Origin: Acidimicrobiales bacterium | Lineage (GTDB): Bacteria; Actinomycetota; Acidimicrobiia; Acidimicrobiales; VFJN01 | Length of the DNA stretch: 46,977 bases | Assembly: GCA_035708905.1 (NCBI GenBank) | Contig: DASTFE010000225.1 | Span: 1 to 46,977, forward strand | Direction: 5' to 3' | In this document: piece after piece, positions 1-46,977 of the stretch | Layout of the letters: each line of letters starts with the position of its first letter | How positions within the stretch are numbered: position 1 is the first letter of the stretch | Translations under genes and position numbers: made by a program | Notes under the pieces: generated by a model | The model's database searches: none | Seen by the model: only the letters and a program-made list of their open reading frames with translations | What the model was told of the DNA's origin: nothing

Positions 1-308
1 AGGCGCCTCCTCCGCCTGCGGAGGACCCGGCCCCGCCGTCCACCGGCGGCGGCTTCGGCGACCCGGGCGACTACGCCACGTGGGACGCGCTCGCCGATTG
101 CGAGTCCGGCGGCAACTGGTCGATCAACACCGGGAACGGCTACTACGGCGGCCTGCAGTTCTCGGCCGCCACCTGGCAGGCGGTCGGCGGCACCGGCCTG
201 CCCCACGAGCACTCGCGCGAGACGCAGATCCACTTCGGCCAGATCCTCCAGTCCCGCTCGGGCTGGGGCCAGTGGCCGCACTGCGCCGCCGAGCTGGGCC
301 TGATCTGA
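1..308 (+). CDS. Resuscitation-promoting factor (Rpf) domain protein, C-terminal fragment (5' end outside window)
   Basis: Frame-3 translation reads ...WDALADCESGGNWSINTGNGYYGGLQFSAATWQAVGG...GWGQWPHCAAELGLI*, the canonical Rpf transglycosylase-like domain (CESGGNW, GNGYYGGLQF, paired Cys). Stop TGA is at 306-308. Absent from the ORF track because no start lies in the window. Confidence 0.9.
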   Translation, partial: APPPPAEDPAPPSTGGGFGDPGDYATWDALADCESGGNWSINTGNGYYGGLQFSAATWQAVGGTGLPHEHSRETQIHFGQILQSRSGWGQWPHCAAELGLI

Positions 309-315
309 TCGCTGT

Positions 316-1155
316 TCAGTGCCGGGCGCGCGGCGCCCGGCACACGAACAGCCCGGTGTCCTTGCTCACCCGCAGGCAGCCACCGCCCGCGGCGAACCGG
401 GCCTGCACCGCCTCGACCACCCGGGCGTGCTGGGTGTCGTCCGCACCCTCGACCGGCGGGATCGACGCCAGGTAGTCGACCACGTCGTCGGGGTCGCGGC
501 AGTCGAGCCGGTCACGGTACGGGCGCCACTCGACCTCGCCGAACGACGCCGGCAGCACCTGCGCCCCCATCGACGCACCGAAGCTCGAGGCGAGGGCGTC
601 GGCCCAGGGCCCGCCGAACACCTCGCGGCGGATCTGGTGCAGCTCGGCCAGGTGCCCGTCACCGACGCAGGCCACGACGACCGTGCCGCCCGGACGCACC
701 ACGCGCGCCATCTCGGCCACGGCCCGCCGGGTGTCGGGCACGTGGTGCAGCACGTAGTTGGCCACCACGACGTCGAACGACGCGTCCCGGAAGGGCAGGT
801 CCTGCACGTCGGCCACGCGGCCGGTCGTGCGGCCGTAGCGACCCAGCGAGCCGACCCGCTCGACCGCCTCGTTGACCATGCCCTCCGACAGGTCGGTCAG
901 CGTCAGGTCGAGGTCGCAGGGCAGGCGGGCCGCCGCCTCGGCCCACATCCACCCGGCGCCGCAGCCCACCTCGAGCACCTGGGCCGTCCCCGGCCACGCC
1001 ACCTGGGTGGCGAGCCACGGGAACCAGGCGACCGAGGCGGTGCCGTACTTGACGTGGAGGCGGGCGCGCGCCGCCAGCCGCGAGCTGTCGCGGTACTGGA
1101 CGTCGCGCAGGTAGGCCCGGGCGCTCCCTGCGACGTGCTGGTCGCGTCCCCCCAT
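316..1155 (-). CDS. Class I SAM-dependent methyltransferase
   Basis: 279-aa ORF with SAM motif I VLEVGCGAGW and FDVVVANYVLHHVPD. GC3-rich coding frame. ATG at 1153-1155. Confidence 0.85.
   Translation of the reverse strand: MGGRDQHVAGSARAYLRDVQYRDSSRLAARARLHVKYGTASVAWFPWLATQVAWPGTAQVLEVGCGAGWMWAEAAARLPCDLDLTLTDLSEGMVNEAVERVGSLGRYGRTTGRVADVQDLPFRDASFDVVVANYVLHHVPDTRRAVAEMARVVRPGGTVVVACVGDGHLAELHQIRREVFGGPWADALASSFGASMGAQVLPASFGEVEWRPYRDRLDCRDPDDVVDYLASIPPVEGADDTQHARVVEAVQARFAAGGGCLRVSKDTGLFVCRAPRARH
319..343. terminator. GC-rich hairpin between convergent genes (possible bidirectional terminator)
   Basis: GTGCCGGGCGC-gcg-GCGCCCGGCAC is a perfect 11-bp stem. It lies between the rpf stop (306-308) and the methyltransferase stop (316-318) and overlaps the last codons of the latter. 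There is no U-tract, so function is uncertain. Confidence 0.35.
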
Positions 1156-1182
1156 TGGGCCGGACCGTAGCCTCTCGGCGCC

Positions 1183-2094
1183 TCAGTAACGCAGCCCGGG
1201 CGCCCGCGTGCCGAACACGTCGGTGTTGAGCACCGTGCCGAGCGTCGTCGCGTCCCAGCGCTTGCCCCCGTTGCCGACGGTCGGGCCGTCGGTCCATCCC
1301 CGCATCCACACGATGTTCTCGCCCACGGCCCGGATGACCTGCCCGGTGACGTGCTGGGCCTGGTCGGACGCGAGCCACGCCACCAGGGGCGACGAGACGG
1401 CCGGGTCCATCGGGTCGAACTCGTCCTCGGGCACCTCGTCGGGCTCGATGACGGGCGGGGCACCGGGCATGGTGGCGGTGATGCGGGTGGCACCGGCGGG
1501 ACCGACGGCGTTGACGGTGACGCCCATCCTGTACAGCTCGAGGCTGAGCGTCTGGGTCAGGCCCGCGATGGCGGCCTTGGCGGTGGCATAGCTGGTCTGC
1601 CCGAAGTTGCCGACGAGACCGGCGCCGGAGGTCGTGTTGATGATGCGACCCGTGAAGGTCTCTCCGGCCTTGGCCCGCTGGCGCCAGTGCCGGGCCGCCC
1701 AGTGCGACGGGCTCCACGAGCCCTTGACGTGGACGCGCAGCACGGCGTCGAAGTCGTCGGACGACATGTTCCAGATGGCGCCGTCGCGGACGATGCCCGC
1801 GTTGTTCACCAGGATGTCGAGCCGGCCCCAGGTCTCGACGGCCTGTGCGACCAGGCGCCCGGCGCCCTCGTGGTCGGCGACGTCCTCGTAGTTGGCGACA
1901 GCCACGCCGCCCCGCGACTCGATCAGCTCGACGGTGAGATCGGCGTCCTTGGAGGCGCCCTCGCCGGTGACCGTGCTGCCCAGGTCGTTGACGACCACCT
2001 TGGCACCCTGGCGGGCGAGCTCGAGCGCGTGACCGCGGCCGATGCCGTGCCCCGCCCCGGTGACGATCGCGATCTTGCCGTCGAGCAGCCCCAT
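1183..2094 (-). CDS. Short-chain dehydrogenase/reductase (SDR) with C-terminal extension
   Basis: 303 aa. Rossmann motif VTGAGHGIGRG, VNNAGIV, and catalytic YxxxK (SYATAKAA). SD GAGGAG lies 4-5 nt before the ATG at 2092-2094. A palindromic operator sits 20 nt upstream. Confidence 0.9.
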   Translation of the reverse strand: MGLLDGKIAIVTGAGHGIGRGHALELARQGAKVVVNDLGSTVTGEGASKDADLTVELIESRGGVAVANYEDVADHEGAGRLVAQAVETWGRLDILVNNAGIVRDGAIWNMSSDDFDAVLRVHVKGSWSPSHWAARHWRQRAKAGETFTGRIINTTSGAGLVGNFGQTSYATAKAAIAGLTQTLSLELYRMGVTVNAVGPAGATRITATMPGAPPVIEPDEVPEDEFDPMDPAVSSPLVAWLASDQAQHVTGQVIRAVGENIVWMRGWTDGPTVGNGGKRWDATTLGTVLNTDVFGTRAPGLRY

Positions 2095-2114
2095 GACTCT
2101 CCTCAGTCCTCGAG

Positions 2115-2133
2115 ATCTGACGTCGCGTCAGAT
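2115..2133. promoter_or_regulatory. Palindromic operator candidate, family ATCTGAC-N5-GTCAGAT (site A)
   Basis: ATCTGAC GTCGC GTCAGAT, with perfect 7-8 bp arms. On the minus strand it is preceded by and overlaps a -10-like TAGAAT (CCGTAGAATCTGAC...), upstream of the SDR gene 1183-2094. Confidence 0.65.
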
Positions 2134-2176
2134 TCTACGGGGCCGCAGGTGGGGGCCACGAATCCGCGCCGGGGGA

Positions 2177-2635
2177 TCAGAAGCCCTCGACCGCGGCCAC
2201 CACCTCGGCGGCGACCTCGACCTCGGTGCGTTCGAGGGCGATCGACACCACCCGGATCACGGCCAGCGTCGTGAGCCAGGCGCCGAACAACGCCCGCTCG
2301 GGGCCCAGCTCGGCGACCACGCCCTCGACCGGCGGGCGCACGCCCCCGGCGGTCGCCGCCGCCAGCGTGAGCATGCGGGCCAGGATGTCGATGTTGTCGG
2401 CGGGCACCGCCCCGTCGAGCGCCAGGCGGTCGAGCAGCTCGACCTGGTCGAAGGCCTCGTCGGTCTCGGCCACCATCCGCCGCAGCGCCACCGCCGCGCT
2501 GTCGAGCAGGCCCCCGGTCAACTCGTCGGCGCCGAGGTCGGCGACCGCGTTGCGCAGCACGAGCGCCGCCTGCGCCGGCTCGTGCTCGATCACCTGCGTC
2601 TCGATGGCCTCGCGGAGCGCGTCGGGGAGATCCAT
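2177..2635 (-). CDS. Hypothetical protein (acidic, Ala/Leu-rich, helical)
   Basis: 152-aa ORF with genome-typical GC3 and non-repetitive composition (MDLPDALREAIETQVIEHEP...). I recognise no motif. Confidence 0.6.
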   Translation of the reverse strand: MDLPDALREAIETQVIEHEPAQAALVLRNAVADLGADELTGGLLDSAAVALRRMVAETDEAFDQVELLDRLALDGAVPADNIDILARMLTLAAATAGGVRPPVEGVVAELGPERALFGAWLTTLAVIRVVSIALERTEVEVAAEVVAAVEGF

Positions 2636-2661
2636 GGCCGCGCAGCCTAGGTTGAACGGGC

Positions 2662-3135
2662 GTGCCGGTCCGCGAGCCCGTCGTCGTCACCTTCCACGAG
2701 CAGCACCGCGCGCCGGTCGTGGCCCGCATGGTGGCCATGACCGAGGCCCGCGCCGGCTGGATCAACCTCTCGCCCGGGCTCGACGTCGACGTGCCGCCAC
2801 CCCGGTCGGCCCTGGCCTCGCTGTTCTCGGGCCGGGGGCCGGCGGTGCCGCTGGGCACGTGGTACCCGGCACGGCGCCGCGATCCCACGATGGTGGGCAT
2901 CGAGCACGGTCAGGGGCCGGGTGCGCTCGACCTGCTGGCCGACCGGGGCCTGCCGTTGCCCGACGGCTGGCGCCGGCTGCAGGACCACGCCAAGCGCGGC
3001 CTCGTGCTCGTCCCCTCCCCCGCCGCCGGGCCCGCCGAGCTCGACGCCGTGCTCGACTGGTTGCTGCGAGCGGCCGGTGCCCTGTGCCCCGTGCCCCGCA
3101 CGGGCGAGTGGCGGGCCTACTGCTACGAGCCCTGA
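2662..3135 (+). CDS. Hypothetical protein
   Basis: 157-aa ORF with a GTG start, coding-like composition (...GWINLSPGLDVDVPPP...GEWRAYCYEP). Its 3' end overlaps the convergent acyl-CoA synthetase by 13 nt. The start is uncertain; internal Met codons are possible. Confidence 0.5.
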   Translation: MPVREPVVVTFHEQHRAPVVARMVAMTEARAGWINLSPGLDVDVPPPRSALASLFSGRGPAVPLGTWYPARRRDPTMVGIEHGQGPGALDLLADRGLPLPDGWRRLQDHAKRGLVLVPSPAAGPAELDAVLDWLLRAAGALCPVPRTGEWRAYCYEP

Positions 3136-4736
3136 GCGGCCTTCTCGGCCACGTCGCGGGCCCAGCGGTAGTCGGCCTTGCCCGAGGGCGACCGGACGAC
3201 GGCGTCGACCAGCACCAGCCGCTTGGGCGCCTTGTAGCCGGCCAGCGTGGCCTTGCAGTGCGCGGCGAGGTCGTCCAGCGTCGGGGCGGTGCCGGGCACC
3301 GGCTGCACCACGGCGGCCACGGCCTGGCCCCACCGGTCGTCGGGCACGCCCACCACCAGGCAGTCGTAGACGGCCGGGTGGCCCTTGAGCGTGCCCTCGA
3401 CCTCCTCCGGGAACACCTTCTCGCCCCCGGTGTTGATGCTGACCGAGCCCCGGCCGAGCAGCTCGATCGCCCCGTCGGCCCCGACCGAGGCCATGTCGCC
3501 CGTCACCAGCCACCGCTCGCCGCCGCGCTCGACGAAGGTGGCAGCGGTGGCGACCGGGTCGTTGTAGTAGCCCAGCGGCAGGTGTCCGCCGGCCAGCACC
3601 TGGCCCACCACGCCCGAGCCGGGCTCGACCTCGTCGCCGTCGAGGTCGACGACGATCGTGGGCTTGGTGGGCTGGTCGAAGCGCACCAGGCTCGCCCCGG
3701 CCGGCCGCTCGCCCGCCGCCACCCGCATCGCCCCCTGCGCGCCCGCCTCGGACGAACCGAAGCCGTCGGTCACCATCACGTGCGGCAGCGAGGCGAAGAT
3801 CCGCTCGCGGGTGCTGGCGGCCATGGGCGCGCCGCCGTTGGACACCGAGAACAGCGACGACGCGTCGTGGCCGCGCCCCTCGGCGGCCGCCGCATCCCAG
3901 GCGTCGAGCAGCGGCCGGGCCACGGCGTCACCCACCACGGTCAGCATGTTCACCTTCTCGGCCGCCACGGTGCGCCACACGGCGTCGGGGTCGAGCGAGC
4001 CGGGCATCAGCACGACCTTGCTGCCGGCGAAGAGCCACGAGAGGGTGGTCCACTGGGCGGCGGCGTGCATCATCGGCGCCAGCGGCAGGTAGCAGAGGGG
4101 TTGGTCGAGGATGCGGGCCGGCAGCTCGTCGGGACGCTCGACCGGGCCCTGCATGCGCATCGGGTCGCCGCCGCCGATGCAGGCGTAGAAGGCGTCGACG
4201 TGGCGCCACACGACGCCCTTGGGCAGCCCCGTGGTGCCACCCGTGTAGATGATGTAGTGGTCGTCGTCGCCCCGGCCGTCGACGACCGGGCGGTCTGCCG
4301 GGGCGGCGGCCAGCACCGCGTCGAGCTCGTCGCCGGTCACCAGGGTGAAGCGCAGGCCGGGCAGCTCGGCCGCCACCGCGGCCACGGTGTCGCGCAGCGA
4401 CGGCTGCGTGATCACCGCCACCGCGTCGCTGTTGTCGAGCAGGTGGTCCAGCTCGTCGGCGACGTAGCGGTGGTTGACGTTGATGGTGACGGCGCGCAGC
4501 TTCCAGGCCGCCAGCATGGCCTCGACGTACTCGGCGCAGTTCTCGAGGTAGAGGGCGACGTGGTCGCCCGGCCCGATGCCCCGGCCGGCCAGGTGGTGCG
4601 CCAGCCGGTTGGCCCGCTCCTCGAGCTGCGCGTAGCTGCGCCGCTGGTCGCCCACGACCAGCGCCTCGCGCTCGGGCACCGCGTCGGCCGCCATCTCCCA
4701 CACGTCGGCCATGTTGAACGTGCGGGGCACGGTCAT
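3123..4736 (-). CDS. Acyl-CoA synthetase / AMP-dependent ligase (FadD-like)
   Basis: Starts MTVPRTFNMADVWE. AMP-binding motifs IIYTGGTTGLPKGV, TGDMASV, GGEKVFPEEVE, and the C-terminal PSGKADY lysine. Its ATG (4734-4736) overlaps the upstream LLM stop (ATGA). The 868-aa track ORF is this gene plus out-of-frame read-through. Confidence 0.92.
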   Translation of the reverse strand: MTVPRTFNMADVWEMAADAVPEREALVVGDQRRSYAQLEERANRLAHHLAGRGIGPGDHVALYLENCAEYVEAMLAAWKLRAVTINVNHRYVADELDHLLDNSDAVAVITQPSLRDTVAAVAAELPGLRFTLVTGDELDAVLAAAPADRPVVDGRGDDDHYIIYTGGTTGLPKGVVWRHVDAFYACIGGGDPMRMQGPVERPDELPARILDQPLCYLPLAPMMHAAAQWTTLSWLFAGSKVVLMPGSLDPDAVWRTVAAEKVNMLTVVGDAVARPLLDAWDAAAAEGRGHDASSLFSVSNGGAPMAASTRERIFASLPHVMVTDGFGSSEAGAQGAMRVAAGERPAGASLVRFDQPTKPTIVVDLDGDEVEPGSGVVGQVLAGGHLPLGYYNDPVATAATFVERGGERWLVTGDMASVGADGAIELLGRGSVSINTGGEKVFPEEVEGTLKGHPAVYDCLVVGVPDDRWGQAVAAVVQPVPGTAPTLDDLAAHCKATLAGYKAPKRLVLVDAVVRSPSGKADYRWARDVAEKAAQGS

Positions 4737-5863
4737 GGCCGCTGCGCCGCCGCCTCGCGTCGGTAACGGGTGGTCGAGTGCTCGGGGTCGGTGTCGAACT
4801 GGGGGATCACCTCGCGGCCGAACAGCTCCATCGACCCGACGACGACCTCGGTGGCCAGCGTGTTGGTGGTGGGGCTGAACGTGAGCTGGTCGAACCCCAT
4901 GTCGACCCAGCGCTGCACCGACCGGGCGCAGTCGTCGGGGTCGCCGACCGCGATGTAGCCCTCGGCCGAGAGCTGCTCGACCTGCTCGGGGGTGGGCTCG
5001 GGGATCTTCTCGGGCCACGGGGGCAGGTGCTTGGGGCGGGGCACGTTGTCGAGCCAGTGATAGGCGAGCGACGAGTAGTAGTTCATGCCCATGTTGGCCG
5101 CGGTCTCGAACGCCTTGGCGCGGTCCTCCATGCACAGCATGTTGGTCACGCCCATGATGTTGTCGTTGACGTAGTCGCCCACCGGCGTCGCATCGCGGAT
5201 GGCGGTCTTGTAGGACTTGACGAACGGCTCCATGTCGCTGGGCCGGCCGATGGCGAAGCAGAAGACGCCGAGGCCCATCTCGCCGGCCTCGGTGAAGGTG
5301 CCCGGGCTGCCGCCCGCCACCCACATGGCCGGGTGCAGCGGCCCGTGCGGCTTGGGGAACACCTTGCGCTCGGGCATGCGGAAGAACTCGCCGTCGTAGC
5401 TGTAGGGCGCGTCCTTCCACATCTTCGGGATCTCGCGGATCGTCTCGCGCCACATCGCCTTGGTGATGTCGACGCTCGGGATGTCGAAGCCGAGCACCTC
5501 GGTGCTCGACGAGCCGCGCCCGGTGCCGAACTCGAACCGGTTGTTCGTCAGGTGGTCGAGCAGGGCCACGTTCTCGGCCACGCGCTGGGGCTTGTTGACC
5601 GGCGGCGTGATGTTGAAGATGGCCGAGCCCAGGTGCACCCGCTCGGTCTGGCCGGCGCAGTAGCCGAGGAAGGCCTCGGGACCGGGCATGTGGCTGTACT
5701 CGTCGAGGAAGTGGTGCTGGGGGCACCACACGTACTTGAAGGCGTTGCGGTCCGCGGCCTTGGCGATCTCGACGTTGCGGAAGATCCGCTTGTGCTCCGC
5801 GTCGGGGTCCTGATCGCGCTCGAAGCGCGGGACGAAAAGCTGGGCGAAGACGCCGAACTCCAT
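4733..5863 (-). CDS. LLM-class (luciferase-like) flavin/F420-dependent oxidoreductase
   Basis: Starts MEFGVFAQLFVPRFERDQD..., preceded by SD AAGGAG. Luciferase-like TIM-barrel signature stretches (NRFEFGTGRGSS, HPAMWVAGGSP). 376 aa. Confidence 0.9.
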   Translation of the reverse strand: MEFGVFAQLFVPRFERDQDPDAEHKRIFRNVEIAKAADRNAFKYVWCPQHHFLDEYSHMPGPEAFLGYCAGQTERVHLGSAIFNITPPVNKPQRVAENVALLDHLTNNRFEFGTGRGSSSTEVLGFDIPSVDITKAMWRETIREIPKMWKDAPYSYDGEFFRMPERKVFPKPHGPLHPAMWVAGGSPGTFTEAGEMGLGVFCFAIGRPSDMEPFVKSYKTAIRDATPVGDYVNDNIMGVTNMLCMEDRAKAFETAANMGMNYYSSLAYHWLDNVPRPKHLPPWPEKIPEPTPEQVEQLSAEGYIAVGDPDDCARSVQRWVDMGFDQLTFSPTTNTLATEVVVGSMELFGREVIPQFDTDPEHSTTRYRREAAAQRP

Positions 5864-5880
5864 GGGAGGTTCTCCTTGGC

Positions 5881-6957
5881 TCAGGATCCGGGCACCGCGA
5901 GCACGCCGCGGTTGAGCTTGCCGTGGTGCAGGTCGTCGAGGGCGCGGGTGATCTGGTCGAGCGGGTAGACCTGGCTGACCATCTCGTCGAGCAGCAGGCG
6001 CCCGTCCTTGTAGAAGCTCACGAGCAGCGGGATGTCGTGGTGCGGGCGGGTGGCGCCGTAGCGGCAGCCCAGGATCGACTTGTCGTTGTAGAGGTCGTTG
6101 ACCACGAAGCTGGCCTCGGTGCCCAGCTTGGGCACGCCCAGCAGCGTGAGCGTGCCGCCCCAGTCGAGCAGCGCGACGCCCTGGCGGATGAGCGCCGGAT
6201 GGCCCACGCACTCGAACACGTGGTCGACGCCACCGGGCAGGCCCCGGTCCTTGACCGCGGCCACGGTGTCGTCCACCGCGCCGGCGTCGACGAAGTCGGT
6301 CGCGCCGAACTGCCGGGCGACCGCCTCCTTGGCCGGGTTGGCGTCGATGGCGACGATGCGCCCGGCAGCGGCGATGCGGGCCGCCTGGATGGCCGACTGG
6401 CCGATGCCGCCCGCGCCGATGACCGCCACCGTCTGGCCGGGCTGCACTTTCGCCCGGTTGAGCACCGCGCCGGCGCCCGTGACCACCGCGCAGCCGATCA
6501 GGCAGGCGGAGCTGAGCGGCACCTCGGGATCGATCACCACGGCCTGCGTCTCGGCGACCACCACCTGCTCGGTGAACACCCCGGTGTTGGCGAAGCTGAA
6601 CGCCTTGTCGCCGCCGACGGTGAAGGGCCGACCGAGCCGGCCCATGGTGTCGCGGCAGTGGGTCGGCTGGCCCCGGTCGCAGGCGTCGCAGCGACCGCAG
6701 TTCCCCAGCGTCGTCAGCACCACGTGGTCGCCGACGGCCACCTTGGTGACCGCCGAGCCCACCTGCTCGACCACGCCCGCGCCCTCGTGGCCCAGCACCA
6801 CCGGCGTCGGGAACGGGATGGTGCCGTCGATAACCGACACGTCGCTGTGGCAGAGCCCGGCGTTGACGATGCGCACCCGCACCTCATGGGGGTGCGGGTC
6901 GCGCACGGCGACGTCGTCGCGCACCTCCAGCTCCCCCGTCCAGACAATCGCTCTCAT
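5881..6957 (-). CDS. Zinc-dependent alcohol dehydrogenase (MDR family)
   Basis: Starts MRAIVWTGE.... GLCHSD and GHEGAGVV (catalytic Zn), GNCGRCDACDRG (structural Zn), VIGAGGIGQ (NAD fold). 358 aa. Confidence 0.92.
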   Translation of the reverse strand: MRAIVWTGELEVRDDVAVRDPHPHEVRVRIVNAGLCHSDVSVIDGTIPFPTPVVLGHEGAGVVEQVGSAVTKVAVGDHVVLTTLGNCGRCDACDRGQPTHCRDTMGRLGRPFTVGGDKAFSFANTGVFTEQVVVAETQAVVIDPEVPLSSACLIGCAVVTGAGAVLNRAKVQPGQTVAVIGAGGIGQSAIQAARIAAAGRIVAIDANPAKEAVARQFGATDFVDAGAVDDTVAAVKDRGLPGGVDHVFECVGHPALIRQGVALLDWGGTLTLLGVPKLGTEASFVVNDLYNDKSILGCRYGATRPHHDIPLLVSFYKDGRLLLDEMVSQVYPLDQITRALDDLHHGKLNRGVLAVPGS

Positions 6958-6967
6958 CGTCTTTCCC

Positions 6968-8431
6968 TCATCCCGGCCAGACGAGCGACTGGAGCTCGCT
7001 GTAGGCGTGCATGGCGAAGCTGCCGCGGTCGCGGCCGACGCCCGAGAGCTTGAAGCCGCCGAACGGCGCCTCGGGGCTCTGCTGGGCGGTGTTGATGGCG
7101 ACGCTGCCCGAGCGCAGCTGGCGGGCGACCCGCATGCCGCGCGCGGTGTCGCCGGTGAACACGTAGTCGTTGAGGCCGAAGTCGGTGCCGTTGGCCAGCG
7201 CCACGCCCTCCTCCTCGTCGTCGAAGGCCAGCACGACGACCACGGGACCGAAGATCTCCTGCTGCACCACCGACATGCCGGGCTTGCAGTCGACCAGCAG
7301 GGTGGGAGCCACGTAGAAGCCGGCGTCCATCTCGGGGCGCTCGCCCCCCGCCAGCAGCGTGGCGCCCTCGTCGACACCGGTCCGCACGTGGGCCTCGATG
7401 CGGTCGCGCTGGGCGGCCGAGATCACGGGGCCCACCACCGTGTCGGGGGCCAGTGGGTCGCCCACCACCAGGCGACCCGCCGCGGCCTGCAGGCCGGCCA
7501 CGAGCTGGTCGTGGATGCCGCGCTGGACGACGACCCGGGTGGGCGCCGTGCAGATCTGCCCCGAGTGGAAGGCCCACACGCTCGAGATCGCGCCGACGGC
7601 GGTGCGCAGGTCGGCGTCGTCGAACACCACCGCGGCACCCTTGCCGCCCAGCTCGAGCAGCAGCCGCTTCATGTCGCGGCCCGCGATCTCGCCGATGCGC
7701 TGCCCCACGGCCGTCGAGCCGGTGAAGCTGACCATGTCGACGTGCGGCGAGGCGACGAGCGCCTCGCCCGCCTCGGCGCCGCTGCCGGTCACCACGTTGA
7801 CCACGCCCGGCGGGAACCCGGCCTCGACCACCGCATCGGCGAAGCGCAGGACGGCGAGCGGGTCCTGGGGTGCGGGCTTGACCACCACCGTGTTGCCCAT
7901 GGCCAGGGCGGGCCCGACCTTGCCGGCCATGTTGACCAGCGGGAAGTTGTAGGGCGTGATGCAGGCGACCACCCCGACCGGGCGCCGCTCGACCACGGTG
8001 CCCAGCAGGCCCCCGGGGGCGAGCGCCGTGGCCGGCATCTCGGTCGGGGGCAGCGCGATGGCCATGGGCTCGGCGGCGCCCCGGGCGTAGCGGCGGAGGC
8101 GGTCGACCGTCTGGGGCACCTGCATGGTCTGCGCCACCCGCAGGGTGGCGCCCGTCTCGGCCTGCACGAGCGGCACCAGGTCGTCGGCCTGGCGGGCCAG
8201 GATGTCGGCCAGCCGGTCGAGCAGCTCGCCGCGGTGCCGGGGCGTCGTGCGGCTCCAGTCGCCGAAGGCGCCGGCCGCCGCCCGGGTGGCCTGCTCGACC
8301 TGCTCGACCGACACCTCGGGCGCCCGGCCGACCACGGCCTCGGTCGCCGGGTTGACGATGTCGTAGGCGCCCCGAGCGCCGGCTGAACGGTCGCCCCCCA
8401 CGAGCACGAGATGGTCGTCGCTCACGGCCAC
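6968..8431 (-). CDS. NAD(P)-dependent aldehyde dehydrogenase
   Basis: ...LVGGDRSAGARGAYDIVNPATEAVVG..., ELGGKG, FHSGQICTAPTR (catalytic Cys), PFGGFKLSGVGRD. GTG start at 8431. The second GTG at 8425 fits a leaderless TAGTCT-N7-GTG layout better. The 659-aa track ORF overextends across the operator. Confidence 0.88.
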   Translation of the reverse strand: MAVSDDHLVLVGGDRSAGARGAYDIVNPATEAVVGRAPEVSVEQVEQATRAAAGAFGDWSRTTPRHRGELLDRLADILARQADDLVPLVQAETGATLRVAQTMQVPQTVDRLRRYARGAAEPMAIALPPTEMPATALAPGGLLGTVVERRPVGVVACITPYNFPLVNMAGKVGPALAMGNTVVVKPAPQDPLAVLRFADAVVEAGFPPGVVNVVTGSGAEAGEALVASPHVDMVSFTGSTAVGQRIGEIAGRDMKRLLLELGGKGAAVVFDDADLRTAVGAISSVWAFHSGQICTAPTRVVVQRGIHDQLVAGLQAAAGRLVVGDPLAPDTVVGPVISAAQRDRIEAHVRTGVDEGATLLAGGERPEMDAGFYVAPTLLVDCKPGMSVVQQEIFGPVVVVLAFDDEEEGVALANGTDFGLNDYVFTGDTARGMRVARQLRSGSVAINTAQQSPEAPFGGFKLSGVGRDRGSFAMHAYSELQSLVWPG

Positions 8432-8434
8432 GAG

Positions 8435-8452
8435 ACTAGAACGTGTTCTAGT
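8435..8452. promoter_or_regulatory. KstR-type operator box
   Basis: ACTAGAAC GT GTTCTAGT has perfect 8-bp arms. The core TAGAACGTGTTCTA fits the published KstR consensus TnnAACnnGTTnnA. It overlaps a -10-like TAGTCT of the ALDH operon and lies in the divergent region shared with the GT1 gene. Confidence 0.7.
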
Positions 8453-8546
8453 TACCGGCAAGCCGACCGTCGCCCGACCCTCGCCTGTCGTCCGGCCGCC
8501 GCACCCGCGTCGCCCGACGGGTCGCCCGACCGGCGACACTGGGACC

Positions 8547-9710
8547 GTGCGCGCCCTGTTCGCCTCGACCGCCGGCACCGGACACCTGGGCCCGTTGGTG
8601 CCGTTCGCCTCGGCCTGCGCGGCGAGCGGCCACGAGGTCGCCGTGGCAGCGCCCGCCTCGTTCGCCGATGCCGTCGGACGCGCGGGGTTCGTCCACCTGG
8701 CCGTCGCCGACCCGCCCGAGGACGAGCTGAGCCGCCTCTTCGCCGCCCTGCCCGGGCTGGCACTGGAGGAGGCCAACGAGGTGGTGATCCGTGACGTCTT
8801 CGCCGGTGCGGACGCCCGCGCCGCGCTCGCGGGCCTGCACGAGATCGTCCGCACCTGGCGGCCCGACGTCGTCGTGCGCGAAACCGCCGAGTTCGCCTCG
8901 TACGTCGTCGCCGAGCACCACGGGGTCCCCCATGTGCAGGTCGCCATCGGACCCGCCGGCCTCGACGCCTTCGGGCTCCCCCGCGTCGACGGCCCACTGC
9001 GCGCGCTGGGGGCGGCGCGGGGCGCGGACGGGTTGCGCGACGCGCCGGTGCTGACGCTGGTCCCCGAGGTCCTGGACGAGCAGCGCGCCGGTGCCGGCCC
9101 GGTTCACCGGTTCCGCTACGAGCCCGCACCGGCAGGCGGGGCCGGGCGTCTGCCCTCGTGGGGCGACCCGGATTCTCCTCTCGTCTACGCCACGTTCGGC
9201 ACGGTGGCCGCGGGCCTCGGCCTGTTCCCCGACCTCTATCGGGATGCGATCGACGCCCTCGCCGACCTGCCCGTCCGCGTGCTCCTGACCATCGGCGACG
9301 CGGGCGACGCCGACGGCCTGGGGCCCCTGCCCGGCAACGTCCGCGTCGAGCGGTTCCGGCCGCAGTCCGAGGTGATGCCGGCCGCGGCGGCCATGATCGG
9401 CCACGGCGGGTTCGGCACCACGATGACCGGCCTCGCCCACGGTGTTCCCATGGTCGTCGTGCCCCTGTTCGCGATCGACCAGCACCTCAACGCGGCGGCG
9501 GTCGACCAGGTCGGCGCCGGCGTGGTGCTCGACGGCGGGCCGGCGGCGGCGCGGGCGCTCGCGGGGGCCGTCACGGCTGTGCTCGGCGAACCGTCGTTCC
9601 GGGCGCGGGCCCGGACCGTCGCCGGCGAGATCGCGTCGCTGCCCGCGGCGGCGAGCGGGGTGGCCGTGCTCGAGGACATCGCCGCCACCGGCCCGGCGCA
9701 GCCGCGCTAG
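8547..9710 (+). CDS. GT1-family (UDP-glycosyltransferase / MGT-like) glycosyltransferase
   Basis: 387 aa, GTG start. The N-terminus (FASTAGTGHLGPLVP) and the C-terminal nucleotide-sugar motif IGHGGFGTTMTGLAHGVPMVVVPLFAIDQHLNA are typical of GT1 GT-B enzymes. Confidence 0.88.
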   Translation: MRALFASTAGTGHLGPLVPFASACAASGHEVAVAAPASFADAVGRAGFVHLAVADPPEDELSRLFAALPGLALEEANEVVIRDVFAGADARAALAGLHEIVRTWRPDVVVRETAEFASYVVAEHHGVPHVQVAIGPAGLDAFGLPRVDGPLRALGAARGADGLRDAPVLTLVPEVLDEQRAGAGPVHRFRYEPAPAGGAGRLPSWGDPDSPLVYATFGTVAAGLGLFPDLYRDAIDALADLPVRVLLTIGDAGDADGLGPLPGNVRVERFRPQSEVMPAAAAMIGHGGFGTTMTGLAHGVPMVVVPLFAIDQHLNAAAVDQVGAGVVLDGGPAAARALAGAVTAVLGEPSFRARARTVAGEIASLPAAASGVAVLEDIAATGPAQPR

Positions 9711-11146
9711 GGGGCGTCGGCGGCCGCCGGCGCCGTCACCGCGGTGGCCTGCATCTCGGCTCGCTCCTGCTCGAGGAGCTGGTTCTCCTCGTAGATGGCG
9801 GTGACGATGGCGCGGGCGTCGTCCTCGAGCGTGCGGCGGGCCCGCAGCAACAGCAGCAGTCCCAGGATCACCGGAGGGAACGTGACGTAGAAGGCGGCGA
9901 CCAGCGATCCGGTGAGCGACGAGATGCCGCCGACCAGCACGGGAGCCAGCGCGGTGCCGAACACCGATGTCGTCAGCGCCATGGCCGAGGCGCCCACACC
10001 CCGCGAGTCGGGCGGCACCACGTCGAGCATCGCCGCCCGCAGCCCCGGCGCCGCGCCGGCGGCGGCGGTCACGCCCACGAACTGCAGCGCCAGGCGCAGC
10101 GCCACCGGCTCGACCGCGAACGAGAGCATGAACAGCAGCGAGCACGCGACCGCCGACCAGACGACGATGACGATGCGACCGCCCATCCAGCGGTGGTGGA
10201 ACCGGTCGGAGAAGGCGCCACCGCCGAGGGTGCCGATGAGCCCCCCGATGCCCAGCAGGCCGCCGGTGACCGCCGTGGCCTGGGTGATGCTCATGGCGGA
10301 GTAGCGCTCGTGGTAGATGGCGAGCCAGGTGCCGATGCCCGACACGGTGAACAGCAGCGCGCCCACGCCGACCAGCACGTAGCGCATGGTGCGGATGCCG
10401 AAGATCATCTTGAGCTGGCTGGCCAGCTCGGTGCCGGCGAGCCGGGCGAACTGGCGGACCGTCAGGCCCTCGGCTCCGCTCGGCCGGTCGACGACCCGGG
10501 GCGGCAGCGCCTCGATCTCGTCCCAGGTCATGGTCTCGGGCAGCTCGGCCTCGCCCCGGCGCGGCTCGCGCAGGCGGAACACCGCCAGCGCGGCCACGGC
10601 GCCGGGCACGCCGACCACGGCGAACGCCCACCGCCAGCCCACCGCCTCGCCCACCCAGCCGCCGAGCGCCAGGCCGATGCCGCCGCCGAGGAAGAAGCTG
10701 ACCTGCTGGAACGAGAACACCCGGCCCCGCATCCGCGACGGGTAGCTGTCGCCCAGGTACGAGGTCGACGCCGGGTCGTCGACGGCCTGGCCGATGCCCA
10801 TGGCGGCCCGGGCCACCAGCAGGTTCGCGTAGTTGACCGCGGTCGCCGACAGCAGGATGAGGCCGCTCCAGCTCAGCAGCGTCCATCCCACCACCCGCGT
10901 GCGCCGGAAGTGGTCGGCCACCCACCCGGCCGGGATGGTGGCCAGCGCGCTGACCAGCACGAACACCGATGACAGCAGGCCCAGCTCGGTGTCGGTGAGC
11001 CCCCACTCGTCCTCGAGGATGGGCAGCACGCCCCGGGCGACCGACACGTCGATCTGGTCGACCAGGCTGACCACCGCCATCACCACGAGCGGCCCCAGCG
11101 GGAAGCGACGGCCCTCGCGTCGGACGTCTGCGCGCTCGGTCGCCAT
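9707..11146 (-). CDS. MFS transporter
   Basis: 479 aa, about 12 hydrophobic segments. MFS loop motif GWVADHFRRTRV between TM2 and TM3. SD GGGGGTGAG before the ATG. Its stop overlaps the GT1 stop by 4 nt (CTAG). Confidence 0.88.
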   Translation of the reverse strand: MATERADVRREGRRFPLGPLVVMAVVSLVDQIDVSVARGVLPILEDEWGLTDTELGLLSSVFVLVSALATIPAGWVADHFRRTRVVGWTLLSWSGLILLSATAVNYANLLVARAAMGIGQAVDDPASTSYLGDSYPSRMRGRVFSFQQVSFFLGGGIGLALGGWVGEAVGWRWAFAVVGVPGAVAALAVFRLREPRRGEAELPETMTWDEIEALPPRVVDRPSGAEGLTVRQFARLAGTELASQLKMIFGIRTMRYVLVGVGALLFTVSGIGTWLAIYHERYSAMSITQATAVTGGLLGIGGLIGTLGGGAFSDRFHHRWMGGRIVIVVWSAVACSLLFMLSFAVEPVALRLALQFVGVTAAAGAAPGLRAAMLDVVPPDSRGVGASAMALTTSVFGTALAPVLVGGISSLTGSLVAAFYVTFPPVILGLLLLLRARRTLEDDARAIVTAIYEENQLLEQERAEMQATAVTAPAAADAP

Positions 11147-11325
11147 CTCACCCCCGATCGTCGGCGGCCCCCGGGACGGCCGAGACTAGTCGCACCGGCG
11201 CTGCAACAAGCTGTGGCGGCGCGGGCAGGCCGTCACGCCGTCGACCGGCCGCCGGGAACCCCGGGCCGACGCCACCTGAGCCGCCCGAACCGGGCGACGT
11301 CCGGTCGGGGACGGTTCCCTCCGAC

Positions 11326-11339
11326 TAGAACGTGTTCTA
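11326..11339. promoter_or_regulatory. KstR-type operator box
   Basis: TAGAACGTGTTCTA is identical to the core at 8437-8450, and 17 nt (GACTAGAACGTGTTCTA) are shared. It overlaps TACAGT (11338-11343), which sits exactly 6 nt before ATG 11350. Confidence 0.7.
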
Positions 11340-11349
11340 CAGTCGGGGC

Positions 11350-12585
11350 ATGACCGCAGACGGGCCCGACATCCCGAAGATCATCTCGGTCGACGACCAC
11401 GTGGTCGAGCCACCCGACCTGTGGACCGAGCGACTGCCGGCGAAGTACGCGGAGGTCGGGCCCCGTGTGGTCCGCGACCGGGCCAGGTTCAGCTTCACCG
11501 GGGGCGTGTTCAGCTACGAGAAGGGCGTGCCCGACGGCGAGTGGTGCGACTGGTGGCTGTACGACCAGCTCGTCTACCCGTTCCCCAAGCTGTCGGCCGC
11601 GGTCGGCTTCGACGACCTCGACGTCACCCCCACCACCTACGACGACATCCGACCCGGCTGCTGGATCCAGTCCGAGCGGCTGGCCGACATGGACACCAAC
11701 CACGTCGAGGCCTCGATCTGCTTCCCCAACACGCTGCCCCGCTTCTGCGGGCAGACGTTCTACGAGCAGGGCGTCAAGCGCGAGGGCGGCGACCCCGAGC
11801 TCGCGCTGCTGTGCGTCAAGGCCTACAACGACTGGATGATCGACGACTGGTGCGCCGGCGAGGGCGCGGGGCGGCTCATCCCGCTCACCATGATCCCGCT
11901 GTGGGACGCCGAGCTGGCCGCCGCCGAGGTGCGCCGGTGCGCGGACCGCGGCAGCCACGCCGTCGCCTTCTCCGAGAACCCGCACCCCCTGGGGCTGCCG
12001 TCGATCCACTCGGGCCACTGGGATCCCTTCTTCACCGCCTGCCAGGAGACCGAGACGGTGGTGTGCATGCACATCGGCTCGTCGTCGCGCATGCCCGCCA
12101 CCTCACCCGACGCCCCGTTCATCGTGTCGTCGACGCTCACCTTCCAGAACGCCATGGGCTCGATGCTCGACTTCATCTTCTCGGGCACGCTCGAGCGGTT
12201 CCCCACCCTGAGGATCGCCTACTCCGAGGGCCAGGTCGGGTGGATGCCCTACGTGCTCGAGCGGGCCGACAAGCTGTGGGCCGAGCGCAGCGACAACAGC
12301 TTCGGCACGTCGCTGCCCAACCCGCCCACCAGCTACCTGCCCGGGCGGGTGTACGGGTGCATCTTCGACGACGAGACCGGGCTGCGGAACCGCGAGGCCG
12401 TCGGGATGGACCAGATCTGCTTCGAGACCGACTACCCCCACGCGGACTCGACCTTCCCCCACTCGAAGAAGGTGGCGGCCGACATCTGCACCCAGGCCGG
12501 GCTCGACGACGCCGAGACGTACAAGCTGCTGCGGGGCAACGCCATCACCGCCTTCGGGCTCGAGCGGTTCGGCATCACCGAATGA
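11350..12585 (+). CDS. Amidohydrolase-2 family metal-dependent hydrolase
   Basis: MTADGPDIPKIISVDDHVVEPPDLW..., NHVEASICFP, YNDWMIDDW, MHIGSSS, ETDYPHADS (metal ligands of the amidohydrolase TIM barrel). I prefer ATG 11350 to the track start 11332, which lies inside the operator. Confidence 0.88.
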   Translation: MTADGPDIPKIISVDDHVVEPPDLWTERLPAKYAEVGPRVVRDRARFSFTGGVFSYEKGVPDGEWCDWWLYDQLVYPFPKLSAAVGFDDLDVTPTTYDDIRPGCWIQSERLADMDTNHVEASICFPNTLPRFCGQTFYEQGVKREGGDPELALLCVKAYNDWMIDDWCAGEGAGRLIPLTMIPLWDAELAAAEVRRCADRGSHAVAFSENPHPLGLPSIHSGHWDPFFTACQETETVVCMHIGSSSRMPATSPDAPFIVSSTLTFQNAMGSMLDFIFSGTLERFPTLRIAYSEGQVGWMPYVLERADKLWAERSDNSFGTSLPNPPTSYLPGRVYGCIFDDETGLRNREAVGMDQICFETDYPHADSTFPHSKKVAADICTQAGLDDAETYKLLRGNAITAFGLERFGITE

Positions 12586-13370
12586 GCACGACGGAGCGAG
12601 AGCCCGACTGGGACCTGGGCGGCGAGATCGCGCTGGGCAGCGCGCTGTTCACCCTGGTCGACCCCCAGCGCGGCCACGAGGTGGCCTACAACCGCTGGTA
12701 CGAGCGCGACCACTTCTACGCCGGGTGCATGAACGGCCCCTTCTACTTCGCCGGCCGGCGCTGGGTGTGCACCAAGGACCTCAAGGACCTGCGCCTCGGC
12801 AGCGACCAGCCGCTCTTCGGCGACGACCGGGCGGGCTCGTACCTGGCGCTGTACTGGACGCCCAAGGGCCGCTTCCGCGACAACACCGACTGGTCGACCC
12901 GCCAGGTGCACTGGCTGCACGCCAACGGGCGGATGTTCGCCGAGCGCGACCACGTCCACACGCTGCTCTACCTGTACAAGGGTGCCGAGGCCCGGGACGC
13001 CGACGGCGTGCCGCCCGAACTGGCGCTCGACCACCCGTTCCGCGGCCTGGGCGCCGTGATCGTCGAGCCCCGCGACGGCGGCACGCCGCCGCGGCCGGTG
13101 CTGCCACCGGGCTCGCCCGTGGCGCTGGTGCTCAGCTTTCGGGGCGTGCCCCTGCCCCCCGACGCCCCGGTGACCCAGCCCGGCACCGACGGCGCCGAGG
13201 CCCGCGAGCTGCAGCTGTGGTTCGCCGATGCCGAGCCCGAGGGGTGGTGGGCCGCGGTGGGCGACTACGCGGACGCCGTCGTCGAGTCGCGCCAGGGCGT
13301 GGTGCGGTGGGCGTCGCCGTTCGTGCCCACCGTGCCCGGCACCGACCGCTACACCGACCAGCTGTGGTGA
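12582..13370 (+). CDS. Conserved hypothetical protein, translationally coupled to the amidohydrolase
   Basis: ATG 12582 overlaps the amidohydrolase stop (ATGA). 262 aa (MSTTEREPDWDLGG...AYNRWYERDHFYAG...) with coding-like composition. Family not recognised. Confidence 0.65.
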   Translation: MSTTEREPDWDLGGEIALGSALFTLVDPQRGHEVAYNRWYERDHFYAGCMNGPFYFAGRRWVCTKDLKDLRLGSDQPLFGDDRAGSYLALYWTPKGRFRDNTDWSTRQVHWLHANGRMFAERDHVHTLLYLYKGAEARDADGVPPELALDHPFRGLGAVIVEPRDGGTPPRPVLPPGSPVALVLSFRGVPLPPDAPVTQPGTDGAEARELQLWFADAEPEGWWAAVGDYADAVVESRQGVVRWASPFVPTVPGTDRYTDQLW

Positions 13371-13377
13371 GGCTGCC

Positions 13378-13992
13378 TCACCCCGCGACCCAGCACCCGT
13401 CGAGGTGGTCGTCGACCACCCCGGCCGCCTGCATGAGCGCGTAGGCGACCACCGGGCCGACGAAGCGGAAGCCGCGGGCCCGCAGCGCCTTGGCCAGGGC
13501 CTTGGACGACGGCGTCGCGCTGGGGATCTGGGCCAGCGAGGTGAACCGCTCTGCCGGACGCTCGCCCGTGGCCGGGTCGGGCGCGAACGAGAAGAGCAGG
13601 TCGACCAGCGTCTCGTCGTGCTCGTGCAGCGCGACGACCGCCCGGGCGTTGGCGATCGCGGCGTCGATCTTGGCCCGGTTGCGCACGATGCCGGTGTCGG
13701 CCATCAGCCGGGCCACGTCGTCGTCGCCGTACCCCGCCACGACGTGGGGGTCGAAGCCGCCGAACGCCGCCAGGAACGCCGGCCGCTTGCGCAGGATGGT
13801 CGACCACGACAGGCCCGACTGGAAGGCCTCGAGCGTCAGCAGGCCGAACAGCGCGTGCTCGTCGCGCAGGGGCCGGCCCCACTCGTCGTCGTGGTAGGCG
13901 ACGTAGAGCGGGTCGCCCGCCCCCCAGGCGCACCGGGTGCGGCCGTCGTCGCCGGTGATGAGGTCGGGCCGGGTGGTCGTGGTCTCTGCCAT
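13378..13992 (-). CDS. tag: DNA-3-methyladenine glycosylase I
   Basis: 204 aa with RCAWGAGDPLYVAYHDDEWGRP, EAFQSGLSWSTIL, IVRNRAKI and VGPVVAYALMQAAGVVDDH. These are diagnostic Tag motifs. Confidence 0.93.
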   Translation of the reverse strand: MAETTTTRPDLITGDDGRTRCAWGAGDPLYVAYHDDEWGRPLRDEHALFGLLTLEAFQSGLSWSTILRKRPAFLAAFGGFDPHVVAGYGDDDVARLMADTGIVRNRAKIDAAIANARAVVALHEHDETLVDLLFSFAPDPATGERPAERFTSLAQIPSATPSSKALAKALRARGFRFVGPVVAYALMQAAGVVDDHLDGCWVAG

Positions 13993-14032
13993 GCGTGCGA
14001 ATGTACCGAGGGGGTACGACGATCAAGCGCGC

Positions 14033-14923
14033 TCACGTCACCTCGACCTCGCGCACCATGCCCTTGGCGTGGTGGGCCACCCCGTCCGGCGACGGCACCG
14101 CGCACAGCAGCACGTACCGCCCGGGCTCGAGGTCGAGCTGCAGCCGCTGCGAGGCGCCCGGCAGGATCGCCTGCAGCCCGCCCACCGCCCTCGCCGGCGG
14201 CCGGTCGCCGGCCTCGATCGCGTCGATCACGTCGCCGGCCGTGGCGTCGCCCTCGAGCCGGGCCACCAGCAGCTCGTGCGGCTCCGCGGCCGACGAGTTG
14301 CTCACGTCGAGCAGCGCGTGGCCCGGCAGCGAGTCGGGGGCGTCGACGCCGTAGTCGACGAGCGCCACCTCGGCATCCGCCGCCGGCGGGTCCGTCGAGC
14401 CCGGTGTGCCGGAGCCGCCCCCGTCACCGTCGACGTCGAACGCCCGCAGCATGCCGTGCGCGACGTGCGGCGCGCCGTCCGGGCCCTCGACGAAGCAGAT
14501 CAGCACCCATGTGCCCTCGCCGAGGTCGACGACCGCGTCGGCCCGCGACGTCTCGCCCGGGTCGACCAGCCCGGTTCCGCCCTCGAACGTGCCGACCGAG
14601 AGCGCGGCGGGCGGGCCACCCGCGGCCAGCGCCGCCTCGAGGTCGTCGACGGTGGCGCCGTCGTCGAGCCTGAGGAGCTGGGCGTGGTGCGGCTCCTCGC
14701 CGTCGTTCACGAGCGATACCCGGGTGAGGCCCGCCGGCACGCGCTCGGGCACGTCGTACTCGTAGCCGCCGTCGACGCCGGCCGTCACGACGAGGTCGCT
14801 GACGGCGGCGGCGTCCGATCCGCGGCCGCAGCCGGTCAGCATGCCCGCGACGACGAGAGCGACGAGAGCCGCCGCCGCGGCGGCCCGAGCCACCGGGCGA
14901 CGGGTTGCGTGTGTTCGTCCCAT
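14033..14923 (-). CDS. Lipoprotein with two tandem cupredoxin-like repeats
   Basis: Start MGRTHATRRPVARAAAAAALVALVVAGMLTGC gives a signal peptide plus lipobox LTGC. Two homologous halves end ...LICFVEGPDGAPHVAHGM and ...LLCAVPSPDGVAHHAKGM, each preceded by EPHH/EPHE. Confidence 0.75.
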   Translation of the reverse strand: MGRTHATRRPVARAAAAAALVALVVAGMLTGCGRGSDAAAVSDLVVTAGVDGGYEYDVPERVPAGLTRVSLVNDGEEPHHAQLLRLDDGATVDDLEAALAAGGPPAALSVGTFEGGTGLVDPGETSRADAVVDLGEGTWVLICFVEGPDGAPHVAHGMLRAFDVDGDGGGSGTPGSTDPPAADAEVALVDYGVDAPDSLPGHALLDVSNSSAAEPHELLVARLEGDATAGDVIDAIEAGDRPPARAVGGLQAILPGASQRLQLDLEPGRYVLLCAVPSPDGVAHHAKGMVREVEVT

Positions 14924-15057
14924 GGGGCCGCACGATCCCGGGGCAGGGTCACCGGGTGCCATCCCCCGGTTGCGGGTTTCGGTCGGCGGGCGACGCATGG
15001 CAAGCGGCGGCCGAGGCGTTACCCTGCCCTCCCCCAGCGGCACCGGGGAGGTGGCAC

Positions 15058-15795
15058 GTGAGCTCAGCGGACGGCGGCAGTGGCATCGAGGTCGTCGCGT
15101 TCGACGGCGACGACACCCTCTGGCACAGCGAGAGCCACTTCGTCGACGCCCACCAGCGGTTCTGCGAGATGCTGGCCCCCTACGTCGAGGACCCCGGCCT
15201 GATCGACGCCCAGGTCGTCGCCACCGAGCGCAACAACCTGGCGCTGTACGGCTACGGGTCCAAGGCGTTCACCCTGTCGCTCATCGAGACCGCGATCACG
15301 CTCACCGACGGCCGCATCACGAGCCGCGAGATCAGCGACATCCTCGAGCTGGGCAAGCGCCTGCTCGACCACCCGATCGAGCTGCTCGACGGCGTGGTCG
15401 AGGTGGTCGACGAGGTCGCGGCGACCGGGCGACGCCTGATCGTGGTGACCAAGGGCGACCTGTTCCACCAGGAGGCCAAGGTCGCCGGCTCGGGACTCGC
15501 CGACCGCTTCGCCCGGGTCGAGATCGTGTCCGAGAAGGACGTCGCCACCTACCGGCGGGTCATGGCCGCCGCCGGGGTGGTTCCCGAGCGCTTCTTCATG
15601 GTCGGCAACTCGGTGAAGTCCGACGTGCTGCCCGTGATCGAGCTGGGTGGGCACGCCGCCCACCTGCCGTACACCTACACGTGGGAGTTCGAGCACGTGC
15701 CCGGGGCCAACGGCGCCGAGCACGGCTACCACGAGCTCTCGTCGATCCGCGATCTGCCGGCCCTCATCGAGACGATCTCGGCCGACGGTGCCTGA
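15058..15795 (+). CDS. HAD-superfamily hydrolase
   Basis: GTG 15058 is preceded by GGGGAGG. HAD motif I VAFDGDDTLW, motif II VVTKGD, motif IV MVGNSVKSDV. 245 aa. Confidence 0.85.
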   Translation: MSSADGGSGIEVVAFDGDDTLWHSESHFVDAHQRFCEMLAPYVEDPGLIDAQVVATERNNLALYGYGSKAFTLSLIETAITLTDGRITSREISDILELGKRLLDHPIELLDGVVEVVDEVAATGRRLIVVTKGDLFHQEAKVAGSGLADRFARVEIVSEKDVATYRRVMAAAGVVPERFFMVGNSVKSDVLPVIELGGHAAHLPYTYTWEFEHVPGANGAEHGYHELSSIRDLPALIETISADGA

Positions 15796-15907
15796 CCGGG
15801 CCGCTACGATCGTCCCGTCGCCGCCGCATGCCCGACGACCCGGGCAGCGGCATGTCGGGGATGTCGGCGCTCCCCCGGACCGAAGCACACACCGTCCGGA
15901 GGCATCC

Positions 15908-16339
15908 GTGGCCATCACCGAGGATCGACGGCACGAACTGCACGCTCGTCTCATCGAGGTACTGGGACAACAGAGGGCGACGACGCTGATGGAGCTCCTG
16001 CCCCCCGTCGGATGGGCCGATGTCGCCACCAAGCGCGACCTCGACCACCAGACGGTCGTGACCCAGCACGACATCGAGGTCGCCGTCGCCAAGCTCCGCA
16101 CCGAGATGCACGGCGAGTTCGCCGCCGTCCGCAGCGAGGTCGCCGGCTTGCGGTCGGAGGTCGACGGACTGCGCTCGGCGATCGCGGAGCTGCGCAGCGA
16201 GACGCACGGCGCCGTCGCCACCGCCGAGGTGCGCTTCGAGCGAGGCCTGCGCGACCAGAGTCGCACGTTCTTCCTCGGGATGCTCGGGGCGAACGCCTCG
16301 CTTGCCGGCCTTGCGTTCGCCGCCGCTCAGCTCGTCTGA
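15908..16339 (+). CDS. Coiled-coil protein with C-terminal membrane anchor (DUF1640-like)
   Basis: GTG 15908 follows GGAGG. Repetitive heptad-like EVAGLRSEVDGLRSAIAELRSE, and a hydrophobic tail FFLGMLGANASLAGLAFAAAQLV. Confidence 0.65.
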   Translation: MAITEDRRHELHARLIEVLGQQRATTLMELLPPVGWADVATKRDLDHQTVVTQHDIEVAVAKLRTEMHGEFAAVRSEVAGLRSEVDGLRSAIAELRSETHGAVATAEVRFERGLRDQSRTFFLGMLGANASLAGLAFAAAQLV

Positions 16340-16695
16340 CCGGGCCCGTCGATGATGGTGCGGGGCTCGTCGGTCAGCAGGTAGACGCTGTTGTCGAGGT
16401 CGAGCAGGTAGCGCTCGTCGGGGGCGACGATGCGCTGGTAGTCCGGGTCGGCGATCATGGCGTCGAAGTCGGCGATCGTGCGGTACCACTGCAGCGTCAC
16501 GCCGTCGAAGCCCGCGCTGCCGGTCCACCGGCCCGCGTCGCCGGCCATCCGGGGGTGCTGCTCGTAGCGCACCACCCAGTCGCCGATGCGGGGCACCGAC
16601 AGGATCTTGGCGGCGTGCACGTCCCGCCAGTGGGCGTGGAACTGCTCGGCGGTCAGGGCGGGGTTGCGGCGCAGCAGCGCCGTCAGGCGGATCAT
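16327..16695 (-). CDS. EthD-domain protein
   Basis: MIRLTALLRRNPALTAEQFHAHWRDVHA... is a typical EthD N-terminus. SD GGAAGG. 122 aa. The upstream part of the 186-aa track ORF is Arg/Gly junk. Confidence 0.78.
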   Translation of the reverse strand: MIRLTALLRRNPALTAEQFHAHWRDVHAAKILSVPRIGDWVVRYEQHPRMAGDAGRWTGSAGFDGVTLQWYRTIADFDAMIADPDYQRIVAPDERYLLDLDNSVYLLTDEPRTIIDGPGQTS

Positions 16696-16741
16696 CGGCT
16701 GCCTTCCGGCCGGGTGAGCGGACGCACTAGCTTGCCCGGCC

Positions 16742-17335
16742 ATGCCGACCGACGACCAGGGCGGCGGCCCCCCTCGGCCGTCAGCGCCCCGCATCCCGCC
16801 CCTGCCCGAGAGCGAGCGCGACGACCGGGCCCGCGAGCTGCTCGCCCAGGCGGGCGGGGCCGCGGCCGGTGCCACCAACATCTTCACGACGCTGGTGCGT
16901 CACCCCGGCCTGTTCCGCCGGTGGCTGCCCTTCGGCGGCAAGCTGCTCGCCGGCAAGCTGCCGGCCCGCGACCGCGAGTTGCTCATCCTCCGCACGGGAT
17001 GGAACTGCCGGTCCGACTACGAGTGGGCCCAGCACGTGCGCATCGCCCGGGCGGCAGGCCTGTCCGACGACGAGATCGCCCGGGTGCGCCAGGGCCCCGG
17101 CGCCGACGGCTGGTCCGCCCACGACGCGTTGCTGCTGGCCGCCGCCGACGAGCTGCACCGCGACGCCTGCCTCGGCGACGCCACCTGGGCGGCGCTGGCC
17201 GAGCGCTACGACGAGCGGCAGCTCGTCGAGGTGCCGATGCTGGTGGGGCACTACCACCTGGTGGCGTTCACGTTGAACTCGCTGGGCGTCCAGGTCGAGG
17301 ACGACGTGGCGGCCGACGCCGCGGGGACGGCGTGA
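16742..17335 (+). CDS. Carboxymuconolactone decarboxylase (AhpD-like) family protein
   Basis: 197 aa. NIFTTLVRHPGLFRRW...RDRELLILRTGWNCRSDYEWAQHVRIA is typical of the CMD family. Confidence 0.82.
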   Translation: MPTDDQGGGPPRPSAPRIPPLPESERDDRARELLAQAGGAAAGATNIFTTLVRHPGLFRRWLPFGGKLLAGKLPARDRELLILRTGWNCRSDYEWAQHVRIARAAGLSDDEIARVRQGPGADGWSAHDALLLAAADELHRDACLGDATWAALAERYDERQLVEVPMLVGHYHLVAFTLNSLGVQVEDDVAADAAGTA

Positions 17336-18117
17336 GCCCGCCGGCCGGTCGGCTGGCGGGCCGCACGGTCCTGGTCGTCGGCGCGGGCACCCGGTCCAGC
17401 GACGACGAGGACGCGCCCGTGGGCAACGGCCGGGCCATCGCGGTGACCGCGGCGCGCGCGGGCGCCGCGGTGGTGTGTGCCGACCGTGACGGCACGAGCG
17501 CCGAGGCGACCGCCGACCTCGTGCGGGCCGAGGGGGCGCCCGCCACGGTCGTGGTGGGCGACGTCGCCGACGAGGCCGACTGCTCGGCGATGGTGGCGGC
17601 CGCGGTCGAGGCCGGCGGTGGCGCCCTGCACGGCGTGGTCCTCAACGTCGGCATCGGTCGGGGCACGCGCCTGGCGGGCACGACCGCCACCGACTGGGAT
17701 CTGGTGCTCGCGGTCAACCTGCGCGGCCACTTCCTGGTCGCCCGCGAGGCGGCGCCCCACGTGCCCGAGGGCGGCGCGCTCGTGTTCGTCAGCTCGCTCG
17801 CCGGCCTGCAACCCGGCAGCCAGTCGCCGGCCTACGACGCCTCCAAGGCCGGCGTGATCGGGCTCAACCGCCACGTCGCGCTCGAGCTCGCCCGCCGTGG
17901 CGTGCGGTCGAACGTCGTCGCGCCGGGGTTGATCGACACCCCGATGGGCCGCAACGCCACCCGCGGGCGGCCGTCGCGGGGACGCACCCCCGTGCCCCTG
18001 GGTCGCCAGGGCTCGGGCTGGGAGGTGGCGGCGGCGACGTGCTTCCTGCTGTCGGACGAGGCGAGCTACATCACCGGCCACGTGCTGGCGGTCGACGGCG
18101 GGCTGAGCCTGATCTGA
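17332..18117 (+). CDS. Short-chain dehydrogenase/reductase (SDR)
   Basis: GTG 17332 overlaps the CMD stop (GTGA). VVGAGTRSS...GNGRAIA, LNVGIG, catalytic YDASKAG, and the C-terminal ITGHVLAVDGG. Confidence 0.88.
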   Translation: MSPPAGRLAGRTVLVVGAGTRSSDDEDAPVGNGRAIAVTAARAGAAVVCADRDGTSAEATADLVRAEGAPATVVVGDVADEADCSAMVAAAVEAGGGALHGVVLNVGIGRGTRLAGTTATDWDLVLAVNLRGHFLVAREAAPHVPEGGALVFVSSLAGLQPGSQSPAYDASKAGVIGLNRHVALELARRGVRSNVVAPGLIDTPMGRNATRGRPSRGRTPVPLGRQGSGWEVAAATCFLLSDEASYITGHVLAVDGGLSLI

Positions 18118-18126
18118 CCCGGGCGA

Positions 18127-18933
18127 TCACAGCACGGCGGCGCAGCCGACCCGGGGCGCCACCTCGGCGCCGAACAGCCGGAGCTGCTCGTACTGCTCGT
18201 GTGCGTCGCGGCTGCGGAACGCCACCTCGATCTGGTCGACGCCCAGTCCGGCGAGCACCCGCAGGAAGCTGGCGATCTGCTCGGGCGAGCCGTGCACGGC
18301 CCGACCGACGTCCCACCGGGGCTCGCCCACGTACAGCGGGCCGGACACCGCGCCCACGGTGAACGGCTCGTCGACCCGGCCGGCACGCTCGCGCAGCTCA
18401 CGCAGCCGGGCGATGCCGGCCGACATGCCGCCCTCGGGCGGGCCGGTGGACAGCCAGCCGTCGCCCACCTCGGCGGCGCGGCGCATGGCGGCAGGCGACG
18501 AGCCCTCGATCCAGATCGGCAGGCGGTGACCGTCCGGGTGCGGCCGGGCGGCCTCGGCGCGCACCGCGGCGAACCGCCGGTCGTCGAGGTCGGCCCCGCC
18601 CACGCCGAGGATGGCCCGGCCCCCCGACAGGGCGTCGAGCGTGGCCCACTGGCGGGCGATCATCCCGGGGTCGCAGCACGGCAGCACGTCGCCGAGGCCG
18701 AGCAGGCGGATCCTGCGGGTGGCCGCAGCCACGTACGACAGCGTGGCCACGGCGTCGTAGGAGACGGTGTCGCGGCCCGGGCCGGACGGCGCGGGCGGGG
18801 CGGAGCGATCGCGCACGGCGACGTAGGCGAAGCCGGCGTGCTCGGCGACCTGGGCGACCGACGCCGGGTCGTCGACCCCGGGCCGCACCTGGATGCCGAA
18901 CGACACCGGCGCCTCGGCGTCGCAGGTCCCCAA
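18127..18933 (-). CDS. LLM-class F420/flavin-dependent oxidoreductase
   Basis: 268 aa. TTG start with SD GGAGG 7 nt upstream. FGIQVRPG..., GRAILGVGG, IWIEGSSPAAMRRAAEVGDGW. Confidence 0.82.
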   Translation of the reverse strand: MGTCDAEAPVSFGIQVRPGVDDPASVAQVAEHAGFAYVAVRDRSAPPAPSGPGRDTVSYDAVATLSYVAAATRRIRLLGLGDVLPCCDPGMIARQWATLDALSGGRAILGVGGADLDDRRFAAVRAEAARPHPDGHRLPIWIEGSSPAAMRRAAEVGDGWLSTGPPEGGMSAGIARLRELRERAGRVDEPFTVGAVSGPLYVGEPRWDVGRAVHGSPEQIASFLRVLAGLGVDQIEVAFRSRDAHEQYEQLRLFGAEVAPRVGCAAVL

Positions 18934-19045
18934 CTCGTACCTCCTCGCTTCCCCAGCGGCAGCCCGACCGGACCGTAGTCCAGCACGTTCCGTACGGCAC
19001 GCGCTACCGGACCGCCGAGACGCGGCCGTCTACCGCGTCACCCGC

Positions 19046-19711
19046 TCACGGGGAGGGCGGGCGCTGGCCGGTGGTGCCCCAGTAGACCTGGCGGGCGACC
19101 GAGATGCGCACGTCGGCCGTGCGGATACCCCAGAACTCGAAGCCGAGGTGGTGGGCGGCCACGTTGGCCAGGGTGGTGACCAGCGTGCCGGCCTGCGCCA
19201 TGGGCTCGACACCCAGGTTCTTGCCCTCGGCCTGCAGGTCGCTGATGACCCGGGCCAGCTCGGTGGTCACGGCGTTGAGCAGCCGCACCCGGATGTTGCG
19301 GAAGCGCCGGTCGCCCTCGTCGGTGCTGAGATCGACCACGCGCAGCACAGGGCGGTGCTGGTCCCAGAACTCGAAGAAGGCGTCGGTCAGGTCGAGCGCC
19401 GTCTGGTAGCCGGCCCTGCCCTTCCAGTTGCCCTCGGCCACGAGCCGCACCAGGCGCTCGCCGTCGAGCGCCATCTCCTGGGCCAGCACGAGGATCGCGG
19501 CCTCGACGTCGGCGAAGTACTGGTAGAACGTCGCCGGCGAGGTGCCGGCCTCGCGGGCGATGTCGATGACCTTGATCGACCGGTAGGACGTCGTGCGGAG
19601 CATGGCCGCGGTGCACTCGAGCAGCCGCTGCCGCGTGGCCCGCCCCCGCCGCCCCGGCACCCGCCCGTCCGCCGCCCGCAGGTCTTCGGCCTGCTCCACC
19701 TGTTCAGCCAC
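19046..19711 (-). CDS. TetR-family transcriptional regulator
   Basis: 221 aa, GTG start. N-terminal HTH RQRLLECTAAMLRTTSYRSIKVIDIAREAGTSPATFYQYFADVEAA. It is the only DNA-binding regulator I can recognise in the window. Confidence 0.9.
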   Translation of the reverse strand: MAEQVEQAEDLRAADGRVPGRRGRATRQRLLECTAAMLRTTSYRSIKVIDIAREAGTSPATFYQYFADVEAAILVLAQEMALDGERLVRLVAEGNWKGRAGYQTALDLTDAFFEFWDQHRPVLRVVDLSTDEGDRRFRNIRVRLLNAVTTELARVISDLQAEGKNLGVEPMAQAGTLVTTLANVAAHHLGFEFWGIRTADVRISVARQVYWGTTGQRPPSP

Positions 19712-19728
19712 GGCCGACAGGCTAGTTG

Positions 19729-19749
19729 TCCCTGACGGACCATCAGGGA
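19729..19749. promoter_or_regulatory. Palindromic operator candidate upstream of the TetR gene (variant of the CTGAC-N5-GTCAG family)
   Basis: TCCCTGA-CGGACCA-TCAGGGA has a perfect 7-bp inverted repeat. Read in the family register it is CCCTGAC GGACC ATCAGGG. It lies 4 nt from a minus-strand TAGCCT (19719-19724), which is 7 nt from the TetR GTG. Confidence 0.6.
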
Positions 19750-20630
19750 GATGGCGGTGCGCCCAGCGGGGCGATGTACTGCTCGCCGAAGCGCTCGAGC
19801 GCCCGGATGTTGTCGTCGAGGGAGGCGAACTGCAGGCCGGCCATCATCCACGCCGAGGTGACCAGCGTGGTGACACCCACCTCGGCAAGCTCGGCGCACA
19901 CGTCCGGCGTGGGGGCCCGGTCGACCACCGACGCCTGGATCTCGAAGGGGCGGTCGGCCGTGCCGTGCTCGCGGCGATAGGCCTGCAGGCGCTCGACGAT
20001 CGCCTTCAGCTCGTCGACGCCGTAGTACACGCCCATCCAGCCGTCGCCGATGCGGGCGGCCCGGCGCAGCGCCGTGTCGCTGTGCCCGCCGACCAGGATG
20101 GGCACCGGCGCGGGTGGGGTCGGCGACATCTCGAGCCGGTCGAAGTCGTAGAACTCGCCGTGGTGCTCGACCATGCCGCCCCGCCACAGGGTGCGCAGCA
20201 CCGCGATCTGCTCCTCCATGCGGGCGCCCCGGCGCTCGAAGGCCTGCTCGAGCTGGACGAACTCCTCACGCATCCAGCCGGCGCCCACCCCCAGCAGCAC
20301 CCGGCCGCCGGAGAGGTGGGCGGCCGTGCCGACGGCCTTGGCCACGACGAACGGGTTGCGGGCCGGCAGCACGTAGACGTGGGTCGAGAACGTGATGCGC
20401 TCGGTGACGGCCGCCAGCGCCCCCGTCATGACCCACACGTCGGGCCACGGCGTCTCGGGCGGGAAGATGGGCTCGCCGGTGGCCGAGTAGGGGTACGACG
20501 AGTCGAGCTTGGCCGGGTAGAAGACGTGGTCGGAGAGCGACACCTGGGCGAACCCGGCCGCCTCGGCGACCTGCGTCAGCTCGACCCACTGGTCGGGCGA
20601 CGCGTACATCAGCGACTGGCAGAACCTCAC
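19743..20630 (-). CDS. LLM-class F420-dependent oxidoreductase
   Basis: 295 aa. MRFCQSLMY..., FSTHVYVLPARNP, GGRVLLGVGAGWMREEF, PILVGGHSDTALRRAARIGDGW. Its GTG start overlaps the upstream stop (GTGA). Confidence 0.88.
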   Translation of the reverse strand: MRFCQSLMYASPDQWVELTQVAEAAGFAQVSLSDHVFYPAKLDSSYPYSATGEPIFPPETPWPDVWVMTGALAAVTERITFSTHVYVLPARNPFVVAKAVGTAAHLSGGRVLLGVGAGWMREEFVQLEQAFERRGARMEEQIAVLRTLWRGGMVEHHGEFYDFDRLEMSPTPPAPVPILVGGHSDTALRRAARIGDGWMGVYYGVDELKAIVERLQAYRREHGTADRPFEIQASVVDRAPTPDVCAELAEVGVTTLVTSAWMMAGLQFASLDDNIRALERFGEQYIAPLGAPPSP

Positions 20631-21247
20631 GACGACCAGATCTTGACGAGCTCGTCGACCGTGGTGAGCGTGGCCAGCAGGCTGAGCGTGTGCTCGACGA
20701 CGGCCTCGGCGTAGTCGACGGGCACCCCGCAGACCGCGTCGCGGGGCAGCACCACCTGGTAGCCGCGGTTGACCGCGTCCATGACCAGGTTGGTGACGGC
20801 CACGTTGACCGACACGCCGGTGACGACGATCGTGCTCACCCCCAGGTTGCGCAGCACGGCGTCGAGGCCGGTGTCGGCCATGGGGTTGAGCCCGTGCGTG
20901 CGGCTGAGCACCACGTCGGTGGGGCCGACGCCCACCTCGTCGACCACCTGGGTGGCGTGCGACCCGGGCAGCAGCTTGACCGGCGACTTGGCCACGGCGT
21001 TGAACAGGCGGGCGTTGGTGTTGGCACCCTTGCCGTCGACGCGGCGTTCGAAGGTGCCGTGCACCACCTCGACGCCGGCGGCCCGGGCGGCCTTCACCAG
21101 GCGGCCCAGCGCCGGCAGCATCGTGCCGCGGGCCGCCTCGGCCAGCTCGGGCAGGGCGGCCTCGTCGCCGACGACGCCGTTCTGCACCTCGGACGTGACG
21201 ACGGCGGTGCGCCAGGTCGACACCAGCTCTGGTAGGTCGGCGGCCAT
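20627..21247 (-). CDS. Isochorismatase-family hydrolase
   Basis: 206 aa. Family fold signature TIVVTGVSVNVAVTNLVMDAVNRGY. The position of the nucleophilic Cys of cysteine hydrolases reads Ala (NVAV), as in isochorismatase-type rather than nicotinamidase-type members. Confidence 0.82.
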   Translation of the reverse strand: MAADLPELVSTWRTAVVTSEVQNGVVGDEAALPELAEAARGTMLPALGRLVKAARAAGVEVVHGTFERRVDGKGANTNARLFNAVAKSPVKLLPGSHATQVVDEVGVGPTDVVLSRTHGLNPMADTGLDAVLRNLGVSTIVVTGVSVNVAVTNLVMDAVNRGYQVVLPRDAVCGVPVDYAEAVVEHTLSLLATLTTVDELVKIWSS

Positions 21248-21333
21248 CGCGCCGACCCTAATGGACGTTCGCCACCTCGGCGGACGCGTGACGGCGGTGC
21301 GGGCGGCGCGGACGTTGGCCAGACTCGCGGACC

Positions 21334-22164
21334 ATGACGATGGAGCTGCGCGCCGTCCGCTACCAGGTCACCGACCGTGTCGCCACGGTCACGCTGGACC
21401 GCCCCCACCGCCTGAACGCCTGGACGGGGCGGATGCACACCGAGTACCGCTGGTGCCTGGCGCAGGCCGAGGCCGACCCCGAGGTCCGGGTGGTCGTGGT
21501 GACCGGCGCCGGCCGCGGCTTCTGCGCCGGTGCGGACGCCACGGCGCTCGAGCGCAACGTCGAGGCCGGCCGCTACGACGACGGCGTCCGCGAGCCTCTG
21601 GCCACACCCGGCTACGGCGTGCGGCGCGAGTTCGACCACGCCTTCGCGTTCCACTTCGGCATGGCCACGCCGGTCATCGCCGCGGTCAACGGGCCGGCGG
21701 CGGGCGTGGGGCTCGTGCTCGCCTGCTTCTGCGACCTGCGCTTCGCGGCGGCCGGAGCCAAGCTGACCACCGCGGCCCCGCGACTGGGGCTGCCGGCCGA
21801 GTTCGGGCTGTCGTGGGTGCTGCCCCGGCTCGTCGGCCTCGGCCACGCCGCCGACCTGCTGCTGTCGTCACGGGTGGTGCTGGCCGAGGAGGCGGCGACG
21901 ATGGGCCTGGTCAACCGGGTCCTGCCCGCCGACGAGCTGCTCGATCACACCTACGCGTATGCCGGGGCGCTGGCCGGCGAGGTGTCGCCGGCCTCGCTGC
22001 GAGAGACCAAGCGCCAGCTCTACGCCGACCAGCACGACGACGTCGGCACCGCCGTCGAGCGCTCGGTCGCCCTCACCGACGCCATGATGGGCGGCCCCGA
22101 CTACGCCGAAGGCGTGCGGGCGTGGCGCGAGCGGCGCCCGCCCGACTTCGGCGAGCCGGGGTGA
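21334..22164 (+). CDS. Enoyl-CoA hydratase/isomerase (crotonase) family
   Basis: 276 aa. VTLDRPHRLNAW, VVVTGAGRGFCAGADA (oxyanion hole), AAVNGPAAGVG. Confidence 0.9.
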   Translation: MTMELRAVRYQVTDRVATVTLDRPHRLNAWTGRMHTEYRWCLAQAEADPEVRVVVVTGAGRGFCAGADATALERNVEAGRYDDGVREPLATPGYGVRREFDHAFAFHFGMATPVIAAVNGPAAGVGLVLACFCDLRFAAAGAKLTTAAPRLGLPAEFGLSWVLPRLVGLGHAADLLLSSRVVLAEEAATMGLVNRVLPADELLDHTYAYAGALAGEVSPASLRETKRQLYADQHDDVGTAVERSVALTDAMMGGPDYAEGVRAWRERRPPDFGEPG

Positions 22165-22185
22165 CCGGTGCCGGGCGCGGGTGCG

Positions 22186-22692
22186 TCAGGGCCGGCCCGT
22201 GCGGCGGGTCGCGCCGCGGTCGTTGCGCACCAGCGGGTCGTCCTCCCACCGGCGACCGGCGGCGAGGCCGACGGCGAGCATGCCGGCGCCCAGGCCCAGG
22301 TGCAGCCAGTCGTCGGCCGCGTTCACCGGCACGAAGTTGGCGTCGGAGCCGCGGTCGACCACCATCCCGTACACGAACAGCGCCACGTAGATGGCGCCGC
22401 TCACCAGCAGGAAGAGCCGGGCCGTGGTCCACGTGCGAGCCGCCCACAGCCCGACCGCGCCGAACAGCAGGTGCACGATGTTGTGCAGCACCGACACCTG
22501 GAAGATGCCGAGCAGCTCGGCGTCCGAGTCGGTGCCGGCGAAGGCCAGGTCGTCGTAGTTGGTGGTGATCCCGGGGATGAACCCGAGGATGCCCACGAGC
22601 AGGAAGGCCGCACCGAAGCCGAGCGCTCCGAGCTGGGCCACGGATCGAACTCGGGACGGGCCGGCGTAGCCGCCGGCATGTGCAGTTGCCAC
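22186..22692 (-). CDS. DUF4383-like small membrane protein
   Basis: GTG start 7 nt after GGAGG. Four hydrophobic helices, LVGILGFIPGITT and VLHNIVHLLFGAVG. 168 aa. The rest of the 509-aa track ORF is an antisense artefact. Confidence 0.72.
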   Translation of the reverse strand: MATAHAGGYAGPSRVRSVAQLGALGFGAAFLLVGILGFIPGITTNYDDLAFAGTDSDAELLGIFQVSVLHNIVHLLFGAVGLWAARTWTTARLFLLVSGAIYVALFVYGMVVDRGSDANFVPVNAADDWLHLGLGAGMLAVGLAAGRRWEDDPLVRNDRGATRRTGRP

Positions 22693-22760
22693 GTCGGTAC
22701 CTCCACGTGATGGGGGGATCTCGGCCGGTCGATCCGGCCCCCCGCTGCTACCCGCCTGCC

Positions 22761-22774
22761 CTGCGTCGACGCAG
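22761..22774. promoter_or_regulatory. Perfect 14-bp palindrome upstream of the VOC gene (operator candidate)
   Basis: CTGCGTCGACGCAG lies 8 nt upstream of TACGGT (22783-22788), which is exactly 6 nt before ATG 22795. Confidence 0.4.
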
Positions 22775-22794
22775 GAAATGGGTACGGTCGCCGC

Positions 22795-23541
22795 ATGCCG
22801 ACCCACCTGCACTCGGTCGTGTTCGACGCCGCCGACCCGCCGGGGCTGGCCCGGTTCTGGGCGGCGCTGACCGGCTGGACCGTCAGCCACGAGGGTCCCG
22901 ACGAGGTGGTGGTCGGGCCGTCCGCCGGGGCCGGCCTGCCGCTCGTGTTCGTCCCTGTCGACGACCCCAAGGTGGTCAAGAACCGGGTGCACATCGATCT
23001 CGACAGCCGCTCGGCCGACGACCAGGCCGCCCTCGTCGACCTCGCGCTGGGGGCCGGGGCGACGCGGGCCGACATCGGCCAGGGCGCCACGCCCTGGGTG
23101 GTGCTGGCCGACCCGGAGGGCAACGAGCTGTGCGTCCTCGACCCCCGACCCGACTACGCCGAGGCCGGTGCGATCGCCGCGATCGTGCTGGACACGCCCG
23201 ACCCGGGCGCTCTGGCGCCGTTCTGGGCCGCGGCCACGGGGTACGCCGTCGAGACCCAGCCCGACGGCGACGTCCGGCTGGTCCCGCCCGGGGGCCGCGG
23301 CCCGCGGCTCGAGCTGCTGAGGAACGACGACCCCAAGGTGGCGAAGAACCGGGTGCACCTGGACGTCGCGCCCGGCGCCGCCGACGACCACGGCGCGGAG
23401 GTCGAACGCCTGCGGGCCCTCGGCGCCACCGACGCCGACGTCGGCCAGGGCCGGCGTCCGTGGACGGTGCTCGCCGACCCGCACGGCAACGAGCTGTGCG
23501 TGCTCGGCCCTCGTGACCGAACCGACGCCCGTGTAATCTGA
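22795..23541 (+). CDS. Tandem VOC (glyoxalase/bleomycin-resistance/dioxygenase) domain protein
   Basis: 248 aa made of two homologous halves (FWAALTGW...KNRVHIDL...PWVVLADPEGNELCVL and FWAAATGY...KNRVHLDV...PWTVLADPHGNELCVL). Confidence 0.85.
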   Translation: MPTHLHSVVFDAADPPGLARFWAALTGWTVSHEGPDEVVVGPSAGAGLPLVFVPVDDPKVVKNRVHIDLDSRSADDQAALVDLALGAGATRADIGQGATPWVVLADPEGNELCVLDPRPDYAEAGAIAAIVLDTPDPGALAPFWAAATGYAVETQPDGDVRLVPPGGRGPRLELLRNDDPKVAKNRVHLDVAPGAADDHGAEVERLRALGATDADVGQGRRPWTVLADPHGNELCVLGPRDRTDARVI

Positions 23542-23555
23542 CACGGCGTCAGATT
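23535..23555. promoter_or_regulatory. Palindromic operator candidate, family ATCTGAC-N5-GTCAGAT (site B)
   Basis: AATCTGAC ACGGC GTCAGATT has perfect 8-bp arms. It overlaps a -10-like TAATCT and the VOC stop codon. SD GGGAG and ATG 23576 follow. Confidence 0.65.
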
Positions 23556-23575
23556 CGTTCGCCCCGGGAGCCTCC

Positions 23576-24778
23576 ATGCCTGCCACCGTCGAGATCCCCA
23601 AGATCATCAGCGTCGACGACCACGTGGTCGAGCCGGCCCACGTGTGGCAGACGTGGCTGCCCGCCGCCTTCCGCGACCGCGGGCCCCGCGTCGAGCGGCG
23701 CGGCGTGGGGGGCATGCGCCACGTCGGCGGCGGCCACTACGAGCAGGCCTTCGACGACGACGCGCCCGACAAGGCCGACTGCTGGGTGTTCGAGGACGTC
23801 GTCTACGTCCACAAGCGGCACGTGGCGGCCGTGGGCTACCCCCGCGACCAGATGACCATGACGCCCATGACCTACGACGAGATGCGGCCCGGCTGCTACG
23901 ACCCCCGGGCACGGGTCGAGGACATGGAGCTGAACCACGTCGAGGCCTCGCTCTGCTTCCCGACCTTCCCCCGCTTCTGCGGGCAGACGTTCACCGAGGC
24001 CACCGATCGCGAGCTCGGCCTGGCGTGCGTGCGGGCCTACAACGACTGGATGGTCGAGGAGTGGTGCGGCGACTCGGGCGGCCGCCTGATCCCGCTGATC
24101 ATCGTGCCGCTCTGGGACGCCGAGCTGGCCGCCGCCGAGGTCCGTCGCAACGCCGCCCGGGGGGTGCACGCCGTCTGCTTCAGCGAGATCCCGGTCCACC
24201 TGGGGCTGCCCTCGATCCACTCGGGTTCCTGGGACCCCTTCTTCGCGGCCTGCCAGGAGACGCGGACCACGATCAACATGCACATCGGCTCGTCGTCGCG
24301 CATGCCGGCCACGTCACCCGACGCGCCCACCGGGGTGGCGGCCACGCTCAGCTTCAACAACGCCATGGCCTCGATGAGCGACTGGCTGTTCTCGGGCAAG
24401 CTGGTGCAGTTCCCCGAGCTGACGCTCGCCTACAGCGAGGGCCAGATCGGCTGGATCCCCTACATCCTCGAGCGGGCCGACACCGTGTGGGAGGAGCACC
24501 GGGCCTGGGCCCGCACCAAGGACCTGGTGCCCGAGCCGCCGTCGACCTACTACTACCGGCAGATCTACGGCTGCTTCTTCCGCGACCGCCACGGCATCGA
24601 GGCGATCGACGTCGTGGGCCCCGACAACGTGACCTTCGAGACCGACTACCCCCACACCGACTCGACCTGGCCCGACACGAAGAAGGTGGCCGAGGAGCTC
24701 ATGGCCGGCGTGCCCCAGGACGTCGTCGACAAGGTGATGCGCACCAACGCGGCCCGCATGCTGCACCTCGACCTCTGA
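23576..24778 (+). CDS. Amidohydrolase-2 family metal-dependent hydrolase (paralogue of 11350-12585)
   Basis: 400 aa. IPKIISVDDHVVEPAHVW, NHVEASLCFP, YNDWMVEEW, MHIGSSS, ETDYPHTDS. Collinear with the first paralogue. Confidence 0.9.
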   Translation: MPATVEIPKIISVDDHVVEPAHVWQTWLPAAFRDRGPRVERRGVGGMRHVGGGHYEQAFDDDAPDKADCWVFEDVVYVHKRHVAAVGYPRDQMTMTPMTYDEMRPGCYDPRARVEDMELNHVEASLCFPTFPRFCGQTFTEATDRELGLACVRAYNDWMVEEWCGDSGGRLIPLIIVPLWDAELAAAEVRRNAARGVHAVCFSEIPVHLGLPSIHSGSWDPFFAACQETRTTINMHIGSSSRMPATSPDAPTGVAATLSFNNAMASMSDWLFSGKLVQFPELTLAYSEGQIGWIPYILERADTVWEEHRAWARTKDLVPEPPSTYYYRQIYGCFFRDRHGIEAIDVVGPDNVTFETDYPHTDSTWPDTKKVAEELMAGVPQDVVDKVMRTNAARMLHLDL

Positions 24779-24815
24779 GCGCCCATGGACCTGACACCGA
24801 AGGTGCGCTGAGCCG

Positions 24816-26306
24816 GTGGTGCTGGCCGCCACGGTCCGCGAGGCCGCCCGCCGCTTCCACGACCTGCCGGCGCTCGTCGACCCCGACGGCTGGCCGGTCG
24901 GCTACGCCGACCTCGACCGCCGTTCCGACGCGGTGGCCGCCGCGCTGGCGGCCCGGGGGGTGGGCGAGGGCGACCGGATCGTGCTGCGGGTCCCGTCCGA
25001 CAGCGGCTACGTCGTCGCCTACGTCGCCGCGGCCAAGCTGGGCGCCGTCACCGCCGGCATCAACCCCCGGCTGGCGCCCCCCGAGCAGCAGGCGCTGGTC
25101 GAGCTGGCCGACGCCGCCGTCGTGCTTGCCGAGGCCGGCGAGGTGGCCGAGCTCGAGGCCGCCGGGCGGGCCGCCGTCGAGCGGGACGGGCCCCCGCCGC
25201 CGCTGCCCGCCGATCCCGACCGTCCGGTGGCCATCGTGTTCACGTCGGGCACGACCGGGCTGCCCAAGGGCGCCGTGTTCTGCGAGCGCCAGCTCGAGGC
25301 CGTGGCGGGGACCGACACGGGCGGGGCGTGGGCGCCGGTGGGCCGGCCAGGACCGGCGATGCTGGCCTCGACGCAGTTCGCCCACGTCGGCTTCACCACC
25401 AAGCTGCCGTGGTACCTGCGGCTGGCGACGCGGACCCACATCCTCGGCCGGTGGCGGGCCGACGACGCCCTGCGCACCATCGCCGAGCAGCGCATGCCCT
25501 CGATCGGCGGGGTGGCGCCGCAGCTCGCCCTGATGGTGCGCTCGCCCGAGGTCGCCCGCCACGACTGGGACCACGTGAAGACCGTGGTGGTCGGCGGCGC
25601 CGCCTCACCCCCCGCCCTGGTGGCGGCCGTGCGCGAGCGCTTCGGTGCCGCCTACTCGATCCGCTACTCGTCCACCGAGTCGGGCGGCTGCGGCACCGGC
25701 ACCGCCTTCGACGCCGACGCCGACGAGGCCCTGCACACCGTCGGGCGCCCCCGCCCGGGCGTCGAGATGGCGGTGCGAGACGACGGCGGCGCCGAGGTCG
25801 CCGCCGGCGAGGTGGGCGAGCTGTGGCTGCGCTCGCCCACCCAGATGTCGGGCTACTGGCGCGATCCCGAGGGCACGGCCGCCGCCATCGTCGACGGCTG
25901 GCTGCGCACCGGCGACCTGGCCCGCGTCGACGAGCGGGGGCTGCTGCGCTTGGCGGGGCGGGTCAGGGAGATGTTCATCCGGGGTGGCTACAACGTGTAC
26001 CCGGCCGAGGTCGAGGCCGCGCTCGCCGCCCACCCGGCCGTGGCCGAGGTGGCGGTGGTGCCCCGGCCCGACCCGGTGATGGGCGAGATCGGGGTGGCCG
26101 TCGTGGCCCCGGCCGCGGATCGCCCGGCACCGACGCTCGAGGAGCTGGGCGCCTTCCTCGCCGGGAGGGTGGCGGCCTACAAGATCCCCGAGGACCTGCG
26201 CATCGTCCCCGAGCTGCCGCTCACGCCCATGCAGAAGGTCGATCGCCGCTCGCTGGCGGCCGACGAGGCATCCCGGCAGACGCCGCCGCGCGACCGGGCG
26301 TCATGA
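24816..26306 (+). CDS. Acyl-CoA synthetase / AMP-dependent ligase
   Basis: 496 aa, GTG start. IVFTSGTTGLPKGA, YSSTESGG, TGDLARVDERGLLRLAGR, GGYNVYPAEVE, and the terminal TPMQKVDRR lysine. Confidence 0.9.
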   Translation: MVLAATVREAARRFHDLPALVDPDGWPVGYADLDRRSDAVAAALAARGVGEGDRIVLRVPSDSGYVVAYVAAAKLGAVTAGINPRLAPPEQQALVELADAAVVLAEAGEVAELEAAGRAAVERDGPPPPLPADPDRPVAIVFTSGTTGLPKGAVFCERQLEAVAGTDTGGAWAPVGRPGPAMLASTQFAHVGFTTKLPWYLRLATRTHILGRWRADDALRTIAEQRMPSIGGVAPQLALMVRSPEVARHDWDHVKTVVVGGAASPPALVAAVRERFGAAYSIRYSSTESGGCGTGTAFDADADEALHTVGRPRPGVEMAVRDDGGAEVAAGEVGELWLRSPTQMSGYWRDPEGTAAAIVDGWLRTGDLARVDERGLLRLAGRVREMFIRGGYNVYPAEVEAALAAHPAVAEVAVVPRPDPVMGEIGVAVVAPAADRPAPTLEELGAFLAGRVAAYKIPEDLRIVPELPLTPMQKVDRRSLAADEASRQTPPRDRAS

Positions 26307-27179
26307 CGCCAGATGTCGCCCCAGGTTCACCGGGGACTCGGGCGGGTAGCCGCCCTCGCCCAGCATGGCCCGCGACAAGGGCGTGAGCAGGTCGAACAGC
26401 TCGTCGGCGCGGTCACCGAGGCGGGCGACGACCTCGCGCTCCGACCGGTCGGTGGCGATCTCGATCTGCTCACGCAGGTCACGACCGGCGTCGGTGAGGG
26501 CGCCGTCGCCGTCGAGCAGCCCCCGCTCGGTCAGCCGCCCGCGGGCTGCGGCGACGTCGTCGGCGTCGTAGCCCCGGGTCCAGACGTAGCTGCCGGGCTC
26601 GATGCCCCACCAGAGCTCGGACAGCAGGGTGATCTCCGTGGAGTCGACGTGCGAGATCCAGGCGGCGACGTGGCCGTCGCCCCGGTGCTCGCGCACCCGG
26701 TCGGCCGCCCGCCACAGCCGTCCGGCCGGGTCGTCGGGTCCGGGCACCGGCAGGCCGGCCAGGCCCGAGAACAGCGGGCGCCCCGAGCCGTCGACGCCGT
26801 CGGTCATCTCCAGCAGCAGGTCGGCGGCGGCCAGGAACCGGTCGGTGGGTTCGCCGGCCATGCGGAGCATCTGGTCGCGGGCGCCCGCGAGCCGGGCGTC
26901 GAGCAGTTGCTCGGGCGTCGCCTTCTGCCACCCGCCGGTGACGGCCCGCTCGACGACCGCCGGCTTGAACGCGGCGAACACGCCGGCGACGACCCGCCAC
27001 GGCGCCGCACCCAGGCAGGCGCTGCGGCTGCAGAAGTAGCCCTCGAAGTAGTTCAGCCCCAGGGCCCGGTACCGCTCCTGCGCCTCGGGTGCGAAGTAGA
27101 CGGCGGCCGCCACGGGCTCGACCATCCGGCCGAGCCGCCGTGCCGTGGCGCGGGCGGTCGCGTCGCTGTCGGTCGTCAA
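26301..27179 (-). CDS. Conserved hypothetical protein (last gene of the thiolase operon)
   Basis: 292 aa. TTG start 9 nt after GAAGGGGA. Coding-like composition (YFAPEAQERYRALGLNYFEGYF...HRGDGHVAAW...). Family not recognised. Confidence 0.6.
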   Translation of the reverse strand: MTTDSDATARATARRLGRMVEPVAAAVYFAPEAQERYRALGLNYFEGYFCSRSACLGAAPWRVVAGVFAAFKPAVVERAVTGGWQKATPEQLLDARLAGARDQMLRMAGEPTDRFLAAADLLLEMTDGVDGSGRPLFSGLAGLPVPGPDDPAGRLWRAADRVREHRGDGHVAAWISHVDSTEITLLSELWWGIEPGSYVWTRGYDADDVAAARGRLTERGLLDGDGALTDAGRDLREQIEIATDRSEREVVARLGDRADELFDLLTPLSRAMLGEGGYPPESPVNLGRHLAS

Positions 27180-27198
27180 TGCAGCGTCCCCTTCGTGG

Positions 27199-28398
27199 TC
27201 AGCCGGACGGTTCGGTGCCCAGGATCGAGACGAAGCTCACCATCTCGCCCGGGTAGCCGCCCAGGTTGTGCGTGAGCGCCAGGTTGCGGTCGCCGAGCGT
27301 GGCGATGCGGCGCTCGGCCGGTGCCTCGCCCCGGAGCTGCAGCCAGGCCTCGAACATCATGCGCAGGCCGCTGGCCCCCACCGGATGGCCGAACGACTTG
27401 AGGCCGCCGTCGGGGTTGACCGGCAGCTCGCCGTGCAGGTCGAAGGTGCCGGCCAGCACCTCCTTCCAGGCGGTGCCCCGGTCGGCGAACTGCAGGTCCT
27501 CCATCAGCACCAGCTCGGTGGGCGTGAAGCAGTCGTGCACCTCGGCCATGGCGATCTCGGCGCGGGGATCGGTCACGCCGGCCTGGGCGTAGGCGTCGCG
27601 GGCGCAGGCGACGATCTCGGGGAACGTCGTGTAGTCGTAGGACGGGTCGGTCAGGCCCGAGCCGTTGCCGGCGACGAACGACAGCGCCTTCACGTACAGG
27701 GGACGGTCGGTGTAGCGGTGGGCGTCCTCGGCCCGGACCACGATGGCAGCAGCGGCGCCGTCGGCCACGCCGGCGCAGTCGAACACCGACAGGTCGCCCG
27801 CCACGGCCGGCATGGCGCAGATCTGGTCGACCGACATCTCGCGGCGGAACTGGGCCCGCTCGTTGCGGGCGCCGTTGTGGTGGTTCTTCGAGGCGATGCG
27901 GGCGAGCACCCGGCGCAGCTCACCGCGCTCGACGCCGTAGCGCTCGGCGTAGGCGGGGGCCACCATCGAGAACATGGCGGCGGCGGTGAGCGTGCGGTTG
28001 GTGCCGTCGGTGGGGATCGGGAAGGCGTTCAGGCCCTGGTAGCCCCCGTCCTTGACCTTCTCGACCCCGACGGCCATGGCGATGTCGTAGGCGCCGGCGG
28101 CCACGGCGTACGCCGCCTGGCGCAGCGCTTCCGAGCCGGTGGCACACATGTTCTCGACCCGGGTGACGGGCTTGCCCTCGAGCCGGAGCGGCTTGGCCAG
28201 CACCATGCCGCTCATCCCCGACTGGGCGGTGCCGAGCCAGTAGGCGTCGACCTCGTCCGCAGTGACCCCGGCGCCCGCGAAGGCCTCGCCCGTGGCGTCG
28301 AGCAGCAGCTCGTCGACGCCCTTGTCCCAGTGCTCGGCGAACCGGGTGCAGCCCATGCCGACGATGGCCACCCGGTCGCGGATGCCGTGCGAGCCCAT
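27199..28398 (-). CDS. SCP2/lipid-transfer-type thiolase (acetyl-CoA C-acyltransferase-like)
   Basis: 399 aa. VAIVGMGCTRF, nucleophile Cys in VENMCATGSEAL, the HDCF motif (AEVHDCFTPTE) typical of SCP2-type thiolases, GHPVGASG, HNLGG. Confidence 0.9.
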   Translation of the reverse strand: MGSHGIRDRVAIVGMGCTRFAEHWDKGVDELLLDATGEAFAGAGVTADEVDAYWLGTAQSGMSGMVLAKPLRLEGKPVTRVENMCATGSEALRQAAYAVAAGAYDIAMAVGVEKVKDGGYQGLNAFPIPTDGTNRTLTAAAMFSMVAPAYAERYGVERGELRRVLARIASKNHHNGARNERAQFRREMSVDQICAMPAVAGDLSVFDCAGVADGAAAAIVVRAEDAHRYTDRPLYVKALSFVAGNGSGLTDPSYDYTTFPEIVACARDAYAQAGVTDPRAEIAMAEVHDCFTPTELVLMEDLQFADRGTAWKEVLAGTFDLHGELPVNPDGGLKSFGHPVGASGLRMMFEAWLQLRGEAPAERRIATLGDRNLALTHNLGGYPGEMVSFVSILGTEPSG

Positions 28399-28400
28399 GG

Positions 28401-29813
28401 TCAGCTCCCCTCGCTGGTGGCCGCGCCGGCGGTGCGCACCGGGCAGGCCTTCCAGAAGTAGTTGTGGATGCCGTCGGCCGTGAACAGCTTGCGGAACGTC
28501 ATCTCGACCCGGCCGCCGATGGCGACGTCGTCCGGGTCGACGTCGGTCAGCTCGACCGGCAGGCGGCCCCCGCCGTCGAAGTCGACCACGGCGAACACGA
28601 CGGGCGGCGAGGGCGAGTAGGCCAGCCGGTCGACCGTGTAGGTGACGACCGTGCCGGTGCTGTCGGCCATCGGGCGCTCGCGGTCGTCACCGGGCGCCGG
28701 GGGCAGGTGCACGTGGCCGGCGCCGTCCTGCGAGGCCACGAAGCCGAACTTCCAGTCCCGCGAGCGCGCCGCGGCCGACGCCGAGGGGCGGGCGGGCTCG
28801 GGCCGGCGCGGCGGCTCGACCGGCAGGTGGCCGCGCCAGGCGAGCGCCTTGCCGTAGGGCACCGGGCCGCCGGCGGCGACCTGGTCGGCGACGCTGGGGG
28901 CGGGACGGCCGGCGACGAGCGCCTCGGTGGTGCGCACGACCAGCACGTCGGCGCCGTCGGCCAGCACGACGACGGCGATGGTCTCGCCGGGGCCGGCGGC
29001 GTCGAGCGCGCGGGCGAGCAGCAGGGCGGGGTGGGCGGCGCCGGTGAAGCCCACCGTGGCGTCGAGTCCGGCGTCGAGCCGGTCGCCCAGACCGAGCTTG
29101 CGGCCCAGGGCGGTGCCGGCCCGGGCGTGCGAGGTGGCGACGACGACCCTGTCGACCGCGTCGGCGGCGAGGCCGGCGCCAGCGAGGGCGTCGTGCCAGG
29201 CGGCGAGGCCGAGGTCGACATAGCGGGTCTCGCCGAAGCGCTCCTCCCACACCTTCGAGTGGGCGTCGCCCGGCGTGCGCCAGCGGTCGAGGAACTCCTC
29301 GGTGGCGCTGACCGTCGCCACCACCTCGGCGAGCAGCGGGCCGTCGTACGCCGTCCCGACCAGCAGGGCGGCGGCGCCGTCGCCGCCGGTGGCCTCGTCG
29401 GGCGAGCCGGGCCGGCCGGTGCGGATGTCGCCGGCGACGACCAGCGCGGGCGTCCCGGTGCCGAGCCCGGCCCGCAGCGCACCGACCGCGGACCGCACGG
29501 CGCCGTTGACGTCGAAGGCCGGCGCCCCGGCCGGCAGGCGCAGCGCGGCGTGCAGGGCCGTGGCGTTGGTCTTGTCGAGGTAGGGCGGGCTGGTGGTGGC
29601 GAACCACAGCGACGCCGGGGCGGCGTCGCGCGGCGCTGCGGCCAGGGCCGTGCGGGCGGCGGCGACACCCATGGTGGTGGCGTCCTCGTCGTACGAGGCG
29701 ACGGTGCGGGTGCCCGCCCCGCCCCCGGTGCCGGCCACGGGGCGGATCTCCGACCGGTCGAGGCGGCGGTACGGCAGGTAGGCGCCGTAGCTCAGGATCC
29801 CCCGTGGTGCCAT
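28401..29813 (-). CDS. HMG-CoA-synthase-like domain fused to a DUF35-type OB-fold domain
   Basis: 470 aa. The N-terminal ~340 aa align by eye to HMGCS/KAS-III-like proteins (ILSYGAYLPYRRL, SYDEDATTMGVAAA, GGDGAAALLVG). The C-terminal ~110 aa form a DUF35 OB-fold (GTVVTYTVDRLAYSP..VVFAVVDFDGGGRLPVELTD..IGGRVEMTF). Confidence 0.8.
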   Translation of the reverse strand: MAPRGILSYGAYLPYRRLDRSEIRPVAGTGGGAGTRTVASYDEDATTMGVAAARTALAAAPRDAAPASLWFATTSPPYLDKTNATALHAALRLPAGAPAFDVNGAVRSAVGALRAGLGTGTPALVVAGDIRTGRPGSPDEATGGDGAAALLVGTAYDGPLLAEVVATVSATEEFLDRWRTPGDAHSKVWEERFGETRYVDLGLAAWHDALAGAGLAADAVDRVVVATSHARAGTALGRKLGLGDRLDAGLDATVGFTGAAHPALLLARALDAAGPGETIAVVVLADGADVLVVRTTEALVAGRPAPSVADQVAAGGPVPYGKALAWRGHLPVEPPRRPEPARPSASAAARSRDWKFGFVASQDGAGHVHLPPAPGDDRERPMADSTGTVVTYTVDRLAYSPSPPVVFAVVDFDGGGRLPVELTDVDPDDVAIGGRVEMTFRKLFTADGIHNYFWKACPVRTAGAATSEGS

Positions 29814-29832
29814 GCGGTCAGGCTACGGCGGC

Positions 29833-29851
29833 ATCTGACGGGTCGTCACAT
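29833..29851. promoter_or_regulatory. Palindromic operator candidate, family ATCTGAC-N5-GTCAGAT (site C)
   Basis: ATCTGAC GGGTC GTCACAT has one arm mismatch. On the minus strand the layout is operator-N7-TAGCCT(29820-29825)-N6-ATG(29813) of the HMGCS-like gene. Confidence 0.65.
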
Positions 29852-30004
29852 CTCGCGGGACACGTCAGCCGCCCCTCGCCGCACGGGCGGTGCGCAGACG
29901 CGCCGGCGACGACGGCGAGGCCCCAGCGCCCGACCGCCTCGATGTCGGCGACGACCTGCGCGGCGGCGTCTCCGGCCCGGAGGTAGGTGATGGCCACGTC
30001 GGCG

Positions 30005-31498
30005 TCACTCGTAGTGGCGCAGCGCCTCGCGCAGCTCGTCGGGGGGCACCCGCAGGTGGCGGCACACCAGCACCGGTGTGCCCGCCATCTCGTTGGCGAC
30101 CCCGTCGATCGTCTGGACCACGGCGACCGGGCCGAGGACGTCGCAGTACGGCGCGAGGGTGCTCGGCCGGTAGCGGACCGTGACGAACGTGCCGGCCGGC
30201 TCGCCGTCCGGCCACCAGTCGGCGTAGCTGTTGTGGGCCGACAGCGCGGTGCCCCGCGGCAGCCCCCGGGCGGGGCCGTACAGGTCGATCGCGGCCGCCT
30301 CGCCGTAGCTGGCGGTGATCACGCGCACGTCCGCCCGCTCGTCGGCCGGCAGCACCTCGACGACGGCGGCGACCACGTCGACCATCTCGGGCCAGCCGAC
30401 CTGCTCGCCCAGCTCGTCGTTCACGTCGTGGAGGACGTCGGCGTACACGTCCACGGGCGCGACCGGCACGACGACGGCCAGCGGGATCAGCCCGTTGGCC
30501 GCCAGCGCCGCCACCGCTCGCCGCCACCGCTGCCGCCGGGCCGACAGCCACGGCGCCGCGGCCACCGCGCCCGCCGCCGCCCCGAGCGCGTACAGCGGAC
30601 CGAGGTAGTAGGCCTTGCCCCCCACCACCAGCAGCACCAGGGCCACGGTCGCCGAGGCCACCGCCAACACCCGCCACCGGGCGTCGCGCCACAGCCACAC
30701 CAGGCCGGCGCCCACCAACGGCACCGCCAGCGGACCGACGAACGCGACCTGCCGCAGCACGAAGCCGGCCGGGCCCTCCTCGTCGCGCACCTGGGCGTTG
30801 TTGTTGCGCGTGAACTCGAGCGTCGGCCAGTCGTTGGCCGCCTGCCAGGCCAGGTTGGGCAACCACAGCACCAGCGCCACCGCGGCGCCCGCCCACAGCC
30901 AGGGCGTGCGCAGGTGGCGGCGCGCGGAGGGCACCGCCACCAGCCCGGCGGCCAGCCCCACGCCGAGCAGGGCGATCGTCCACTTGGTCTGCAGGCCGAC
31001 GCCCGCGACGGCGCCGACGCCCAGCCACCAGCGCGAGTCCGCGCCCTTCAGCAGGCGCACGACCAGCAGCACCACCACCGCCCACCAGAGCTGGTCGAGC
31101 ACGACCGTCTGGAACAGCGAGCCCGTGGCCAGGTACAGCGGCATGGTCGCGGTCGCCAGCGCAGCCAGGATGGCCGCCCGCCCGTCGCCGCCCAGCTCGC
31201 GGGCGATCGACGCGGCCACGACGACCACCGCGGCGTGCGCCGCGCCGGCCACGGCCCGCAGGGCCCAGAGGTGCTCCCCCACCAGCCCGGTGATCGCCCG
31301 GGCCAGCAGCGGGACCAGGGGCGGCTGGTCGACGTAGCCGAGCGCCGGGTGCCGGCCCGCGGCGAGGTGGTACAGCTCGTCGCGGTGGAAGCCGTAGCGG
31401 CCGCCGAGCACCAGGTGGAGAGCGAGCACCCCGCCGGCGATCACCAGGTCGGGGCGCACGCGACGGCCCACGCCGGCGCCGGCGTGCGTCTGGGTCAC
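30005..31498 (-). CDS. GT39/GT-C family membrane glycosyltransferase (PMT/ArnT-like)
   Basis: About 497 aa from GTG 31498, with many TM helices. First-loop motif FHRDELYHLAAGRHPALGYVDQPPLVPLLA and a soluble C-terminal domain. The track start 31612 would run through the operator and the neighbouring start codon. Confidence 0.78.
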   Translation of the reverse strand: MTQTHAGAGVGRRVRPDLVIAGGVLALHLVLGGRYGFHRDELYHLAAGRHPALGYVDQPPLVPLLARAITGLVGEHLWALRAVAGAAHAAVVVVAASIARELGGDGRAAILAALATATMPLYLATGSLFQTVVLDQLWWAVVVLLVVRLLKGADSRWWLGVGAVAGVGLQTKWTIALLGVGLAAGLVAVPSARRHLRTPWLWAGAAVALVLWLPNLAWQAANDWPTLEFTRNNNAQVRDEEGPAGFVLRQVAFVGPLAVPLVGAGLVWLWRDARWRVLAVASATVALVLLVVGGKAYYLGPLYALGAAAGAVAAAPWLSARRQRWRRAVAALAANGLIPLAVVVPVAPVDVYADVLHDVNDELGEQVGWPEMVDVVAAVVEVLPADERADVRVITASYGEAAAIDLYGPARGLPRGTALSAHNSYADWWPDGEPAGTFVTVRYRPSTLAPYCDVLGPVAVVQTIDGVANEMAGTPVLVCRHLRVPPDELREALRHYE

Positions 31499-31576
31499 TG
31501 GACGCCATGATGCCTGCGGGCGCCGGCGCGTGCCGGGCCGCGGGCCCTGCGGGCCGCTACCAGGTGACCACCCGAG

Positions 31577-31595
31577 ATCTGACGGACCGTCACAT
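31577..31595. promoter_or_regulatory. Palindromic operator candidate, family ATCTGAC-N5-GTCAGAT (site D)
   Basis: ATCTGAC GGACC GTCACAT is followed by N7, TAGCCT (31603-31608), N6 and ATG 31615. It lies in the divergent region shared with the GT39 gene. Confidence 0.65.
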
Positions 31596-31614
31596 CCGGT
31601 CGTAGCCTGCATCC

Positions 31615-32871
31615 ATGCAGCTCGGTGACGTGGCGAACGCGGGCGCGGCCGCCTACGGCAAGCCGCTCGACGGCGTCCGCGTGCTGGCCGCCGAGCAGAT
31701 GCAGGCGCTCCCCTTCGCCACCCAGGTGCTCGCCCGGCTGGGCGCGGACGTGGTGAAGGTCGAGCACCCGATCGCCGGCGAGTCGGGGCGGGGCTCGTTC
31801 CCCCACATGGTCGACCCGGAGGGGCGCACGGTGGGCGCCACGTTCCTGCGCAACAACCTGGGCAAGCGCAGCGTCGGCGTCGACCTCAAGCACCCGCGGG
31901 GCCGCGAGCTGTTCCTGTCACTCGTGCCCAGGTTCGACGTGGTCTGCGAGAACTTCAAGGCGGGCACGATGGACCGCCTCGGCCTCGGCTACGACGTCAT
32001 CGCCGAGCGGCACCCGGCGGCGATCCTGCTCTCGCTCTCGGGGTTCGGCAACACCGTCGCCACCCCGTACCGGTCGTGGCCGGCGTACGCCTCGATCGTC
32101 GAGGCCATGTCGGGCATCTACGAGTACAAGCGCGAGCCGGGGCGGGGCCCGCGGGCCAACCCGGTGGGTGCCCTGGGTGACATCAGCTCGGCGCTGTTCG
32201 GCACGATCGGCGTGCTCGCCGCCTTGCGGCACCGCGACCGGACCGGCGAGGGCCAGCACGTCGACGTGGCCATGCTCGACGCCGTCGTGGCCATGACCGA
32301 CATCGTCGCCAACCTGTGGTCGATGGGGGTCCACGGGCCCGTCGAGCAGGAGATCAAGGCGATCGTCGACACGTTCGCGGCCGGCGACGGCTGGTTCGTG
32401 CTCCAGTGCGTGCGGCCGCAGCACTTCACCGCGCTCGCCGAGGTGATCGGCCGCCCCGAGTGGAACGACGATCCCCGCTTCGCCACGTCGGCGGGCTGGA
32501 TCGACAACATGGACGAGGCCCGCGCCGCGATCGAGTCGTGGGCCCGCCCGCTCACCAGGTTCGAGGCCGCGGCCGCCCTCAGCGCCGCGGGCCTGGCCGC
32601 GGGCCCGTGCCTGACCCCGCCCGAGGTGATCGCCGACCCCCACGTCCGGGCTCGCGACATGCTGGTCGAGGTGCCCCGCAGCGACGACCCCGAGGGCACG
32701 CAGGGGCCCGTCCTCGTGCCGGGCAACCCGATCAAGATGTCGAAGGTGGCCGAGGGGCCCGAGACCCGGGTGCCCTGGCTGGGCGAGCACACCGACGAGG
32801 TGCTGGCCGGCGAGCTGGGCCTGGGCGAGGACGACCTGGCGGCCCTGCGGGCCGACGGCGTCATCGCCTGA
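31615..32871 (+). CDS. Family III (CaiB/BaiF) CoA-transferase
   Basis: 418 aa. LDGVRVLAAEQMQALPFATQVLARLGADVVKVE, VVCENFKAGTMDRLGLGY, SGFG. Confidence 0.9.
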   Translation: MQLGDVANAGAAAYGKPLDGVRVLAAEQMQALPFATQVLARLGADVVKVEHPIAGESGRGSFPHMVDPEGRTVGATFLRNNLGKRSVGVDLKHPRGRELFLSLVPRFDVVCENFKAGTMDRLGLGYDVIAERHPAAILLSLSGFGNTVATPYRSWPAYASIVEAMSGIYEYKREPGRGPRANPVGALGDISSALFGTIGVLAALRHRDRTGEGQHVDVAMLDAVVAMTDIVANLWSMGVHGPVEQEIKAIVDTFAAGDGWFVLQCVRPQHFTALAEVIGRPEWNDDPRFATSAGWIDNMDEARAAIESWARPLTRFEAAAALSAAGLAAGPCLTPPEVIADPHVRARDMLVEVPRSDDPEGTQGPVLVPGNPIKMSKVAEGPETRVPWLGEHTDEVLAGELGLGEDDLAALRADGVIA

Positions 32872-32909
32872 GTCGGGCACCCGACCGCCCGGCCGACGAT
32901 GATGAGGCG

Positions 32910-33923
32910 GTGCCGTACACCGTCGACCTGGTGCTGTCCGGCCTGCGCCTGCGGCACAAGCGAGCCCACGCCCTGCTGGTGAGCGACTTCGTGAGCTGGG
33001 CGCGCGTCGAGTTCCTCGGCGCGGCGGCCTCCACCGGGGTGCTCGCCGGCCTGGTCGAGCCCCGCACGGTGGACGAGCTCGCCGGCGACCTCGGCGTCAC
33101 CGACCGGGGACTGCTCGGTGCGCTGCTGCACCTGGGCGAGTCGGTCGGCGAGCTGGCGGTCGACGGCGACCGGTGGCGGCTGGCCGGGTCCCGGTCGCGG
33201 GCCATGGTCGACCCCGCCGTCGACGGCCTGGCGGCGCTGCCCGAGGAGGCGGTGCTCTACGGCACCGACGTGTACCGGCGCCTGGCCGAGCGCCTGCGGG
33301 GAGGGGCCCCGGGCGACTACCTCGACGACCACGGCGAGCTGGTCGCCCGCACGTCCCGGGTGGCCGAGCCCATCTTCGGTCCCCTGATCGCCGACGTCGT
33401 GCGCGCCCACCGGCCGGCCTCGGTGCTCGAGGTCGGGTGCGGCTCGGGCGTCAACCTGCGGCACGTGGCGGCCGCCTCGGCCGACGCCACGGGCGCGGGC
33501 ATCGACGTCGATGCCGGTGTCGTCGAGCTCGCCCGGCGCAACCTCGACGCCTGGGGCCTGGCCGGCCGGTTCCGGGCCGAGCACGGCGACGTCCGCCACC
33601 TCGGCGACGACATGGCGGGTCCGTGGGACCTCGTGCTGCTGTTCCAGAACATCTACTACTTCCCCGTCGCCGAGCGCCCCGAGCTGCTCCGCCGGCTGCG
33701 GTCGCTGGCGCCCGCCGGCGTCGTCGTGATCGCCACGGCCGTGGCCGGCACGGGAGACCCGGCCGCCGCCCACCTCGACGTGGTGCTGCGCTCGACGGCC
33801 GGAAACACGCCGCTGCCGACCGTCGCCGAGCTGCGGGCCGACCTGGCCGGCGCCGGCTTCGCCACCGTGACGGCGCGGCGCCTGGCCCCGCGGCAACCGC
33901 TGCGGGCGTTCGTGGCGCGCTGA
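32910..33923 (+). CDS. SAM-dependent (O-)methyltransferase with N-terminal winged-helix/dimerisation-like region
   Basis: SAM motif I VLEVGCGSGVN, then GIDVD, then LVLLFQNIYYF. About 130 aa of N-terminal helical domain. The GTG 32910 start is tentative; the stop at 33921-33923 is secure. Confidence 0.75.
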   Translation: MPYTVDLVLSGLRLRHKRAHALLVSDFVSWARVEFLGAAASTGVLAGLVEPRTVDELAGDLGVTDRGLLGALLHLGESVGELAVDGDRWRLAGSRSRAMVDPAVDGLAALPEEAVLYGTDVYRRLAERLRGGAPGDYLDDHGELVARTSRVAEPIFGPLIADVVRAHRPASVLEVGCGSGVNLRHVAAASADATGAGIDVDAGVVELARRNLDAWGLAGRFRAEHGDVRHLGDDMAGPWDLVLLFQNIYYFPVAERPELLRRLRSLAPAGVVVIATAVAGTGDPAAAHLDVVLRSTAGNTPLPTVAELRADLAGAGFATVTARRLAPRQPLRAFVAR

Positions 33924-33945
33924 CCGGCCCGGATAGCGTCCGGCG

Positions 33946-34389
33946 ATGCACGCCGACCGCTTCGCTCCCCTGCCGGCCGACGTCGCCGCCCGCTGGCGCA
34001 GGTTCCCCCACTGGGACCGCACCTACTTCCCCAACCTGGTCGGCCTCCAGGTCGAGGAGCTGCGCACCGACTACTGCCGGATGCGGCTGCCCTACCGGCC
34101 CGAGCTCGAGCAGCCGGCCGGGGTCGTGCACGGCGGCGCCATCGCCACCCTGATCGACACGGTGGTCGTCCCCGCCGTGGGGGCGGCGTACGACCCGGAC
34201 TGGATCTACGTGACGCTCACGATGGACATCCAGTACCAGGGGGCCGTGGTCGGTGAGGACGCGGTCGCCGAGGGTTGGGTCACCCAGCGGGGACGGTCGA
34301 TCGTCTTCTGCCGGGCCGAGGTGACGACCGAGAGCGGCCGGCAGGCGGCGTCCGGCACCCTGACCTACAAGGTGGGCCCGCCTCGCTGA
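33946..34389 (+). CDS. PaaI/hotdog-fold acyl-CoA thioesterase
   Basis: 147 aa. GVVHGGAIATLIDTVV and RGRSIVFCRAEV are typical of PaaI/4HBT-type thioesterases. TAGCGT lies 6 nt before the ATG. Confidence 0.85.
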   Translation: MHADRFAPLPADVAARWRRFPHWDRTYFPNLVGLQVEELRTDYCRMRLPYRPELEQPAGVVHGGAIATLIDTVVVPAVGAAYDPDWIYVTLTMDIQYQGAVVGEDAVAEGWVTQRGRSIVFCRAEVTTESGRQAASGTLTYKVGPPR

Positions 34390-34427
34390 CGGCCCTCCGG
34401 TCGAGCCGCACGGCGGTAGCTGCCACG

Positions 34428-35549
34428 ATGAGGGCCATGACCGCCGCTGCCCACGAGTCGTCCCCCTCGCCCGGCTGGCTGCTGGACGAGACGGCCAGCG
34501 CCGGGCGCGAGAACCTCGACGCCGACCACGTCGCCCGGGCCGCCGTGGCCTCAGGCCGCGGTGCCGGTACGGTCACGCCCGTGGCCAAGGCTCCGGCGAC
34601 CGAGGTGCAGGTGGGCGGGCGCACCGTGCGGATCTCCAACCCGGACCGGGTGTACTTCCCCGCCACGGGGGCGACCAAGCTCGACCTGGTCGACTACTAC
34701 CTGGCGGTCGGGCCGGGCATCGTCAACGCCCTGCGCGAGCGGCCCTGCATGATGCACCGCTTCCCCACCGGGGTCAGCGGCGAGAAGGTCCACCAGAAGC
34801 GCGTGCCCGCCGGGGCGCCGCCGTGGCTCGAGACCGTGCGGGTCCACTTCCCCCGCTACGGGCAGCACGCCGACGAGCTGTGCGTGACCGAGCTGGCCCA
34901 CGTGATCTGGGCGGTGCAGATGTCGACCGTCGAGTTCCACCCGTGGAACTCCCGGCGGGCCGACGTCGAGAAGCCGGACGAGTGGCGGATCGACCTCGAC
35001 CCCATGCCGGACTGCCCGCTCGCCACCGTCCGCCGGGTGGCCGAGGTCGTGCACGAGGTGCTGGACGAGCTCGGGGCGGTGGGCTGGCCCAAGACCTCCG
35101 GCGGCAACGGGATCCACGTCTACGTGCGCATCGAGCCGTCGTTCGGGTTCGCCGACGTGCGCCGCGCCGCGCTGGCGTTCGCCCGCGAGGTCGAGCGCCG
35201 GGCGCCGGACGCGGTGACGACCACCTGGTGGCGCAAGGACCGCGACCCCACCGCGGTGTTCGTGGACTACAACCAGAACGCCCGCGACCACACCATGGCC
35301 GCGGCGTACTCGGTGCGCGGCCTCCCCGAGGCCACGGTGTCGACGCCGATCACGTGGGACGAGGTCGACGCCGTCGAGCCGGGCGACTGCACCATTGCGA
35401 CCGTGCCCCGGCGCTTCGCCGAGGTCGGCGACCTCCACGCGGGCATCGACCGCGCCACCTTCGCCATCGACGAGCTGCTCGAGTGGGCCGAGCGTGACGA
35501 GCGCGCCGGCGCGGTCGACGCCGGCGAACCGGACGACCAGCAGGGCTGA
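34428..35549 (+). CDS. Stand-alone LigD-type primase-polymerase (PolDom) protein
   Basis: RISNPDRVYFP..TKLDLVDYY, FPTGVSGEKVHQKR, EFHPW, WRIDLDP (metal Asp pair), KTSGGNGIHVYV, VDYNQNARDHT. The ~55-aa N-terminal extension means the start is uncertain. Confidence 0.85.
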   Translation: MRAMTAAAHESSPSPGWLLDETASAGRENLDADHVARAAVASGRGAGTVTPVAKAPATEVQVGGRTVRISNPDRVYFPATGATKLDLVDYYLAVGPGIVNALRERPCMMHRFPTGVSGEKVHQKRVPAGAPPWLETVRVHFPRYGQHADELCVTELAHVIWAVQMSTVEFHPWNSRRADVEKPDEWRIDLDPMPDCPLATVRRVAEVVHEVLDELGAVGWPKTSGGNGIHVYVRIEPSFGFADVRRAALAFAREVERRAPDAVTTTWWRKDRDPTAVFVDYNQNARDHTMAAAYSVRGLPEATVSTPITWDEVDAVEPGDCTIATVPRRFAEVGDLHAGIDRATFAIDELLEWAERDERAGAVDAGEPDDQQG

Positions 35550-35571
35550 CTCACCGGCCACACTGGCGGGC

Positions 35572-37188
35572 GTGACCGACGACCGAGCAGTGCGCGCCCG
35601 CTACGACGTGGTGGTGGTCGGCGGGGGGCACAACGCCCTCGTCGCCGCCGCCTACCTGGGACGGGCGGGGCGGTCGGTGTGCGTGCTCGAGCGGGCCGAC
35701 CAACTGGGCGGCGCGACGGTGAGCGGCCAGGTGTTCCCCGGCGTCGACGCCCGGCTGTCCCGCTACTCGTACCTGGTCAGCCTGCTGCCCGACCGCATCG
35801 TCGCCGACCTCGGGCTCCGCGTGGCGCTCGCGTCCCGCCCGGTGGCCTCGTTCACGCCGGTGCGCCGCGGCGCCGAGCACCTCGGGCTGCTGGTCGAGCG
35901 CGACCCCGGGCCGGCGACCGCCGAGTCGTTCCGGGCGCTCACCGGGTCCGACGACGAGTACGCCGCCTGGCGGGCGTTCTACGACGACACCGCCCACCTG
36001 GCCCGGGTCGTGGCCCCGACCCTGCTCGAGCCGCTGCCGCCCGCGGCCGAGATGCGCCGCCGCGTCGGCGGCGCCCTGTGGGACCGGCTCGTCGCCCGCC
36101 CGATCGGCGAGGCGATCGAGGCCACCTTCCGCGACGACACGGTCCGCGGCGTGGTGCTGACCGACGCCCTCATCGGCACGTTCGCCTCGGCCCACGAGCC
36201 CGACCTGCGCCAGAACCGGTGCTTCCTGTACCACGTGATCGGCAACGGCACCGGCGAGTGGCGCGTGCCGGTGGGCGGGATGGGGGCGGTGACGGCCGAG
36301 CTCGAGCGGGCCGCCCGGGCCGCCGGCGCCGACCTGGTGACGGGGGCCGAGGTGGTGGGCGTCGAGACCGACGGCCGCGAGGCGGCGGTGACCTGCCGGC
36401 ACCGCGGCGACGAGCGCGTCGTGGCCGGCTCGTACGTGCTCGCCGGGGTGGCGCCCGCCGTGCTCGACCGGCTCCGCGGTCGAGCGGCCACGTCGCCCGA
36501 GGGTGCGCAGATGAAGATCAACATGGTGCTCGACCGGCTGCCGCGCCCGCGCAGCGGCCACGACCCGGCGCTGGCGTTCGCCGGCACGCTGCACGTCGAC
36601 GAGGGATACGCGGCGCTCGAGGCCGGTCACGCGGTGGCCGCCCGGGGCACCCTGCCCGACCCGCTGCCCGGCGAGGTGTACTGCCACACGCTCACCGACC
36701 CGTCGATCCTGTCGCCCGAGGCGGCCGCCCGCGGGGTGCACACCCTCACGCTGTTCGGCCTGCACGCCCCCGCCCGGCTGTTCGCCGGCGACCCGGCGGC
36801 CGCGGACGCCGCGCGCGACGAGGCCACGCGGCGCCACCTCGCCGGACTCGACCGCTACCTCGACGAGCCGATCGCCGACTGCCTCGCCCGCGACGCGGCC
36901 GGGCGACCCTGCGTCGAGGCGGTGAGCCCGTGCGACCTCGAGGCCAGCCTGGGGCTGCCCGGGGGGCACATCTTCCACGGAGACCTGAGCTGGCCCTGGG
37001 CCGGCGACGACCCCGGGGCGCCGCCGGTGAGCGCCGACGGCCGCCCGGACGCCGAGCCGGGGGCGTGGGGCGCCGAGACCGACGTCGCCAACCTGTTCGT
37101 GTGCGGGGCCGGGGCCCGCCGGGGTGGTGGCGTCAGCGGCGTGGGCGGCCACAACGCGGCGATGGCCGTGCTCCGCCGGGCCCGCTAA
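35572..37188 (+). CDS. FAD/NAD(P)-dependent oxidoreductase (phytoene-desaturase/CrtI-like)
   Basis: GTG 35572. Dinucleotide-binding YDVVVVGGGHNALVAAAYLGRAGRSVCVLE...LGG, and the C-terminal FVCGAGARRGGGVSGVGGHNAA. 538 aa. Confidence 0.85.
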   Translation: MTDDRAVRARYDVVVVGGGHNALVAAAYLGRAGRSVCVLERADQLGGATVSGQVFPGVDARLSRYSYLVSLLPDRIVADLGLRVALASRPVASFTPVRRGAEHLGLLVERDPGPATAESFRALTGSDDEYAAWRAFYDDTAHLARVVAPTLLEPLPPAAEMRRRVGGALWDRLVARPIGEAIEATFRDDTVRGVVLTDALIGTFASAHEPDLRQNRCFLYHVIGNGTGEWRVPVGGMGAVTAELERAARAAGADLVTGAEVVGVETDGREAAVTCRHRGDERVVAGSYVLAGVAPAVLDRLRGRAATSPEGAQMKINMVLDRLPRPRSGHDPALAFAGTLHVDEGYAALEAGHAVAARGTLPDPLPGEVYCHTLTDPSILSPEAAARGVHTLTLFGLHAPARLFAGDPAAADAARDEATRRHLAGLDRYLDEPIADCLARDAAGRPCVEAVSPCDLEASLGLPGGHIFHGDLSWPWAGDDPGAPPVSADGRPDAEPGAWGAETDVANLFVCGAGARRGGGVSGVGGHNAAMAVLRRAR

Positions 37189-37206
37189 TCTGACGCTCCG
37201 TCAGAT
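37188..37206. promoter_or_regulatory. Palindromic operator candidate, family ATCTGAC-N5-GTCAGAT (site E)
   Basis: ATCTGAC GCTCC GTCAGAT has perfect arms. It overlaps a -10-like TAATCT (37186-37191) and the stop of the preceding gene. SD GGGAAAGG and ATG 37243 follow. Confidence 0.65.
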
Positions 37207-37242
37207 CCGGCTGCCGGTGCCGGGCCGGGAAAGGCGTCACAC

Positions 37243-38424
37243 ATGGACTTCGAGTTCTCCGAGGAGCAGCAGCGCTTCCTCGCCGAGGTCGAGGCCTTCC
37301 TCGACGAGCGCCAGACCGTCGAGGTCATGGATCCGACCCGCGAGAACATGGCCCAGATCTGCGACACGCCCGCCCGCCGGGCGTTCATGGCCGAGATCGG
37401 CGAGCGCGGCTGGCTGGGCATGACCTGGCCGAAGGAGCACGGCGGCGCCGAGGGCGACGGCGTGTACGAGTACCTGCTCAACGAGGCGCTGGCCCGGAGG
37501 GGCGCCCCGCAGATCGGCAAGGGCGTCGGCATCATCGGCAAGACGCTCATCCGCTACGGGTCCGACAAGCTGAAGCAGGAGTTCCTGCCCAAGATCCTGC
37601 GCAACGAGGTCGAGTTCGCCGTGGGCTACTCCGAGCCCAACGCCGGCTCGGACGCCGCGAACATGCAGCTGCGGGCCACCCGTGACGGCGACGGCTGGCG
37701 GCTGAACGGCCAGAAGACGTGGACGACGTCGGCCCACTTCGCCGAGTGGTACTGGGTGGGCGCCCGCACAGACCCGGAGGCCCCCAAGCACCACGGCATC
37801 ACGCTGTTCCTGGTGCCCCTCGACGACCCGGGCCTCACCATCCGGCCCATCTGGACGAGGGGGGACGAGCGCACCAACGAGGTGTTCTTCGACGACGTGT
37901 TCGTGCACGACGACTACGTCGTCGGCGAGGTCAACCGGGGGTTCCAGTACATCGCCCAGGCGCTCGACCTCGAGCGCTTCACGATGTTCACCTACAGCCA
38001 GATCGAGGAGCGCATCCGCATCCTCACCGACCACGTGCGCACCGCCACCCGCGACGGCGAGCCGCTCAAGGACGACCCGGTCGTGCGCCGGCGCATCGCC
38101 CACCTGGTCACCGAGGGCGAGGTCGCCCGGGTGCTCGGCCTGCGGTTCGTCCACCGCTCGATGGCCGGTGGCGACCCGCCCCGGGCCGAGGCGTCCGAGT
38201 ACAAGCTGTTCGCCACCGAGCTGTCCAAGCGGGTCGCCGACGCCTCGATGGACATCGGCGGCCCCGGCGCCCAGCTCCGGGTCGGCACCGACGAGGCGCC
38301 CATGGCCGGCCGGGCCGAGTCGACCTACCGCTACACGGTGATCGACACCATCGGCGGCGGCACGTCCGAGGTGCAGAAGAACATCATCGCCACCCGCAAG
38401 CTCGGCCTGCCGAAGAACTTCTAG
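37243..38424 (+). CDS. Acyl-CoA dehydrogenase (candidate catalytic subunit)
   Basis: 393 aa. GYSEPNAGSD, GQKTWTTSA, QALDLERF, IGGGTSEVQKNIIA. Confidence 0.9.
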   Translation: MDFEFSEEQQRFLAEVEAFLDERQTVEVMDPTRENMAQICDTPARRAFMAEIGERGWLGMTWPKEHGGAEGDGVYEYLLNEALARRGAPQIGKGVGIIGKTLIRYGSDKLKQEFLPKILRNEVEFAVGYSEPNAGSDAANMQLRATRDGDGWRLNGQKTWTTSAHFAEWYWVGARTDPEAPKHHGITLFLVPLDDPGLTIRPIWTRGDERTNEVFFDDVFVHDDYVVGEVNRGFQYIAQALDLERFTMFTYSQIEERIRILTDHVRTATRDGEPLKDDPVVRRRIAHLVTEGEVARVLGLRFVHRSMAGGDPPRAEASEYKLFATELSKRVADASMDIGGPGAQLRVGTDEAPMAGRAESTYRYTVIDTIGGGTSEVQKNIIATRKLGLPKNF

Positions 38425-38431
38425 GCGCAGC

Positions 38432-39595
38432 GTGTCCCCCGGCCTGCTCGACGGCGTCACCGTGCTCGACTTCTCCACCGTCGGGCCCGCCACCCGCTGC
38501 ACCAGGCTGCTGGCCGACTACGGCGCCCGGGTGGTGAAGGTCGGCGCGCCGCCGAAGGCGGGGGCCACCGCGCTGGTGCCGCCGTTCCACGCCTACAGCG
38601 GGCAGCGGGGCGTCGAGCGGGCCCGCATCGACCTCAAGGCACCCGCCGGCCGCGACGCCTTCCTGCGGCTGGCCGCCGGTGCCGACGTGGTGATCGAGAG
38701 CTTCCGGCCGGGCGTCGTCGACCGCCTGGGCATCGGCCACGGCGCGGTGCGGGCCGTGAACCCCGGCGTCGTCTACTGCTCGACCAGCGGCTACGGGCAG
38801 ACCGGGCCCTACGCGGGCCGTGCCGGGCACGACATCAACTACCTGGCCGCCGGCGGCTACCTGCACATGTCCGAGCGCGCCGCCGGGGGCCGGCCCCCGC
38901 TGCCCGGCGCCACCGTGGCCGACATCGCCGCCGGGGGGCTGCACGCCGCCGCGGCCGTGCTGGCCGCCCTCGTGCGCCGGTCCCGCACCGGCGAGGGAGC
39001 CCGCCTGGACGTGTCGGTCGCCGACGGCGTGCTGTGGATGCTGTCGCTCTACATCGACGAGTACCTGGCCACCGGCGAGCCGCCGGGCCCGGGGCACTAC
39101 ATCCTCACCGGCCGCTACGCCTGCTACGACGTCTACCCCACCGGCGGGGGCGGGTGGCTGGCGGTGGGCGCCATCGAACCCGACTTCTGGGCCAACCTGT
39201 GCCGCGGCCTCGGCCTCGAGCGGTGGATCGAGCACCAGACCGACGACGCGGTGCAGGATCGCATCCGCGCCGACATCCGGGCCGCGCTGGCGCGGCGCAC
39301 CCGCGACGAGTGGGTCGACCTGCTGGCCGACGCCGACACCTGCGTCGCGCCCGTGCTCGACATCCCCGAGGTGGTCGCCGACCCGCAGTTCGCCGCCCGG
39401 GGCGCCGTCGTGGAGGCCACCCACCCCCACCGTCCCCCCTTCCGCCAGCTCGGGCCGCTGCTCGCCGGCACCCGCCGGCAGGACCGCTACGCGCTGCCCG
39501 ACGCCGCCCGCAGCGACACCGCGGCGCTGCTCGCCGACGCCGGCCTGGGGCGCGACGAGATCGACACCCTGGAGGCCGAGGGCGTGATCGCATGA
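38432..39595 (+). CDS. Family III CoA-transferase, alpha-methylacyl-CoA racemase-like
   Basis: 387 aa, GTG start. LDGVTVLDFSTVGPATRCTRLLADYGARVVKV, VVIESFRPGVVDRLGIG, SGYGQTGPYAGRAGHDINYLA (the GHDINY stretch is characteristic of MCR-type members). Confidence 0.85.
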   Translation: MSPGLLDGVTVLDFSTVGPATRCTRLLADYGARVVKVGAPPKAGATALVPPFHAYSGQRGVERARIDLKAPAGRDAFLRLAAGADVVIESFRPGVVDRLGIGHGAVRAVNPGVVYCSTSGYGQTGPYAGRAGHDINYLAAGGYLHMSERAAGGRPPLPGATVADIAAGGLHAAAAVLAALVRRSRTGEGARLDVSVADGVLWMLSLYIDEYLATGEPPGPGHYILTGRYACYDVYPTGGGGWLAVGAIEPDFWANLCRGLGLERWIEHQTDDAVQDRIRADIRAALARRTRDEWVDLLADADTCVAPVLDIPEVVADPQFAARGAVVEATHPHRPPFRQLGPLLAGTRRQDRYALPDAARSDTAALLADAGLGRDEIDTLEAEGVIA

Positions 39596-40671
39596 CCGCC
39601 GCCGCCGTGCCCGACGAGGTCGCGGGCTGGGTCGGGCAGACCCGCTACCGCGAGACGGCCGACTTCCCGGTCGAGCGGGGCTACATCTGGACCTCGTGCG
39701 CCTCGGTCGAGAACGGCAACCCGCTGTACTGGGACGACGCCGTGGCCGACGAGATCACCGGCGGACCGATCGCCCCGCCCACGACGCTGTCGCTGTGGTT
39801 CCGGCCCCACCACTGGCAACCCGGGGTGACAGCGCAGAAGCTGCCCCTGCAGGTGCACTTCGACCTGAAGGAGCGGCTCGGCCTGCCCGAGGCCATCATG
39901 AGCGACAGCGAGGTCGTGTTCCACGCGCCCGTGCGGCCGGGCGACGTGATCAGCACCGCCCAGGTGCTGCGCTCGCTGAGCGAGCCCAAGACCACCAAGC
40001 TCGGCACCGGCCGGTTCTGGGTGATCGACGTGCCCTACCGCAACCAGCGCGGCGAGCTGGTCGGGGTCGAGACCTTCACCGGCTTCGGCTACGTCCGGGC
40101 GCAGCCGGCCCAGGCCACCCCGACCGCCGAGCGGCCGCCGCGAGCCGGCGCCGTGGACCGCGGCGGTGAGGCACCCGAGGCGCGCTGGACCGCCGGCCGC
40201 GTCGTCCTGTCCGACGTGGCCCCCGGCCACCGGCTGCCCGACCTGCGCCACGACGTGACCGCCACGACCGTGGTGCTGGGCGCGCTGGCCACCCGCGACT
40301 GGCGCCCGATGCACCACGACCGCGACTTCGCGGTCGAGCGCAACGGCGCCCGCGACATCTTCCTCAACACCCCCAACCAGCAGGCCTGGCTCGAGCGCTT
40401 CGCCACCGACTGGACGGGGCCCCGCGGCCGGCCGGGCCGCATCGGGTTCCGCATGCGCGACTCGGTCTACCCCGGCGACACCATGACCATCGGCGGCACC
40501 GTGACCGAGGCCGGCACCGACGCCACGGGCTGCGGCTGGGTCACCGTGGCCGCAGAGGTGCGGGCCGGCGCCGAGACCCGCCTGTGCACCACCGCGACGC
40601 TGCGCGTCGCCCTGCCCACCACGCCCGACGACAACCCCTGGCGCCGCGCCGGCGACCGCTGGGTGCCGTGA
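39592..40671 (+). CDS. Fused double-hotdog MaoC-like (R)-specific enoyl-CoA hydratase
   Basis: ATG overlaps the upstream stop (ATGA). N-terminal hotdog half (GNPLYWDD...), then a Pro/Ala linker, then a C-terminal half with the hydratase-type motif TRDWRPMHHDRDFA. 359 aa. Confidence 0.82.
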   Translation: MTAAAVPDEVAGWVGQTRYRETADFPVERGYIWTSCASVENGNPLYWDDAVADEITGGPIAPPTTLSLWFRPHHWQPGVTAQKLPLQVHFDLKERLGLPEAIMSDSEVVFHAPVRPGDVISTAQVLRSLSEPKTTKLGTGRFWVIDVPYRNQRGELVGVETFTGFGYVRAQPAQATPTAERPPRAGAVDRGGEAPEARWTAGRVVLSDVAPGHRLPDLRHDVTATTVVLGALATRDWRPMHHDRDFAVERNGARDIFLNTPNQQAWLERFATDWTGPRGRPGRIGFRMRDSVYPGDTMTIGGTVTEAGTDATGCGWVTVAAEVRAGAETRLCTTATLRVALPTTPDDNPWRRAGDRWVP

Positions 40672-40698
40672 CACGACAGCCGGGAGGCAACCCGACCC

Positions 40699-41832
40699 AT
40701 GCTTGATCTCGCCTTCACCGACGAGCAGGAGATGCTGCGCGAGGTCGTCCGCACCCTGCTGGCCGAGCACGCGCCGCTCACGGTCGTACGCGCCATGGAG
40801 GACGACCCGGTCGGCTTCCCCGCCGACCTGTGGCGGCGGTTCGCCGAGCTCGACCTGTTGGGCCTGCTGCTGCCCGAGCAGCACGGCGGCTCGGGCATGT
40901 CGCTGCTCGAAGGTGTCGTGCTCTACGAGGAGCTGGGCCGGGCGCTGGCGCCGGTGCCCCACTTCGCCAGCTGCGTGGCCGGCGGCGGCGCCCTGGCCGC
41001 CGGCGGCACCGCCGAGCAGCGGGGCGAGTGGCTGCCCCGGGTCGTTGCCGGCGAGGCGGTGCTCACGCCGGCGTGGCTCGAGCCCGACGGCGGCTTCGGT
41101 CCCCGGGGCGTGCAGGCGCGGGCGACCACGACCGACGGCGCCACCTTCACGATCACCGGCGTCAAGCGCCACGTACCCTTCGCGGCGGCCGCCACCCGGC
41201 TGGTGGTGCTCGCCCGCACGGGCGACGGCGAACGCGAGGTCGACCTGTTCCTCGTCGACCCCCGGGCGGCCGGCGTCACCCTCACGCAGCAGCACACCAT
41301 CGCCTCGGACACGCAGCACCGGGTCGACCTCGACGGCGTCCGGGTGCCCGTGGCCGACCGCGTCGGCGGCGCCGGTACCGGCTGGGCGACGTGGGAGGCG
41401 GTGCGCGACGACGCGCTGGTCCTGCTGGCCGCCTGGGCGGTGGGCGCCGCCGACCGCGCTCAGGAGATCACCGTCCAGTACGCCAAGGACCGCGAGCAGT
41501 TCGGCAAGCCCATCGGCGCCTTCCAGGCCATCGCCCACTACCTGGCCGACCGCCAGACCGAGCTCGACGGGGCCCGCACGCTGGTGCACGAGGCGGCGTG
41601 GGCCCGGGCCGCCGGCCGGCCCGTGGCCCGGCTGGCGCCGATGGCCAAGCTGTTCGCCGCCCGGGTGCTGCGCTCGCTGACCGCCACCGCGCAGCAGATC
41701 CACGGCGGCAACGGGTTCACCCTCGACTACGACGTGCAGCTCTACTTCCGCCGGGCCAAGGCGCTGCAGATCTCCTGGTGGGGTGACCGCGACCTCGAGG
41801 AGCTGATCGCCGCCGACGTGCTCGACGGCTGA
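40699..41832 (+). CDS. Acyl-CoA dehydrogenase-family protein lacking both usual catalytic-base positions (candidate non-catalytic partner)
   Basis: 377 aa, SD GGGAGG. ACAD fold (YAKDREQFGKPIGAFQAIAHYLAD, QIHGGNGF). The C-terminal YEG-type Glu position reads QISWWGD, and the IVD-type position reads RDDAL. Confidence 0.85.
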   Translation: MLDLAFTDEQEMLREVVRTLLAEHAPLTVVRAMEDDPVGFPADLWRRFAELDLLGLLLPEQHGGSGMSLLEGVVLYEELGRALAPVPHFASCVAGGGALAAGGTAEQRGEWLPRVVAGEAVLTPAWLEPDGGFGPRGVQARATTTDGATFTITGVKRHVPFAAAATRLVVLARTGDGEREVDLFLVDPRAAGVTLTQQHTIASDTQHRVDLDGVRVPVADRVGGAGTGWATWEAVRDDALVLLAAWAVGAADRAQEITVQYAKDREQFGKPIGAFQAIAHYLADRQTELDGARTLVHEAAWARAAGRPVARLAPMAKLFAARVLRSLTATAQQIHGGNGFTLDYDVQLYFRRAKALQISWWGDRDLEELIAADVLDG

Positions 41833-41984
41833 CTGCGAGGGCGGCCCGCCACCGCACCTCACAGGCAGGTCAGATGCGCGACAGGTCGTGTTCGCGCAGC
41901 GGTCGCGCGCCGTTGAGCCGCCGGCAACGGTTCCCGCCCATCGTGGTCGACCGAGACCACCGGCGACGAGGAACCGCACGAGAC

Positions 41985-42851
41985 ATGGCTCGACACGAGC
42001 TCTGGGTGGAGCTGGCCGACCGGCCGGGCAACCTGGCCGCGCTCGCGGGCGACCTGGCGGCCTGCGGCGCCAACATCGTCCACCTCGACGTGCACCCCGG
42101 TCCCGGCGACACCGTGATCGACCGCCTCGTGGTCCAGGTGCCCGACCGGCGCAGCGACGAGCTGGCCGAGGTGGCCGAGTGCTACGGGGCCACGCTGCGC
42201 CGCCTCGACGAGGCCGAGCCGCCCGCCGCGCCCGCCGGGGGTGGAGCCGCCGGCCCTGCGACGATGCCGGCGCGCCGGGCGGCACCGCCCGGTCGCCCGG
42301 GTGCCGGCACGCCGCCCCGCCGCCCGCCCATGACCCTCGAGCGGTTGGTGGCGCTCACCGACGGCGGGCTGGTGCGCCTGCGCCACCTGAGCAGCGGCGA
42401 CCGGTCGAGCCTCGTGGCCCACCACCGGCGGTGCTCCGAGCCGACCCGCCGCCACAGCCGCTTCCTGGCGCCCGAGGTGCTGCCCGCGACCGGCGGCGAC
42501 GGGTCGCGCCCCGGGGGCGACGGCCGGCGCGTCGCCCTGGCGGCCCTGGTCGGTGCCGACATCGCCGGGGTCGCCCGCTACGACGTCGACGACGGCGGGG
42601 CGCTGGCCCACCTCGCGGTGGTCGTCGAGGACCGGCACCAGCGGCGGGGCATCGGCGCCCTCCTCGTCGGCGAGCTGGCCGTGCTGGCCGCCAACACCGA
42701 CGTGCGCCACCTGCGGGCCGTCGCCCCGGCCGGCGGCGAGGGGCTGACCCGCACCCTGCGGCGGGCCGGGCTGGCCTTCACCGTCCGGCGCGAGGGCACG
42801 AGCGTGGTGCTCGACTGCGGGCTCCCGCACGGCCTGACCGCGAGCGCCTGA
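41985..42851 (+). CDS. ACT-domain / GNAT acetyltransferase fusion protein
   Basis: N-terminal ACT-like ELWVELADRPGNLAALAGDLAACGANIVHLDV, then a Pro/Ala/Gly linker, then a GNAT core with acetyl-CoA motif A HQRRGIGALLVGEL. The upstream in-frame 37 codons have poor GC3, so ATG 41985 is preferred. Confidence 0.78.
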   Translation: MARHELWVELADRPGNLAALAGDLAACGANIVHLDVHPGPGDTVIDRLVVQVPDRRSDELAEVAECYGATLRRLDEAEPPAAPAGGGAAGPATMPARRAAPPGRPGAGTPPRRPPMTLERLVALTDGGLVRLRHLSSGDRSSLVAHHRRCSEPTRRHSRFLAPEVLPATGGDGSRPGGDGRRVALAALVGADIAGVARYDVDDGGALAHLAVVVEDRHQRRGIGALLVGELAVLAANTDVRHLRAVAPAGGEGLTRTLRRAGLAFTVRREGTSVVLDCGLPHGLTASA

Positions 42852-42911
42852 GCCCGAGCGCCTGAGCCCGAAAGCCTGACCCCCGAGCGCCTGACCGCGA
42901 GCGCCACCGAG
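42831..42911. repeat. Degenerate 14-15-bp tandem repeat (about 5 units, consensus CGAGCGCCTGA(C/G)CC)
   Basis: The CCTGA(C/G) cores sit at 42833, 42847, 42861, 42875 and 42890 (spacing 14,14,14,15). The repeat spans the GNAT stop codon and ends 13 nt before operator site F. Confidence 0.7.
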
Positions 42912-42923
42912 CCGTCACCCAAG

Positions 42924-42942
42924 ACCTGACGACCCGTCAGAC
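42924..42942. promoter_or_regulatory. Palindromic operator candidate, family ATCTGAC-N5-GTCAGAT (site F)
   Basis: ACCTGAC GACCC GTCAGAC keeps the CTGAC/GTCAG core intact. It is followed by N7, TACCGT (42950-42955), N6 and ATG 42962. Confidence 0.6.
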
Positions 42943-42961
42943 ACAGGGCTACCGTGCAGTC

Positions 42962-43789
42962 ATGACGGACGAGCGCTCGCTGGCCGACCAGGTGACCACC
43001 CGTGAGGACGGCGGCGTCCTCTGGATCACCCTCGACCGCCCCGAGGCCGCCAACGCCATCACCCCCGGCCAGCGCGATCGCCTCGTCGACCTGCTCGAGG
43101 AGGCCAGCGCCCGGGTCGCGGTGCGGGCGGTCGTGCTCACCGCCACCGGCCGGCACTTCTGCACCGGCGCCGACCTCCGCCACTCGTCGCCGCCCCCGGC
43201 CCGGCCCGACGGCGCGCCGGAGCGGGTGGCGGGCGACGTGGCCCGCATGCTCCAGACGGGCGCGCAGCGCCTCGTCGCGGCCGTGGTCGACTGCGAGAAG
43301 CCGGTGATCGCCGCGGTCAACGGCACGGCCGCCGGCATCGGCGCCCACCTCGCGCTCGCCTGCGACCTGGTGATCGCCGCCGACTCCGCACGGTTCATCG
43401 AGGTGTTCGCCCGCCGGGGGCTGGTGCCCGACGGGGGCGGCTGCTGGTTGCTCCCCCGGCTCGTCGGCCTGCAGCGCGCCAAGGAGCTCGTCTTCTTCGG
43501 CGACGACCTGCCGGCGGCCGAGGCCGAGCGCCTCGGCCTGGTCAACCGGGTGGTCCCCGCCGACGAGGTGGCAGAGGTGGCCGGGACGTGGGCCGCCCGC
43601 CTGGCCGCCGGACCGACCCGGGCCATCGGGCTGACCAAGGGCCTGCTCAACCGGTCGCTCGACAGCGACCGGGCCACCGCCTTCCGCGAGGAGGCGCTGG
43701 CCCAGGAGATCAACATGACGACCCAGGACGCCAACGAGGGCGTGGCCGCCTTCGTCGAGCGGCGCGATCCCGTCTACCGGGGCTGGTAG
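42962..43789 (+). CDS. Enoyl-CoA hydratase/isomerase (crotonase) family
   Basis: 275 aa. ITLDRPEAANA, VVLTATGRHFCTGADL, AAVNGTAAGIGAHLALACD, and the C-terminal EGVAAFVERRDP. Confidence 0.9.
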   Translation: MTDERSLADQVTTREDGGVLWITLDRPEAANAITPGQRDRLVDLLEEASARVAVRAVVLTATGRHFCTGADLRHSSPPPARPDGAPERVAGDVARMLQTGAQRLVAAVVDCEKPVIAAVNGTAAGIGAHLALACDLVIAADSARFIEVFARRGLVPDGGGCWLLPRLVGLQRAKELVFFGDDLPAAEAERLGLVNRVVPADEVAEVAGTWAARLAAGPTRAIGLTKGLLNRSLDSDRATAFREEALAQEINMTTQDANEGVAAFVERRDPVYRGW

Positions 43790-43797
43790 CGGGCGAC

Positions 43798-45378
43798 ATG
43801 CCTGCCACCGGTTACCGGTGGGTAGGGTGGCACATCGTGGTACGCAGGGGAACGAGGGCACTCGCCGCCGGAGGCCTGGCGATCGCCGCCGGGGTCGCCG
43901 TGGCCGCCGTGGCCGCCCGATCCGCCGCCCGCCGGGGCCGCGGTACGAGCGCCGACGCGGGCTGCGACCCGGGCCGGGACCCCGGTCGGCGGAACGGGCG
44001 CGACGGCGAGCCGGTGCGGGGTCGCACCCGCAACCAGCGGCGCGCCGAGCTGGCCCGGCTCGGCGGCCGGGCGGGCGCCGGGTTCGCCGTGCACCGGGCC
44101 CGGCGGGTCTTCGCCTCGGCCGAGCGCCAGGCCGAGCTCGACCAGCGGTTCGAGCTGCGCACCGCCGAGCAGGTCGCCGAGGCCCTCGGCGGCATGAAGG
44201 GCGCGTTCATGAAGCTCGGCCAGATGGCCTCGTACCTCGACGTCGGGCTGCCCGAGCACGCCCGCGAGGCGTTGGCTGGCCTGCAGCAGGACGCCCCGCC
44301 CATGTCGGCCGACCTGGCGGCCGAGGTGGTCGAGCGCGAGCTCGGCGCACCTCCCGACCGGCTGTTCGCCGAGTGGGACCCGGTGCCGCTCGCCTCGGCG
44401 TCGATCGGCCAGGTGCACCGCGCCATCACGCGCGACGACCGGGCGGTGGCGGTCAAGGTGCAGTACCCGGGGGTCGACGAGGCGATCGCCGCCGACCTCG
44501 ACGCCGCCGGCATGGTGTTCGGCGCCATGGGCCTGGCCTTCTCGGGGTTCGAGCCCGGGCCGCTGGTCGACGAGATCCGGGCCCGGGTGATCGAGGAGCT
44601 CGACTACGCCAACGAGGCCCGCAACCAGCAGCTCTTCGCCGAGTTCTACCGCGGCCACCCCTTCATCCACGTGCCCGACGTGGTCGCCGAGCTGTCGACG
44701 CAGCGCGTGCTCACCACCGACCTGGCGGAAGGCGTGCGCTTCGAGACGATGGCCACCTGGGACCAGGACGAGCGCGACCTGGCCGCAGAGTCGATCTACC
44801 GGTTCGTGTTCCGCAGCCTGTACCGCCTCAACGCCTTCAACGGCGACCCGCACCCCGGCAACTACCTGTTCCGGCCCGGCGGGCAGGTGACGTTCCTCGA
44901 CTTCGGCCTGGTGAAGCACTTCAGCCAGCCCGAGCTCGAGACGTTCGGCGACATGATCCGCGCCCTCGTGATGGAGGGCGACACGGCCCGCTACCGCAGC
45001 ATCATCGAAGGCATCGGCCTGCTGCGCCCCGGCGCGCCGGTGTCGGACGACCAGGTGCACGACTACTTCAGCCACTTCTACGAGTTCGTGCTGCGCGACG
45101 AGGTGGTCACGATCACGCCCCAGTGGTCGACCGACGCGGTGGCCCGGTACTTCGACCCCACGGGCCCCTACGGGCCGATCATCCGGTCGGCCAACCTGCC
45201 GCCCAGCTTCGTGATCATCCAGCGCATCAACCTCGGCCTCATGGCCATCCTCGGCGACCTGGCCGCGACCGCCAACTACCGGCGCATCGCCAACGAGCTG
45301 TGGCCATGGGTCGACGGCCCGCCGTCGACCGAGCTGGGAAAGGCCGAGGCCGACTGGCTGGCCGCCCGCACGGGCTGA
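43798..45378 (+). CDS. ABC1/UbiB-family atypical protein kinase with N-terminal TM segment
   Basis: GAFMKLGQMAS, PLASASIGQVHRA, VAVKVQYPG, FNGDPHPGNYLF, FLDFGLV. The N-terminal hydrophobic stretch is ALAAGGLAIAAGVAVAAVAA. The start (ATG 43798) is tentative. Confidence 0.88.
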   Translation: MPATGYRWVGWHIVVRRGTRALAAGGLAIAAGVAVAAVAARSAARRGRGTSADAGCDPGRDPGRRNGRDGEPVRGRTRNQRRAELARLGGRAGAGFAVHRARRVFASAERQAELDQRFELRTAEQVAEALGGMKGAFMKLGQMASYLDVGLPEHAREALAGLQQDAPPMSADLAAEVVERELGAPPDRLFAEWDPVPLASASIGQVHRAITRDDRAVAVKVQYPGVDEAIAADLDAAGMVFGAMGLAFSGFEPGPLVDEIRARVIEELDYANEARNQQLFAEFYRGHPFIHVPDVVAELSTQRVLTTDLAEGVRFETMATWDQDERDLAAESIYRFVFRSLYRLNAFNGDPHPGNYLFRPGGQVTFLDFGLVKHFSQPELETFGDMIRALVMEGDTARYRSIIEGIGLLRPGAPVSDDQVHDYFSHFYEFVLRDEVVTITPQWSTDAVARYFDPTGPYGPIIRSANLPPSFVIIQRINLGLMAILGDLAATANYRRIANELWPWVDGPPSTELGKAEADWLAARTG

Positions 45379-45445
45379 CGCCCGGCCCCAGGGTCGGCGC
45401 CGCCGCTTCCGGGGTCCCCCCGGTGCGGCACCCGGCATCCCTACG

Positions 45446-46366
45446 ATGCTGCCGATGCCCTCCACTGCCGCCCGCACGCTCGCGGACGTGCTCGACCGGT
45501 GGTCCGCCGGCGCCGGGGCCGAGGGCGACGCCGATGGCCCCGACCACCCGGACGAGTGCGGCTGGCTGGCCGACATGGGCGCCGCGCTGGACCGCGCCGC
45601 CCGGGACGCCACCCGGCTCGGCCGCTGGACGCCGGGCGACCCGCTCCGCCTGACGAAGGCGACGGTGACCTGGCTGCTGCGGTGCCCGCGCCGGGCGCTG
45701 GCCGCCGCGGGCGCGGTGGCCACCGACGACCTCGTCGCCGGCCTGGCGGTCGACGCCGCGGCCAAGCTGGCCACCCTCGTGCCCCACCGCCCGCCGACCG
45801 TCGCCGAGGCGCTGGCCTACCTGGCCGCCACCGACGACGGCACGGCCGCCGACCACCTGGCCGACCGCGGCCCGGCGGCCCGGCCCCTGCTCGACGACAT
45901 CGCGGCGCGGATCGAGCGGCTGGCCGTCGCCTGGCCGAAGGTCGACCCCGCCTGGTGGCCCCGTGTCGAGGAGCCCGTGCGGGCGCCGCTCGCCGGAGGC
46001 GCGGTCACGCTGGGCGGTCGCCTCGACCTGCTGCTGGGCGGCCCGCCCACGGCGCGCCCGCCGGTGGTGGTCGAGGTCAAGGGCGGCCGCTGGCACGACG
46101 GCATGCGGGCCGACGGCCACCTCTCCGCCCTGACCGTCGCCCGGCGCGAGCAGTGCCCGCCCGCCGCGGTCGTCACGGTGGTGGCCGACGGCACCACCCA
46201 GGTCGAGCCGGTGCGGCCCGCCGTGCTGGCCTCGGCCGCCGACCGGGTCGTCCACGCCCTCGGCGTCGCTGCGGCCATCGCCGGCGGCGAGCCGCCGGCG
46301 GCGCACGCCGGGCCGCACTGTGCCCACTGCCCCCTGCAGGCCGGCTGCCCGGCGGGCCGGCCGTGA
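45446..46366 (+). CDS. PD-(D/E)XK (RecB/Cas4-like) nuclease-family protein
   Basis: 306 aa. GGRLDLLLG...VVEVKGG gives the D...E-x-K core. Cys in LLRCP plus the terminal CAHCPLQAGC gives a 4-Cys arrangement like Cas4/AddB iron-sulfur nucleases. Confidence 0.7.
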   Translation: MLPMPSTAARTLADVLDRWSAGAGAEGDADGPDHPDECGWLADMGAALDRAARDATRLGRWTPGDPLRLTKATVTWLLRCPRRALAAAGAVATDDLVAGLAVDAAAKLATLVPHRPPTVAEALAYLAATDDGTAADHLADRGPAARPLLDDIAARIERLAVAWPKVDPAWWPRVEEPVRAPLAGGAVTLGGRLDLLLGGPPTARPPVVVEVKGGRWHDGMRADGHLSALTVARREQCPPAAVVTVVADGTTQVEPVRPAVLASAADRVVHALGVAAAIAGGEPPAAHAGPHCAHCPLQAGCPAGRP

Positions 46367-46977
46367 GGGACGCCGTCGGTGCCGCCGACCGGCTGCAGGC
46401 GACCGTGGCCACCGCGGTCGACGAGGCGCTGGCCGAGGCGGCCGTGCCACCGGGATCGGTCCACGTCACCTGGGTGGCCGCGCTCGACGTCGCTGCCTGC
46501 CCGGCCCGCTACCGCGGCCAGGGCGAGGCCGGCTGGGGATTCCCCGGGTGGAGCCCCGCCACCGCCGCCGGCGCCATCGGGCGCGCCGCCCTCGACCTGC
46601 ACCTCGCCGAGGTCGGCCCCGGCCCCGACCACCTGCCGTCGCCCGTCGAGGCGGTGCGGCGGTGGATCCGGACGGCCGGCGCGGCCGGGGCACCGGGGGT
46701 CGCAGGGTGGGTCGGCGACCTGCGCGCCGAGGGCGACGGCGCCACCCTGGCAGCCGCGGCCGGCGCCGCCGGCCGGTGGCTGGCCGGCTTCGTCCGCGTG
46801 CTGGGCTGGCCGCTGCCGGTTGGCTCGGCGCTGTTGAACGTGGCCCGCGACGGCGCGCCCGCACCCAGGTGGTGGCCCCGCCGGGGCTCGCCGGTCAGCG
46901 TGGGCAGCGGCGCCGACGCCCGCATCGGCCGCATCACCGGCGCGGGCGGGCACACGCTCGTCGTCCACCGCCCCGCC
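46363..46977 (+). CDS. Hypothetical protein, N-terminal fragment (runs off the window); possibly a second nuclease-like partner
   Basis: GTG 46363 overlaps the upstream stop (GTGA). Frame 1 stays open to the window end with near-saturated GC3 (VRDAVGAADRLQATVATAVDEALAEAAVPPGSVHVTWVAALDVAACPARY...). Not in the ORF track because no stop is reached. Confidence 0.5.
   Translation, partial: MRDAVGAADRLQATVATAVDEALAEAAVPPGSVHVTWVAALDVAACPARYRGQGEAGWGFPGWSPATAAGAIGRAALDLHLAEVGPGPDHLPSPVEAVRRWIRTAGAAGAPGVAGWVGDLRAEGDGATLAAAAGAAGRWLAGFVRVLGWPLPVGSALLNVARDGAPAPRWWPRRGSPVSVGSGADARIGRITGAGGHTLVVHRPA

What the first reader, a model, noticed from the sequence alone, without database searches (positions are those of the whole stretch)
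2115..42942. Seven copies of a 19-bp palindrome (ATCTGAC-N5-GTCAGAT) in front of catabolic operons spread over 40 kb
The sites, read directly from the sequence, are as follows. 2115-2133 is ATCTGAC GTCGC GTCAGAT, before the SDR gene 1183-2094 on the minus strand. 23535-23555 is AATCTGAC ACGGC GTCAGATT, before the amidohydrolase plus acyl-CoA synthetase unit. 29833-29851 is ATCTGAC GGGTC GTCACAT, before the HMGCS-like/thiolase operon on the minus strand. 31577-31595 is ATCTGAC GGACC GTCACAT, between the GT39 gene and the CoA-transferase operon. 37188-37206 is ATCTGAC GCTCC GTCAGAT, before the fadE-racemase-hydratase-fadE operon. 42924-42942 is ACCTGAC GACCC GTCAGAC, before the crotonase gene 42962. 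19730-19748 is CCCTGAC GGACC ATCAGGG, before the TetR gene. Every copy is intergenic and promoter-proximal. The arms are conserved while the 5-nt spacer varies freely, which is the signature of a dimeric HTH repressor site. It matches neither KstR (TnnAACnnGTTnnA) nor KstR2 (AnCAAGnnCTTGnT), and I do not recognise it as any published lipid-regulator operator. It would define a regulon tying together otherwise scattered acyl-CoA genes. Caveat: I scanned by eye, so copies inside coding DNA may have been missed.
Basis: seen in the sequence. Interest (0 to 1): 0.85.

Follow-up and report, generated by a model that had tools for sequence, protein, structure and literature searches.

The report
TetR repressor operator, multi-operon regulon
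The seven palindromes are real and conserved, and are most likely the binding sites of the TetR-type repressor encoded in the same window, which would switch several acyl-CoA breakdown operons and its own gene on and off; this is an ordinary kind of bacterial control circuit, here in a little-studied group of soil Actinobacteria.

Summary
Observation confirmed. All seven sites are at the stated coordinates. A weight matrix built only from relatives' sites scores exactly these seven at 22-32 bits; the next best is 8.9 bits. All seven lie in the 3.7% of the window that is intergenic.

The consensus is a-Y-CTGAC-G-nnn-C-GTCAG-R-t, so only the three central bases vary freely, not five.

The sites overlap inferred core promoters. 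Four lie over the -35/spacer of leaderless genes (TANNNT, 6-7 nt, start codon). Three have the -10 on their left arm.

The motif is kept at orthologous promoters in Acidimicrobiales genomes while the flanks diverge. It tracks the TetR gene 19046-19711 (TetR_N + TetR_C_38):
- It sits directly before the TetR orthologue in 46 loci, down to about 63% identity.
- It appears with a TetR_C_38 gene in loci found through a target gene, including the isolate Iamia sp. SCSIO 61187.
- It is essentially absent (1 hit in 491 kb) around homologues of the window's other HTH gene (HTH_67).

The arms show no covariation, which argues against an RNA hairpin.

Verdict: an autoregulated TetR repressor, its operator and a multi-operon regulon, analogous to KstR/KstR2 or FadR but with a different motif and no published description found. 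It is a new member of a known kind, of modest interest. Binding and inducer are untested.

The parts
2115..2133 (.). Operator site 1, ATCTGACGTCGCGTCAGAT. It lies 20 nt before the ATG (2094) of the SDR gene on the - strand. The -10-like TAGAAT (2137-2132, - strand) overlaps its promoter-distal arm, and a GAGGAG Shine-Dalgarno follows.
   Evidence: 27.5 bits
19730..19748 (.). Operator site 7, the autoregulatory site. In gene orientation it reads CCCTGATGGTCCGTCAGGG, then 5 nt, TAGCCT (19724-19719), 7 nt and GTG 19711 of the TetR gene. This is an inferred leaderless promoter.
   Evidence: 22.5 bits. The same arrangement is found before TetR orthologues in 46 loci.
23536..23554 (.). Operator site 2, ATCTGACACGGCGTCAGAT. 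It lies 21 nt before the ATG 23576 of the Amidohydro_2 / AMP-ligase unit. The -10-like TAATCT (23534-23539) overlaps the left arm, and a GGGAG Shine-Dalgarno follows.
   Evidence: 29.8 bits. Conserved before Amidohydro_2 orthologues at 18 sites in relatives and in L119-L123.
29833..29851 (.). Operator site 3. In gene orientation it reads ATGTGACGACCCGTCAGAT, then 7 nt, TAGCCT (29825-29820), 6 nt and ATG 29813 of the HMGCS-like::OB-fold / thiolase / HTH_67 operon on the - strand. Inferred leaderless.
   Evidence: 22.3 bits. An identical site is present in L002, L012 and L003.
31577..31595 (.). Operator site 4, ATCTGACGGACCGTCACAT, then 7 nt, TAGCCT (31603-31608), 6 nt and ATG 31615 of the CoA-transferase III operon. 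It is also 78 nt upstream of the probable GTG start (about 31498) of the divergent PMT_2 gene.
   Evidence: (23.7 bits)
37188..37206 (.). Operator site 5, ATCTGACGCTCCGTCAGAT. It lies 36 nt before ATG 37243 of the ACAD / CoA-transferase III / MaoC / ACAD operon. The -10-like TAATCT (37186-37191) overlaps the left arm, and a GAAAGG Shine-Dalgarno follows.
   Evidence: 32.1 bits. An orthologous site precedes ACAD1 in L043.
42924..42942 (.). Operator site 6, ACCTGACGACCCGTCAGAC, then 7 nt, TACCGT (42950-42955), 6 nt and ATG 42962 of the enoyl-CoA hydratase gene. Inferred leaderless.
   Evidence: 25.8 bits. An orthologous site is present in L003.
19046..19711 (-). Gene for the proposed binder, a 221-aa TetR-family regulator with TetR_N and TetR_C_38 domains.
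   Evidence: Pfam. AF2 model pLDDT 89, with EthR, FasR, FadR and DesT as the best fold matches. The HTH region is nearly invariant in 38 orthologues. The motif tracks this gene.
1183..2094 (-). Target: SDR gene. A methyltransferase gene (316-1155) follows on the same strand.
23576..26306 (+). Target: Amidohydro_2 (23576-24778) plus AMP-dependent CoA ligase (24816-26306). This is a core regulon member in all relatives.
26301..29813 (-). Target operon: HMGCS-like::OB-fold fusion (28401-29813), thiolase (27199-28398) and the HTH_67/SCO6745-family protein (26301-27179).
31615..37188 (+). Target operon: CoA-transferase III, methyltransferase, 4HBT thioesterase, LigD-type primase-polymerase, FAD oxidoreductase. 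The genes are tightly packed. How far the transcript runs is inferred.
37243..42851 (+). Target operon: ACAD, CoA-transferase III, MaoC-like hydratase, ACAD and possibly a GNAT/ACT protein.
42962..43789 (+). Target: enoyl-CoA hydratase (crotonase).

Best explanation
**What it is.** The seven palindromes (consensus a-Y-CTGAC-G-nnn-C-GTCAG-R-t) are most likely operators for a homodimer of the TetR-family protein encoded at 19046-19711. The half-site centres are 10 bp apart, so the two halves fall one helical turn apart on the same face of the DNA. The HTH of each subunit would read one CTGAC(G) half-site.

**How it represses.** Each operator overlaps an inferred core promoter.
- At the TetR, HMGCS-like/thiolase, CoA-transferase and crotonase genes, the site spans about -38 to -20 of a leaderless promoter. 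Its promoter-distal half (nTGACG) lies where a -35 element would sit, 18 nt from the -10 at sites 3, 4 and 6 and 16 nt at the TetR site.
- At the SDR, amidohydrolase/CoA-ligase and ACAD operons, the -10 hexamer overlaps the left arm, so the site covers the transcription start.
- Bound repressor would therefore exclude RNA polymerase.
- By analogy with other TetR proteins, a pathway substrate or intermediate would bind the C-terminal domain, spread the HTHs and release the DNA. This would induce all the operons together with the repressor's own gene. The inducer is plausibly a carboxylic acid or its CoA thioester.

**Shown here.** The sites, their significance, their positions, their conservation and their co-occurrence with the TetR gene.

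**Inferred.** The promoters and leaderless starts, binding by this TetR, repression, and the nature of the ligand.
For: 1. **Non-random and exclusively intergenic.** Searches give 6 hits against 0.06-0.48 expected. In one search the relatives-only matrix picks exactly the seven sites at 22-32 bits, the next best is 8.9 bits, and intergenic DNA is 3.7% of the window.
2. **Promoter overlap.**
   - One search shows TAGCCT or TACCGT 5-7 nt after the site and 6-7 nt before the start codon at sites 3, 4, 6 and 7.
   - It shows TAGAAT or TAATCT on the left arm, followed by a Shine-Dalgarno sequence, at sites 1, 2 and 5.
   - Across all loci, 62 of 83 site-gene pairs at 9-24 nt have a TANNNT ending 5-9 nt before the start codon. 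My estimate of the chance rate is about 1%.
3. **Phylogenetic footprint.** The motif, the -10 and the start codon are conserved at orthologous promoters in L002, L012 and L003, while sequence upstream of the motif is not alignable by eye.
4. **The motif tracks the TetR.**
   - There are 46 site-TetR pairs, 41 of them with the site 17-22 nt before the called start, down to about 63% identity.
   - There are 81 exact core matches in 524 kb of TetR-anchored contigs.
   - Contigs anchored on HTH_67 and lacking the TetR have 1 hit of at least 15 bits in 491 kb.
5. **Independent anchor.** Loci were fetched through Amidohydro_2 homologues and were not used for the matrix. All of them carry a TetR_C_38 gene within 8 kb, and all carry 27-31-bit sites at the Amidohydro_2 promoter and at the isochorismatase-...-TetR operon promoter. 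They include the isolate Iamia sp. SCSIO 61187, CP050948.1.
6. **The protein is a bona fide TetR.**
   - TetR_N scores 27.3 bits against a cut-off of 24, and TetR_C_38 scores 153 bits.
   - The AF2 model has pLDDT 89.
   - Foldseek's best match is EthR (TM 0.72/0.82). FasR, FadR from Bacillus and DesT match at TM 0.62-0.64/0.70-0.73, and Thermus FadR only weakly (0.47/0.50). All are lipid- or acyl-CoA-sensing TetRs.
7. **Invariant HTH, invariant core.** Twenty of 24 residues in 43-66 are invariant in 38 orthologues of 68-95% identity. The segment is nearly identical in the 61%-identical Iamia protein. This matches an invariant CTGA/TCAG core.
8. **No covariation in the arms**, and no Rfam family in the window.
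Against: - No binding, expression or transcription-start data exist.
- The promoter assignments rest on the actinobacterial TANNNT/leaderless rule. The E. coli-type consensus scan finds nothing at sites 3 and 4.
- Co-occurrence with the TetR is partly built in, because most loci were fetched through the TetR. Only and the HTH_67 controls are independent of that.
- Whole genomes could not be scanned, so an unlinked regulator cannot be excluded.
- 30 of the 80 TetR-anchored contigs have no site of at least 15 bits. Most are short or cut at the TetR gene, but a few are longer: L061, L076, L102.
- The window's own isochorismatase/luciferase-like promoter (21248-21333) lacks the site that nearly all relatives have.
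- The ligand is a guess.
Confidence: 0.8

Rival explanations
1. The sites are bound by the other HTH protein in the window, the HTH_67/SCO6745-family protein (26301-27179). It is the last gene of the operon behind site 3 and would therefore also be autoregulated.
For: - It carries a domain that Pfam calls helix-turn-helix (PF21863, 264 bits; NCBIfam SCO6745 family).
- It lies in a site-controlled operon in the window, and the gene is also present near the sites in L002 and L003.
- Its function is unknown, and no structure or paper was found.
Against: - It is absent from all 80 TetR-anchored contigs. That includes L043, where the motif precedes CoAT1, the HMGCS-like gene, AMPb2, ACAD1 and the TetR, and where the thiolase is followed directly by the ligase gene.
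- Homologues at 72%, 62% and 61-63% identity (L125, L124, L004, L005, L014) sit in unrelated contexts. The best matrix scores there are 7.9 and -0.8 for L125 and L124, and there are no hits of at least 15 bits in L004-L038 except one at 15.8 bits.
- Loci from Iamia and the other Amidohydro_2-anchored contigs have the motif and the TetR but no HTH_67 gene within 10 kb.
Confidence: 0.04
2. The palindrome is recognised by some other dimeric regulator encoded elsewhere in the genome, for example a different TetR, or an IclR-, GntR- or CRP-type protein. Its association with this TetR gene would then only reflect the TetR being one of the targets.
For: - Whole genomes could not be scanned, so unlinked regulators are not excluded.
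- Most of the co-occurrence data are TetR-anchored.
Against: - The site lies directly on the TetR gene's own promoter in 46 loci. This is the classic arrangement for TetR autoregulation.
- Target-anchored loci always carry the TetR next to the sites.
- The HTH and the core motif are both invariant over the same phylogenetic range.
- The spacing differs from CRP/FNR sites by my own comparison from memory: TGTGA-N6-TCACA is 16 bp, whereas here TCTGA-N7-TCAGA is 17 bp.
Confidence: 0.1
3. The palindrome acts in RNA, as an 8-bp stem with a 3-nt loop in the 5' leader or between cistrons. It would serve as a processing, stability or attenuation signal.
For: - Each site can fold into a hairpin of -11 to -17.5 kcal/mol.
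- Sites 2, 5 and 7 directly follow an upstream gene on the same strand and could be transcribed by read-through.
Against: - There is no covariation. At the variable arm positions the number of pairable sites equals that expected from independent halves: 50 against 46.2, 69 against 65.6, and 66 against 66.9, out of 89 unique sites. The core is conserved as sequence.
- At the leaderless promoters the site lies upstream of the inferred start.
- In L003 a single site lies between two divergent leaderless promoters and would not be transcribed by either.
- No T-tract follows the stem, and the terminator scan finds nothing at sites 3 and 4.
- There is no Rfam match.
- Hairpin z-scores are modest, from -1.0 to -3.5.
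Confidence: 0.03
4. The copies are a chance pattern or a short dispersed intergenic repeat (REP/MITE-like) with no regulatory role.
For: High-GC genomes carry many GC-rich palindromes.
Against: - Shuffles give 0.06 matches against 6 observed.
- There is a 13-bit gap between the seven sites and everything else.
- Only 19 bp are shared, and the flanks are unrelated.
- The distance to start codons is fixed.
- The sites are conserved at orthologous positions across genomes down to 60% protein identity.
Confidence: 0.01

Closest known systems
KstR and KstR2 (TetR-family repressors of the cholesterol-catabolic regulons of Mycobacterium and Rhodococcus)
   Same: - An autoregulated TetR-family repressor.
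- One short palindromic operator repeated in front of many operons of CoA-ligase, ACAD, hydratase, thiolase and CoA-transferase genes spread over tens of kb.
- Operators that overlap promoters.
- Inducers that are pathway CoA thioesters (from established knowledge).
   Different: - The operator sequence differs. CTGACG-n3-CGTCAG does not match TnnAACnnGTTnnA (KstR) or AnCAAGnnCTTGnT (KstR2). None of the seven sites fits either pattern.
- The C-terminal domain family is TetR_C_38.
- The host is Acidimicrobiales.
- No steroid ring-opening genes are present in the window.
- Separately, the window carries two KstR-type boxes at other promoters.
FadR-type TetR repressors (Bacillus subtilis FadR/YsiA, Thermus thermophilus FadR) and DesT/FasR
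   Same: - A TetR fold.
- They appear in the Foldseek list behind EthR. Bacillus FadR, FasR and DesT match at TM 0.62-0.64/0.70-0.73, and Thermus FadR only weakly at 0.47/0.50.
- They control beta-oxidation or lipid genes through palindromic boxes and respond to acyl-CoA.
   Different: - Sequence identity is 13-20%. There is no PDB sequence hit to FadR, FasR or DesT; the hits that do occur (e.g. EthR) cover mainly the N-terminal half.
- The boxes are different.
- The ligand here is unknown.
EthR (Mycobacterium tuberculosis)
   Same: It is the best structural match to the AF2 model, with TM 0.72 (query) and 0.82 (target), and the best-known PDB sequence match at E about 1e-5. It is a TetR repressor.
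   Different: From established knowledge, EthR binds one long operator of about 55 bp cooperatively as a multimer and controls essentially ethA. Here a 19-bp single-dimer-sized palindrome is repeated at seven promoters. Sequence identity is 19%.

Membership tests
TetR family of transcriptional repressors (the proposed binder, 19046-19711) | N-terminal three-helix HTH DNA-binding domain (Pfam TetR_N) | tested here: met
   PF00440 scores 27.3 bits against a cut-off of 24, over residues 31-68. Residues 43-66 are almost invariant in 38 orthologues.
TetR family of transcriptional repressors (the proposed binder, 19046-19711) | All-helical C-terminal ligand-binding and dimerisation domain, with the overall TetR fold | tested here: met
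   TetR_C_38 scores 153 bits. The AF2 model has 8 helices and pLDDT 89. Foldseek top hits are all TetR proteins, with TM up to 0.83.
TetR family of transcriptional repressors (the proposed binder, 19046-19711) | Palindromic operator with half-sites about one helical turn apart, overlapping the regulated promoter and usually the regulator's own promoter | tested here: met
   Half-site centres are 10 bp apart. The sites overlap the inferred -35/spacer, -10 or transcription start. A site lies on the TetR gene's own promoter in 46 loci. The promoter positions are inferred, not mapped.
TetR family of transcriptional repressors (the proposed binder, 19046-19711) | Specific DNA binding that is released by a small-molecule ligand | not testable with these tools
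   This needs EMSA, DAP-seq and ligand titration.
KstR / KstR2 regulons | Operator matching TnnAACnnGTTnnA (KstR) or AnCAAGnnCTTGnT (KstR2) | tested here: not met
None of the seven sites matches either pattern. The only KstR-pattern matches in the window are at 8437 and 11326, at other promoters. There is no KstR2-pattern match.
Acyl-CoA-responsive TetR repressors (FadR, DesT, FasR type) | Inducer is an acyl-CoA bound in a hydrophobic tunnel of the C-terminal domain | not testable with these tools
   There is only indirect support. The regulated genes act on CoA thioesters, and the structural neighbours are lipid or acyl-CoA sensors.
Structured RNA element / intrinsic terminator | Base pairing maintained by compensatory changes; for a terminator, a T-tract after the stem | tested here: not met
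   Pairing at variable positions equals the expectation from independent halves. There is no terminator-like site at sites 3 and 4, no T-tract in the flanks and no Rfam hit.
CRP/FNR-type site | TGTGA-N6-TCACA-like 16-bp dyad | tested here: not met
   The conserved dyad is CTGAC-N5-GTCAG, equivalent to TCTGA-N7-TCAGA, which is one base wider. The CRP consensus is taken from memory.

The most novel reading that the evidence does not exclude
The TetR and operator pair may define a previously unrecognised catabolic pathway for an unknown carboxylic acid, widespread in uncultured soil Acidimicrobiales (Iamiaceae-like).
- The conserved core is Amidohydro_2 plus CoA ligase, divergent from an isochorismatase-like / luciferase-like (or ligase/DoxX) / TetR operon.
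- In this lineage the regulon would have expanded to include an archaeal-style HMG-CoA-synthase-like::OB-fold plus thiolase pair and beta-oxidation-like operons.
- The orphan-fold SCO6745/HTH_67 protein may act as a second, operon-internal regulator.
- The regulon would be interleaved with a KstR-like regulon in the same 47 kb.
Probability: 0.15. Interest if true: 0.5.

Novelty: new member of a known kind. Interest (0 to 1): 0.33.

Why it matters
- It gives a testable regulator-operator pair for TetR_C_38, a Pfam C-terminal domain family for which I found no characterised member and no paper.
- It links about 25 genes in seven transcription units into one predicted regulon, in a class (Acidimicrobiia) with almost no experimentally studied regulation.
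- A cultured, fully sequenced relative, Iamia sp. SCSIO 61187, carries the same TetR and sites. Binding, inducer and substrate can therefore be tested directly.
- The consistent arrangement of a -10 hexamer, 6-7 nt and the start codon also suggests frequent leaderless transcription in this group.
- Conceptually it adds nothing beyond the KstR/FadR paradigm.

Tried and rejected
- **HTH_67 as binder.** Rejected on co-occurrence. Its AF2 model (pLDDT 92.6) has no significant PDB fold match, so structure gave no functional lead.
- **RNA hairpin.** Rejected on lack of covariation and on position.
- **Terminator or E. coli-type promoter consensus scan at sites 3 and 4.** Nothing found. This is uninformative for a 74% GC actinobacterium.
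- **Literature searches.** The motif strings, TetR_C_38/PF19352, HTH_67/PF21863 and SCO6745 gave 0 papers. Absence from the held library does not prove the motif is unpublished.
- **PDB sequence search.** The TetR gave only distant hits (e.g. EthR), mainly over the N-terminal half. HTH_67 gave none.
- **Looser pattern.** CTGAC-N5-GTCAG with 2 mismatches is no more frequent than chance: 18 found against 30 expected. Only matches with at most 1 mismatch are meaningful.
- **Site at the window's isochorismatase promoter.** Relatives have one there. The window's sequence has degenerated, with about 4 of 10 core mismatches by eye and no matrix hit.
- **Gene calling.** The first Pfam batch failed on a frame error and was redone.

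Full report
**1. Observation**

The window is 46,977 bp with 74.4% G+C. ATCTGAC-N5-GTCAGAT with up to 2 mismatches occurs six times, at 2115, 23536, 29833, 31577, 37188 and 42924. Dinucleotide-preserving shuffles give 0.06. The core CTGAC-N5-GTCA marks the same six loci against 0.48 expected. The seventh site, at 19730-19748, has one core mismatch. With two core mismatches the pattern is no longer above chance, at 18 found against 30 expected.

I built a gene map from third-position G+C and Pfam/NCBIfam. It also shows that all seven site centres are intergenic, and intergenic DNA is 3.7% of the window.

I then built a 23-column weight matrix from 77 unique sites in related contigs, with the window excluded. 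It scores exactly these seven sites at 22.3-32.1 bits. The next best position scores 8.9 bits, at 10449 inside the MFS gene. No coding copies were missed.

One correction follows from the matrix. The outer spacer positions are G and C in 84% of sites. The consensus is a-Y-CTGAC-G-nnn-C-GTCAG-R-t, and only the three central bases vary freely.

**2. Anatomy**

Read in the direction of the downstream gene, the sites fall into two arrangements.

- *Sites 3, 4, 6 and 7* (HMGCS-like/thiolase operon, CoA-transferase operon, crotonase, TetR):
  - The order is palindrome, 5-7 nt, a TANNNT hexamer (TAGCCT or TACCGT), 6-7 nt, then ATG or GTG, with no Shine-Dalgarno sequence.
  - This is the arrangement of actinobacterial leaderless promoters (established knowledge from mycobacterial start-site maps).
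  - The palindrome would then lie at about -38 to -20. Its promoter-distal half (nTGACG) lies where a -35 element would be, 18 nt from the -10 at sites 3, 4 and 6 and 16 nt at site 7.
- *Sites 1, 2 and 5* (SDR, amidohydrolase/CoA ligase, ACAD operon): TAGAAT or TAATCT overlaps the left arm and a Shine-Dalgarno sequence follows. The palindrome would cover the transcription start.

Across all loci, site-to-start distances cluster at 17-21 nt. There is a second cluster at 11-12 nt, where the right arm overlaps the -10 (GTCAGATAGGGT, the isochorismatase type). Of 83 site-gene pairs at 9-24 nt, 62 have a TANNNT ending 5-9 nt before the start codon. In 74% G+C DNA I estimate the chance rate at about 1%. 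An E. coli-type consensus scan finds nothing at sites 3 and 4, so the promoters remain inferences.

**3. Relatives**

*Loci fetched through the HTH_67 protein.*
- The closest genomes are uncultured Acidimicrobiales: L002, L012 and L003.
- In these the motif sits at the orthologous promoters of the HMGCS-like, CoA-transferase, amidohydrolase, TetR and crotonase genes.
- The motif, the -10 and the start codon are conserved there. The sequence upstream of the motif is not.
- In L003 a single site lies between the divergent HMGCS-like and CoA-transferase promoters.
- In the window, L002, L012 and L043 another gene lies between two oriented copies of site plus promoter. It is a PMT_2 gene in the window and L043, and an unidentified ORF of about 540-570 aa in L002 and L012.

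*Loci fetched through the TetR: 80 metagenome contigs at 58-99% identity.*
- There are 81 exact core matches in 524 kb, nearly all promoter-proximal.
- There are 46 site-TetR pairs, counting the window, L002 and L012. In 41 of them the site lies 17-22 nt before the called start, followed by a TANNNT and a leaderless start, down to about 63% identity.
- Most TetR-promoter sites in orthologues above about 72% identity carry the variant CTGAT in one arm. More distant orthologues have CTGAC.
- The conserved targets are the TetR itself (46), the Amidohydro_2 gene followed by a CoA ligase (18) and an isochorismatase-like gene heading the operon that ends in the TetR (16).
- The HMGCS-like, CoA-transferase, ACAD and crotonase targets appear in the closer relatives.
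- Some divergent regions carry two tandem sites: L085, L091 and L104.

**4. Which protein binds**

Two HTH genes lie in the window. One is the TetR (TetR_N plus TetR_C_38). The other is an HTH_67/SCO6745-family protein, the last gene of the site-3 operon.

*The motif follows the TetR.*
- HTH_67 is absent from all 80 TetR-anchored contigs. That includes L043, which has the motif at five promoters.
- Contigs anchored on HTH_67 that lack the TetR have one hit of at least 15 bits in 491 kb, against 80 hits in 524 kb for the TetR-anchored set. The latter count is partly circular, because the matrix came from those loci.
- HTH_67 homologues of 72% and 62% identity sit in unrelated contexts, with best scores of 7.9 and -0.8.

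*An independent test.* I fetched loci through homologues of the target gene Amidohydro_2.
- All of them carry a TetR_C_38 gene within 8 kb.
- All carry 27-31-bit sites exactly at the Amidohydro_2 promoter and at the promoter of the isochorismatase-...-TetR operon.
- One of them is the cultured isolate Iamia sp. SCSIO 61187 (CP050948.1). Its TetR is 61% identical to the window's, with a nearly identical HTH.

*The HTH is conserved in step with the motif.* In 38 orthologues, 20 of 24 residues in 43-66 are invariant, in line with the invariant CTGA/TCAG core.

*The protein folds as a TetR.* The AF2 model has pLDDT 89 and is all-helical. It matches EthR best (TM 0.72/0.82). FasR, Bacillus FadR and DesT match at TM 0.62-0.64/0.70-0.73, and Thermus FadR more weakly. 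Sequence identity to all solved structures is at most 22%.

**5. RNA alternative**

Each site can fold as a hairpin. Four observations argue against an RNA role.
- At the variable arm positions the number of pairable sites equals that expected from independent halves: 50 against 46.2, 69 against 65.6, and 66 against 66.9, out of 89 unique sites.
- No T-tract follows the stem.
- The window has no Rfam match.
- At the divergent leaderless promoters of L003 the site would not be transcribed at all.

**6. Mechanism proposed**

A TetR dimer binds the 19-bp dyad, whose half-site centres are 10 bp apart. It occludes the -35/spacer, the -10 or the start site of seven transcription units, including its own gene. 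A pathway metabolite, plausibly a carboxylic acid or its CoA thioester, releases it. The basis for that guess is that the targets include CoA ligases, CoA-transferases, ACADs, hydratases, a thiolase pair and an SDR, and that the structural neighbours sense lipids or acyl-CoAs.

The sites, their significance, their positions, their conservation and their linkage to the TetR are shown. The promoters, binding, repression and the ligand are inferred.

**7. Comparison and novelty**

Functionally this is the KstR/KstR2 or FadR paradigm: an autoregulated TetR with one palindrome repeated before many acyl-CoA operons. It is not a member of those regulons.
- The motif fits neither KstR nor KstR2.
- The C-terminal domain family is different.
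- No steroid ring-opening genes are present.

Text searches for the motif, TetR_C_38, HTH_67 and SCO6745 returned nothing. Within the limits of the held library, the pair is undescribed. I rate it a new member of a known kind, with interest about 0.33. It is solid and testable, and a cultured relative is available, but it is conceptually ordinary.

**8. Limits**

- There are no experimental data.
- 30 of the 80 TetR contigs lack a strong site. Most of these are short or truncated at the TetR gene.

Noticed in passing
window 8437-8450 and 11326-11339: There are two identical perfect KstR-type boxes, TAGAACGTGTTCTA (pattern TnnAACnnGTTnnA; 0.02 expected). One overlaps a TAGTCT -10 just before the ALDH / Zn-ADH / luciferase-like / AMP-ligase operon on the - strand. 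The other overlaps TACAGT, 6 nt before ATG 11351, which is probably the true start of the first Amidohydro_2 gene. The same box recurs in relatives: L057 11867 before an LLM gene, L082 13371, L091 17716 before the Amidohydro_a orthologue, and L065, L075 (three copies), L081 and L116. A second, KstR-like regulon therefore seems interleaved with the CTGAC regulon. Its regulator is not evident in the window.
   Followed up: partly
window 26301-27179 (- strand): The HTH_67 (PF21863) / SCO6745-family protein is modelled with high confidence (pLDDT 92.6, pTM 0.90) as an all-helical protein. It has no significant fold match in the PDB (best E 0.32). The only local match is 112 columns at probability 0.87 to chain 5zc2_A, the reductase component C1 of p-hydroxyphenylacetate hydroxylase; from memory, that region is its MarR-like C-terminal domain. 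There is no PDB sequence hit and no paper. It is abundant in Acidimicrobiales metagenomes and its function is unknown.
   Followed up: partly
window 29833-31595; L003 7201-7219; L043 1834 and 3451: In L003 one operator serves the divergent HMGCS-like and CoA-transferase promoters. In the window, L002, L012 and L043 a gene lies between two copies of operator plus promoter that keep their orientation (ATGTGAC...GTCAGAT towards HMGCS, ATCTGAC...GTCACAT towards the CoA-transferase). It is a PMT_2 glycosyltransferase in the window and L043, and an unidentified ORF of about 540-570 aa in L002 and L012. This looks like an insertion accompanied by duplication of the regulatory region.
   Followed up: partly
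window 21248-21333: The promoter region of the isochorismatase-like / luciferase-like genes lacks the operator that nearly all relatives carry there (for example L002 16948, CCCTGACAGGGCGTCATAT). Only a degenerate remnant next to the TAGGGT -10 remains. In this genome the TetR gene keeps its own site and promoter.
   Followed up: partly
window 28401-29813 and 27199-28398 (- strand): An HMG-CoA-synthase-like domain is fused to a ChsH2-type OB-fold (DUF35-like) domain, and a thiolase follows (NCBIfam PRK06157, 595 bits). From memory, this resembles the archaeal thiolase/HMGCS/DUF35 complex, here in a catabolic-looking bacterial operon.
   Followed up: no
window 34386-35549 (+ strand): A LigD-type primase-polymerase gene (PF21686, 313 bits) sits inside the tightly packed CoA-transferase / methyltransferase / thioesterase / FAD-oxidoreductase gene string. 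This is an odd companion for metabolic genes.
   Followed up: no
L085 6360 and 6392; L091 7647 and 7678; L104 5346 and 5369; L122 9941 and 9964: In more distant relatives the divergent Amidohydro_2 / isochorismatase region carries two tandem operators with centres 23-32 bp apart. This suggests that two dimers bind there.
   Followed up: no

What the first reader, a model, noticed from the sequence alone, without database searches (positions are those of the whole stretch)
8434..11339. Two identical 17-nt KstR-type operators (GACTAGAACGTGTTCTA) overlapping -10 elements
8434-8450 and 11323-11339 are identical on the plus strand. The core TAGAACGTGTTCTA fits the published mycobacterial KstR (cholesterol-catabolism repressor) consensus TnnAACnnGTTnnA at all constrained positions. 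Each overlaps a TANNNT hexamer placed 6-7 nt before a start codon: TACAGT-N6-ATG 11350, and TAGTCT-N7-GTG 8425 on the minus strand. A bound repressor would therefore occlude the -10 of a leaderless promoter. No KstR-like gene is obvious in the window, since the local TetR sits behind the other palindrome family. The regulator is therefore probably encoded elsewhere, which implies that two separate repressor systems interleave on this island.
Basis: partly seen in the sequence, partly recalled or inferred. Interest (0 to 1): 0.7.

Follow-up and report, generated by a model that had tools for sequence, protein, structure and literature searches.

The report
KstR-type operators on leaderless promoters
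Two identical copies of the operator used by the mycobacterial lipid/cholesterol repressor KstR sit on the start sites of two gene sets in an uncultured Acidimicrobiales bacterium, so this known repressor-operator pair also occurs in a distant class of Actinomycetota.

Summary
GACTAGAACGTGTTCTA occurs exactly at 8434-8450 and 11323-11339, and these are the only two TnnAACnnGTTnnA sites in the window (0.02 expected).

The window is from an uncultured Acidimicrobiales bacterium (74% G+C), not a mycobacterium.

- **Targets.** Box 1 precedes an aldehyde dehydrogenase, Zn-ADH, luciferase-like monooxygenase and acyl-CoA synthetase operon (8425 down to 3123). Box 2 precedes a PF04909 protein carrying dinuclear-oxygenase motifs (DitZ/PtmU3-like), plus a conserved unknown gene (11350-13370).
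- **Conservation.** In about 85 homologous loci the half-sites are nearly invariant (53 of 54 boxes) while the centre and flanks vary. A TANNNT hexamer overlaps the box edge, and the start codon lies 6-8 nt further on in most loci. This supports repressor occlusion of leaderless promoters.
- **Regulator.** No KstR homologue lies in the window or near any homologous locus. Acidimicrobiales do encode a KstR-like TetR with the same Pfam domains. Its helix-turn-helix is 74-81% identical to Mtb KstR and its ligand domain 18-25%. The same box sat just upstream of its own operon in 7 of 7 lineages.
- **Limits.** The protein falls below NCBI's KstR cut-off, and no steroid-ring genes are present. A cholesterol role is unproven.

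This is a new member of a known kind.

The parts
8434..8450 (.). Box 1: the 17-nt GACTAGAACGTGTTCTA. The 14-bp palindromic core TAGAAC-GT-GTTCTA is at 8437-8450, and the extended palindrome ACTAGAACGTGTTCTAGT spans 8435-8452.
   Evidence: A box is conserved at the same place upstream of the aldehyde dehydrogenase in 22 of 30 homologous loci by the strict pattern. Most of the rest carry a GAGAAC variant or were cut by my slice.
8433..8438 (-). -10-like hexamer TAGTCT on the minus strand. Its first two bases are the last two of the box. It lies 7 nt before GTG 8425.
   Evidence: TANNNT in 22 of 22 boxed orthologous upstream regions, with the start codon 6-8 nt further on in 18 of 22.
6968..8425 (-). 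Aldehyde dehydrogenase (485 aa, GTG start), the first gene of the box-1 operon. The transcript is predicted to be leaderless.
   Evidence: Pfam Aldedh E 4e-155; coding frame from GC3.
5881..6957 (-). Zn-dependent alcohol dehydrogenase (358 aa).
   Evidence: Pfam ADH_N and ADH_zinc_N; start position.
4733..5863 (-). Luciferase-like flavin monooxygenase (376 aa).
   Evidence: Pfam Bac_luciferase E 7e-42; start position.
3123..4736 (-). Acyl-CoA synthetase (AMP-binding, about 537 aa), the last gene of the box-1 operon.
   Evidence: Pfam AMP-binding and AMP-binding_C; the ATG overlaps the upstream stop codon.
8547..9710 (+). GT1 (EryCIII/UDPGT-like) glycosyltransferase. This is cargo between the two boxes and is absent from the closest relative, L131.
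   Evidence: Pfam. Window 8464-9745 has no counterpart in L131, which is 97% identical at the protein level and 93-98% at the nucleotide level in the flanks.
9707..11146 (-). MFS transporter. This is cargo between the two boxes and is shared with L131, L132, L133 and L142.
   Evidence: Pfam MFS_1.
11323..11339 (.). Box 2: identical 17-nt GACTAGAACGTGTTCTA, with the core at 11326-11339.
   Evidence: Of 77 metagenome homologues with enough upstream sequence, 50 have a box within 150 nt of the start, nearly all of them among those at least 77% identical.
11338..11343 (+). -10-like hexamer TACAGT overlapping the last two bases of box 2. It lies 6 nt before ATG 11350.
   Evidence: TANNNT in 39 of 54 boxed upstream regions, with the start 6-8 nt after the hexamer in 38 of 54. 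The others have 15-50 nt leaders, some with a GGAGG-type ribosome-binding site.
11350..12585 (+). PF04909 'amidohydrolase' (411 aa), predicted to be an amidohydrolase-related dinuclear oxygenase (DitZ/PtmU3-like hydroxylase).
   Evidence: Pfam. Best solved relatives are DitZ 8UYR (E 2e-49) and PtmU3 (E 9e-36). It carries the ARO signature motifs D-x-H (DDH at 15) and D-x-P-H-x-D (DYPHAD at 361) (PMC13154177).
12582..13370 (+). Conserved 262-aa protein with no Pfam match. Its start overlaps the stop of the oxygenase gene (ATGA).
   Evidence: A similarly placed gene with no Pfam match follows the oxygenase in L001 and L002-L004.

Best explanation
The two boxes are operators for a trans-encoded, KstR-like TetR-family repressor (TetR_N + TetR_C_20). 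A repressor dimer bound to TAGAAC-NN-GTTCTA would cover the -10 hexamer, which begins with the last two bases of the box, and the transcription start, which coincides with the start codon. That would shut off two leaderless transcription units.

- **Unit 1 (8425 down to 3123):** aldehyde dehydrogenase, alcohol dehydrogenase, flavin monooxygenase and acyl-CoA synthetase.
- **Unit 2 (11350-13370):** a DitZ/PtmU3-like dinuclear oxygenase plus a conserved unknown protein.

By analogy with KstR, an acyl-CoA thioester made by these enzymes (hydroxylation, then alcohol, aldehyde, acid and CoA ester) probably releases the repressor.

The two units were ancestrally divergent neighbours sharing one box. 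In this lineage cargo genes (an MFS transporter, then a glycosyltransferase) lie between two copies of the box.

**Shown here:** the sequence, its non-random occurrence, its conservation, the promoter geometry, and the existence of a KstR-like regulator with the same box in front of its own operon in relatives.

**Inferred:** binding, repression, leaderless transcription, the nature of the ligand, and presence of the regulator in this particular genome.
For: 1. **Non-random occurrence.** There are two exact sites against 0.02 expected.

2. **Identity to verified KstR operators.** The kstR operator of Mtb and M. smegmatis is ACTAGAACGTGTTCTAATAG. KstR binds 29-bp probes containing this motif as a dimer, and the motif overlaps the -10 (PMC1995591).

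3. **Phylogenetic footprint.** Perfect half-sites occur in 53 of 54 boxes upstream of oxygenase homologues. The central dinucleotide varies (AC 19, GC 18, GT 10, AG 4, CG 3) and the flanks diverge.

4. **Conserved geometry.** TANNNT overlaps the box end in 39 of 54 loci on the oxygenase side and 22 of 22 on the aldehyde dehydrogenase side. The start codon lies 6-8 nt beyond it in 38 of 54 and 18 of 22. In L005 a single box sits in a 37-bp gap between the two divergent start codons, which leaves no room for leaders.

5. **Regulator.** A tblastn search with Mtb KstR (sequence verified 100% against PDB 5AQC) finds box-adjacent homologues in the Acidimicrobiales loci L024 and L027 (E about 2e-25).
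   - The family carries TetR_N + TetR_C_20, like KstR.
   - Its best NCBIfam model by about 30 orders of magnitude is KstR.
   - The helix-turn-helix is 74-81% identical to Mtb KstR, against 18-25% for the ligand domain.

6. **Autoregulation.** A perfect box lies about 10-12 nt upstream of the kstR-like gene or of its ACAD-kstR operon in 6 of 7 distinct lineages. In the seventh (L027) the box is about 104 nt upstream, across an ACAD remnant.

7. **Co-occurrence.** Some kstR-like contigs (74.3% G+C) come from the same metagenome samples as relatives whose oxygenase is 89-93% identical to the window's.

8. **Taxonomic distribution.** By my tally of the record titles, 107 of the 120 genome hits returned for ACTAGAACNNGTTCTA are Actinomycetota, and about ten of those are Acidimicrobiia.
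Against: - **The window's own genome could not be searched.** Only the 47-kb window and short Logan contigs exist. Presence of the regulator there is inferred from relatives.
- **Orthology to KstR is unresolved.** The regulator scores 138-146 bits on the NCBIfam KstR equivalog model, whose cut-off is 280. It is equidistant (30-35% identity) from Mtb KstR and from an uncharacterised Rhodococcus TetR, PDB 3BJB.
- **No binding, transcription-start or expression data exist.**
- **A simple sigma-70 consensus scan finds no promoter**. This is expected for high-G+C actinobacteria, which often lack a -35 element, but it adds no support.
- **About 30% of homologous oxygenase promoters lack TANNNT at the box edge.** These have 15-50 nt leaders instead.
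Confidence: 0.8

Rival explanations
1. The boxes are operators, but for a different DNA-binding protein than the KstR-like TetR_C_20 family. Candidates are the local TetR (19046-19711), the HTH_67 protein (26301-27179) or an unseen paralogue.
For: The cognate regulator was not found in the window. TetR-family fatty-acid regulators often recognise AAC..GTT-type palindromes (my own knowledge). The KstR-like family has at least one equally distant paralogous branch, 3BJB.
Against: The local TetR has a different C-terminal domain (TetR_C_38). It does not hit KstR in the PDB or NCBIfam searches. No conserved regulator gene accompanies the locus in about 85 homologous loci. In contrast, the KstR-like gene carries the same perfect box on its own promoter in 7 of 7 lineages, and its recognition helix is almost the same as that of KstR, which is known to bind this sequence.
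Confidence: 0.1
2. This is a true KstR orthologue running a cholesterol or steroid catabolic regulon, as in Mycobacterium. On this reading the effector is a 3-oxo-steroid-26-oyl-CoA.
For: The operator is identical to the mycobacterial one. JGI annotates family members as 'cholesterol catabolism regulator'. In another Acidimicrobiia MAG (L019) a box lies between an enoyl-CoA hydratase gene and a CYP125-like P450; solved CYP125 enzymes match it at E about 1e-92 and a reconstructed ancestral CYP125 at 5.5e-140. DUF35/thiolase (Ltp/ChsH-type) genes carry a box next to kstR-like. Mycobacterial KstR also controls an aldehyde dehydrogenase, fadD8, an amidohydrolase-type gene and luciferase-like oxidoreductases (plus my own knowledge of the Rv annotations).
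Against: The ligand-binding domain is only 18-25% identical to Mtb KstR. The protein is below the equivalog cut-off. The 47-kb window contains no KshA, KstD or Hsa-type ring-degradation genes. The box-2 target resembles diterpenoid hydroxylases (DitZ, PtmU3) rather than steroid enzymes. No literature linking KstR with Acidimicrobiia was found.
Confidence: 0.2
3. The two 17-mers are a by-product of DNA insertion, that is, direct repeats flanking the glycosyltransferase/MFS cargo like a target-site duplication. On this reading they have no regulatory role.
For: The copies are direct repeats in the same orientation and flank 2.9 kb of variable cargo. The cargo differs even in a relative that is 97% identical.
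Against: The same palindrome is present where there is no cargo. It occurs as a single box in 26-113 bp alignment intervals, and as two boxes within 97-313 bp. It sits at a fixed distance from the start codons and also recurs at unrelated promoters, including that of the regulator itself. The identity does not extend beyond the operator. No transposase or integrase domain was found among the window's predicted proteins.
Confidence: 0.03

Closest known systems
KstR (Rv3574 / MSMEG_6042) repressor and its operator TAGAAC(N2)GTTCTA in Mycobacterium, Rhodococcus and Nocardia. KstR sites have also been predicted in Nocardioides simplex and are discussed for Saccharopolyspora (PMC1995591, PMC3068626, PMC7593942, PMC9782250).
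   Same: The 14-bp palindrome is the same; 16 of the 17 bases equal the kstR self-operator of M. tuberculosis. The box overlaps the -10, it is often shared by divergent genes, and the regulator carries the box on its own promoter next to an acyl-CoA dehydrogenase gene. The Pfam architecture is the same (TetR_N + TetR_C_20). The targets are lipid or acyl-CoA metabolism genes of the same enzyme classes (ALDH, FadD, luciferase-like oxidoreductases, P450 CYP125-like, thiolase/DUF35).
   Different: The host is a different class (Acidimicrobiia). The regulator is only 30-35% identical overall and 18-25% in the ligand domain, and scores below the NCBIfam KstR cut-off. The ACAD gene is co-directional and co-transcribed with kstR-like rather than divergent. 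No steroid-ring genes are seen. The targets include a DitZ/PtmU3-like dinuclear oxygenase. Promoters are predominantly leaderless, with the start codon 6-8 nt after the -10.
PDB 3BJB, an uncharacterised TetR-family regulator of Rhodococcus jostii RHA1 (a paralogue of KstR).
   Same: It is marginally the best solved relative of the Acidimicrobiales protein (E 4e-26 against 6e-24 for KstR) and has a similar helix-turn-helix.
   Different: The depositors give it no specific function, and I did not look for an operator or regulon. Its identity to the Acidimicrobiales protein (31-35%) is no higher than that of KstR.
Amidohydrolase-related dinuclear oxygenases (AROs): DitZ (diterpenoid hydroxylase), PtmU3, SfbO and AibH2 (PMC13154177).
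   Same: The box-2 gene product has the PF04909 fold. Its best solved relatives are DitZ and PtmU3, and it carries both ARO signature motifs (D-x-H and D-x-P-H-x-D).
   Different: No substrate is known. No Rieske ferredoxin domain was found among the window's predicted proteins. It is instead coupled to a conserved 262-aa protein of unknown family and placed under a KstR-type operator.

Membership tests
KstR operator (KstR box) | 14-bp palindrome TnnAACnnGTTnnA, typically TAGAAC(N2)GTTCTA | tested here: met
   Both sites are TAGAACGTGTTCTA. The motif definition and listed instances come from PMC1995591.
KstR operator (KstR box) | Lies in the promoter and overlaps the -10 region of the repressed gene | tested here: met
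   This is sequence geometry only. TANNNT shares 2 nt with the box and the start codon is 6-7 nt beyond it. The arrangement is conserved in 38 of 54 and 18 of 22 homologous promoters. Transcription starts were not mapped.
KstR operator (KstR box) | Conserved at orthologous promoters while the surrounding sequence drifts | tested here: met
   53 of 54 boxes have perfect half-sites with a variable centre and flanks.
KstR regulon | A KstR gene is encoded in the same genome | not testable with these tools
   Only the 47-kb window is available and it contains no homologue. The organism is represented elsewhere only by contigs of under 2 kb. Related Acidimicrobiales do encode a KstR-like protein.
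KstR regulon | Autoregulation: the box sits on the regulator's own promoter, next to an acyl-CoA dehydrogenase gene | tested here: met
   Tested in relatives. All 7 kstR-like lineages have a perfect box upstream of kstR-like or of ACAD-kstR: L024, L027, L126-128, L129-130, L214-217, L220-225 and L226. It lies 10-12 nt upstream in six of them and about 104 nt upstream in L027.
KstR protein (NCBIfam NF033703 equivalog) | Score at or above the curated cut-off of 280 bits | tested here: not met
   The Acidimicrobiales proteins score 138-146 bits and Mtb KstR scores 335 bits. KstR is nevertheless their best model by far, with the next model at 51-54 bits.
KstR protein / TetR_C_20 family | TetR_N plus TetR_C_20 (PF17925) domain architecture | tested here: met
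   One search shows both domains above the gathering score in L027, P0211 and P0225, as in Mtb KstR.
KstR protein | Reciprocal best match to KstR among characterised proteins | tested here: inconclusive
   In the PDB search the uncharacterised 3BJB is marginally ahead of KstR. All three are equidistant at about 30-35% identity.
KstR regulon | Controls cholesterol or steroid catabolic genes, with 3-oxo-steroid-CoA as effector | tested here: inconclusive
   The window has no steroid-ring genes. A CYP125-like gene is next to a box in L019. The ligand cannot be tested here.
Leaderless actinobacterial promoter | -10 TANNNT about 6-8 nt upstream of the start codon, with no room for a ribosome-binding leader | tested here: met
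   In L005 the two divergent start codons are 37 bp apart. Experimental transcription-start mapping cannot be done here.
Amidohydrolase-related dinuclear oxygenase (ARO) | PF04909 fold with an N-terminal D-x-H and a C-terminal D-x-P-H-x-D/E motif | tested here: met
   DDH at residue 15 and DYPHAD at 361. The second copy has DDH at 14 and DYPHTD at 357. The motif definition is from PMC13154177. DitZ and PtmU3 are the best PDB matches.

The most novel reading that the evidence does not exclude
The KstR operator/HTH pair may be an ancient module shared by Actinomycetes and Acidimicrobiia in which the DNA-reading half has stayed fixed and the ligand domain has been re-tuned. On this reading, in Acidimicrobiales it controls an undescribed catabolic route for a terpenoid, hopanoid, sterol or branched-alkyl substrate. 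That route would start with a DitZ-like dinuclear oxygenase and end in an acyl-CoA that acts as a new effector. The shared palindromic operator, whose two arms supply both -10 elements of divergent leaderless promoters, would also serve as a recurrent landing site for cargo genes.
Probability: 0.3. Interest if true: 0.55.

Novelty: new member of a known kind. Interest (0 to 1): 0.38.

Why it matters
- **Range of the KstR system.** It places the KstR repressor/operator logic, known from Mycobacterium and its relatives, in the class Acidimicrobiia, a distant and mostly uncultured group that is abundant in soils and waters. I found no literature linking KstR with Acidimicrobiia.
- **A regulon marker for MAGs.** The operator is conserved to the base, so it can be used to find regulon members in Acidimicrobiales metagenome-assembled genomes.
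- **A lead on enzyme function.** The operator ties members of the recently defined dinuclear-oxygenase (ARO) superfamily of unknown substrate to an alcohol, aldehyde, acid and CoA-ester oxidation operon. That gives a testable hypothesis for their role.
- **Repressor evolution.** A conserved DNA-binding domain paired with a strongly diverged ligand domain is a clean natural example of re-tuning a TetR repressor. It could also provide biosensor parts.

This is an extension of known biology, not a new principle.

Tried and rejected
- **Window's own contig.** I looked it up by exact protein. The oxygenase and the PD-(D/E)XK protein are not on record, and the methyltransferase occurs only on Logan contigs of under 2 kb. 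The genome could therefore not be extended or searched for kstR.
- **KstR homologues nearby.** tblastn with Mtb KstR and with the Acidimicrobiales KstR-like protein found nothing in the window or within 6-10 kb of any of about 85 homologous loci.
- **Local TetR (19046-19711) as the regulator.** Rejected. It has a different C-terminal domain (TetR_C_38), its best structural matches are EthR-like, and it does not match KstR.
- **Synteny links to the kstR-like locus.** The window's ABC1 kinase is only about 28% identical to the one beside kstR-like, so I read it as a paralogue. The window's PMT_2 glycosyltransferase has no match there.
- **Sigma-70 promoter and terminator scan of 8300-11500.** It found nothing, which is uninformative for this G+C content.
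- **Rfam scan of the whole window.** No RNA family matched.
- **Longer duplication around the boxes.** Rejected, because the identity ends at 17 nt.
- **My first translation of the L024 kstR-like gene was out of frame.** I ignored that row of the alignment. tblastn gives the correct hit.


Full report
**1. Observation**

The 17-mer GACTAGAACGTGTTCTA is present exactly at 8434-8450 and 11323-11339.
- Allowing three mismatches adds only the reverse reading of the first site. Shuffled sequence gives 0.02 matches.
- The degenerate KstR core TnnAACnnGTTnnA matches these two places and nowhere else in 46,977 bases (0.02 expected).
- TAGAACNNGTTCTA with up to three mismatches adds only four 3-mismatch hits, which I read as lying inside mapped coding regions.
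- The identity between the two copies stops at 17 nt.
TACAGT is at 11338-11343, then 6 nt, then ATG 11350. On the minus strand TAGTCT is at 8438-8433, then 7 nt, then GTG 8425.

**2. Context**

The window is 74% G+C. I mapped genes from third-position G+C, Pfam and start-codon checks.

Box 1 lies upstream of a minus-strand operon:

| Gene | Coordinates |
|---|---|
| Aldehyde dehydrogenase | 6968-8425 |
| Zn alcohol dehydrogenase | 5881-6957 |
| Luciferase-like monooxygenase | 4733-5863 |
| Acyl-CoA synthetase | 3123-4736 |

Box 2 lies upstream of a PF04909 'amidohydrolase' (11350-12585) and an overlapping 262-aa gene with no Pfam match (12582-13370). Between the boxes lie a GT1 glycosyltransferase (8547-9710, +) and an MFS transporter (9707-11146, -).

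The closest relatives of the PF04909 protein (75-92% identity) are almost all unnamed metagenome proteins. The few with an organism name are Acidimicrobiales MAGs. The organism is therefore an uncultured Acidimicrobiales bacterium, not a member of the Mycobacteriales.

**3. Conservation at homologous loci**

I fetched five loci through exact-protein look-ups and 80 more from metagenome contigs.
- *Oxygenase side, presence of a box.* Of 77 metagenome loci with enough upstream sequence, 50 have a box within 150 nt of the start. Nearly all of these are among the homologues at least 77% identical.
- *Oxygenase side, box sequence.* Among 54 boxes, 53 have perfect TAGAAC/GTTCTA half-sites. The central dinucleotide varies (AC 19, GC 18, GT 10, AG 4, CG 3) and the flanks diverge.
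- *Oxygenase side, promoter geometry.* The hexamer starting with the last TA of the box fits TANNNT in 39 of 54. The start codon follows 6-8 nt after it in 38 of 54. The remaining promoters have 15-50 nt leaders, some with GGAGG-type ribosome-binding sites. This is what one expects if transcription starts just downstream of the box in all of them.
- *Aldehyde dehydrogenase side.* All 22 strictly matched boxes are followed by TANNNT, mostly TAGTCT. In 18 of 22 the start codon is 6-8 nt beyond it.

**4. Origin of the two copies**

The aldehyde dehydrogenase and the oxygenase are a conserved divergent pair.
- In L005 a single box sits in a 37-bp gap between the two start codons. Its extended palindrome GACTAGAAC..GTTCTAGTC supplies a TAGTCT hexamer in each direction.
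- Across about 30 loci, intervals up to about 115 bp hold one box. Several intervals of 97-313 bp hold two. Intervals of 0.9-4.4 kb hold one box at each end, with different cargo genes between them.
- The closest relative, L131 (97% protein identity), has the MFS gene but lacks the glycosyltransferase. Window 8464-9745 has no counterpart there.
- The two boxes of a locus are identical in only a minority of loci: the window, L131, L142, L148 and L001.
- The exact 17-nt identity here is therefore a lineage feature layered on a strongly constrained operator. It is not evidence of a mobile-element scar.

**5. The regulator**

The published KstR motif is TAGAAC(N2)GTTCTA. KstR binds as a dimer to 29-bp probes containing it, and the motif overlaps the -10. 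The kstR self-operator in M. tuberculosis and M. smegmatis is ACTAGAACGTGTTCTAATAG (PMC1995591).
- *Nothing local.* tblastn finds no homologue in the window or in any of the homologous loci. The local TetR (19046-19711) has a TetR_C_38 domain and does not resemble KstR.
- *Taxonomic spread of the motif.* A scan of one genome per species for ACTAGAACNNGTTCTA stopped at 120 rows. By my tally of the record titles, 107 of these are Actinomycetota, and about ten of those are Acidimicrobiia.
- *KstR homologues next to boxes.* Among the 120 loci, KstR homologues lie near boxes in Mycobacterium, Gordonia and Williamsia (65-97% identity). They also do so in two Acidimicrobiales MAGs, L024 and L027 (33-35% identity, E about 2e-25).
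- *Size of the Acidimicrobiales family.* At least 2,052 proteins match at E ≤ 1e-20. The few with an organism name are Acidimicrobiales MAGs. JGI labels some of them 'cholesterol catabolism regulator'.
- *Family assignment.* It has the same Pfam architecture as KstR, TetR_N + TetR_C_20. Its best NCBIfam model is the KstR equivalog, at 138-146 bits against 51-54 for the next model, but this is below the 280-bit cut-off.
- *Orthology.* In the PDB it is equidistant from KstR and from the uncharacterised Rhodococcus TetR 3BJB, at about 30-35% identity.
- *Domain-by-domain identity to Mtb KstR.* The DNA-binding domain is 54-62% identical, helices 2-3 are 74-81% identical, and the ligand domain is 18-25% identical.
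- *Autoregulation.* In all seven distinct lineages for which I fetched DNA, a perfect TAGAAC-NN-GTTCTA box precedes the kstR-like gene or a co-directional ACAD-kstR operon. In six it lies 10-12 nt before the start codon. In L027 it lies about 104 nt upstream, across a remnant of the ACAD gene. A second, weaker box (TAGAACCTGTTTCA or TAGAACACGTTTCA) precedes a neighbouring DUF35/thiolase operon in most of them.
- *Co-occurrence.* Some of these contigs have the window's G+C content (74.3%). They come from the same metagenome samples as relatives whose oxygenase is 89-93% identical to the window's.
- *Limit.* This is co-occurrence by sample, not by genome.

**6. What is regulated**

The PF04909 protein's best solved relatives are the diterpenoid hydroxylase DitZ (8UYR, E 2e-49) and PtmU3 (E 9e-36). 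It carries both signature motifs of the amidohydrolase-related dinuclear oxygenases, DDH at residue 15 and DYPHAD at 361. According to PMC13154177, the second motif is not found in characterised hydrolases or decarboxylases of this fold.

Together with the alcohol dehydrogenase, aldehyde dehydrogenase, flavin monooxygenase and acyl-CoA synthetase, this suggests oxidation of a C-H or methyl group through to a carboxylate and then a CoA ester. By analogy with KstR, that ester is the likely inducer. This step is inference.

Box-adjacent genes in other Acidimicrobiia loci include:
- a CYP125-like P450 (solved CYP125 enzymes at E about 1e-92; a reconstructed ancestral CYP125 at 5.5e-140);
- an enoyl-CoA hydratase, a FadD, an ACAD, a thiolase and DUF35 proteins;
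- further PF04909 proteins and a desaturase-like protein.

This is the same kind of lipid and acyl-CoA gene set as the mycobacterial regulon. Neither the window nor the other loci I examined show steroid-ring genes such as KshA, KstD or Hsa. A specific link to cholesterol is therefore unproven. The diverged ligand domain argues for a different, or at least modified, effector.

**7. Verdict**

The mechanistic reading is strongly supported by comparative evidence, although nothing has been measured: a repressor operator overlapping the -10 of leaderless promoters, with the repressor encoded elsewhere. The element works like a KstR operator.

The regulator belongs to the KstR/TetR_C_20 family but fails the curated equivalog test, so 'KstR-like' is the defensible name.

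KstR sites outside the Mycobacteriales have already been predicted in Nocardioides and are discussed for Saccharopolyspora. I found nothing on Acidimicrobiia. This is a new member of a known kind and of moderate interest.

**8. What led nowhere**
- Exact-protein look-ups for the window's own contig.
- Synteny links through the ABC1 kinase or PMT_2 genes.
- The sigma-70 consensus scan.
- The Rfam scan.

Noticed in passing
window 2115-2133, 23536-23554, 29833-29851, 31577-31595, 37188-37206, 42924-42942: There is a second operator-like palindrome family, ATCTGAC-N5-GTCAGAT, with 6 sites against 0.06 expected. The sites lie upstream of an SDR, the second PF04909 oxygenase, the DUF35/thiolase operon, a CoA-transferase, an ACAD and an enoyl-CoA hydratase. 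In some relatives it replaces the KstR-type box upstream of oxygenase homologues (L189, L194/L196, L204). In L146 and L153 both motifs sit in one promoter. The regulator is unknown. The HTH_67 protein at 26301-27179 is an untested candidate. None of the sites adjoins the TetR gene at 19046-19711.
   Followed up: partly
window 11350-12585 and 23576-24778: Both PF04909 'amidohydrolases' carry the D-x-H and D-x-P-H-x-D motifs of the dinuclear-oxygenase (ARO) superfamily. For the first copy the closest solved relatives are DitZ and PtmU3; the second copy was not searched against the PDB. They are probably hydroxylases rather than hydrolases. One is under the KstR-type box and the other under the ATCTGAC-type box.
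   Followed up: partly
window 8464-9745: The glycosyltransferase gene and its flanks are absent from the closest relative, L131 (97% protein identity, 93-98% nucleotide identity in the flanks). L131 has only the MFS gene between the two boxes. This points to a recent insertion here or a deletion there.
   Followed up: partly
window 8426-11349; L001, L002, L005, L131-L184: The interval between the divergent aldehyde dehydrogenase and oxygenase genes ranges from 37 bp to 4.4 kb. It holds different cargo in different lineages: MFS, glycosyltransferase, DUF6198, or a two-component system. A box is retained at each end, so the interval looks like an insertion hot spot.
   Followed up: partly
window 12582-13370: A 262-aa protein with no Pfam match has a start codon that overlaps the stop of the oxygenase gene. 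A similarly placed gene with no Pfam match follows the oxygenase in L001 and L002-L004, so it may be a partner subunit.
   Followed up: no
L027 845-972: Between the box and the kstR-like gene lies a roughly 100-nt remnant that looks like the fused N- and C-terminal ends of the ACAD gene. Other lineages have that gene intact at this position, so this appears to be an internal deletion that leaves kstR-like under the same operator.
   Followed up: no
L019 1500-1605: In an Acidimicrobiia MAG, a perfect box lies between a CYP125-like P450 gene and an enoyl-CoA hydratase gene. This is the only steroid- or branched-lipid-flavoured target seen.
   Followed up: partly
L047, L011, L023, L058: Exact matches to the box also occur in Deltaproteobacteria, Kofleriaceae and Polyangiales MAG contigs. 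L047 also encodes a KstR homologue (31% identity, E 1e-25) about 4 kb from the box. The system may therefore extend outside Actinomycetota or have been transferred.
   Followed up: no

What the first reader, a model, noticed from the sequence alone, without database searches (positions are those of the whole stretch)
19046..21247. Candidate cognate repressor: TetR gene behind its own variant palindrome at the end of an isochorismatase-LLM unit
The TetR gene (19046-19711) is the only regulator in the window. A perfect inverted repeat TCCCTGA-N7-TCAGGGA (19729-19749) lies 17 nt upstream of its GTG start. The repeat contains the family core CTGAC-GGACC-ATCAG, with the same spacer GGACC as site D at 31577. 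Between repeat and start is the same -10 hexamer, TAGCCT, used by the HMGCS-like and CoA-transferase promoters. This fits autoregulation by the protein that binds the six other sites. Upstream on the same strand, an isochorismatase-family gene (lacking the nucleophilic Cys position, NVAV) is GTGA-coupled to an F420-type LLM whose stop lies inside the palindrome. The TetR may therefore also be read through from that unit.
Basis: inference. Interest (0 to 1): 0.65.

Follow-up and report, generated by a model that had tools for sequence, protein, structure and literature searches.

The report
Autoregulated TetR repressor of lipid-breakdown regulon
A TetR-type repressor gene in an uncultured soil Acidimicrobiales bacterium sits behind its own copy of a DNA box found in front of about 25-30 fatty-acid-like breakdown operons, and across 251 related genomes the box is frequent only where this gene is present; it is therefore very probably their shared, self-controlling repressor, a familiar kind of system in a lineage where none has been described.

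Summary
The 221-aa TetR gene (19046-19711, minus strand) lies 17 nt behind the perfect repeat TCCCTGA-N7-TCAGGGA, with TAGCCT 7 nt before the GTG start. The functional unit is the 15-bp box CTGAYG-N3-CGTCAG. It is one core mismatch away from a box, CTGACG-N3-CGTCAG, that occurs 27 times (10-base core) in this 4.6-Mb genome, against about 3 expected.

1. Of 80 TetR-family genes in the genome, only this one has the box in its promoter.
2. The box-TANNNT-start arrangement is conserved before all 21 orthologues of at least 80% identity, and it is canonical in Microthrixaceae.
3. In 251 Acidimicrobiales genomes, three or more perfect boxes occur in 56 of 77 with the TetR and in 5 of 174 without it (p = 3e-32). 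Contrasts within families agree.

An SCO6745-family HTH protein is encoded at 26301-27179, but it does not track the box.

Genes behind the boxes are mostly acyl-CoA enzymes. The box positions fit repression. Binding and the ligand are untested. This is a new member of a known kind (KstR- or FadR-like regulons), of moderate interest.

The parts
19046..19711 (-). TetR-family regulator, 221 aa, GTG start, probably leaderless. Candidate repressor of the CTGACG-N3-CGTCAG regulon.
   Evidence: PF19352 at 153 bits and PF00440 at 27 bits. AF2 model with pLDDT 91; the nearest solved fold is EthR, TM 0.75/0.85. Single copy in the genome. Orthologues are 80-93% identical within the genus.
19732..19746 (.). 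The TetR's own operator box. On the gene strand it reads CTGATG-GTC-CGTCAG, one core mismatch from the consensus. It lies within the perfect repeat at 19729-19749.
   Evidence: Conserved at the same place before orthologues.
19720..19725 (-). TAGCCT, a -10-like hexamer of TANNNT type. It lies 7 nt after the box and 7 nt before the GTG.
   Evidence: A TANNNT 6-8 nt before the start codon is conserved in orthologues. That this marks a leaderless promoter is inferred from established knowledge of actinobacterial promoters.
19743..20630 (-). F420-type luciferase-like oxidoreductase (LLM1), 295 aa. Its stop codon lies inside the repeat.
   Evidence: PF00296. TIGR03619 at 231 bits, above its cut-off.
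20627..21247 (-). Isochorismatase-family protein, 206 aa, with Ala at the nucleophile position. GTGA-coupled to LLM1. It has its own TAGGGT-N7-ATG promoter-like element and no box.
18127..18933 (-). Second LLM (LLM2), 268 aa, 112 nt downstream of the TetR. It has no box of its own and always follows the TetR in close relatives, so it is possibly co-transcribed.
2117..2131 (.). Box A, CTGACGTCGCGTCAG. TAGAAT abuts it on the upstream side. It precedes the SDR gene at 1183-2094 (minus strand).
23538..23552 (.). Box B. It overlaps TAATCT and precedes the Amidohydro_2 plus acyl-CoA synthetase genes (23576-26306, plus strand).
29835..29849 (.). Box C, with one mismatch. The arrangement is box-N9-TAGCCT-N6-ATG. 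It precedes the HMGS-DUF35 / thiolase / SCO6745-family HTH operon (29813-26301, minus strand).
31579..31593 (.). Box D, with one mismatch. The arrangement is box-N9-TAGCCT-N6-ATG. It precedes the CoA-transferase III gene at 31615-32871 (plus strand).
37190..37204 (.). Box E. It overlaps TAATCT and precedes the ACAD / CoA-transferase / hydratase / ACAD operon (37243-41832, plus strand).
42926..42940 (.). Box F. The arrangement is box-N9-TACCGT-N6-ATG. It precedes the enoyl-CoA hydratase gene at 42962-43789 (plus strand).

Best explanation
The gene at 19046-19711 encodes a TetR-family repressor (C-terminal domain family TetR_C_38). As a dimer it most likely binds the palindromic box (T/C)CTGACG-N3-CGTCAG(A/G).

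The box lies in front of about 25-30 transcription units of this Acidimicrobiales genome, seven of them in this window. Most encode acyl-CoA-handling enzymes.

The boxes sit in two repressor-type positions:
- Over the -35 region and spacer of leaderless promoters (box-N7-9-TANNNT-N6-7-start).
- Over the transcription start, immediately after or overlapping the -10 hexamer of leadered promoters.

The regulator's own promoter is of the first type. It carries a slightly weakened box (CTGATG instead of CTGACG) that is conserved in the genus, so the protein would limit its own synthesis. Transcription from the unboxed isochorismatase-LLM1 promoter upstream may read into the TetR gene, since no terminator intervenes.

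By analogy with other lipid-sensing TetR proteins, an acyl-CoA or related lipid intermediate would release the repressor from DNA.

Shown here: the anatomy, its conservation and the co-occurrence of gene and box. Inferred: binding, the sign of regulation and the ligand.
For: **The box is a real genome-wide element**
- TCTGAC-N5-GTCAGA with at most one mismatch occurs 25 times, against 1 for the reversed control.
- There are 27 perfect 10-base cores, against about 3 expected from base composition (my estimate).
- 8 of the 43 boxes with at most one mismatch lie in this window, which is 1% of the genome (p = 1e-8).

**The gene is linked to the box**
- Of the 80 TetR_N genes in the genome, only this one has a box with at most one mismatch in its promoter. 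The one other TetR gene with a nearby box (contig C114) has it inside the coding sequence.
- The box-TANNNT-start arrangement is conserved before orthologues. All 21 at 80% identity or more have it with at most two mismatches, and 16 of 26 at 65-80% do. It is canonical CTGACG-N3-CGTCAG in Microthrixaceae and others.
- In 14 of 20 family representatives a box with at most one mismatch lies within 3 kb upstream. It is either 40-90 nt before the TetR or about 38 nt before the first gene of an LLM/isochorismatase-TetR operon.

**Phyletic pattern over 251 genomes of the order**
- Genomes with the TetR have a mean of 6.4 perfect boxes; genomes without it have 0.45.
- Three or more boxes occur in 56 of 77 with the TetR and in 5 of 174 without (Fisher p = 3e-32).
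- At family level the Mann-Whitney p is 8e-11.
- Contrasts within families agree: f23 has 19 boxes against 0, 0, 0, 0; f64 has 9 and 12 against 0 and 0; f24 has 6 against 0, 1, 0, 0; f41 has 5 against 0, 0, 0.
- A Nitriliruptorales MAG, from another class, with a 52% orthologue has 15 boxes and 0 in the control.
- Families with the TetR but few boxes (f32, f19, f31) also lack the box at the TetR locus itself.

**Protein and regulon**
- The recognition helix TSPATFYQYF is invariant.
- The first genes behind boxes are SDR, ECH, ACAD, acyl-CoA synthetases, CoA-transferase III, NMO, thiolase/DUF35 and amidohydrolases.
- The box positions overlap promoter elements.
- The fold is a canonical TetR. 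The nearest solved structures are EthR, FasR and Thermus FadR, which bind hydrophobic or acyl ligands.
Against: - There is no binding, expression or ligand data. The organism is an uncultured MAG.
- Co-occurrence cannot fully separate the regulator from a faithful member of the regulon. Another, unidentified factor could bind the boxes and also control this TetR gene.
- The phyletic pattern has exceptions. Five genomes without the TetR have 3-6 boxes, and two box-rich relatives (G008, G035) lack a detectable TetR; all are draft MAGs. 21 of 77 genomes with the TetR have fewer than 3 perfect boxes. Actinomadura genomes with a 55% homologue show no enrichment.
- The TetR's own box deviates from the consensus, and it lies 2 nt closer to the -10 hexamer than at the three other leaderless promoters.
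- The TetR_N match is only just above the Pfam cut-off (27.3 against 24 bits).
Confidence: 0.78

Rival explanations
1. Another regulator encoded elsewhere in the genome binds the CTGACG-N3-CGTCAG boxes. This TetR would be merely one of its targets and would itself control only its LLM and isochorismatase neighbours through some other site.
For: - No direct binding data exist.
- Any constant regulon member would show the same phyletic correlation.
- Five genomes without the TetR have 3-6 boxes.
- G008 and G035 are box-rich with no TetR detected.
Against: - The TetR is the only DNA-binding protein found consistently linked to the box across families.
- None of the other 79 TetR genes carries the box in its promoter.
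- A 15-bp two-fold symmetric box fits a TetR dimer (general knowledge of the family).
- The exceptions are draft MAGs of 78-98% completeness.
- No second conserved palindrome was seen at the TetR locus.
Confidence: 0.13
2. The SCO6745-family HTH_67 protein (26301-27179) is the box-binding regulator. It is the last gene of the box-C operon and so would be autoregulated.
For: - It has a strong HTH_67 / SCO6745-family match.
- It is single copy in this genome.
- It lies in an operon headed by box C.
Against: - It does not track the box. G025 has 11 boxes and G045 has 6, and neither has a homologue. G052 and G055 have homologues of 48-53% identity and no boxes.
- A close orthologue (70% identity or more over at least 270 residues) was found in only 11 of the 27 other genomes of the genus, although 26 of them have 5 or more boxes.
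- Most genomes carry 2-5 paralogues.
- DNA binding by this family has not been shown.
Confidence: 0.04
3. The TetR is a purely local regulator with its own private palindrome, TCCCTGA-N7-TCAGGGA, which is distinct from the ATCTGAC-N5-GTCAGAT family. The resemblance between the two would be coincidental.
For: - In this genome the flanks differ (CC/GG against AT/AT).
- One core base differs.
- The spacing to the -10 hexamer differs by 2 nt.
Against: - In orthologues the box at the same position grades into the canonical sequence: CTGACG-N3-CGTCAG in L050, L060, L066, L069, L072, L077 and L083.
- Its right flank varies freely.
- Many genome-wide boxes also have CCTGAC or GTCAGG flanks.
Confidence: 0.04
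4. The palindromes are not protein operators. They would be RNA hairpins or repeat elements, such as attenuators, terminators or REP-like repeats.
For: The repeat can form a 9-bp RNA hairpin.
Against: - The arms are conserved while the 3-5 nt centre varies freely.
- The boxes sit at fixed offsets from -10 hexamers and start codons, upstream of genes.
- No U-tract or terminator-like site was found.
- Folding of the region is not exceptional (z = -1.06).
Confidence: 0.01

Closest known systems
KstR and KstR2 (TetR-family repressors of cholesterol and lipid catabolism in Mycobacterium and Rhodococcus)
   Same: - An autoregulated TetR-family repressor with a short palindromic operator overlapping promoters, several of them leaderless.
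- A multi-operon regulon of acyl-CoA synthetases, ACADs, hydratases, thiolase/DUF35 pairs and CoA-transferases.
This TetR would therefore be a second lipid regulator beside a KstR-type one.
   Different: - The operator sequence differs: CTGACG-N3-CGTCAG here, against TnnAACnnGTTnnA for KstR and AnCAAGnnCTTGnT for KstR2 (the latter two from my own knowledge).
- The C-terminal domain family differs (TetR_C_38).
- No KstR or KstR2 chain appears among the 22 PDB sequence hits at E up to 0.01.
- The ligand is unknown.
Acyl-CoA-sensing TetR regulators: Thermus thermophilus FadR, Bacillus FadR (YsiA), Mycobacterium FasR
   Same: - The same fold class, appearing among the structural neighbours (FasR TM 0.66/0.76; Thermus FadR 0.52-0.54; Bacillus halodurans FadR 0.63).
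- Control of fatty-acid metabolic genes through palindromic boxes.
- A long-chain acyl-CoA as effector is the most likely parallel.
   Different: - Sequence identity is only 15-20%.
- NCBIfam matches to FabR and FasR are far below their cut-offs.
- FasR is an activator.
- Ligand binding was not tested here.
EthR (Mycobacterium tuberculosis)
   Same: It is the nearest solved structure (TM 0.75/0.85, rmsd about 3 angstrom). It is a TetR repressor with a long hydrophobic ligand tunnel, encoded next to an oxygenase gene.
   Different: - Identity is 19%.
- EthR binds a long operator as an octamer and controls a single divergent gene (from my own knowledge).
- Here a 15-bp box is spread over about 25-30 promoters.
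Rv2161c-Rv2160A-Rv2159c locus of the M. tuberculosis complex (BCG_2177c TetR-like repressor linked to growth on lipids and cholesterol)
   Same: - A TetR gene sits directly after an Rv2161c-family F420 LLM; LLM1 here is TIGR03619.
- A CMD/AhpD-like gene lies nearby (16742-17335).
- The papers describe a likely operon and a lipid/cholesterol phenotype (PMC4482099, PMC9301340, PMC5337628).
   Different: - Orthology of the two TetR proteins was not tested, because no sequence was at hand.
- No Mycobacterium appears among the 80 best of 240 genomic relatives.
- The passages I searched in these papers report no operator.
KstR3 of Mycolicibacterium neoaurum (PMC10398937)
   Same: It is a TetR-family negative regulator of an operon with a thiolase-like aldolase, a DUF35 protein and a reductase in sterol side-chain breakdown. 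This resembles the box-C operon here.
   Different: - It is a local regulator encoded inside its single target operon.
- The passages I read describe no operator.
- Homology to this TetR was not tested.

Membership tests
TetR family of transcriptional regulators | N-terminal helix-turn-helix of TetR_N type | tested here: met
   PF00440 at 27.3 bits against a cut-off of 24, residues 31-68. PDB hits to EthR, SCO3201 and others lie over residues 16-125.
TetR family of transcriptional regulators | All-helical C-terminal ligand-binding and dimerisation domain | tested here: met
   PF19352 TetR_C_38 at 153 bits. AF2 model with 10 helices and pLDDT 91. Foldseek to EthR gives TM 0.75/0.85.
TetR family of transcriptional regulators | Binds a palindromic operator, usually overlapping a promoter | not testable with these tools
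   Only indirect evidence: the box is conserved at the gene's own promoter and box abundance tracks the gene.
TetR family of transcriptional regulators | A small-molecule ligand releases the protein from DNA | not testable with these tools
   No ligand data. The nearest folds bind hydrophobic or acyl ligands.
KstR / KstR2 steroid-catabolism repressors | Operator of KstR type (TnnAACnnGTTnnA) or KstR2 type (AnCAAGnnCTTGnT) | tested here: not met
   The box linked to this TetR is CTGACG-N3-CGTCAG. The KstR consensus sequences are from my own knowledge.
KstR / KstR2 steroid-catabolism repressors | Sequence orthology to KstR or KstR2 | tested here: not met
   No KstR or KstR2 chain appears among the PDB sequence hits at E up to 0.01. 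NCBIfam gives only weak FabR, ScbR and FasR matches below their cut-offs.
FadR-type acyl-CoA-sensing TetR regulators | Regulon made of fatty-acid or acyl-CoA degradation genes | tested here: met
   In some searches the first gene behind 13 of 18 boxes outside the window is an SDR, ECH, ACAD, AMP-binding ligase, CoA-transferase III, NMO, MDR reductase or amidohydrolase. All six other boxes in the window also precede genes of these kinds.
FadR-type acyl-CoA-sensing TetR regulators | Binds acyl-CoA | not testable with these tools
   Structural similarity to Thermus and Bacillus FadR is only moderate (TM 0.52-0.63).
Rv2160A / BCG_2177c-type TetR | TetR gene adjacent to an Rv2161c-family F420 LLM | tested here: met
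   LLM1 matches TIGR03619 at 231 bits, above its cut-off, and lies directly upstream of the TetR.
Rv2160A / BCG_2177c-type TetR | Orthology of the TetR proteins | not tested
   No Rv2160A sequence was available. No Mycobacterium appears among the 80 listed relatives.

The most novel reading that the evidence does not exclude
TetR_C_38 proteins of this orthologous group are a previously undescribed global lipid or acyl-CoA catabolism repressor of Acidimicrobiia, also present in at least one Nitriliruptorales genome. They would have their own operator, CTGACG-N3-CGTCAG, and control 10-30 promoters per genome beside a KstR-type system. A deliberately weakened autoregulatory box on a leaderless promoter would set the repressor level.
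Probability: 0.7. Interest if true: 0.5.

Novelty: new member of a known kind. Interest (0 to 1): 0.42.

Why it matters
Acidimicrobiia are abundant in soil, water and activated sludge. They are almost uncultured, and I found no described regulator-operator pair for this TetR group in the searches I ran.

A confident pairing of one TetR orthologue group with a 15-bp box has three uses:
- It allows 10-30 operons per genome to be annotated as one co-regulated acyl-CoA or lipid-like breakdown pathway.
- It assigns a first function to the TetR_C_38 domain family; about 4000 homologues were found at E up to 1e-20.
- It gives an easily testable in-vitro system of a synthetic gene plus short duplexes.

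It also shows two fixed operator-promoter layouts on leaderless and leadered promoters. The kind of system itself, a TetR repressor of lipid catabolism with autoregulation, is well known.

Tried and rejected
- **HTH_67 / SCO6745-family protein as the regulator.** Rejected on its phyletic pattern.
- **Other TetR paralogues.** Of the 80 scanned, none has the box in its promoter. The one box with a single mismatch, on C114, lies inside coding sequence.
- **Sequence search of the PDB and NCBIfam for a characterised orthologue.** Only HTH-level or sub-threshold matches were found.
- **Literature searches.** The terms TetR_C_38 and PF19352 returned 0 papers. CTGACG/CGTCAG with TetR returned only irrelevant papers.
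- **Names in the 5.8-billion protein set.** Only generic TetR or AcrR family labels appear.
- **Cultured Actinomadura with 55% homologues as a possible test organism.** There is no box enrichment, and what looked like a box is a TAAACT -10 hexamer running into a leaderless ATG.
- **Box before the isochorismatase or LLM2 genes in this genome.** None was found.
- **Terminator between LLM1 and the TetR.** None was found.
- **CRP-type site as an alternative reading.** Rejected, because both the spacing and the half-site differ (TCTGA-N7-TCAGA against TGTGA-N6-TCACA, the latter from my own knowledge). A near-universal factor such as CRP would also not explain the patchy phyletic pattern.
- **One failed call.** The first alignment failed because one locus reference included a stop codon. 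It was repeated successfully.
Full report
**1. What is in the sequence**

The window has 74% G+C. By named relatives, it comes from an uncultured soil Acidimicrobiales bacterium.

On the minus strand, one search shows four genes in a row:
- An isochorismatase-family gene at 21247-20627.
- An F420-type luciferase-like oxidoreductase (LLM1) at 20630-19743. Its GTG start overlaps the preceding TGA stop, giving GTGA.
- A 221-aa TetR-family gene at 19711-19046, with a GTG start.
- A second LLM (LLM2) at 18933-18127.

Pfam and NCBIfam confirm these identities. The TetR matches PF19352 TetR_C_38 (153 bits) and PF00440 TetR_N (27 bits). LLM1 matches TIGR03619, above its cut-off. Gene calls on public contigs that carry the identical TetR give the same four genes.

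- The perfect repeat TCCCTGA-N7-TCAGGGA lies at 19729-19749.
- 17 nt separate it from the GTG.
- TAGCCT at 19725-19720 lies 7 nt after the box and 7 nt before the GTG.
- The LLM1 stop codon TGA lies inside the repeat.
- The isochorismatase has Ala where solved relatives have the nucleophilic Cys: NVAV against NCCV in 3kl2.

CTGA-N7-TCAG occurs six times in the window, against 0.39 expected.

**2. One statement is wrong**

The TetR is the only TetR_N gene on the contig, but it is not the only regulator-like gene. The gene at 26301-27179 (minus strand) is an SCO6745-family HTH_67 protein (E = 2.5e-78). It is the last gene of the HMGS-DUF35 / thiolase operon that stands behind box C. I treated it as a serious rival.

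**3. The box family**

The window sites share (A)TCTGAC-N5-GTCAGA(T). In the whole 4.59-Mb draft genome:
- TCTGAC-N5-GTCAGA with at most one mismatch occurs 25 times, against once for the reversed control.
- The 10-base core is perfect 27 times, where base composition predicts about 3 (my estimate).
- The first and last spacer bases are mostly G and C, so the unit is CTGACG-N3-CGTCAG.
- Many sites have C rather than T before the core.

The TetR's own site is CTGATG-GTC-CGTCAG on the gene strand. It is therefore the same box with one core mismatch. Eight of the 43 boxes with at most one mismatch lie in this window, which is 1% of the genome (p = 1e-8). One of the eight (at 10451) lies inside a gene.

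**4. What the boxes precede, and where they sit**

In the window the boxes precede:
- an SDR;
- Amidohydro_2 plus an acyl-CoA synthetase;
- HMGS-DUF35 / thiolase / HTH_67;
- a CoA-transferase III;
- an ACAD / CoA-transferase / double-hotdog hydratase / ACAD operon;
- an enoyl-CoA hydratase.

Elsewhere in the genome I looked at 18 first genes behind boxes.
- Thirteen are of the same kinds: 2 SDR, 3 ECH, 1 NMO, 2 Amidohydro_3, 3 acyl-CoA synthetases, 1 CoA-transferase III and 1 ACAD. An MDR reductase makes fourteen.
- The remaining four do not fit: an aminotransferase, a Clp_N protein, a TrkA_C/PhoU protein and an IdeR-like regulator.

So this is an acyl-CoA or lipid-like catabolic regulon.

One search shows two promoter layouts:
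- At the HMGS-DUF35, CoA-transferase and ECH genes the layout is box-N9-TANNNT-N6-ATG. This is a leaderless promoter with the box over the -35 region and spacer.
- At the SDR, Amidohydro_2 and ACAD units the -10-like hexamer abuts or overlaps the upstream edge of the box (TAGAAT|CTGACG, TAATCT|GAC). The box then covers the start site, and a leader with a Shine-Dalgarno sequence follows.

Both are repressor-type positions. The TetR promoter is of the first type but reads box-N7-TAGCCT-N7-GTG.

**5. Is this TetR the protein that belongs to the box?**

I ran three independent comparative tests.

*(a) Specificity within the genome.* The genome has 80 TetR_N genes. Only this one has a box with at most one mismatch in its promoter. 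The one other near hit lies inside coding sequence. The TetR and the HTH_67 gene are each single copy.

*(b) Conservation at the gene itself.*
- Orthologues are unusually well conserved for a TetR: 80-93% identity in the genus, 61-81% in the other genera of the family, and 45-71% for most hits in other families of the order. The recognition helix TSPATFYQYF is invariant.
- In 28 of 30 loci from relatives the sequence CCTGA(T/C)G-N3-CGTCAG sits 5-7 nt before TANNNT, which is 6-8 nt before the start codon.
- Among named public genomes, all 21 orthologues of at least 80% identity have the box with at most two mismatches. So do 16 of 26 at 65-80%, but only 3 of 22 at 55-65%.
- In Microthrixaceae and some others the box is the canonical CTGACG-N3-CGTCAG. 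This removes the idea of a private variant palindrome.
- In 20 representatives of different families, 14 have a box with at most one mismatch within 3 kb upstream. About 0.013 is expected per locus.
- Where the box is not directly before the TetR, it often lies about 38 nt before the first gene of an LLM/isochorismatase-TetR operon (L118, L123, L129).

*(c) Phyletic pattern across 251 genomes of the order.*
- An orthologue (E up to 1e-20) is present in 77 genomes. These carry on average 6.4 perfect CTGACG-N3-CGTCAG boxes. The other 174 carry 0.45.
- Three or more boxes occur in 56 of 77 against 5 of 174 (Fisher p = 3e-32).
- Collapsed to families, the difference persists (29 against 54 families, p = 8e-11).
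- Several families contain both states, and the boxes follow the gene: f23 has 19 against 0, 0, 0, 0; f64 has 9 and 12 against 0 and 0; f24 has 6 against 0, 1, 0, 0; f41 has 5 against 0, 0, 0; f75 has 7, 4 and 4 against 0.
- A Nitriliruptorales MAG, from another class, with a 52% orthologue has 15 boxes and none in the control.
- Families that have the TetR but few boxes (f32, f19, f31) also lack a box at the TetR locus. Families f71 and f61 keep a variant box in the same box-TAGCCT-ATG layout.

The HTH_67 protein fails this test:
- G025 (11 boxes) and G045 (6 boxes) have no homologue.
- G052 and G055 have homologues of 48-53% identity and no boxes.
- A close orthologue (70% identity or more over at least 270 residues) appears in only 11 of the 27 other genomes of the genus, although 26 of them have 5 or more boxes.

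**6. Limits**

- Co-occurrence cannot strictly distinguish the regulator from an invariable regulon member.
- There are exceptions to the pattern: five genomes without the TetR have 3-6 boxes; G008 and G035 are box-rich with no TetR detected (all are draft MAGs); 21 genomes with the TetR have fewer than three perfect boxes; and Actinomadura homologues at 55% identity show no box enrichment.
- Nothing here shows binding, the sign of regulation or the effector.
- The AF2 model is a standard ten-helix TetR (pLDDT 91). Its nearest solved folds are EthR (TM 0.75/0.85), FasR and the acyl-CoA-binding FadR proteins. This makes a hydrophobic or acyl-CoA effector a reasonable guess and no more.

**7. 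Read-through and the neighbouring genes**

- No terminator-like site lies between LLM1 and the TetR. The repeat as RNA is not followed by a U-tract, and the region does not fold exceptionally. Read-through from the isochorismatase-LLM1 unit is therefore plausible.
- In this genome that unit has no box of its own. It has a TAGGGT-N7-ATG element.
- LLM2 follows the TetR in all close relatives. It has no box, so it may be transcribed from the TetR promoter.
- The LLM1 stop lying inside the repeat is peculiar to this genome. In relatives the stop lies further upstream.

**8. Comparison with known systems**

Functionally this resembles KstR/KstR2 and the FadR-type TetR regulators. Each is a self-controlled TetR repressor with a short palindromic operator on the promoters of many lipid or acyl-CoA catabolic operons.

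It is not a member of those groups. The operator differs, and there is no sequence relationship beyond the HTH.

This would therefore be a second lipid regulator acting beside a KstR-type one.

Two leads were not tested for orthology:
- The M. tuberculosis-complex locus Rv2161c (LLM of the same TIGR03619 family) - Rv2160A (TetR) - Rv2159c (CMD). Its TetR has been linked to growth on lipids and cholesterol (PMC4482099, PMC9301340, PMC5337628).
- KstR3 of Mycolicibacterium neoaurum, a TetR repressor of a thiolase-like/DUF35/reductase operon (PMC10398937).

The passages I searched or read in these papers report no operator for either.

**9. Verdict**

- Two corrections apply: the TetR is not the only regulator in the window, and the regulon is genome-wide rather than six sites.
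- It is a new member of a known kind. My confidence in the regulator-operator assignment is about 0.78.
- Interest is moderate. The pairing is useful for annotating an uncultured class and easy to test in vitro, but it would not surprise a specialist.

Noticed in passing
window 26301-27179 (-): An SCO6745-family HTH_67 protein (292 aa) is the last gene of the box-C operon, after HMGS-DUF35 and a thiolase. Relatives carry 2-5 paralogues per genome. The family's function is unknown, and it does not track the box.
   Followed up: partly
G287 (Nitriliruptorales MAG, genome of locus L108): There are 15 perfect boxes in 3.2 Mb, and 11 of them share the spacer GGGTC/GACCC. Three lie on the contig numbered C95, which may be the TetR contig (record ...095). 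If so, they are about 7 kb or more from the TetR. The stereotyped spacer could mean recent spread of the site or a longer recognition sequence.
   Followed up: no
alignment of TetR orthologues, window residue Tyr43: Families with the TetR but few perfect boxes (f61, f73, f32, f19, f71) have Trp instead of Tyr43, the invariant SYR becoming S/PWR before helix 2. They also have FEN instead of FAD/FPD after the recognition helix. This is a possible specificity switch, but it may only reflect phylogeny.
   Followed up: partly
L141, L142, L131 (family f71), about 100-120 nt upstream of the TetR box: A KstR-like palindrome (GGAACGGAACCCGTTCTA) stands next to the TetR box in three genomes of one family. 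This suggests that KstR-type and CTGACG-type control meet at this locus.
   Followed up: no
G000 C266:2500 and C286:1477: Boxes precede an IdeR/DtxR-like metal regulator gene and a Ser/Thr protein kinase gene. This could be cross-regulation, or the sites could be chance matches.
   Followed up: no
window 10451-10465: A one-mismatch box (CTGGCGGACCGTCAG) lies inside the MFS transporter gene at 9707-11146. It is probably a chance match.
   Followed up: no
L148-L150 (family f73): Only a half-box, CTGAC, directly abuts the TAGCCT -10 hexamer of the TetR promoter (CTGACCTAGCCT-N9-GTG) in three genomes. This is a degenerate or different operator layout.
   Followed up: no
window 16327-18117: EthD, CMD (AhpD-like) and SDR genes flank LLM2. 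The CMD, TetR and Rv2161c-type LLM together recall the Rv2159c-Rv2161c locus of the M. tuberculosis complex.
   Followed up: partly

What the first reader, a model, noticed from the sequence alone, without database searches (positions are those of the whole stretch)
27199..29813. HMG-CoA-synthase-like protein with the catalytic Cys replaced, fused to a Cys-less DUF35 domain and paired with an SCP2-type thiolase
Gene 28401-29813 aligns by eye to archaeal/bacterial HMGCS, with EDATTMGVAAA matching the EDxxT general-base region and GGDGAAALLVG also conserved. Where HMGCS has the acetyl-accepting Cys (..FACKAGT..) this protein reads FDVNGAVRSAVGAL, that is Val. The later GN(L/Y)YT Asn region reads GFTGAAHP. 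The C-terminus is a DUF35 OB-fold. The rubredoxin-like CxxC...CxxC zinc ribbon that normally precedes it has no Cys (KFGFVASQDGAGHVHLPP). Two nucleotides downstream begins an SCP2-type thiolase with both catalytic Cys intact (NMCATGS, HDCF). In archaea, thiolase, HMGCS and DUF35 form a channelling complex. In steroid degraders, DUF35 domains scaffold thiolase-like Ltp enzymes. A covalent fusion of an apparently dead HMGCS to a degenerate DUF35 next to a live thiolase looks like a scaffold-only derivative of that complex. I am not aware that this variant has been characterised. The operon is behind operator site C and ends with an unknown 292-aa protein (26301-27179).
Basis: partly seen in the sequence, partly recalled or inferred. 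Interest (0 to 1): 0.75.

Follow-up and report, generated by a model that had tools for sequence, protein, structure and literature searches.

The report
Dead HMG-CoA-synthase/DUF35 scaffold with live thiolase
Two adjacent genes encode a working thiolase and a non-catalytic partner (a dead HMG-CoA-synthase-like domain fused to an OB-fold domain that has lost its zinc finger); the pairing is common in bacteria, one example was characterised in 2026, and here it most likely carries out the chain-cleaving step of a regulated fatty-acid-like breakdown pathway.

Summary
Gene 28401-29813(-) encodes a 470-aa fusion of an archaeal-type HMG-CoA-synthase-like domain and a DUF35 OB fold. A complete SCP2/archaeal-type thiolase (27199-28398) starts 2 nt downstream.

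Three corrections:
1. The whole HMGS E-C-H-N tetrad is gone, not only the Cys (E->T74, C->V106, H->A226, N->F256).
2. The 292-aa protein is an SCO6745/HTH_67 family member, not an unknown.
3. The architecture is neither rare nor uncharacterised. There are more than 3000 clusters at 50% identity. PhlA and MucA are known dead HMGS subunits. A fused P. fluorescens ACAT/HMGS-DUF35 complex was shown in 2026 to do thiolysis only (PMC12960953).

What is new here:
- This clade has lost the DUF35 zinc ribbon. A decay series runs from intact ribbon, to Cys-less, to shortened, to deleted.
- A palindromic operator (TGACG-N3-CGTCA) conserved across genera ties the operon to a beta-oxidation-like regulon (acyl-CoA dehydrogenases, enoyl-CoA hydratases, SDR, family III CoA-transferases, acyl-CoA ligase).

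Best reading: a scaffold subunit plus a degradative thiolase acting on an unidentified acyl-CoA. Modest interest; a new variant of a known kind.

The parts
28401..29813 (-). Gene for the 470-aa fusion protein: dead HMGS-like domain, ribbon remnant and DUF35 OB fold
   Evidence: ORF; NCBIfam and Pfam; PDB sequence hits; AlphaFold model pLDDT 90; Foldseek; more than 7500 homologues
28824..29813 (-). HMGS-like thiolase-fold domain (aa 1-330). Former catalytic positions: T74 (29592-29594), V106 (29496-29498), A226 (29136-29138), F256 (29046-29048)
   Evidence: Alignment to 6esq_I and PhlA; residue and codon check. These columns are never Cys or His in 72 orthologues and 93 diverse representatives
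28659..28757 (-). Degenerate Cys-less remnant of the DUF35 zinc ribbon (aa 353-385), with an 8-residue deletion relative to intact relatives
   Evidence: Family alignments. PF12172 is absent here but present in relatives that keep the ribbon
28434..28658 (-). DUF35 OB-fold domain (aa 386-460)
   Evidence: PF01796 E=9e-15; best PDB sequence hit is 6esq_E DUF35, E=0.004; confident beta-barrel strands in the model
27199..28398 (-). SCP2/archaeal-type thiolase with the full catalytic set: C85 (28144-28146), H288DCF (27526-27537), G337-H338
   Evidence: NCBIfam NF004810 at 594 bits, above the cutoff of 403; 6esq_A 1.5e-50; these residues are invariant in 63 orthologues
29832..29852 (.). Palindromic operator-like site (core TGACGGGTCGTCA at 29836-29848), 22 nt upstream of the fusion gene ATG
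   Evidence: The same palindrome lies 28-50 bp upstream of the fusion gene in most of the ~40 related loci that have one there (two lie at 80 and 86 bp), including Mycobacteriales MAGs
26301..27179 (-). SCO6745/HTH_67 family gene, 19 nt downstream of the thiolase. Probably co-transcribed here but not a conserved partner
   Evidence: Pfam and NCBIfam; found near the pair in only the 3 closest loci
31615..32871 (+). Family III CoA-transferase, divergently transcribed, with its own operator copy at 31580-31592. The most frequent conserved neighbour of the pair
   Evidence: Pfam; operator; present in 34 of 80 loci
19046..19711 (-). TetR-family regulator (TetR_C_38) with an operator-like site (19733-19745, 1 mismatch) just upstream. 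Candidate repressor of the regulon (inference)
   Evidence: Pfam; site
23539..23551 (.). Operator copy (1 mismatch, same flanks) upstream of the Amidohydro_2 (23576-24778) and acyl-CoA ligase (24816-26306) genes
37191..37203 (.). Operator copy upstream of the ACAD (37243-38424), CoA-transferase III (38432-39595) and ACAD (40699-41832) genes
42927..42939 (.). Operator copy upstream of the enoyl-CoA hydratase gene (42962-43789)
2118..2130 (.). Operator copy upstream of the SDR gene (1183-2094, minus strand)

Best explanation
The two genes encode a hetero-oligomeric degradative thiolase.

The 399-aa SCP2/archaeal-type thiolase is the only catalyst (Cys85 nucleophile, HDCF, GHP). The 470-aa partner is a non-catalytic structural subunit. 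Its HMGS-like thiolase-fold domain has lost all four HMGS catalytic residues. Its C-terminal DUF35 OB fold is fused in cis and has lost the zinc ribbon.

By analogy with the archaeal thiolase/HMGCS/DUF35, PhlACB and MucABC complexes, and with the fused P. fluorescens ACAT/HMGS-DUF35 enzyme, the partner is inferred to hold the thiolase in a soluble, competent conformation and to help form the shared CoA/substrate chamber at the interface.

The complex would catalyse CoA-dependent thiolysis of a 3-oxoacyl-CoA. This would be the last step of a dedicated beta-oxidation-like pathway whose other enzymes (acyl-CoA ligase, family III CoA-transferases, PimC/PimD-like acyl-CoA dehydrogenases, enoyl-CoA hydratases, SDR) share the same palindromic operator. 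That operator is probably bound by a TetR-type repressor.

Shown here: homology, loss of the tetrad and ribbon, intact thiolase residues, conserved synteny and operator, purifying selection.
Inferred: physical complex, scaffold role, thiolytic direction, the repressor's identity.
Unknown: the physiological substrate.
For: Residue loss in the HMGS-like domain:
- The tetrad maps to T74/V106/A226/F256.
- The Cys- and His-equivalent columns are never Cys or His and vary freely (V/L/A/P..., A/S/Y/T...) in 72 orthologues and 93 diverse representatives.

Thiolase:
- C85, H288, D289, F291, G337 and H338 are invariant in 63 orthologues.
- It passes the curated NF004810 cutoff.

Synteny and selection:
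- The thiolase gene lies immediately downstream of the fusion gene in 65 of 80 loci, nearly all loci with enough flank.
- dN/dS is 0.28-0.40 for the fusion against 0.13-0.18 for the thiolase. Both are under purifying selection, and the partner is about twice as relaxed.

Structure:
- The fold matches archaeal HMGCS (target-normalised TM-score, TMt, 0.88), PhlA and MucA.
- The OB part matches the DUF35 of 6esq.

Literature:
- PhlA is inactive and catalysis sits in PhlC (PMC6392133).
- The fused PfACAT/HMGS-DUF35 makes no HMG-CoA. It thiolyses acetoacetyl-CoA, and this depends on the His of HDxF (PMC12960953).
- DUF35 scaffolds these complexes (PMC12329534).

Context:
- Operator copies precede the SDR, Amidohydro_2/ligase, fusion/thiolase, CoA-transferase, ACAD and ECH genes.
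- The site upstream of the fusion gene is conserved in ~40 loci across Acidimicrobiia and Mycobacteriales.
- The Rhodococcus DK17 pDK3 homologue sits among thiolase, SDR, crotonase, ACAD, CaiB-type CoA-transferase and TetR genes.
Against:
- The characterised P. fluorescens proteins could not be retrieved, so a direct sequence comparison is missing.
- A set of residues in the 'dead' domain is invariant across the family (D42-E43-D44, R107, R179, W189-EERF). This is also compatible with a retained ligand-binding function or a new function.
- Asn at the tetrad position is kept in 44 of 72 close orthologues.
- None of the regulon enzymes reaches an NCBIfam equivalog cutoff, so the pathway substrate is not identified.
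- The in-vitro Pf substrate (acetoacetyl-CoA) may not be physiological.
Confidence: 0.75

Rival explanations
1. The HMGS-like domain is not dead but neofunctionalised. A remodelled pocket built from the family-invariant residues (D42-E43-D44, R107, R179, the WEERF segment) carries out a second reaction on the thiolase substrate or product (for example hydrolysis, decarboxylation or isomerisation), or acts as a specific acyl-binding or allosteric site.
For: About 27 positions are at least 90% conserved across 93 diverse representatives, including charged residues next to the former nucleophile (R107). The gene is under purifying selection. The shared chamber between the HMGS-like and thiolase subunits is retained in PhlACB and MucABC (PMC12960953).
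Against: D-E-D is also conserved in true archaeal HMGCS and in inactive PhlA, so it is not a new feature. The former E, C and H positions vary freely, and no alternative nucleophile is conserved (S/A/G at 105, V/L/A/P at 106). The Pf complex showed only thiolase-dependent chemistry.
Confidence: 0.12
2. The pair works in the biosynthetic direction, as a Claisen-condensing acetoacetyl-CoA or longer 3-oxoacyl-CoA synthase (reverse beta-oxidation or a mevalonate-like route), as in the archaeal ancestor.
For: The thiolase is closest to the archaeal biosynthetic ACAT (6esq_A, 1.5e-50). Thiolase reactions are reversible.
Against: The exergonic HMGS step that pulls condensation in archaea is abolished by loss of the tetrad. 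The window has no mevalonate-pathway, PKS or NRPS genes. The Pf complex made no acetoacetyl-CoA from acetyl-CoA. The neighbours and the operator regulon are catabolic in type.
Confidence: 0.05
3. It is a CoA-independent C-acyltransferase of the PhlACB/MucABC type, or a retro-aldolase of the Ltp2/Sal type acting on steroid side chains.
For: PhlA-type chains are the top PDB sequence and fold hits for the HMGS-like domain. DUF35 partners are typical of Ltp2 and Sal.
Against: PhlC and MucB lack the HDxF motif, but here HDCF is present and invariant. Ltp2 lacks the thiolase nucleophile, but here Cys85 is invariant. The thiolase matches PhlC at only 3e-24 and Ltp2 at 2.6e-19, against 1.5e-50 for archaeal ACAT. 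No type III PKS, NRPS, MaoC-DUF35 hydratase or recognisable steroid genes lie nearby.
Confidence: 0.04

Closest known systems
P. fluorescens PfACAT/HMGS-DUF35 complex (PMC12960953, Nat Commun 2026)
   Same: Two-gene module: a fused HMGS-DUF35 protein lacking the E-C-H-N tetrad, plus an ACAT-type thiolase that keeps the catalytic Cys, HDxF and GHx. No PKS or NRPS neighbours. It belongs to the large class of 'orphan' bacterial HMGS/ACAT/DUF35 loci.
   Different: The window protein lacks the zinc-ribbon Cys ligands and part of the ribbon. The gene order in the window is fusion then thiolase. The paper calls the Pf complex a possible evolutionary intermediate without a pathway, whereas here the pair is embedded in a conserved, operator-controlled beta-oxidation-like regulon.
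[quoted passage not shown]
   Same: All three modules are homologous: thiolase 1.5e-50, HMGS-like domain 7e-15 and target-normalised TM-score (TMt) 0.88, OB fold E=0.004. The thiolase catalytic motifs are identical.
   Different: The HMGS tetrad E82/C114/H238/N270 is replaced by T/V/A/F. DUF35 is covalently fused and Zn-free. There is no mevalonate-pathway context. The inferred direction is catabolic rather than biosynthetic channelling.
PhlACB (P. protegens, PDB 5M3K) and MucABC (S. macacae, PDB 9VBO) C-acetyltransferases
   Same: The HMGS-like subunit is catalytically dead (PhlA has Gly at the Cys position and Cys at the Glu position) and acts with DUF35 as a structural partner of the thiolase-like catalytic subunit. 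PhlA-type chains give the best PDB sequence E-values and the single top Foldseek hit for the N-domain (archaeal HMGCS has the higher TM-score).
   Different: PhlC and MucB have lost HDxF and transfer acetyl groups to phenolic or tetramic-acid acceptors within biosynthetic gene clusters. Here HDCF is intact, DUF35 is fused rather than separate, and the context is catabolic.
DUF35-associated SCP2-type thiolases and aldolases (BbsAB benzoylsuccinyl-CoA thiolase; ChsH2(DUF35)-Ltp2; Shy(DUF35)-Sal)
   Same: A DUF35 OB-fold domain partners a thiolase-fold enzyme acting on bulky acyl-CoAs in catabolic pathways. BbsB keeps HDxF and performs thiolysis.
   Different: Those systems have no HMGS-like module. 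[quoted passage not shown] Ltp2 and Sal are aldolases without the thiolase nucleophile arrangement.

Membership tests
HMG-CoA synthase (functional enzyme) | Catalytic tetrad Glu-Cys-His-Asn (E82/C114/H238/N270 in M. thermolithotrophicus HMGCS) | tested here: not met
   The positions align to T74/V106/A226/F256. The Cys and His columns are never Cys or His across 72 orthologues and 93 representatives.
HMG-CoA synthase (functional enzyme) | Score above the curated NCBIfam equivalog cutoffs | tested here: not met
   PRK04262 128 bits against 244; TIGR00748 78 against 353; TIGR01835 36 against 360. No Pfam HMG_CoA_synt hit at E<=0.01.
HMGS/ACAT/DUF35 complex superfamily (archaeal complex, PhlACB, MucABC, Pf fused type) | HMGS-like thiolase-fold subunit homologous to archaeal HMGCS/PhlA | tested here: met
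   PDB phmmer hits 6e-18 to 7e-15. Foldseek target-normalised TM-score (TMt) 0.81-0.88 to 6esq_I, 9skh, 5m3k and 9vbo.
HMGS/ACAT/DUF35 complex superfamily | Adjacent SCP2/archaeal-type thiolase with a catalytic Cys (CxS) and GHx | tested here: met
   C85-A-T, G337-H338-P; 6esq_A 1.5e-50. The gene is adjacent in 65 of 80 loci.
HMGS/ACAT/DUF35 complex superfamily | The three modules form a physical complex | not testable with these tools
   No multimer prediction or experiment was available. Support is indirect only: invariant synteny with a 2-nt gap in the window, and precedent in the literature.
Fused, HMGS-inactive, thiolysis-competent type (PfACAT/HMGS-DUF35) | HMGS and DUF35 in one polypeptide, tetrad absent, thiolase keeps HDxF, no PKS or NRPS neighbours | tested here: met
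   The features are as defined in PMC12960953.
Fused, HMGS-inactive, thiolysis-competent type (PfACAT/HMGS-DUF35) | Direct sequence relationship to the characterised P. fluorescens proteins; thiolysis of 3-oxoacyl-CoA | not tested
   The paper gives no accession and no supplement is held. No Pseudomonas member appeared among the listed hits. Activity needs an experiment.
PhlACB/MucABC C-acetyltransferases | The thiolase-like subunit has lost the HDxF motif; the genes lie in a PKS or NRPS cluster | tested here: not met
   H288-D-C-F291 is present and invariant. No PKS or NRPS genes in the window.
DUF35 (canonical two-domain form: PF12172 zinc ribbon + PF01796 OB fold) | OB-fold domain PF01796 | tested here: met
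   E=8.9e-15, 54.8 bits against a cutoff of 27.1. The beta-barrel is confidently modelled.
DUF35 (canonical two-domain form: PF12172 zinc ribbon + PF01796 OB fold) | Cys-x2-Cys-x10-Cys-x2-Cys zinc ribbon | tested here: not met
   No Cys in aa 1-456. PF12172 is not detected. The homologous segment is Cys-less with an 8-aa deletion, whereas 72 of 93 family representatives keep 4-5 Cys.
Ltp2/Sal steroid side-chain aldolases | Thiolase-like protein without the thiolase Cys nucleophile; DUF35 supplied by a MaoC hydratase | tested here: not met
   Cys85 is invariant. The Ltp2 (6ok1_A) match is only 2.6e-19. The DUF35 is fused to an HMGS-like domain, not to MaoC.

The most novel reading that the evidence does not exclude
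Covalent fusion of DUF35 to the dead HMGS domain made the zinc ribbon dispensable. Actinomycetota then lost it stepwise: Cys ligands replaced, loop shortened, and finally the ribbon deleted in Mycobacteriales-type members. In solved DUF35 complexes the zinc finger shapes the partner's substrate cleft, so this loss may have re-shaped the thiolase pocket for a bulkier or dicarboxylic 3-oxoacyl-CoA. On this reading, the abundant 'orphan' HMGS/ACAT/DUF35 loci are not functionless evolutionary intermediates. They are the dedicated thiolases of a conserved, repressor-controlled beta-oxidation regulon for a substrate not yet identified.
Probability: 0.35. Interest if true: 0.5.

Novelty: new variant of a known kind. 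Interest (0 to 1): 0.32.

Why it matters
The general architecture is already described, so the finding does not open a new class. It does add two things.

First, it gives a natural series of zinc-ribbon decay in a DUF35 domain. Every structurally characterised DUF35 binds zinc. The series bears on what the ribbon is for, and on how fusion relaxes constraints on a scaffold.

Second, it gives comparative-genomic evidence that these widespread 'orphan' thiolase complexes have a real catabolic job. The evidence is conserved synteny, a conserved operator and purifying selection. Homologues exist in cultivable Rhodococcus and Mycobacterium strains, so the physiological substrate of a family with thousands of members could be found by genetics.

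Tried and rejected
- Retrieving the P. fluorescens PfACAT/HMGS-DUF35 sequence failed. No supplements are held, the text gives no accession, and a second homologue search seeded with a Burkholderiales member listed no Pseudomonas protein.
- The Vogeli 2018 paper (PMC5879682) is not held, so the CoA-binding residues of the archaeal complex could not be mapped.
- The first AlphaFold run, on a shallow alignment of sequences 68-82% identical to the query, modelled the C-terminal 155 residues poorly (pLDDT below 40). It was replaced by a run on a more diverse alignment.
- NCBIfam scans of the regulon enzymes gave no hit above the curated cutoffs, so no substrate could be assigned.
- The TetR gene could not be tested for co-occurrence with the operator, because in close relatives it would lie just outside the 10-kb flanks. 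Only L054 shows it.
- The sigma-70 promoter and intrinsic terminator scan of 26000-31700 found nothing. This is uninformative in a 74% GC actinobacterial sequence.
- Considered and rejected: a functional HMGS, a PhlACB-type acyltransferase, and an Ltp2-type aldolase (see the membership tests). A pseudogene was also rejected, because dN/dS is well below 1 and the family is conserved across phyla.


Full report
**1. What is in the sequence**

The window is 74% GC. Their third-position GC of 0.88-0.97 is typical of real genes here. The stop of the first gene and the ATG of the second are 2 nt apart. The third ORF starts 19 nt after the second.

**2. The fusion protein**

Pfam detects only the DUF35 OB fold (PF01796, aa 381-441, E=9e-15). 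NCBIfam aligns aa 5-321 with archaeal-type HMG-CoA synthase (PRK04262, E=4e-37), but at 128 bits against a cutoff of 244. The best solved-structure sequence matches are, in order:
- two PhlA proteins of the PhlACB C-acyltransferase (6e-18 and 3e-16);
- the HMGCS of the M. thermolithotrophicus thiolase/HMGCS/DUF35 complex (7e-15);
- MucA (3e-9);
- bacterial HMGCS and FabH.

A first AlphaFold model from a shallow alignment was good only for aa 1-315. A second model, from 57 more diverse sequences, is confident throughout (pLDDT 90.2, pTM 0.92; only the linker at aa 331-350 and the last 8 residues are weak). Its N-domain superposes on 6esq_I with target-normalised TM-score (TMt) 0.88 and 2.1 A rmsd. 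It superposes on PhlA-type and MucA chains with TMt 0.81-0.84. The isolated C-terminal segment matches the DUF35 chain of the archaeal complex (E=0.004) and ChsH2-DUF35.

**3. Catalytic residues**

I counted along the 6esq_I alignment and checked positions in the sequence. The HMGS tetrad used in PMC12960953 (E82, C114, H238, N270) maps to T74, V106, A226 and F256.

The conserved EDATT motif (D42-E43-D44) aligns with D49-E50-D51 of the archaeal enzyme and with DED in inactive PhlA. The catalytic Glu sits in GSES, which reads ATTS here. So all four catalytic residues are gone.

V106 lies at the strand-to-helix elbow (strand 99-103, helix 108-118) where thiolase-fold nucleophiles sit. The whole protein has a single Cys, at position 457.

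This loss is not a quirk of one sequence:
- In 72 orthologues taken from genomes and 93 diverse full-length representatives of 50%-identity clusters, the Cys column is V/L/A/P/T/M and never Cys.
- The His column is A/S/Y/T and never His.
- The Glu column is T/A/S/V.
- The Asn column is mixed (N in 44 of 72 orthologues and 21 of 93 representatives).
- No neighbouring column carries a conserved alternative nucleophile.

**4. The thiolase**

It passes the curated NCBIfam model NF004810 (594 bits against a cutoff of 403). It is closest to the archaeal complex thiolase (6esq_A, 1.5e-50). The matches then weaken in this order: Sulfolobus-type acyltransferases, SCP2 thiolases (6e-36), BbsB (3e-31), PhlC (3e-24) and Ltp2 (3e-19). 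It carries C85 in NMCATGS, H288-D-C-F291 and G337-H338-P. All of these are invariant in 63 orthologues.

**5. Zinc ribbon**

In most of the fused family the segment before the OB fold reads WKFxFxGSRCxxCGxxHLPPxRVCxxCxAxD. This is a canonical C-x2-C-x10-C-x2-C ribbon. 72 of 93 representatives have 4-5 Cys there, and those relatives carry Pfam PF12172. The window protein reads WKFGFVASQD-GAGHVHLPPAP--------GDD. The segment is clearly homologous, has no Cys, and is 8 residues shorter.

The genome loci show a graded series:
- intact ribbon (L037, L057 Burkholderiales, L060, L062, L063, L065 Chloroflexi, L067, L068, L069);
- full length but Cys-less (e.g. L017, L024, L047 Iamia);
- Cys-less and shortened (the window, L001-L008 and others);
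- ribbon deleted altogether (L009, L012, L025 and the Mycobacteriales-type L033, L040, L048, L053, L056, L061).

PMC12329534 states that zinc is bound by four Cys in all structurally characterised DUF35 homologues except Shy (Cys3His), and that the finger shapes the partner's substrate cleft. A zinc-free DUF35 therefore lies outside what has been characterised structurally. That is the one truly variant feature here.

**6. How common it is, and whether it is known**

The word-indexed search found more than 7500 homologues. The closest are 68-82% identical, about 465-485 aa long, and come from Acidimicrobiales and soil metagenomes. They are named "OB-fold domain-containing protein" or "HMG-CoA synthase". 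The exhaustive search of 50%-identity representatives found 3059 clusters at E<=1e-3 and 565 at E<=1e-30, mostly full-length fusions down to about 32% identity. Members occur in Deltaproteobacteria and Bacillaceae, and in Streptomyces, Mycobacterium, Burkholderiales, Chloroflexi and Solirubrobacterales. They also occur on Rhodococcus and M. avium plasmids.

The literature already covers the idea:
- PhlA lacks the Cys and the Glu, and only PhlC residues catalyse acyl transfer (PMC6392133).
- PMC12960953 (January 2026) shows that MucA, PhlA and related sequences lack the E-C-H-N tetrad.
- The same paper mined 1,030 bacterial HMGS/ACAT/DUF35 loci, of which 1,001 have no biosynthetic partners.
- It also characterised a P. 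fluorescens representative with a fused HMGS-DUF35 that lacks the tetrad and an ACAT that keeps Cys, HDxF and GHx. That complex makes no HMG-CoA or acetoacetyl-CoA, but it thiolyses acetoacetyl-CoA, and an H294Y change in HDxF nearly abolishes this.

The window pair meets every architectural criterion of that type. I could not obtain the Pf sequence to test direct relatedness.

**7. Context and likely role**

The thiolase gene follows the fusion gene directly in 65 of 80 related loci, which is essentially all loci with enough flank. The thiolase is always the more conserved of the two (62-93% against 49-83% identity). Against seven close relatives, dN/dS is 0.28-0.40 for the fusion and 0.13-0.18 for the thiolase. 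Both genes are maintained by selection, and the partner is under about twofold weaker constraint. That fits a structural subunit and rules out a decaying pseudogene.

Frequent neighbours are a divergently transcribed family III CoA-transferase (34 loci), acyl-CoA dehydrogenases (29), Amidohydro_2 (19), SDR (17) and enoyl-CoA hydratase (17). The SCO6745/HTH_67 gene and the PMT_2 glycosyltransferase gene appear only in the closest relatives.

A palindrome, ATCTGACG-N3-CGTCAGAT, lies 22 nt upstream of the fusion gene's ATG. Copies also lie upstream of the SDR (1183-2094), the TetR gene (19046-19711), Amidohydro_2 plus acyl-CoA ligase, the CoA-transferase (31615), the ACAD/CoA-transferase/ACAD group (37243-41832) and an enoyl-CoA hydratase (42962). 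That is 8 matches at up to one mismatch against 3.2 expected by chance, and the flanks extend the symmetry. The same palindrome lies upstream of the fusion gene in about 40 related loci, at 28-50 bp in most and at 80 and 86 bp in two. These include Mycobacteriales MAGs whose proteins are only about 60% identical. This is a phylogenetic footprint. The TetR gene carrying a site in its own upstream region is the obvious candidate repressor, but that is inference.

In Rhodococcus sp. DK17 pDK3 the homologous pair sits next to a second thiolase, an SDR and a crotonase. Upstream are a TetR, a CaiB-type CoA-transferase, ACADs, an HMG-CoA lyase and MaoC dehydratases. NCBIfam gives no equivalog-level names for the regulon enzymes. 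The ACADs most resemble PimC/PimD (pimeloyl-CoA dehydrogenase subunits), and the transferases most resemble mesaconate/formyl-CoA transferases. So the substrate remains open.

**8. Interpretation**

The best-supported reading is a hetero-oligomeric degradative thiolase, as set out under Best explanation. The thiolase does the chemistry. The fused dead-HMGS/DUF35 protein is a scaffold that probably also contributes to the CoA/substrate chamber, as in the archaeal, Phl and Muc complexes. The complex would perform the thiolytic step of a repressor-controlled beta-oxidation-like pathway.

This differs in emphasis from PMC12960953, which suggests that such complexes may be evolutionary intermediates without a defined pathway. 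The conserved synteny, operator and purifying selection argue instead for an established catabolic function.

The rivals are less likely, for the reasons given under Rival explanations:
- a neofunctionalised pocket;
- biosynthetic condensation;
- Phl-type acyl transfer;
- Ltp2-type aldol cleavage.

**9. Verdict**

What remains new is the zinc-ribbon loss series and the regulon context. Interest is modest.

Noticed in passing
window 2118-2130, 19733-19745, 23539-23551, 29836-29848, 31580-31592, 37191-37203, 42927-42939: A shared palindromic operator-like motif, ATCTGACG-N3-CGTCAGAT, precedes at least seven transcription units of acyl-CoA metabolism. It is conserved upstream of the fusion gene in ~40 related loci. 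The binding protein is unidentified; the TetR at 19046-19711 is the candidate.
   Followed up: partly
loci L009, L012, L025, L033, L040, L048, L053, L056, L061 (fusion gene near 10001-11400 in most): In these relatives, mostly Mycobacteriales-type MAGs, the zinc-ribbon segment of the fused DUF35 is deleted entirely. The sequence runs from WKFGL straight into the OB fold. This is the end point of the decay series.
   Followed up: partly
window 30005-31612 (-): A PMT_2-type glycosyltransferase ORF is wedged between the divergent CoA-transferase gene and the fusion operon, but only in the closest relatives. The operator at 31580 lies inside the first codons of this ORF, and the Pfam match starts at aa 95, so the real start is probably further downstream.
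   Followed up: no
window 26301-27179 (-): The '292-aa unknown' is an SCO6745/HTH_67 family protein (uncharacterised helix-turn-helix family). It follows the thiolase by 19 nt here, but in the three closest relatives that have it (L001, L002, L004) it is separated from the pair by extra genes.
   Followed up: partly
window 3123-5729 (-): An 868-aa ORF whose AMP-binding domain starts only at aa 345. Either the start is over-called or the acyl-CoA ligase has a long N-terminal extension with no Pfam match.
   Followed up: no
window 11332-12585 (+) and 23576-24778 (+): Two paralogous Amidohydro_2 (PF04909) genes. The second has an operator site and is a recurrent neighbour of the fusion/thiolase pair (19 loci). 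Neither matches any NCBIfam model at E<=1e-10, so the reaction is unknown.
   Followed up: no
window 34275-35549 (+): A LigD primase-polymerase domain gene (E=2e-93) sits in the middle of the acyl-CoA metabolism region and appears unrelated to it.
   Followed up: no
L081 (Rhodococcus sp. DK17 plasmid pDK3, 11995-17488): A cultivable strain carries the same fusion+thiolase pair on a megaplasmid, followed by a second thiolase, an SDR and a crotonase. Upstream are HMG-CoA lyase, ACADs, a CaiB-type transferase and a TetR. This is a tractable system for finding the substrate.
   Followed up: partly
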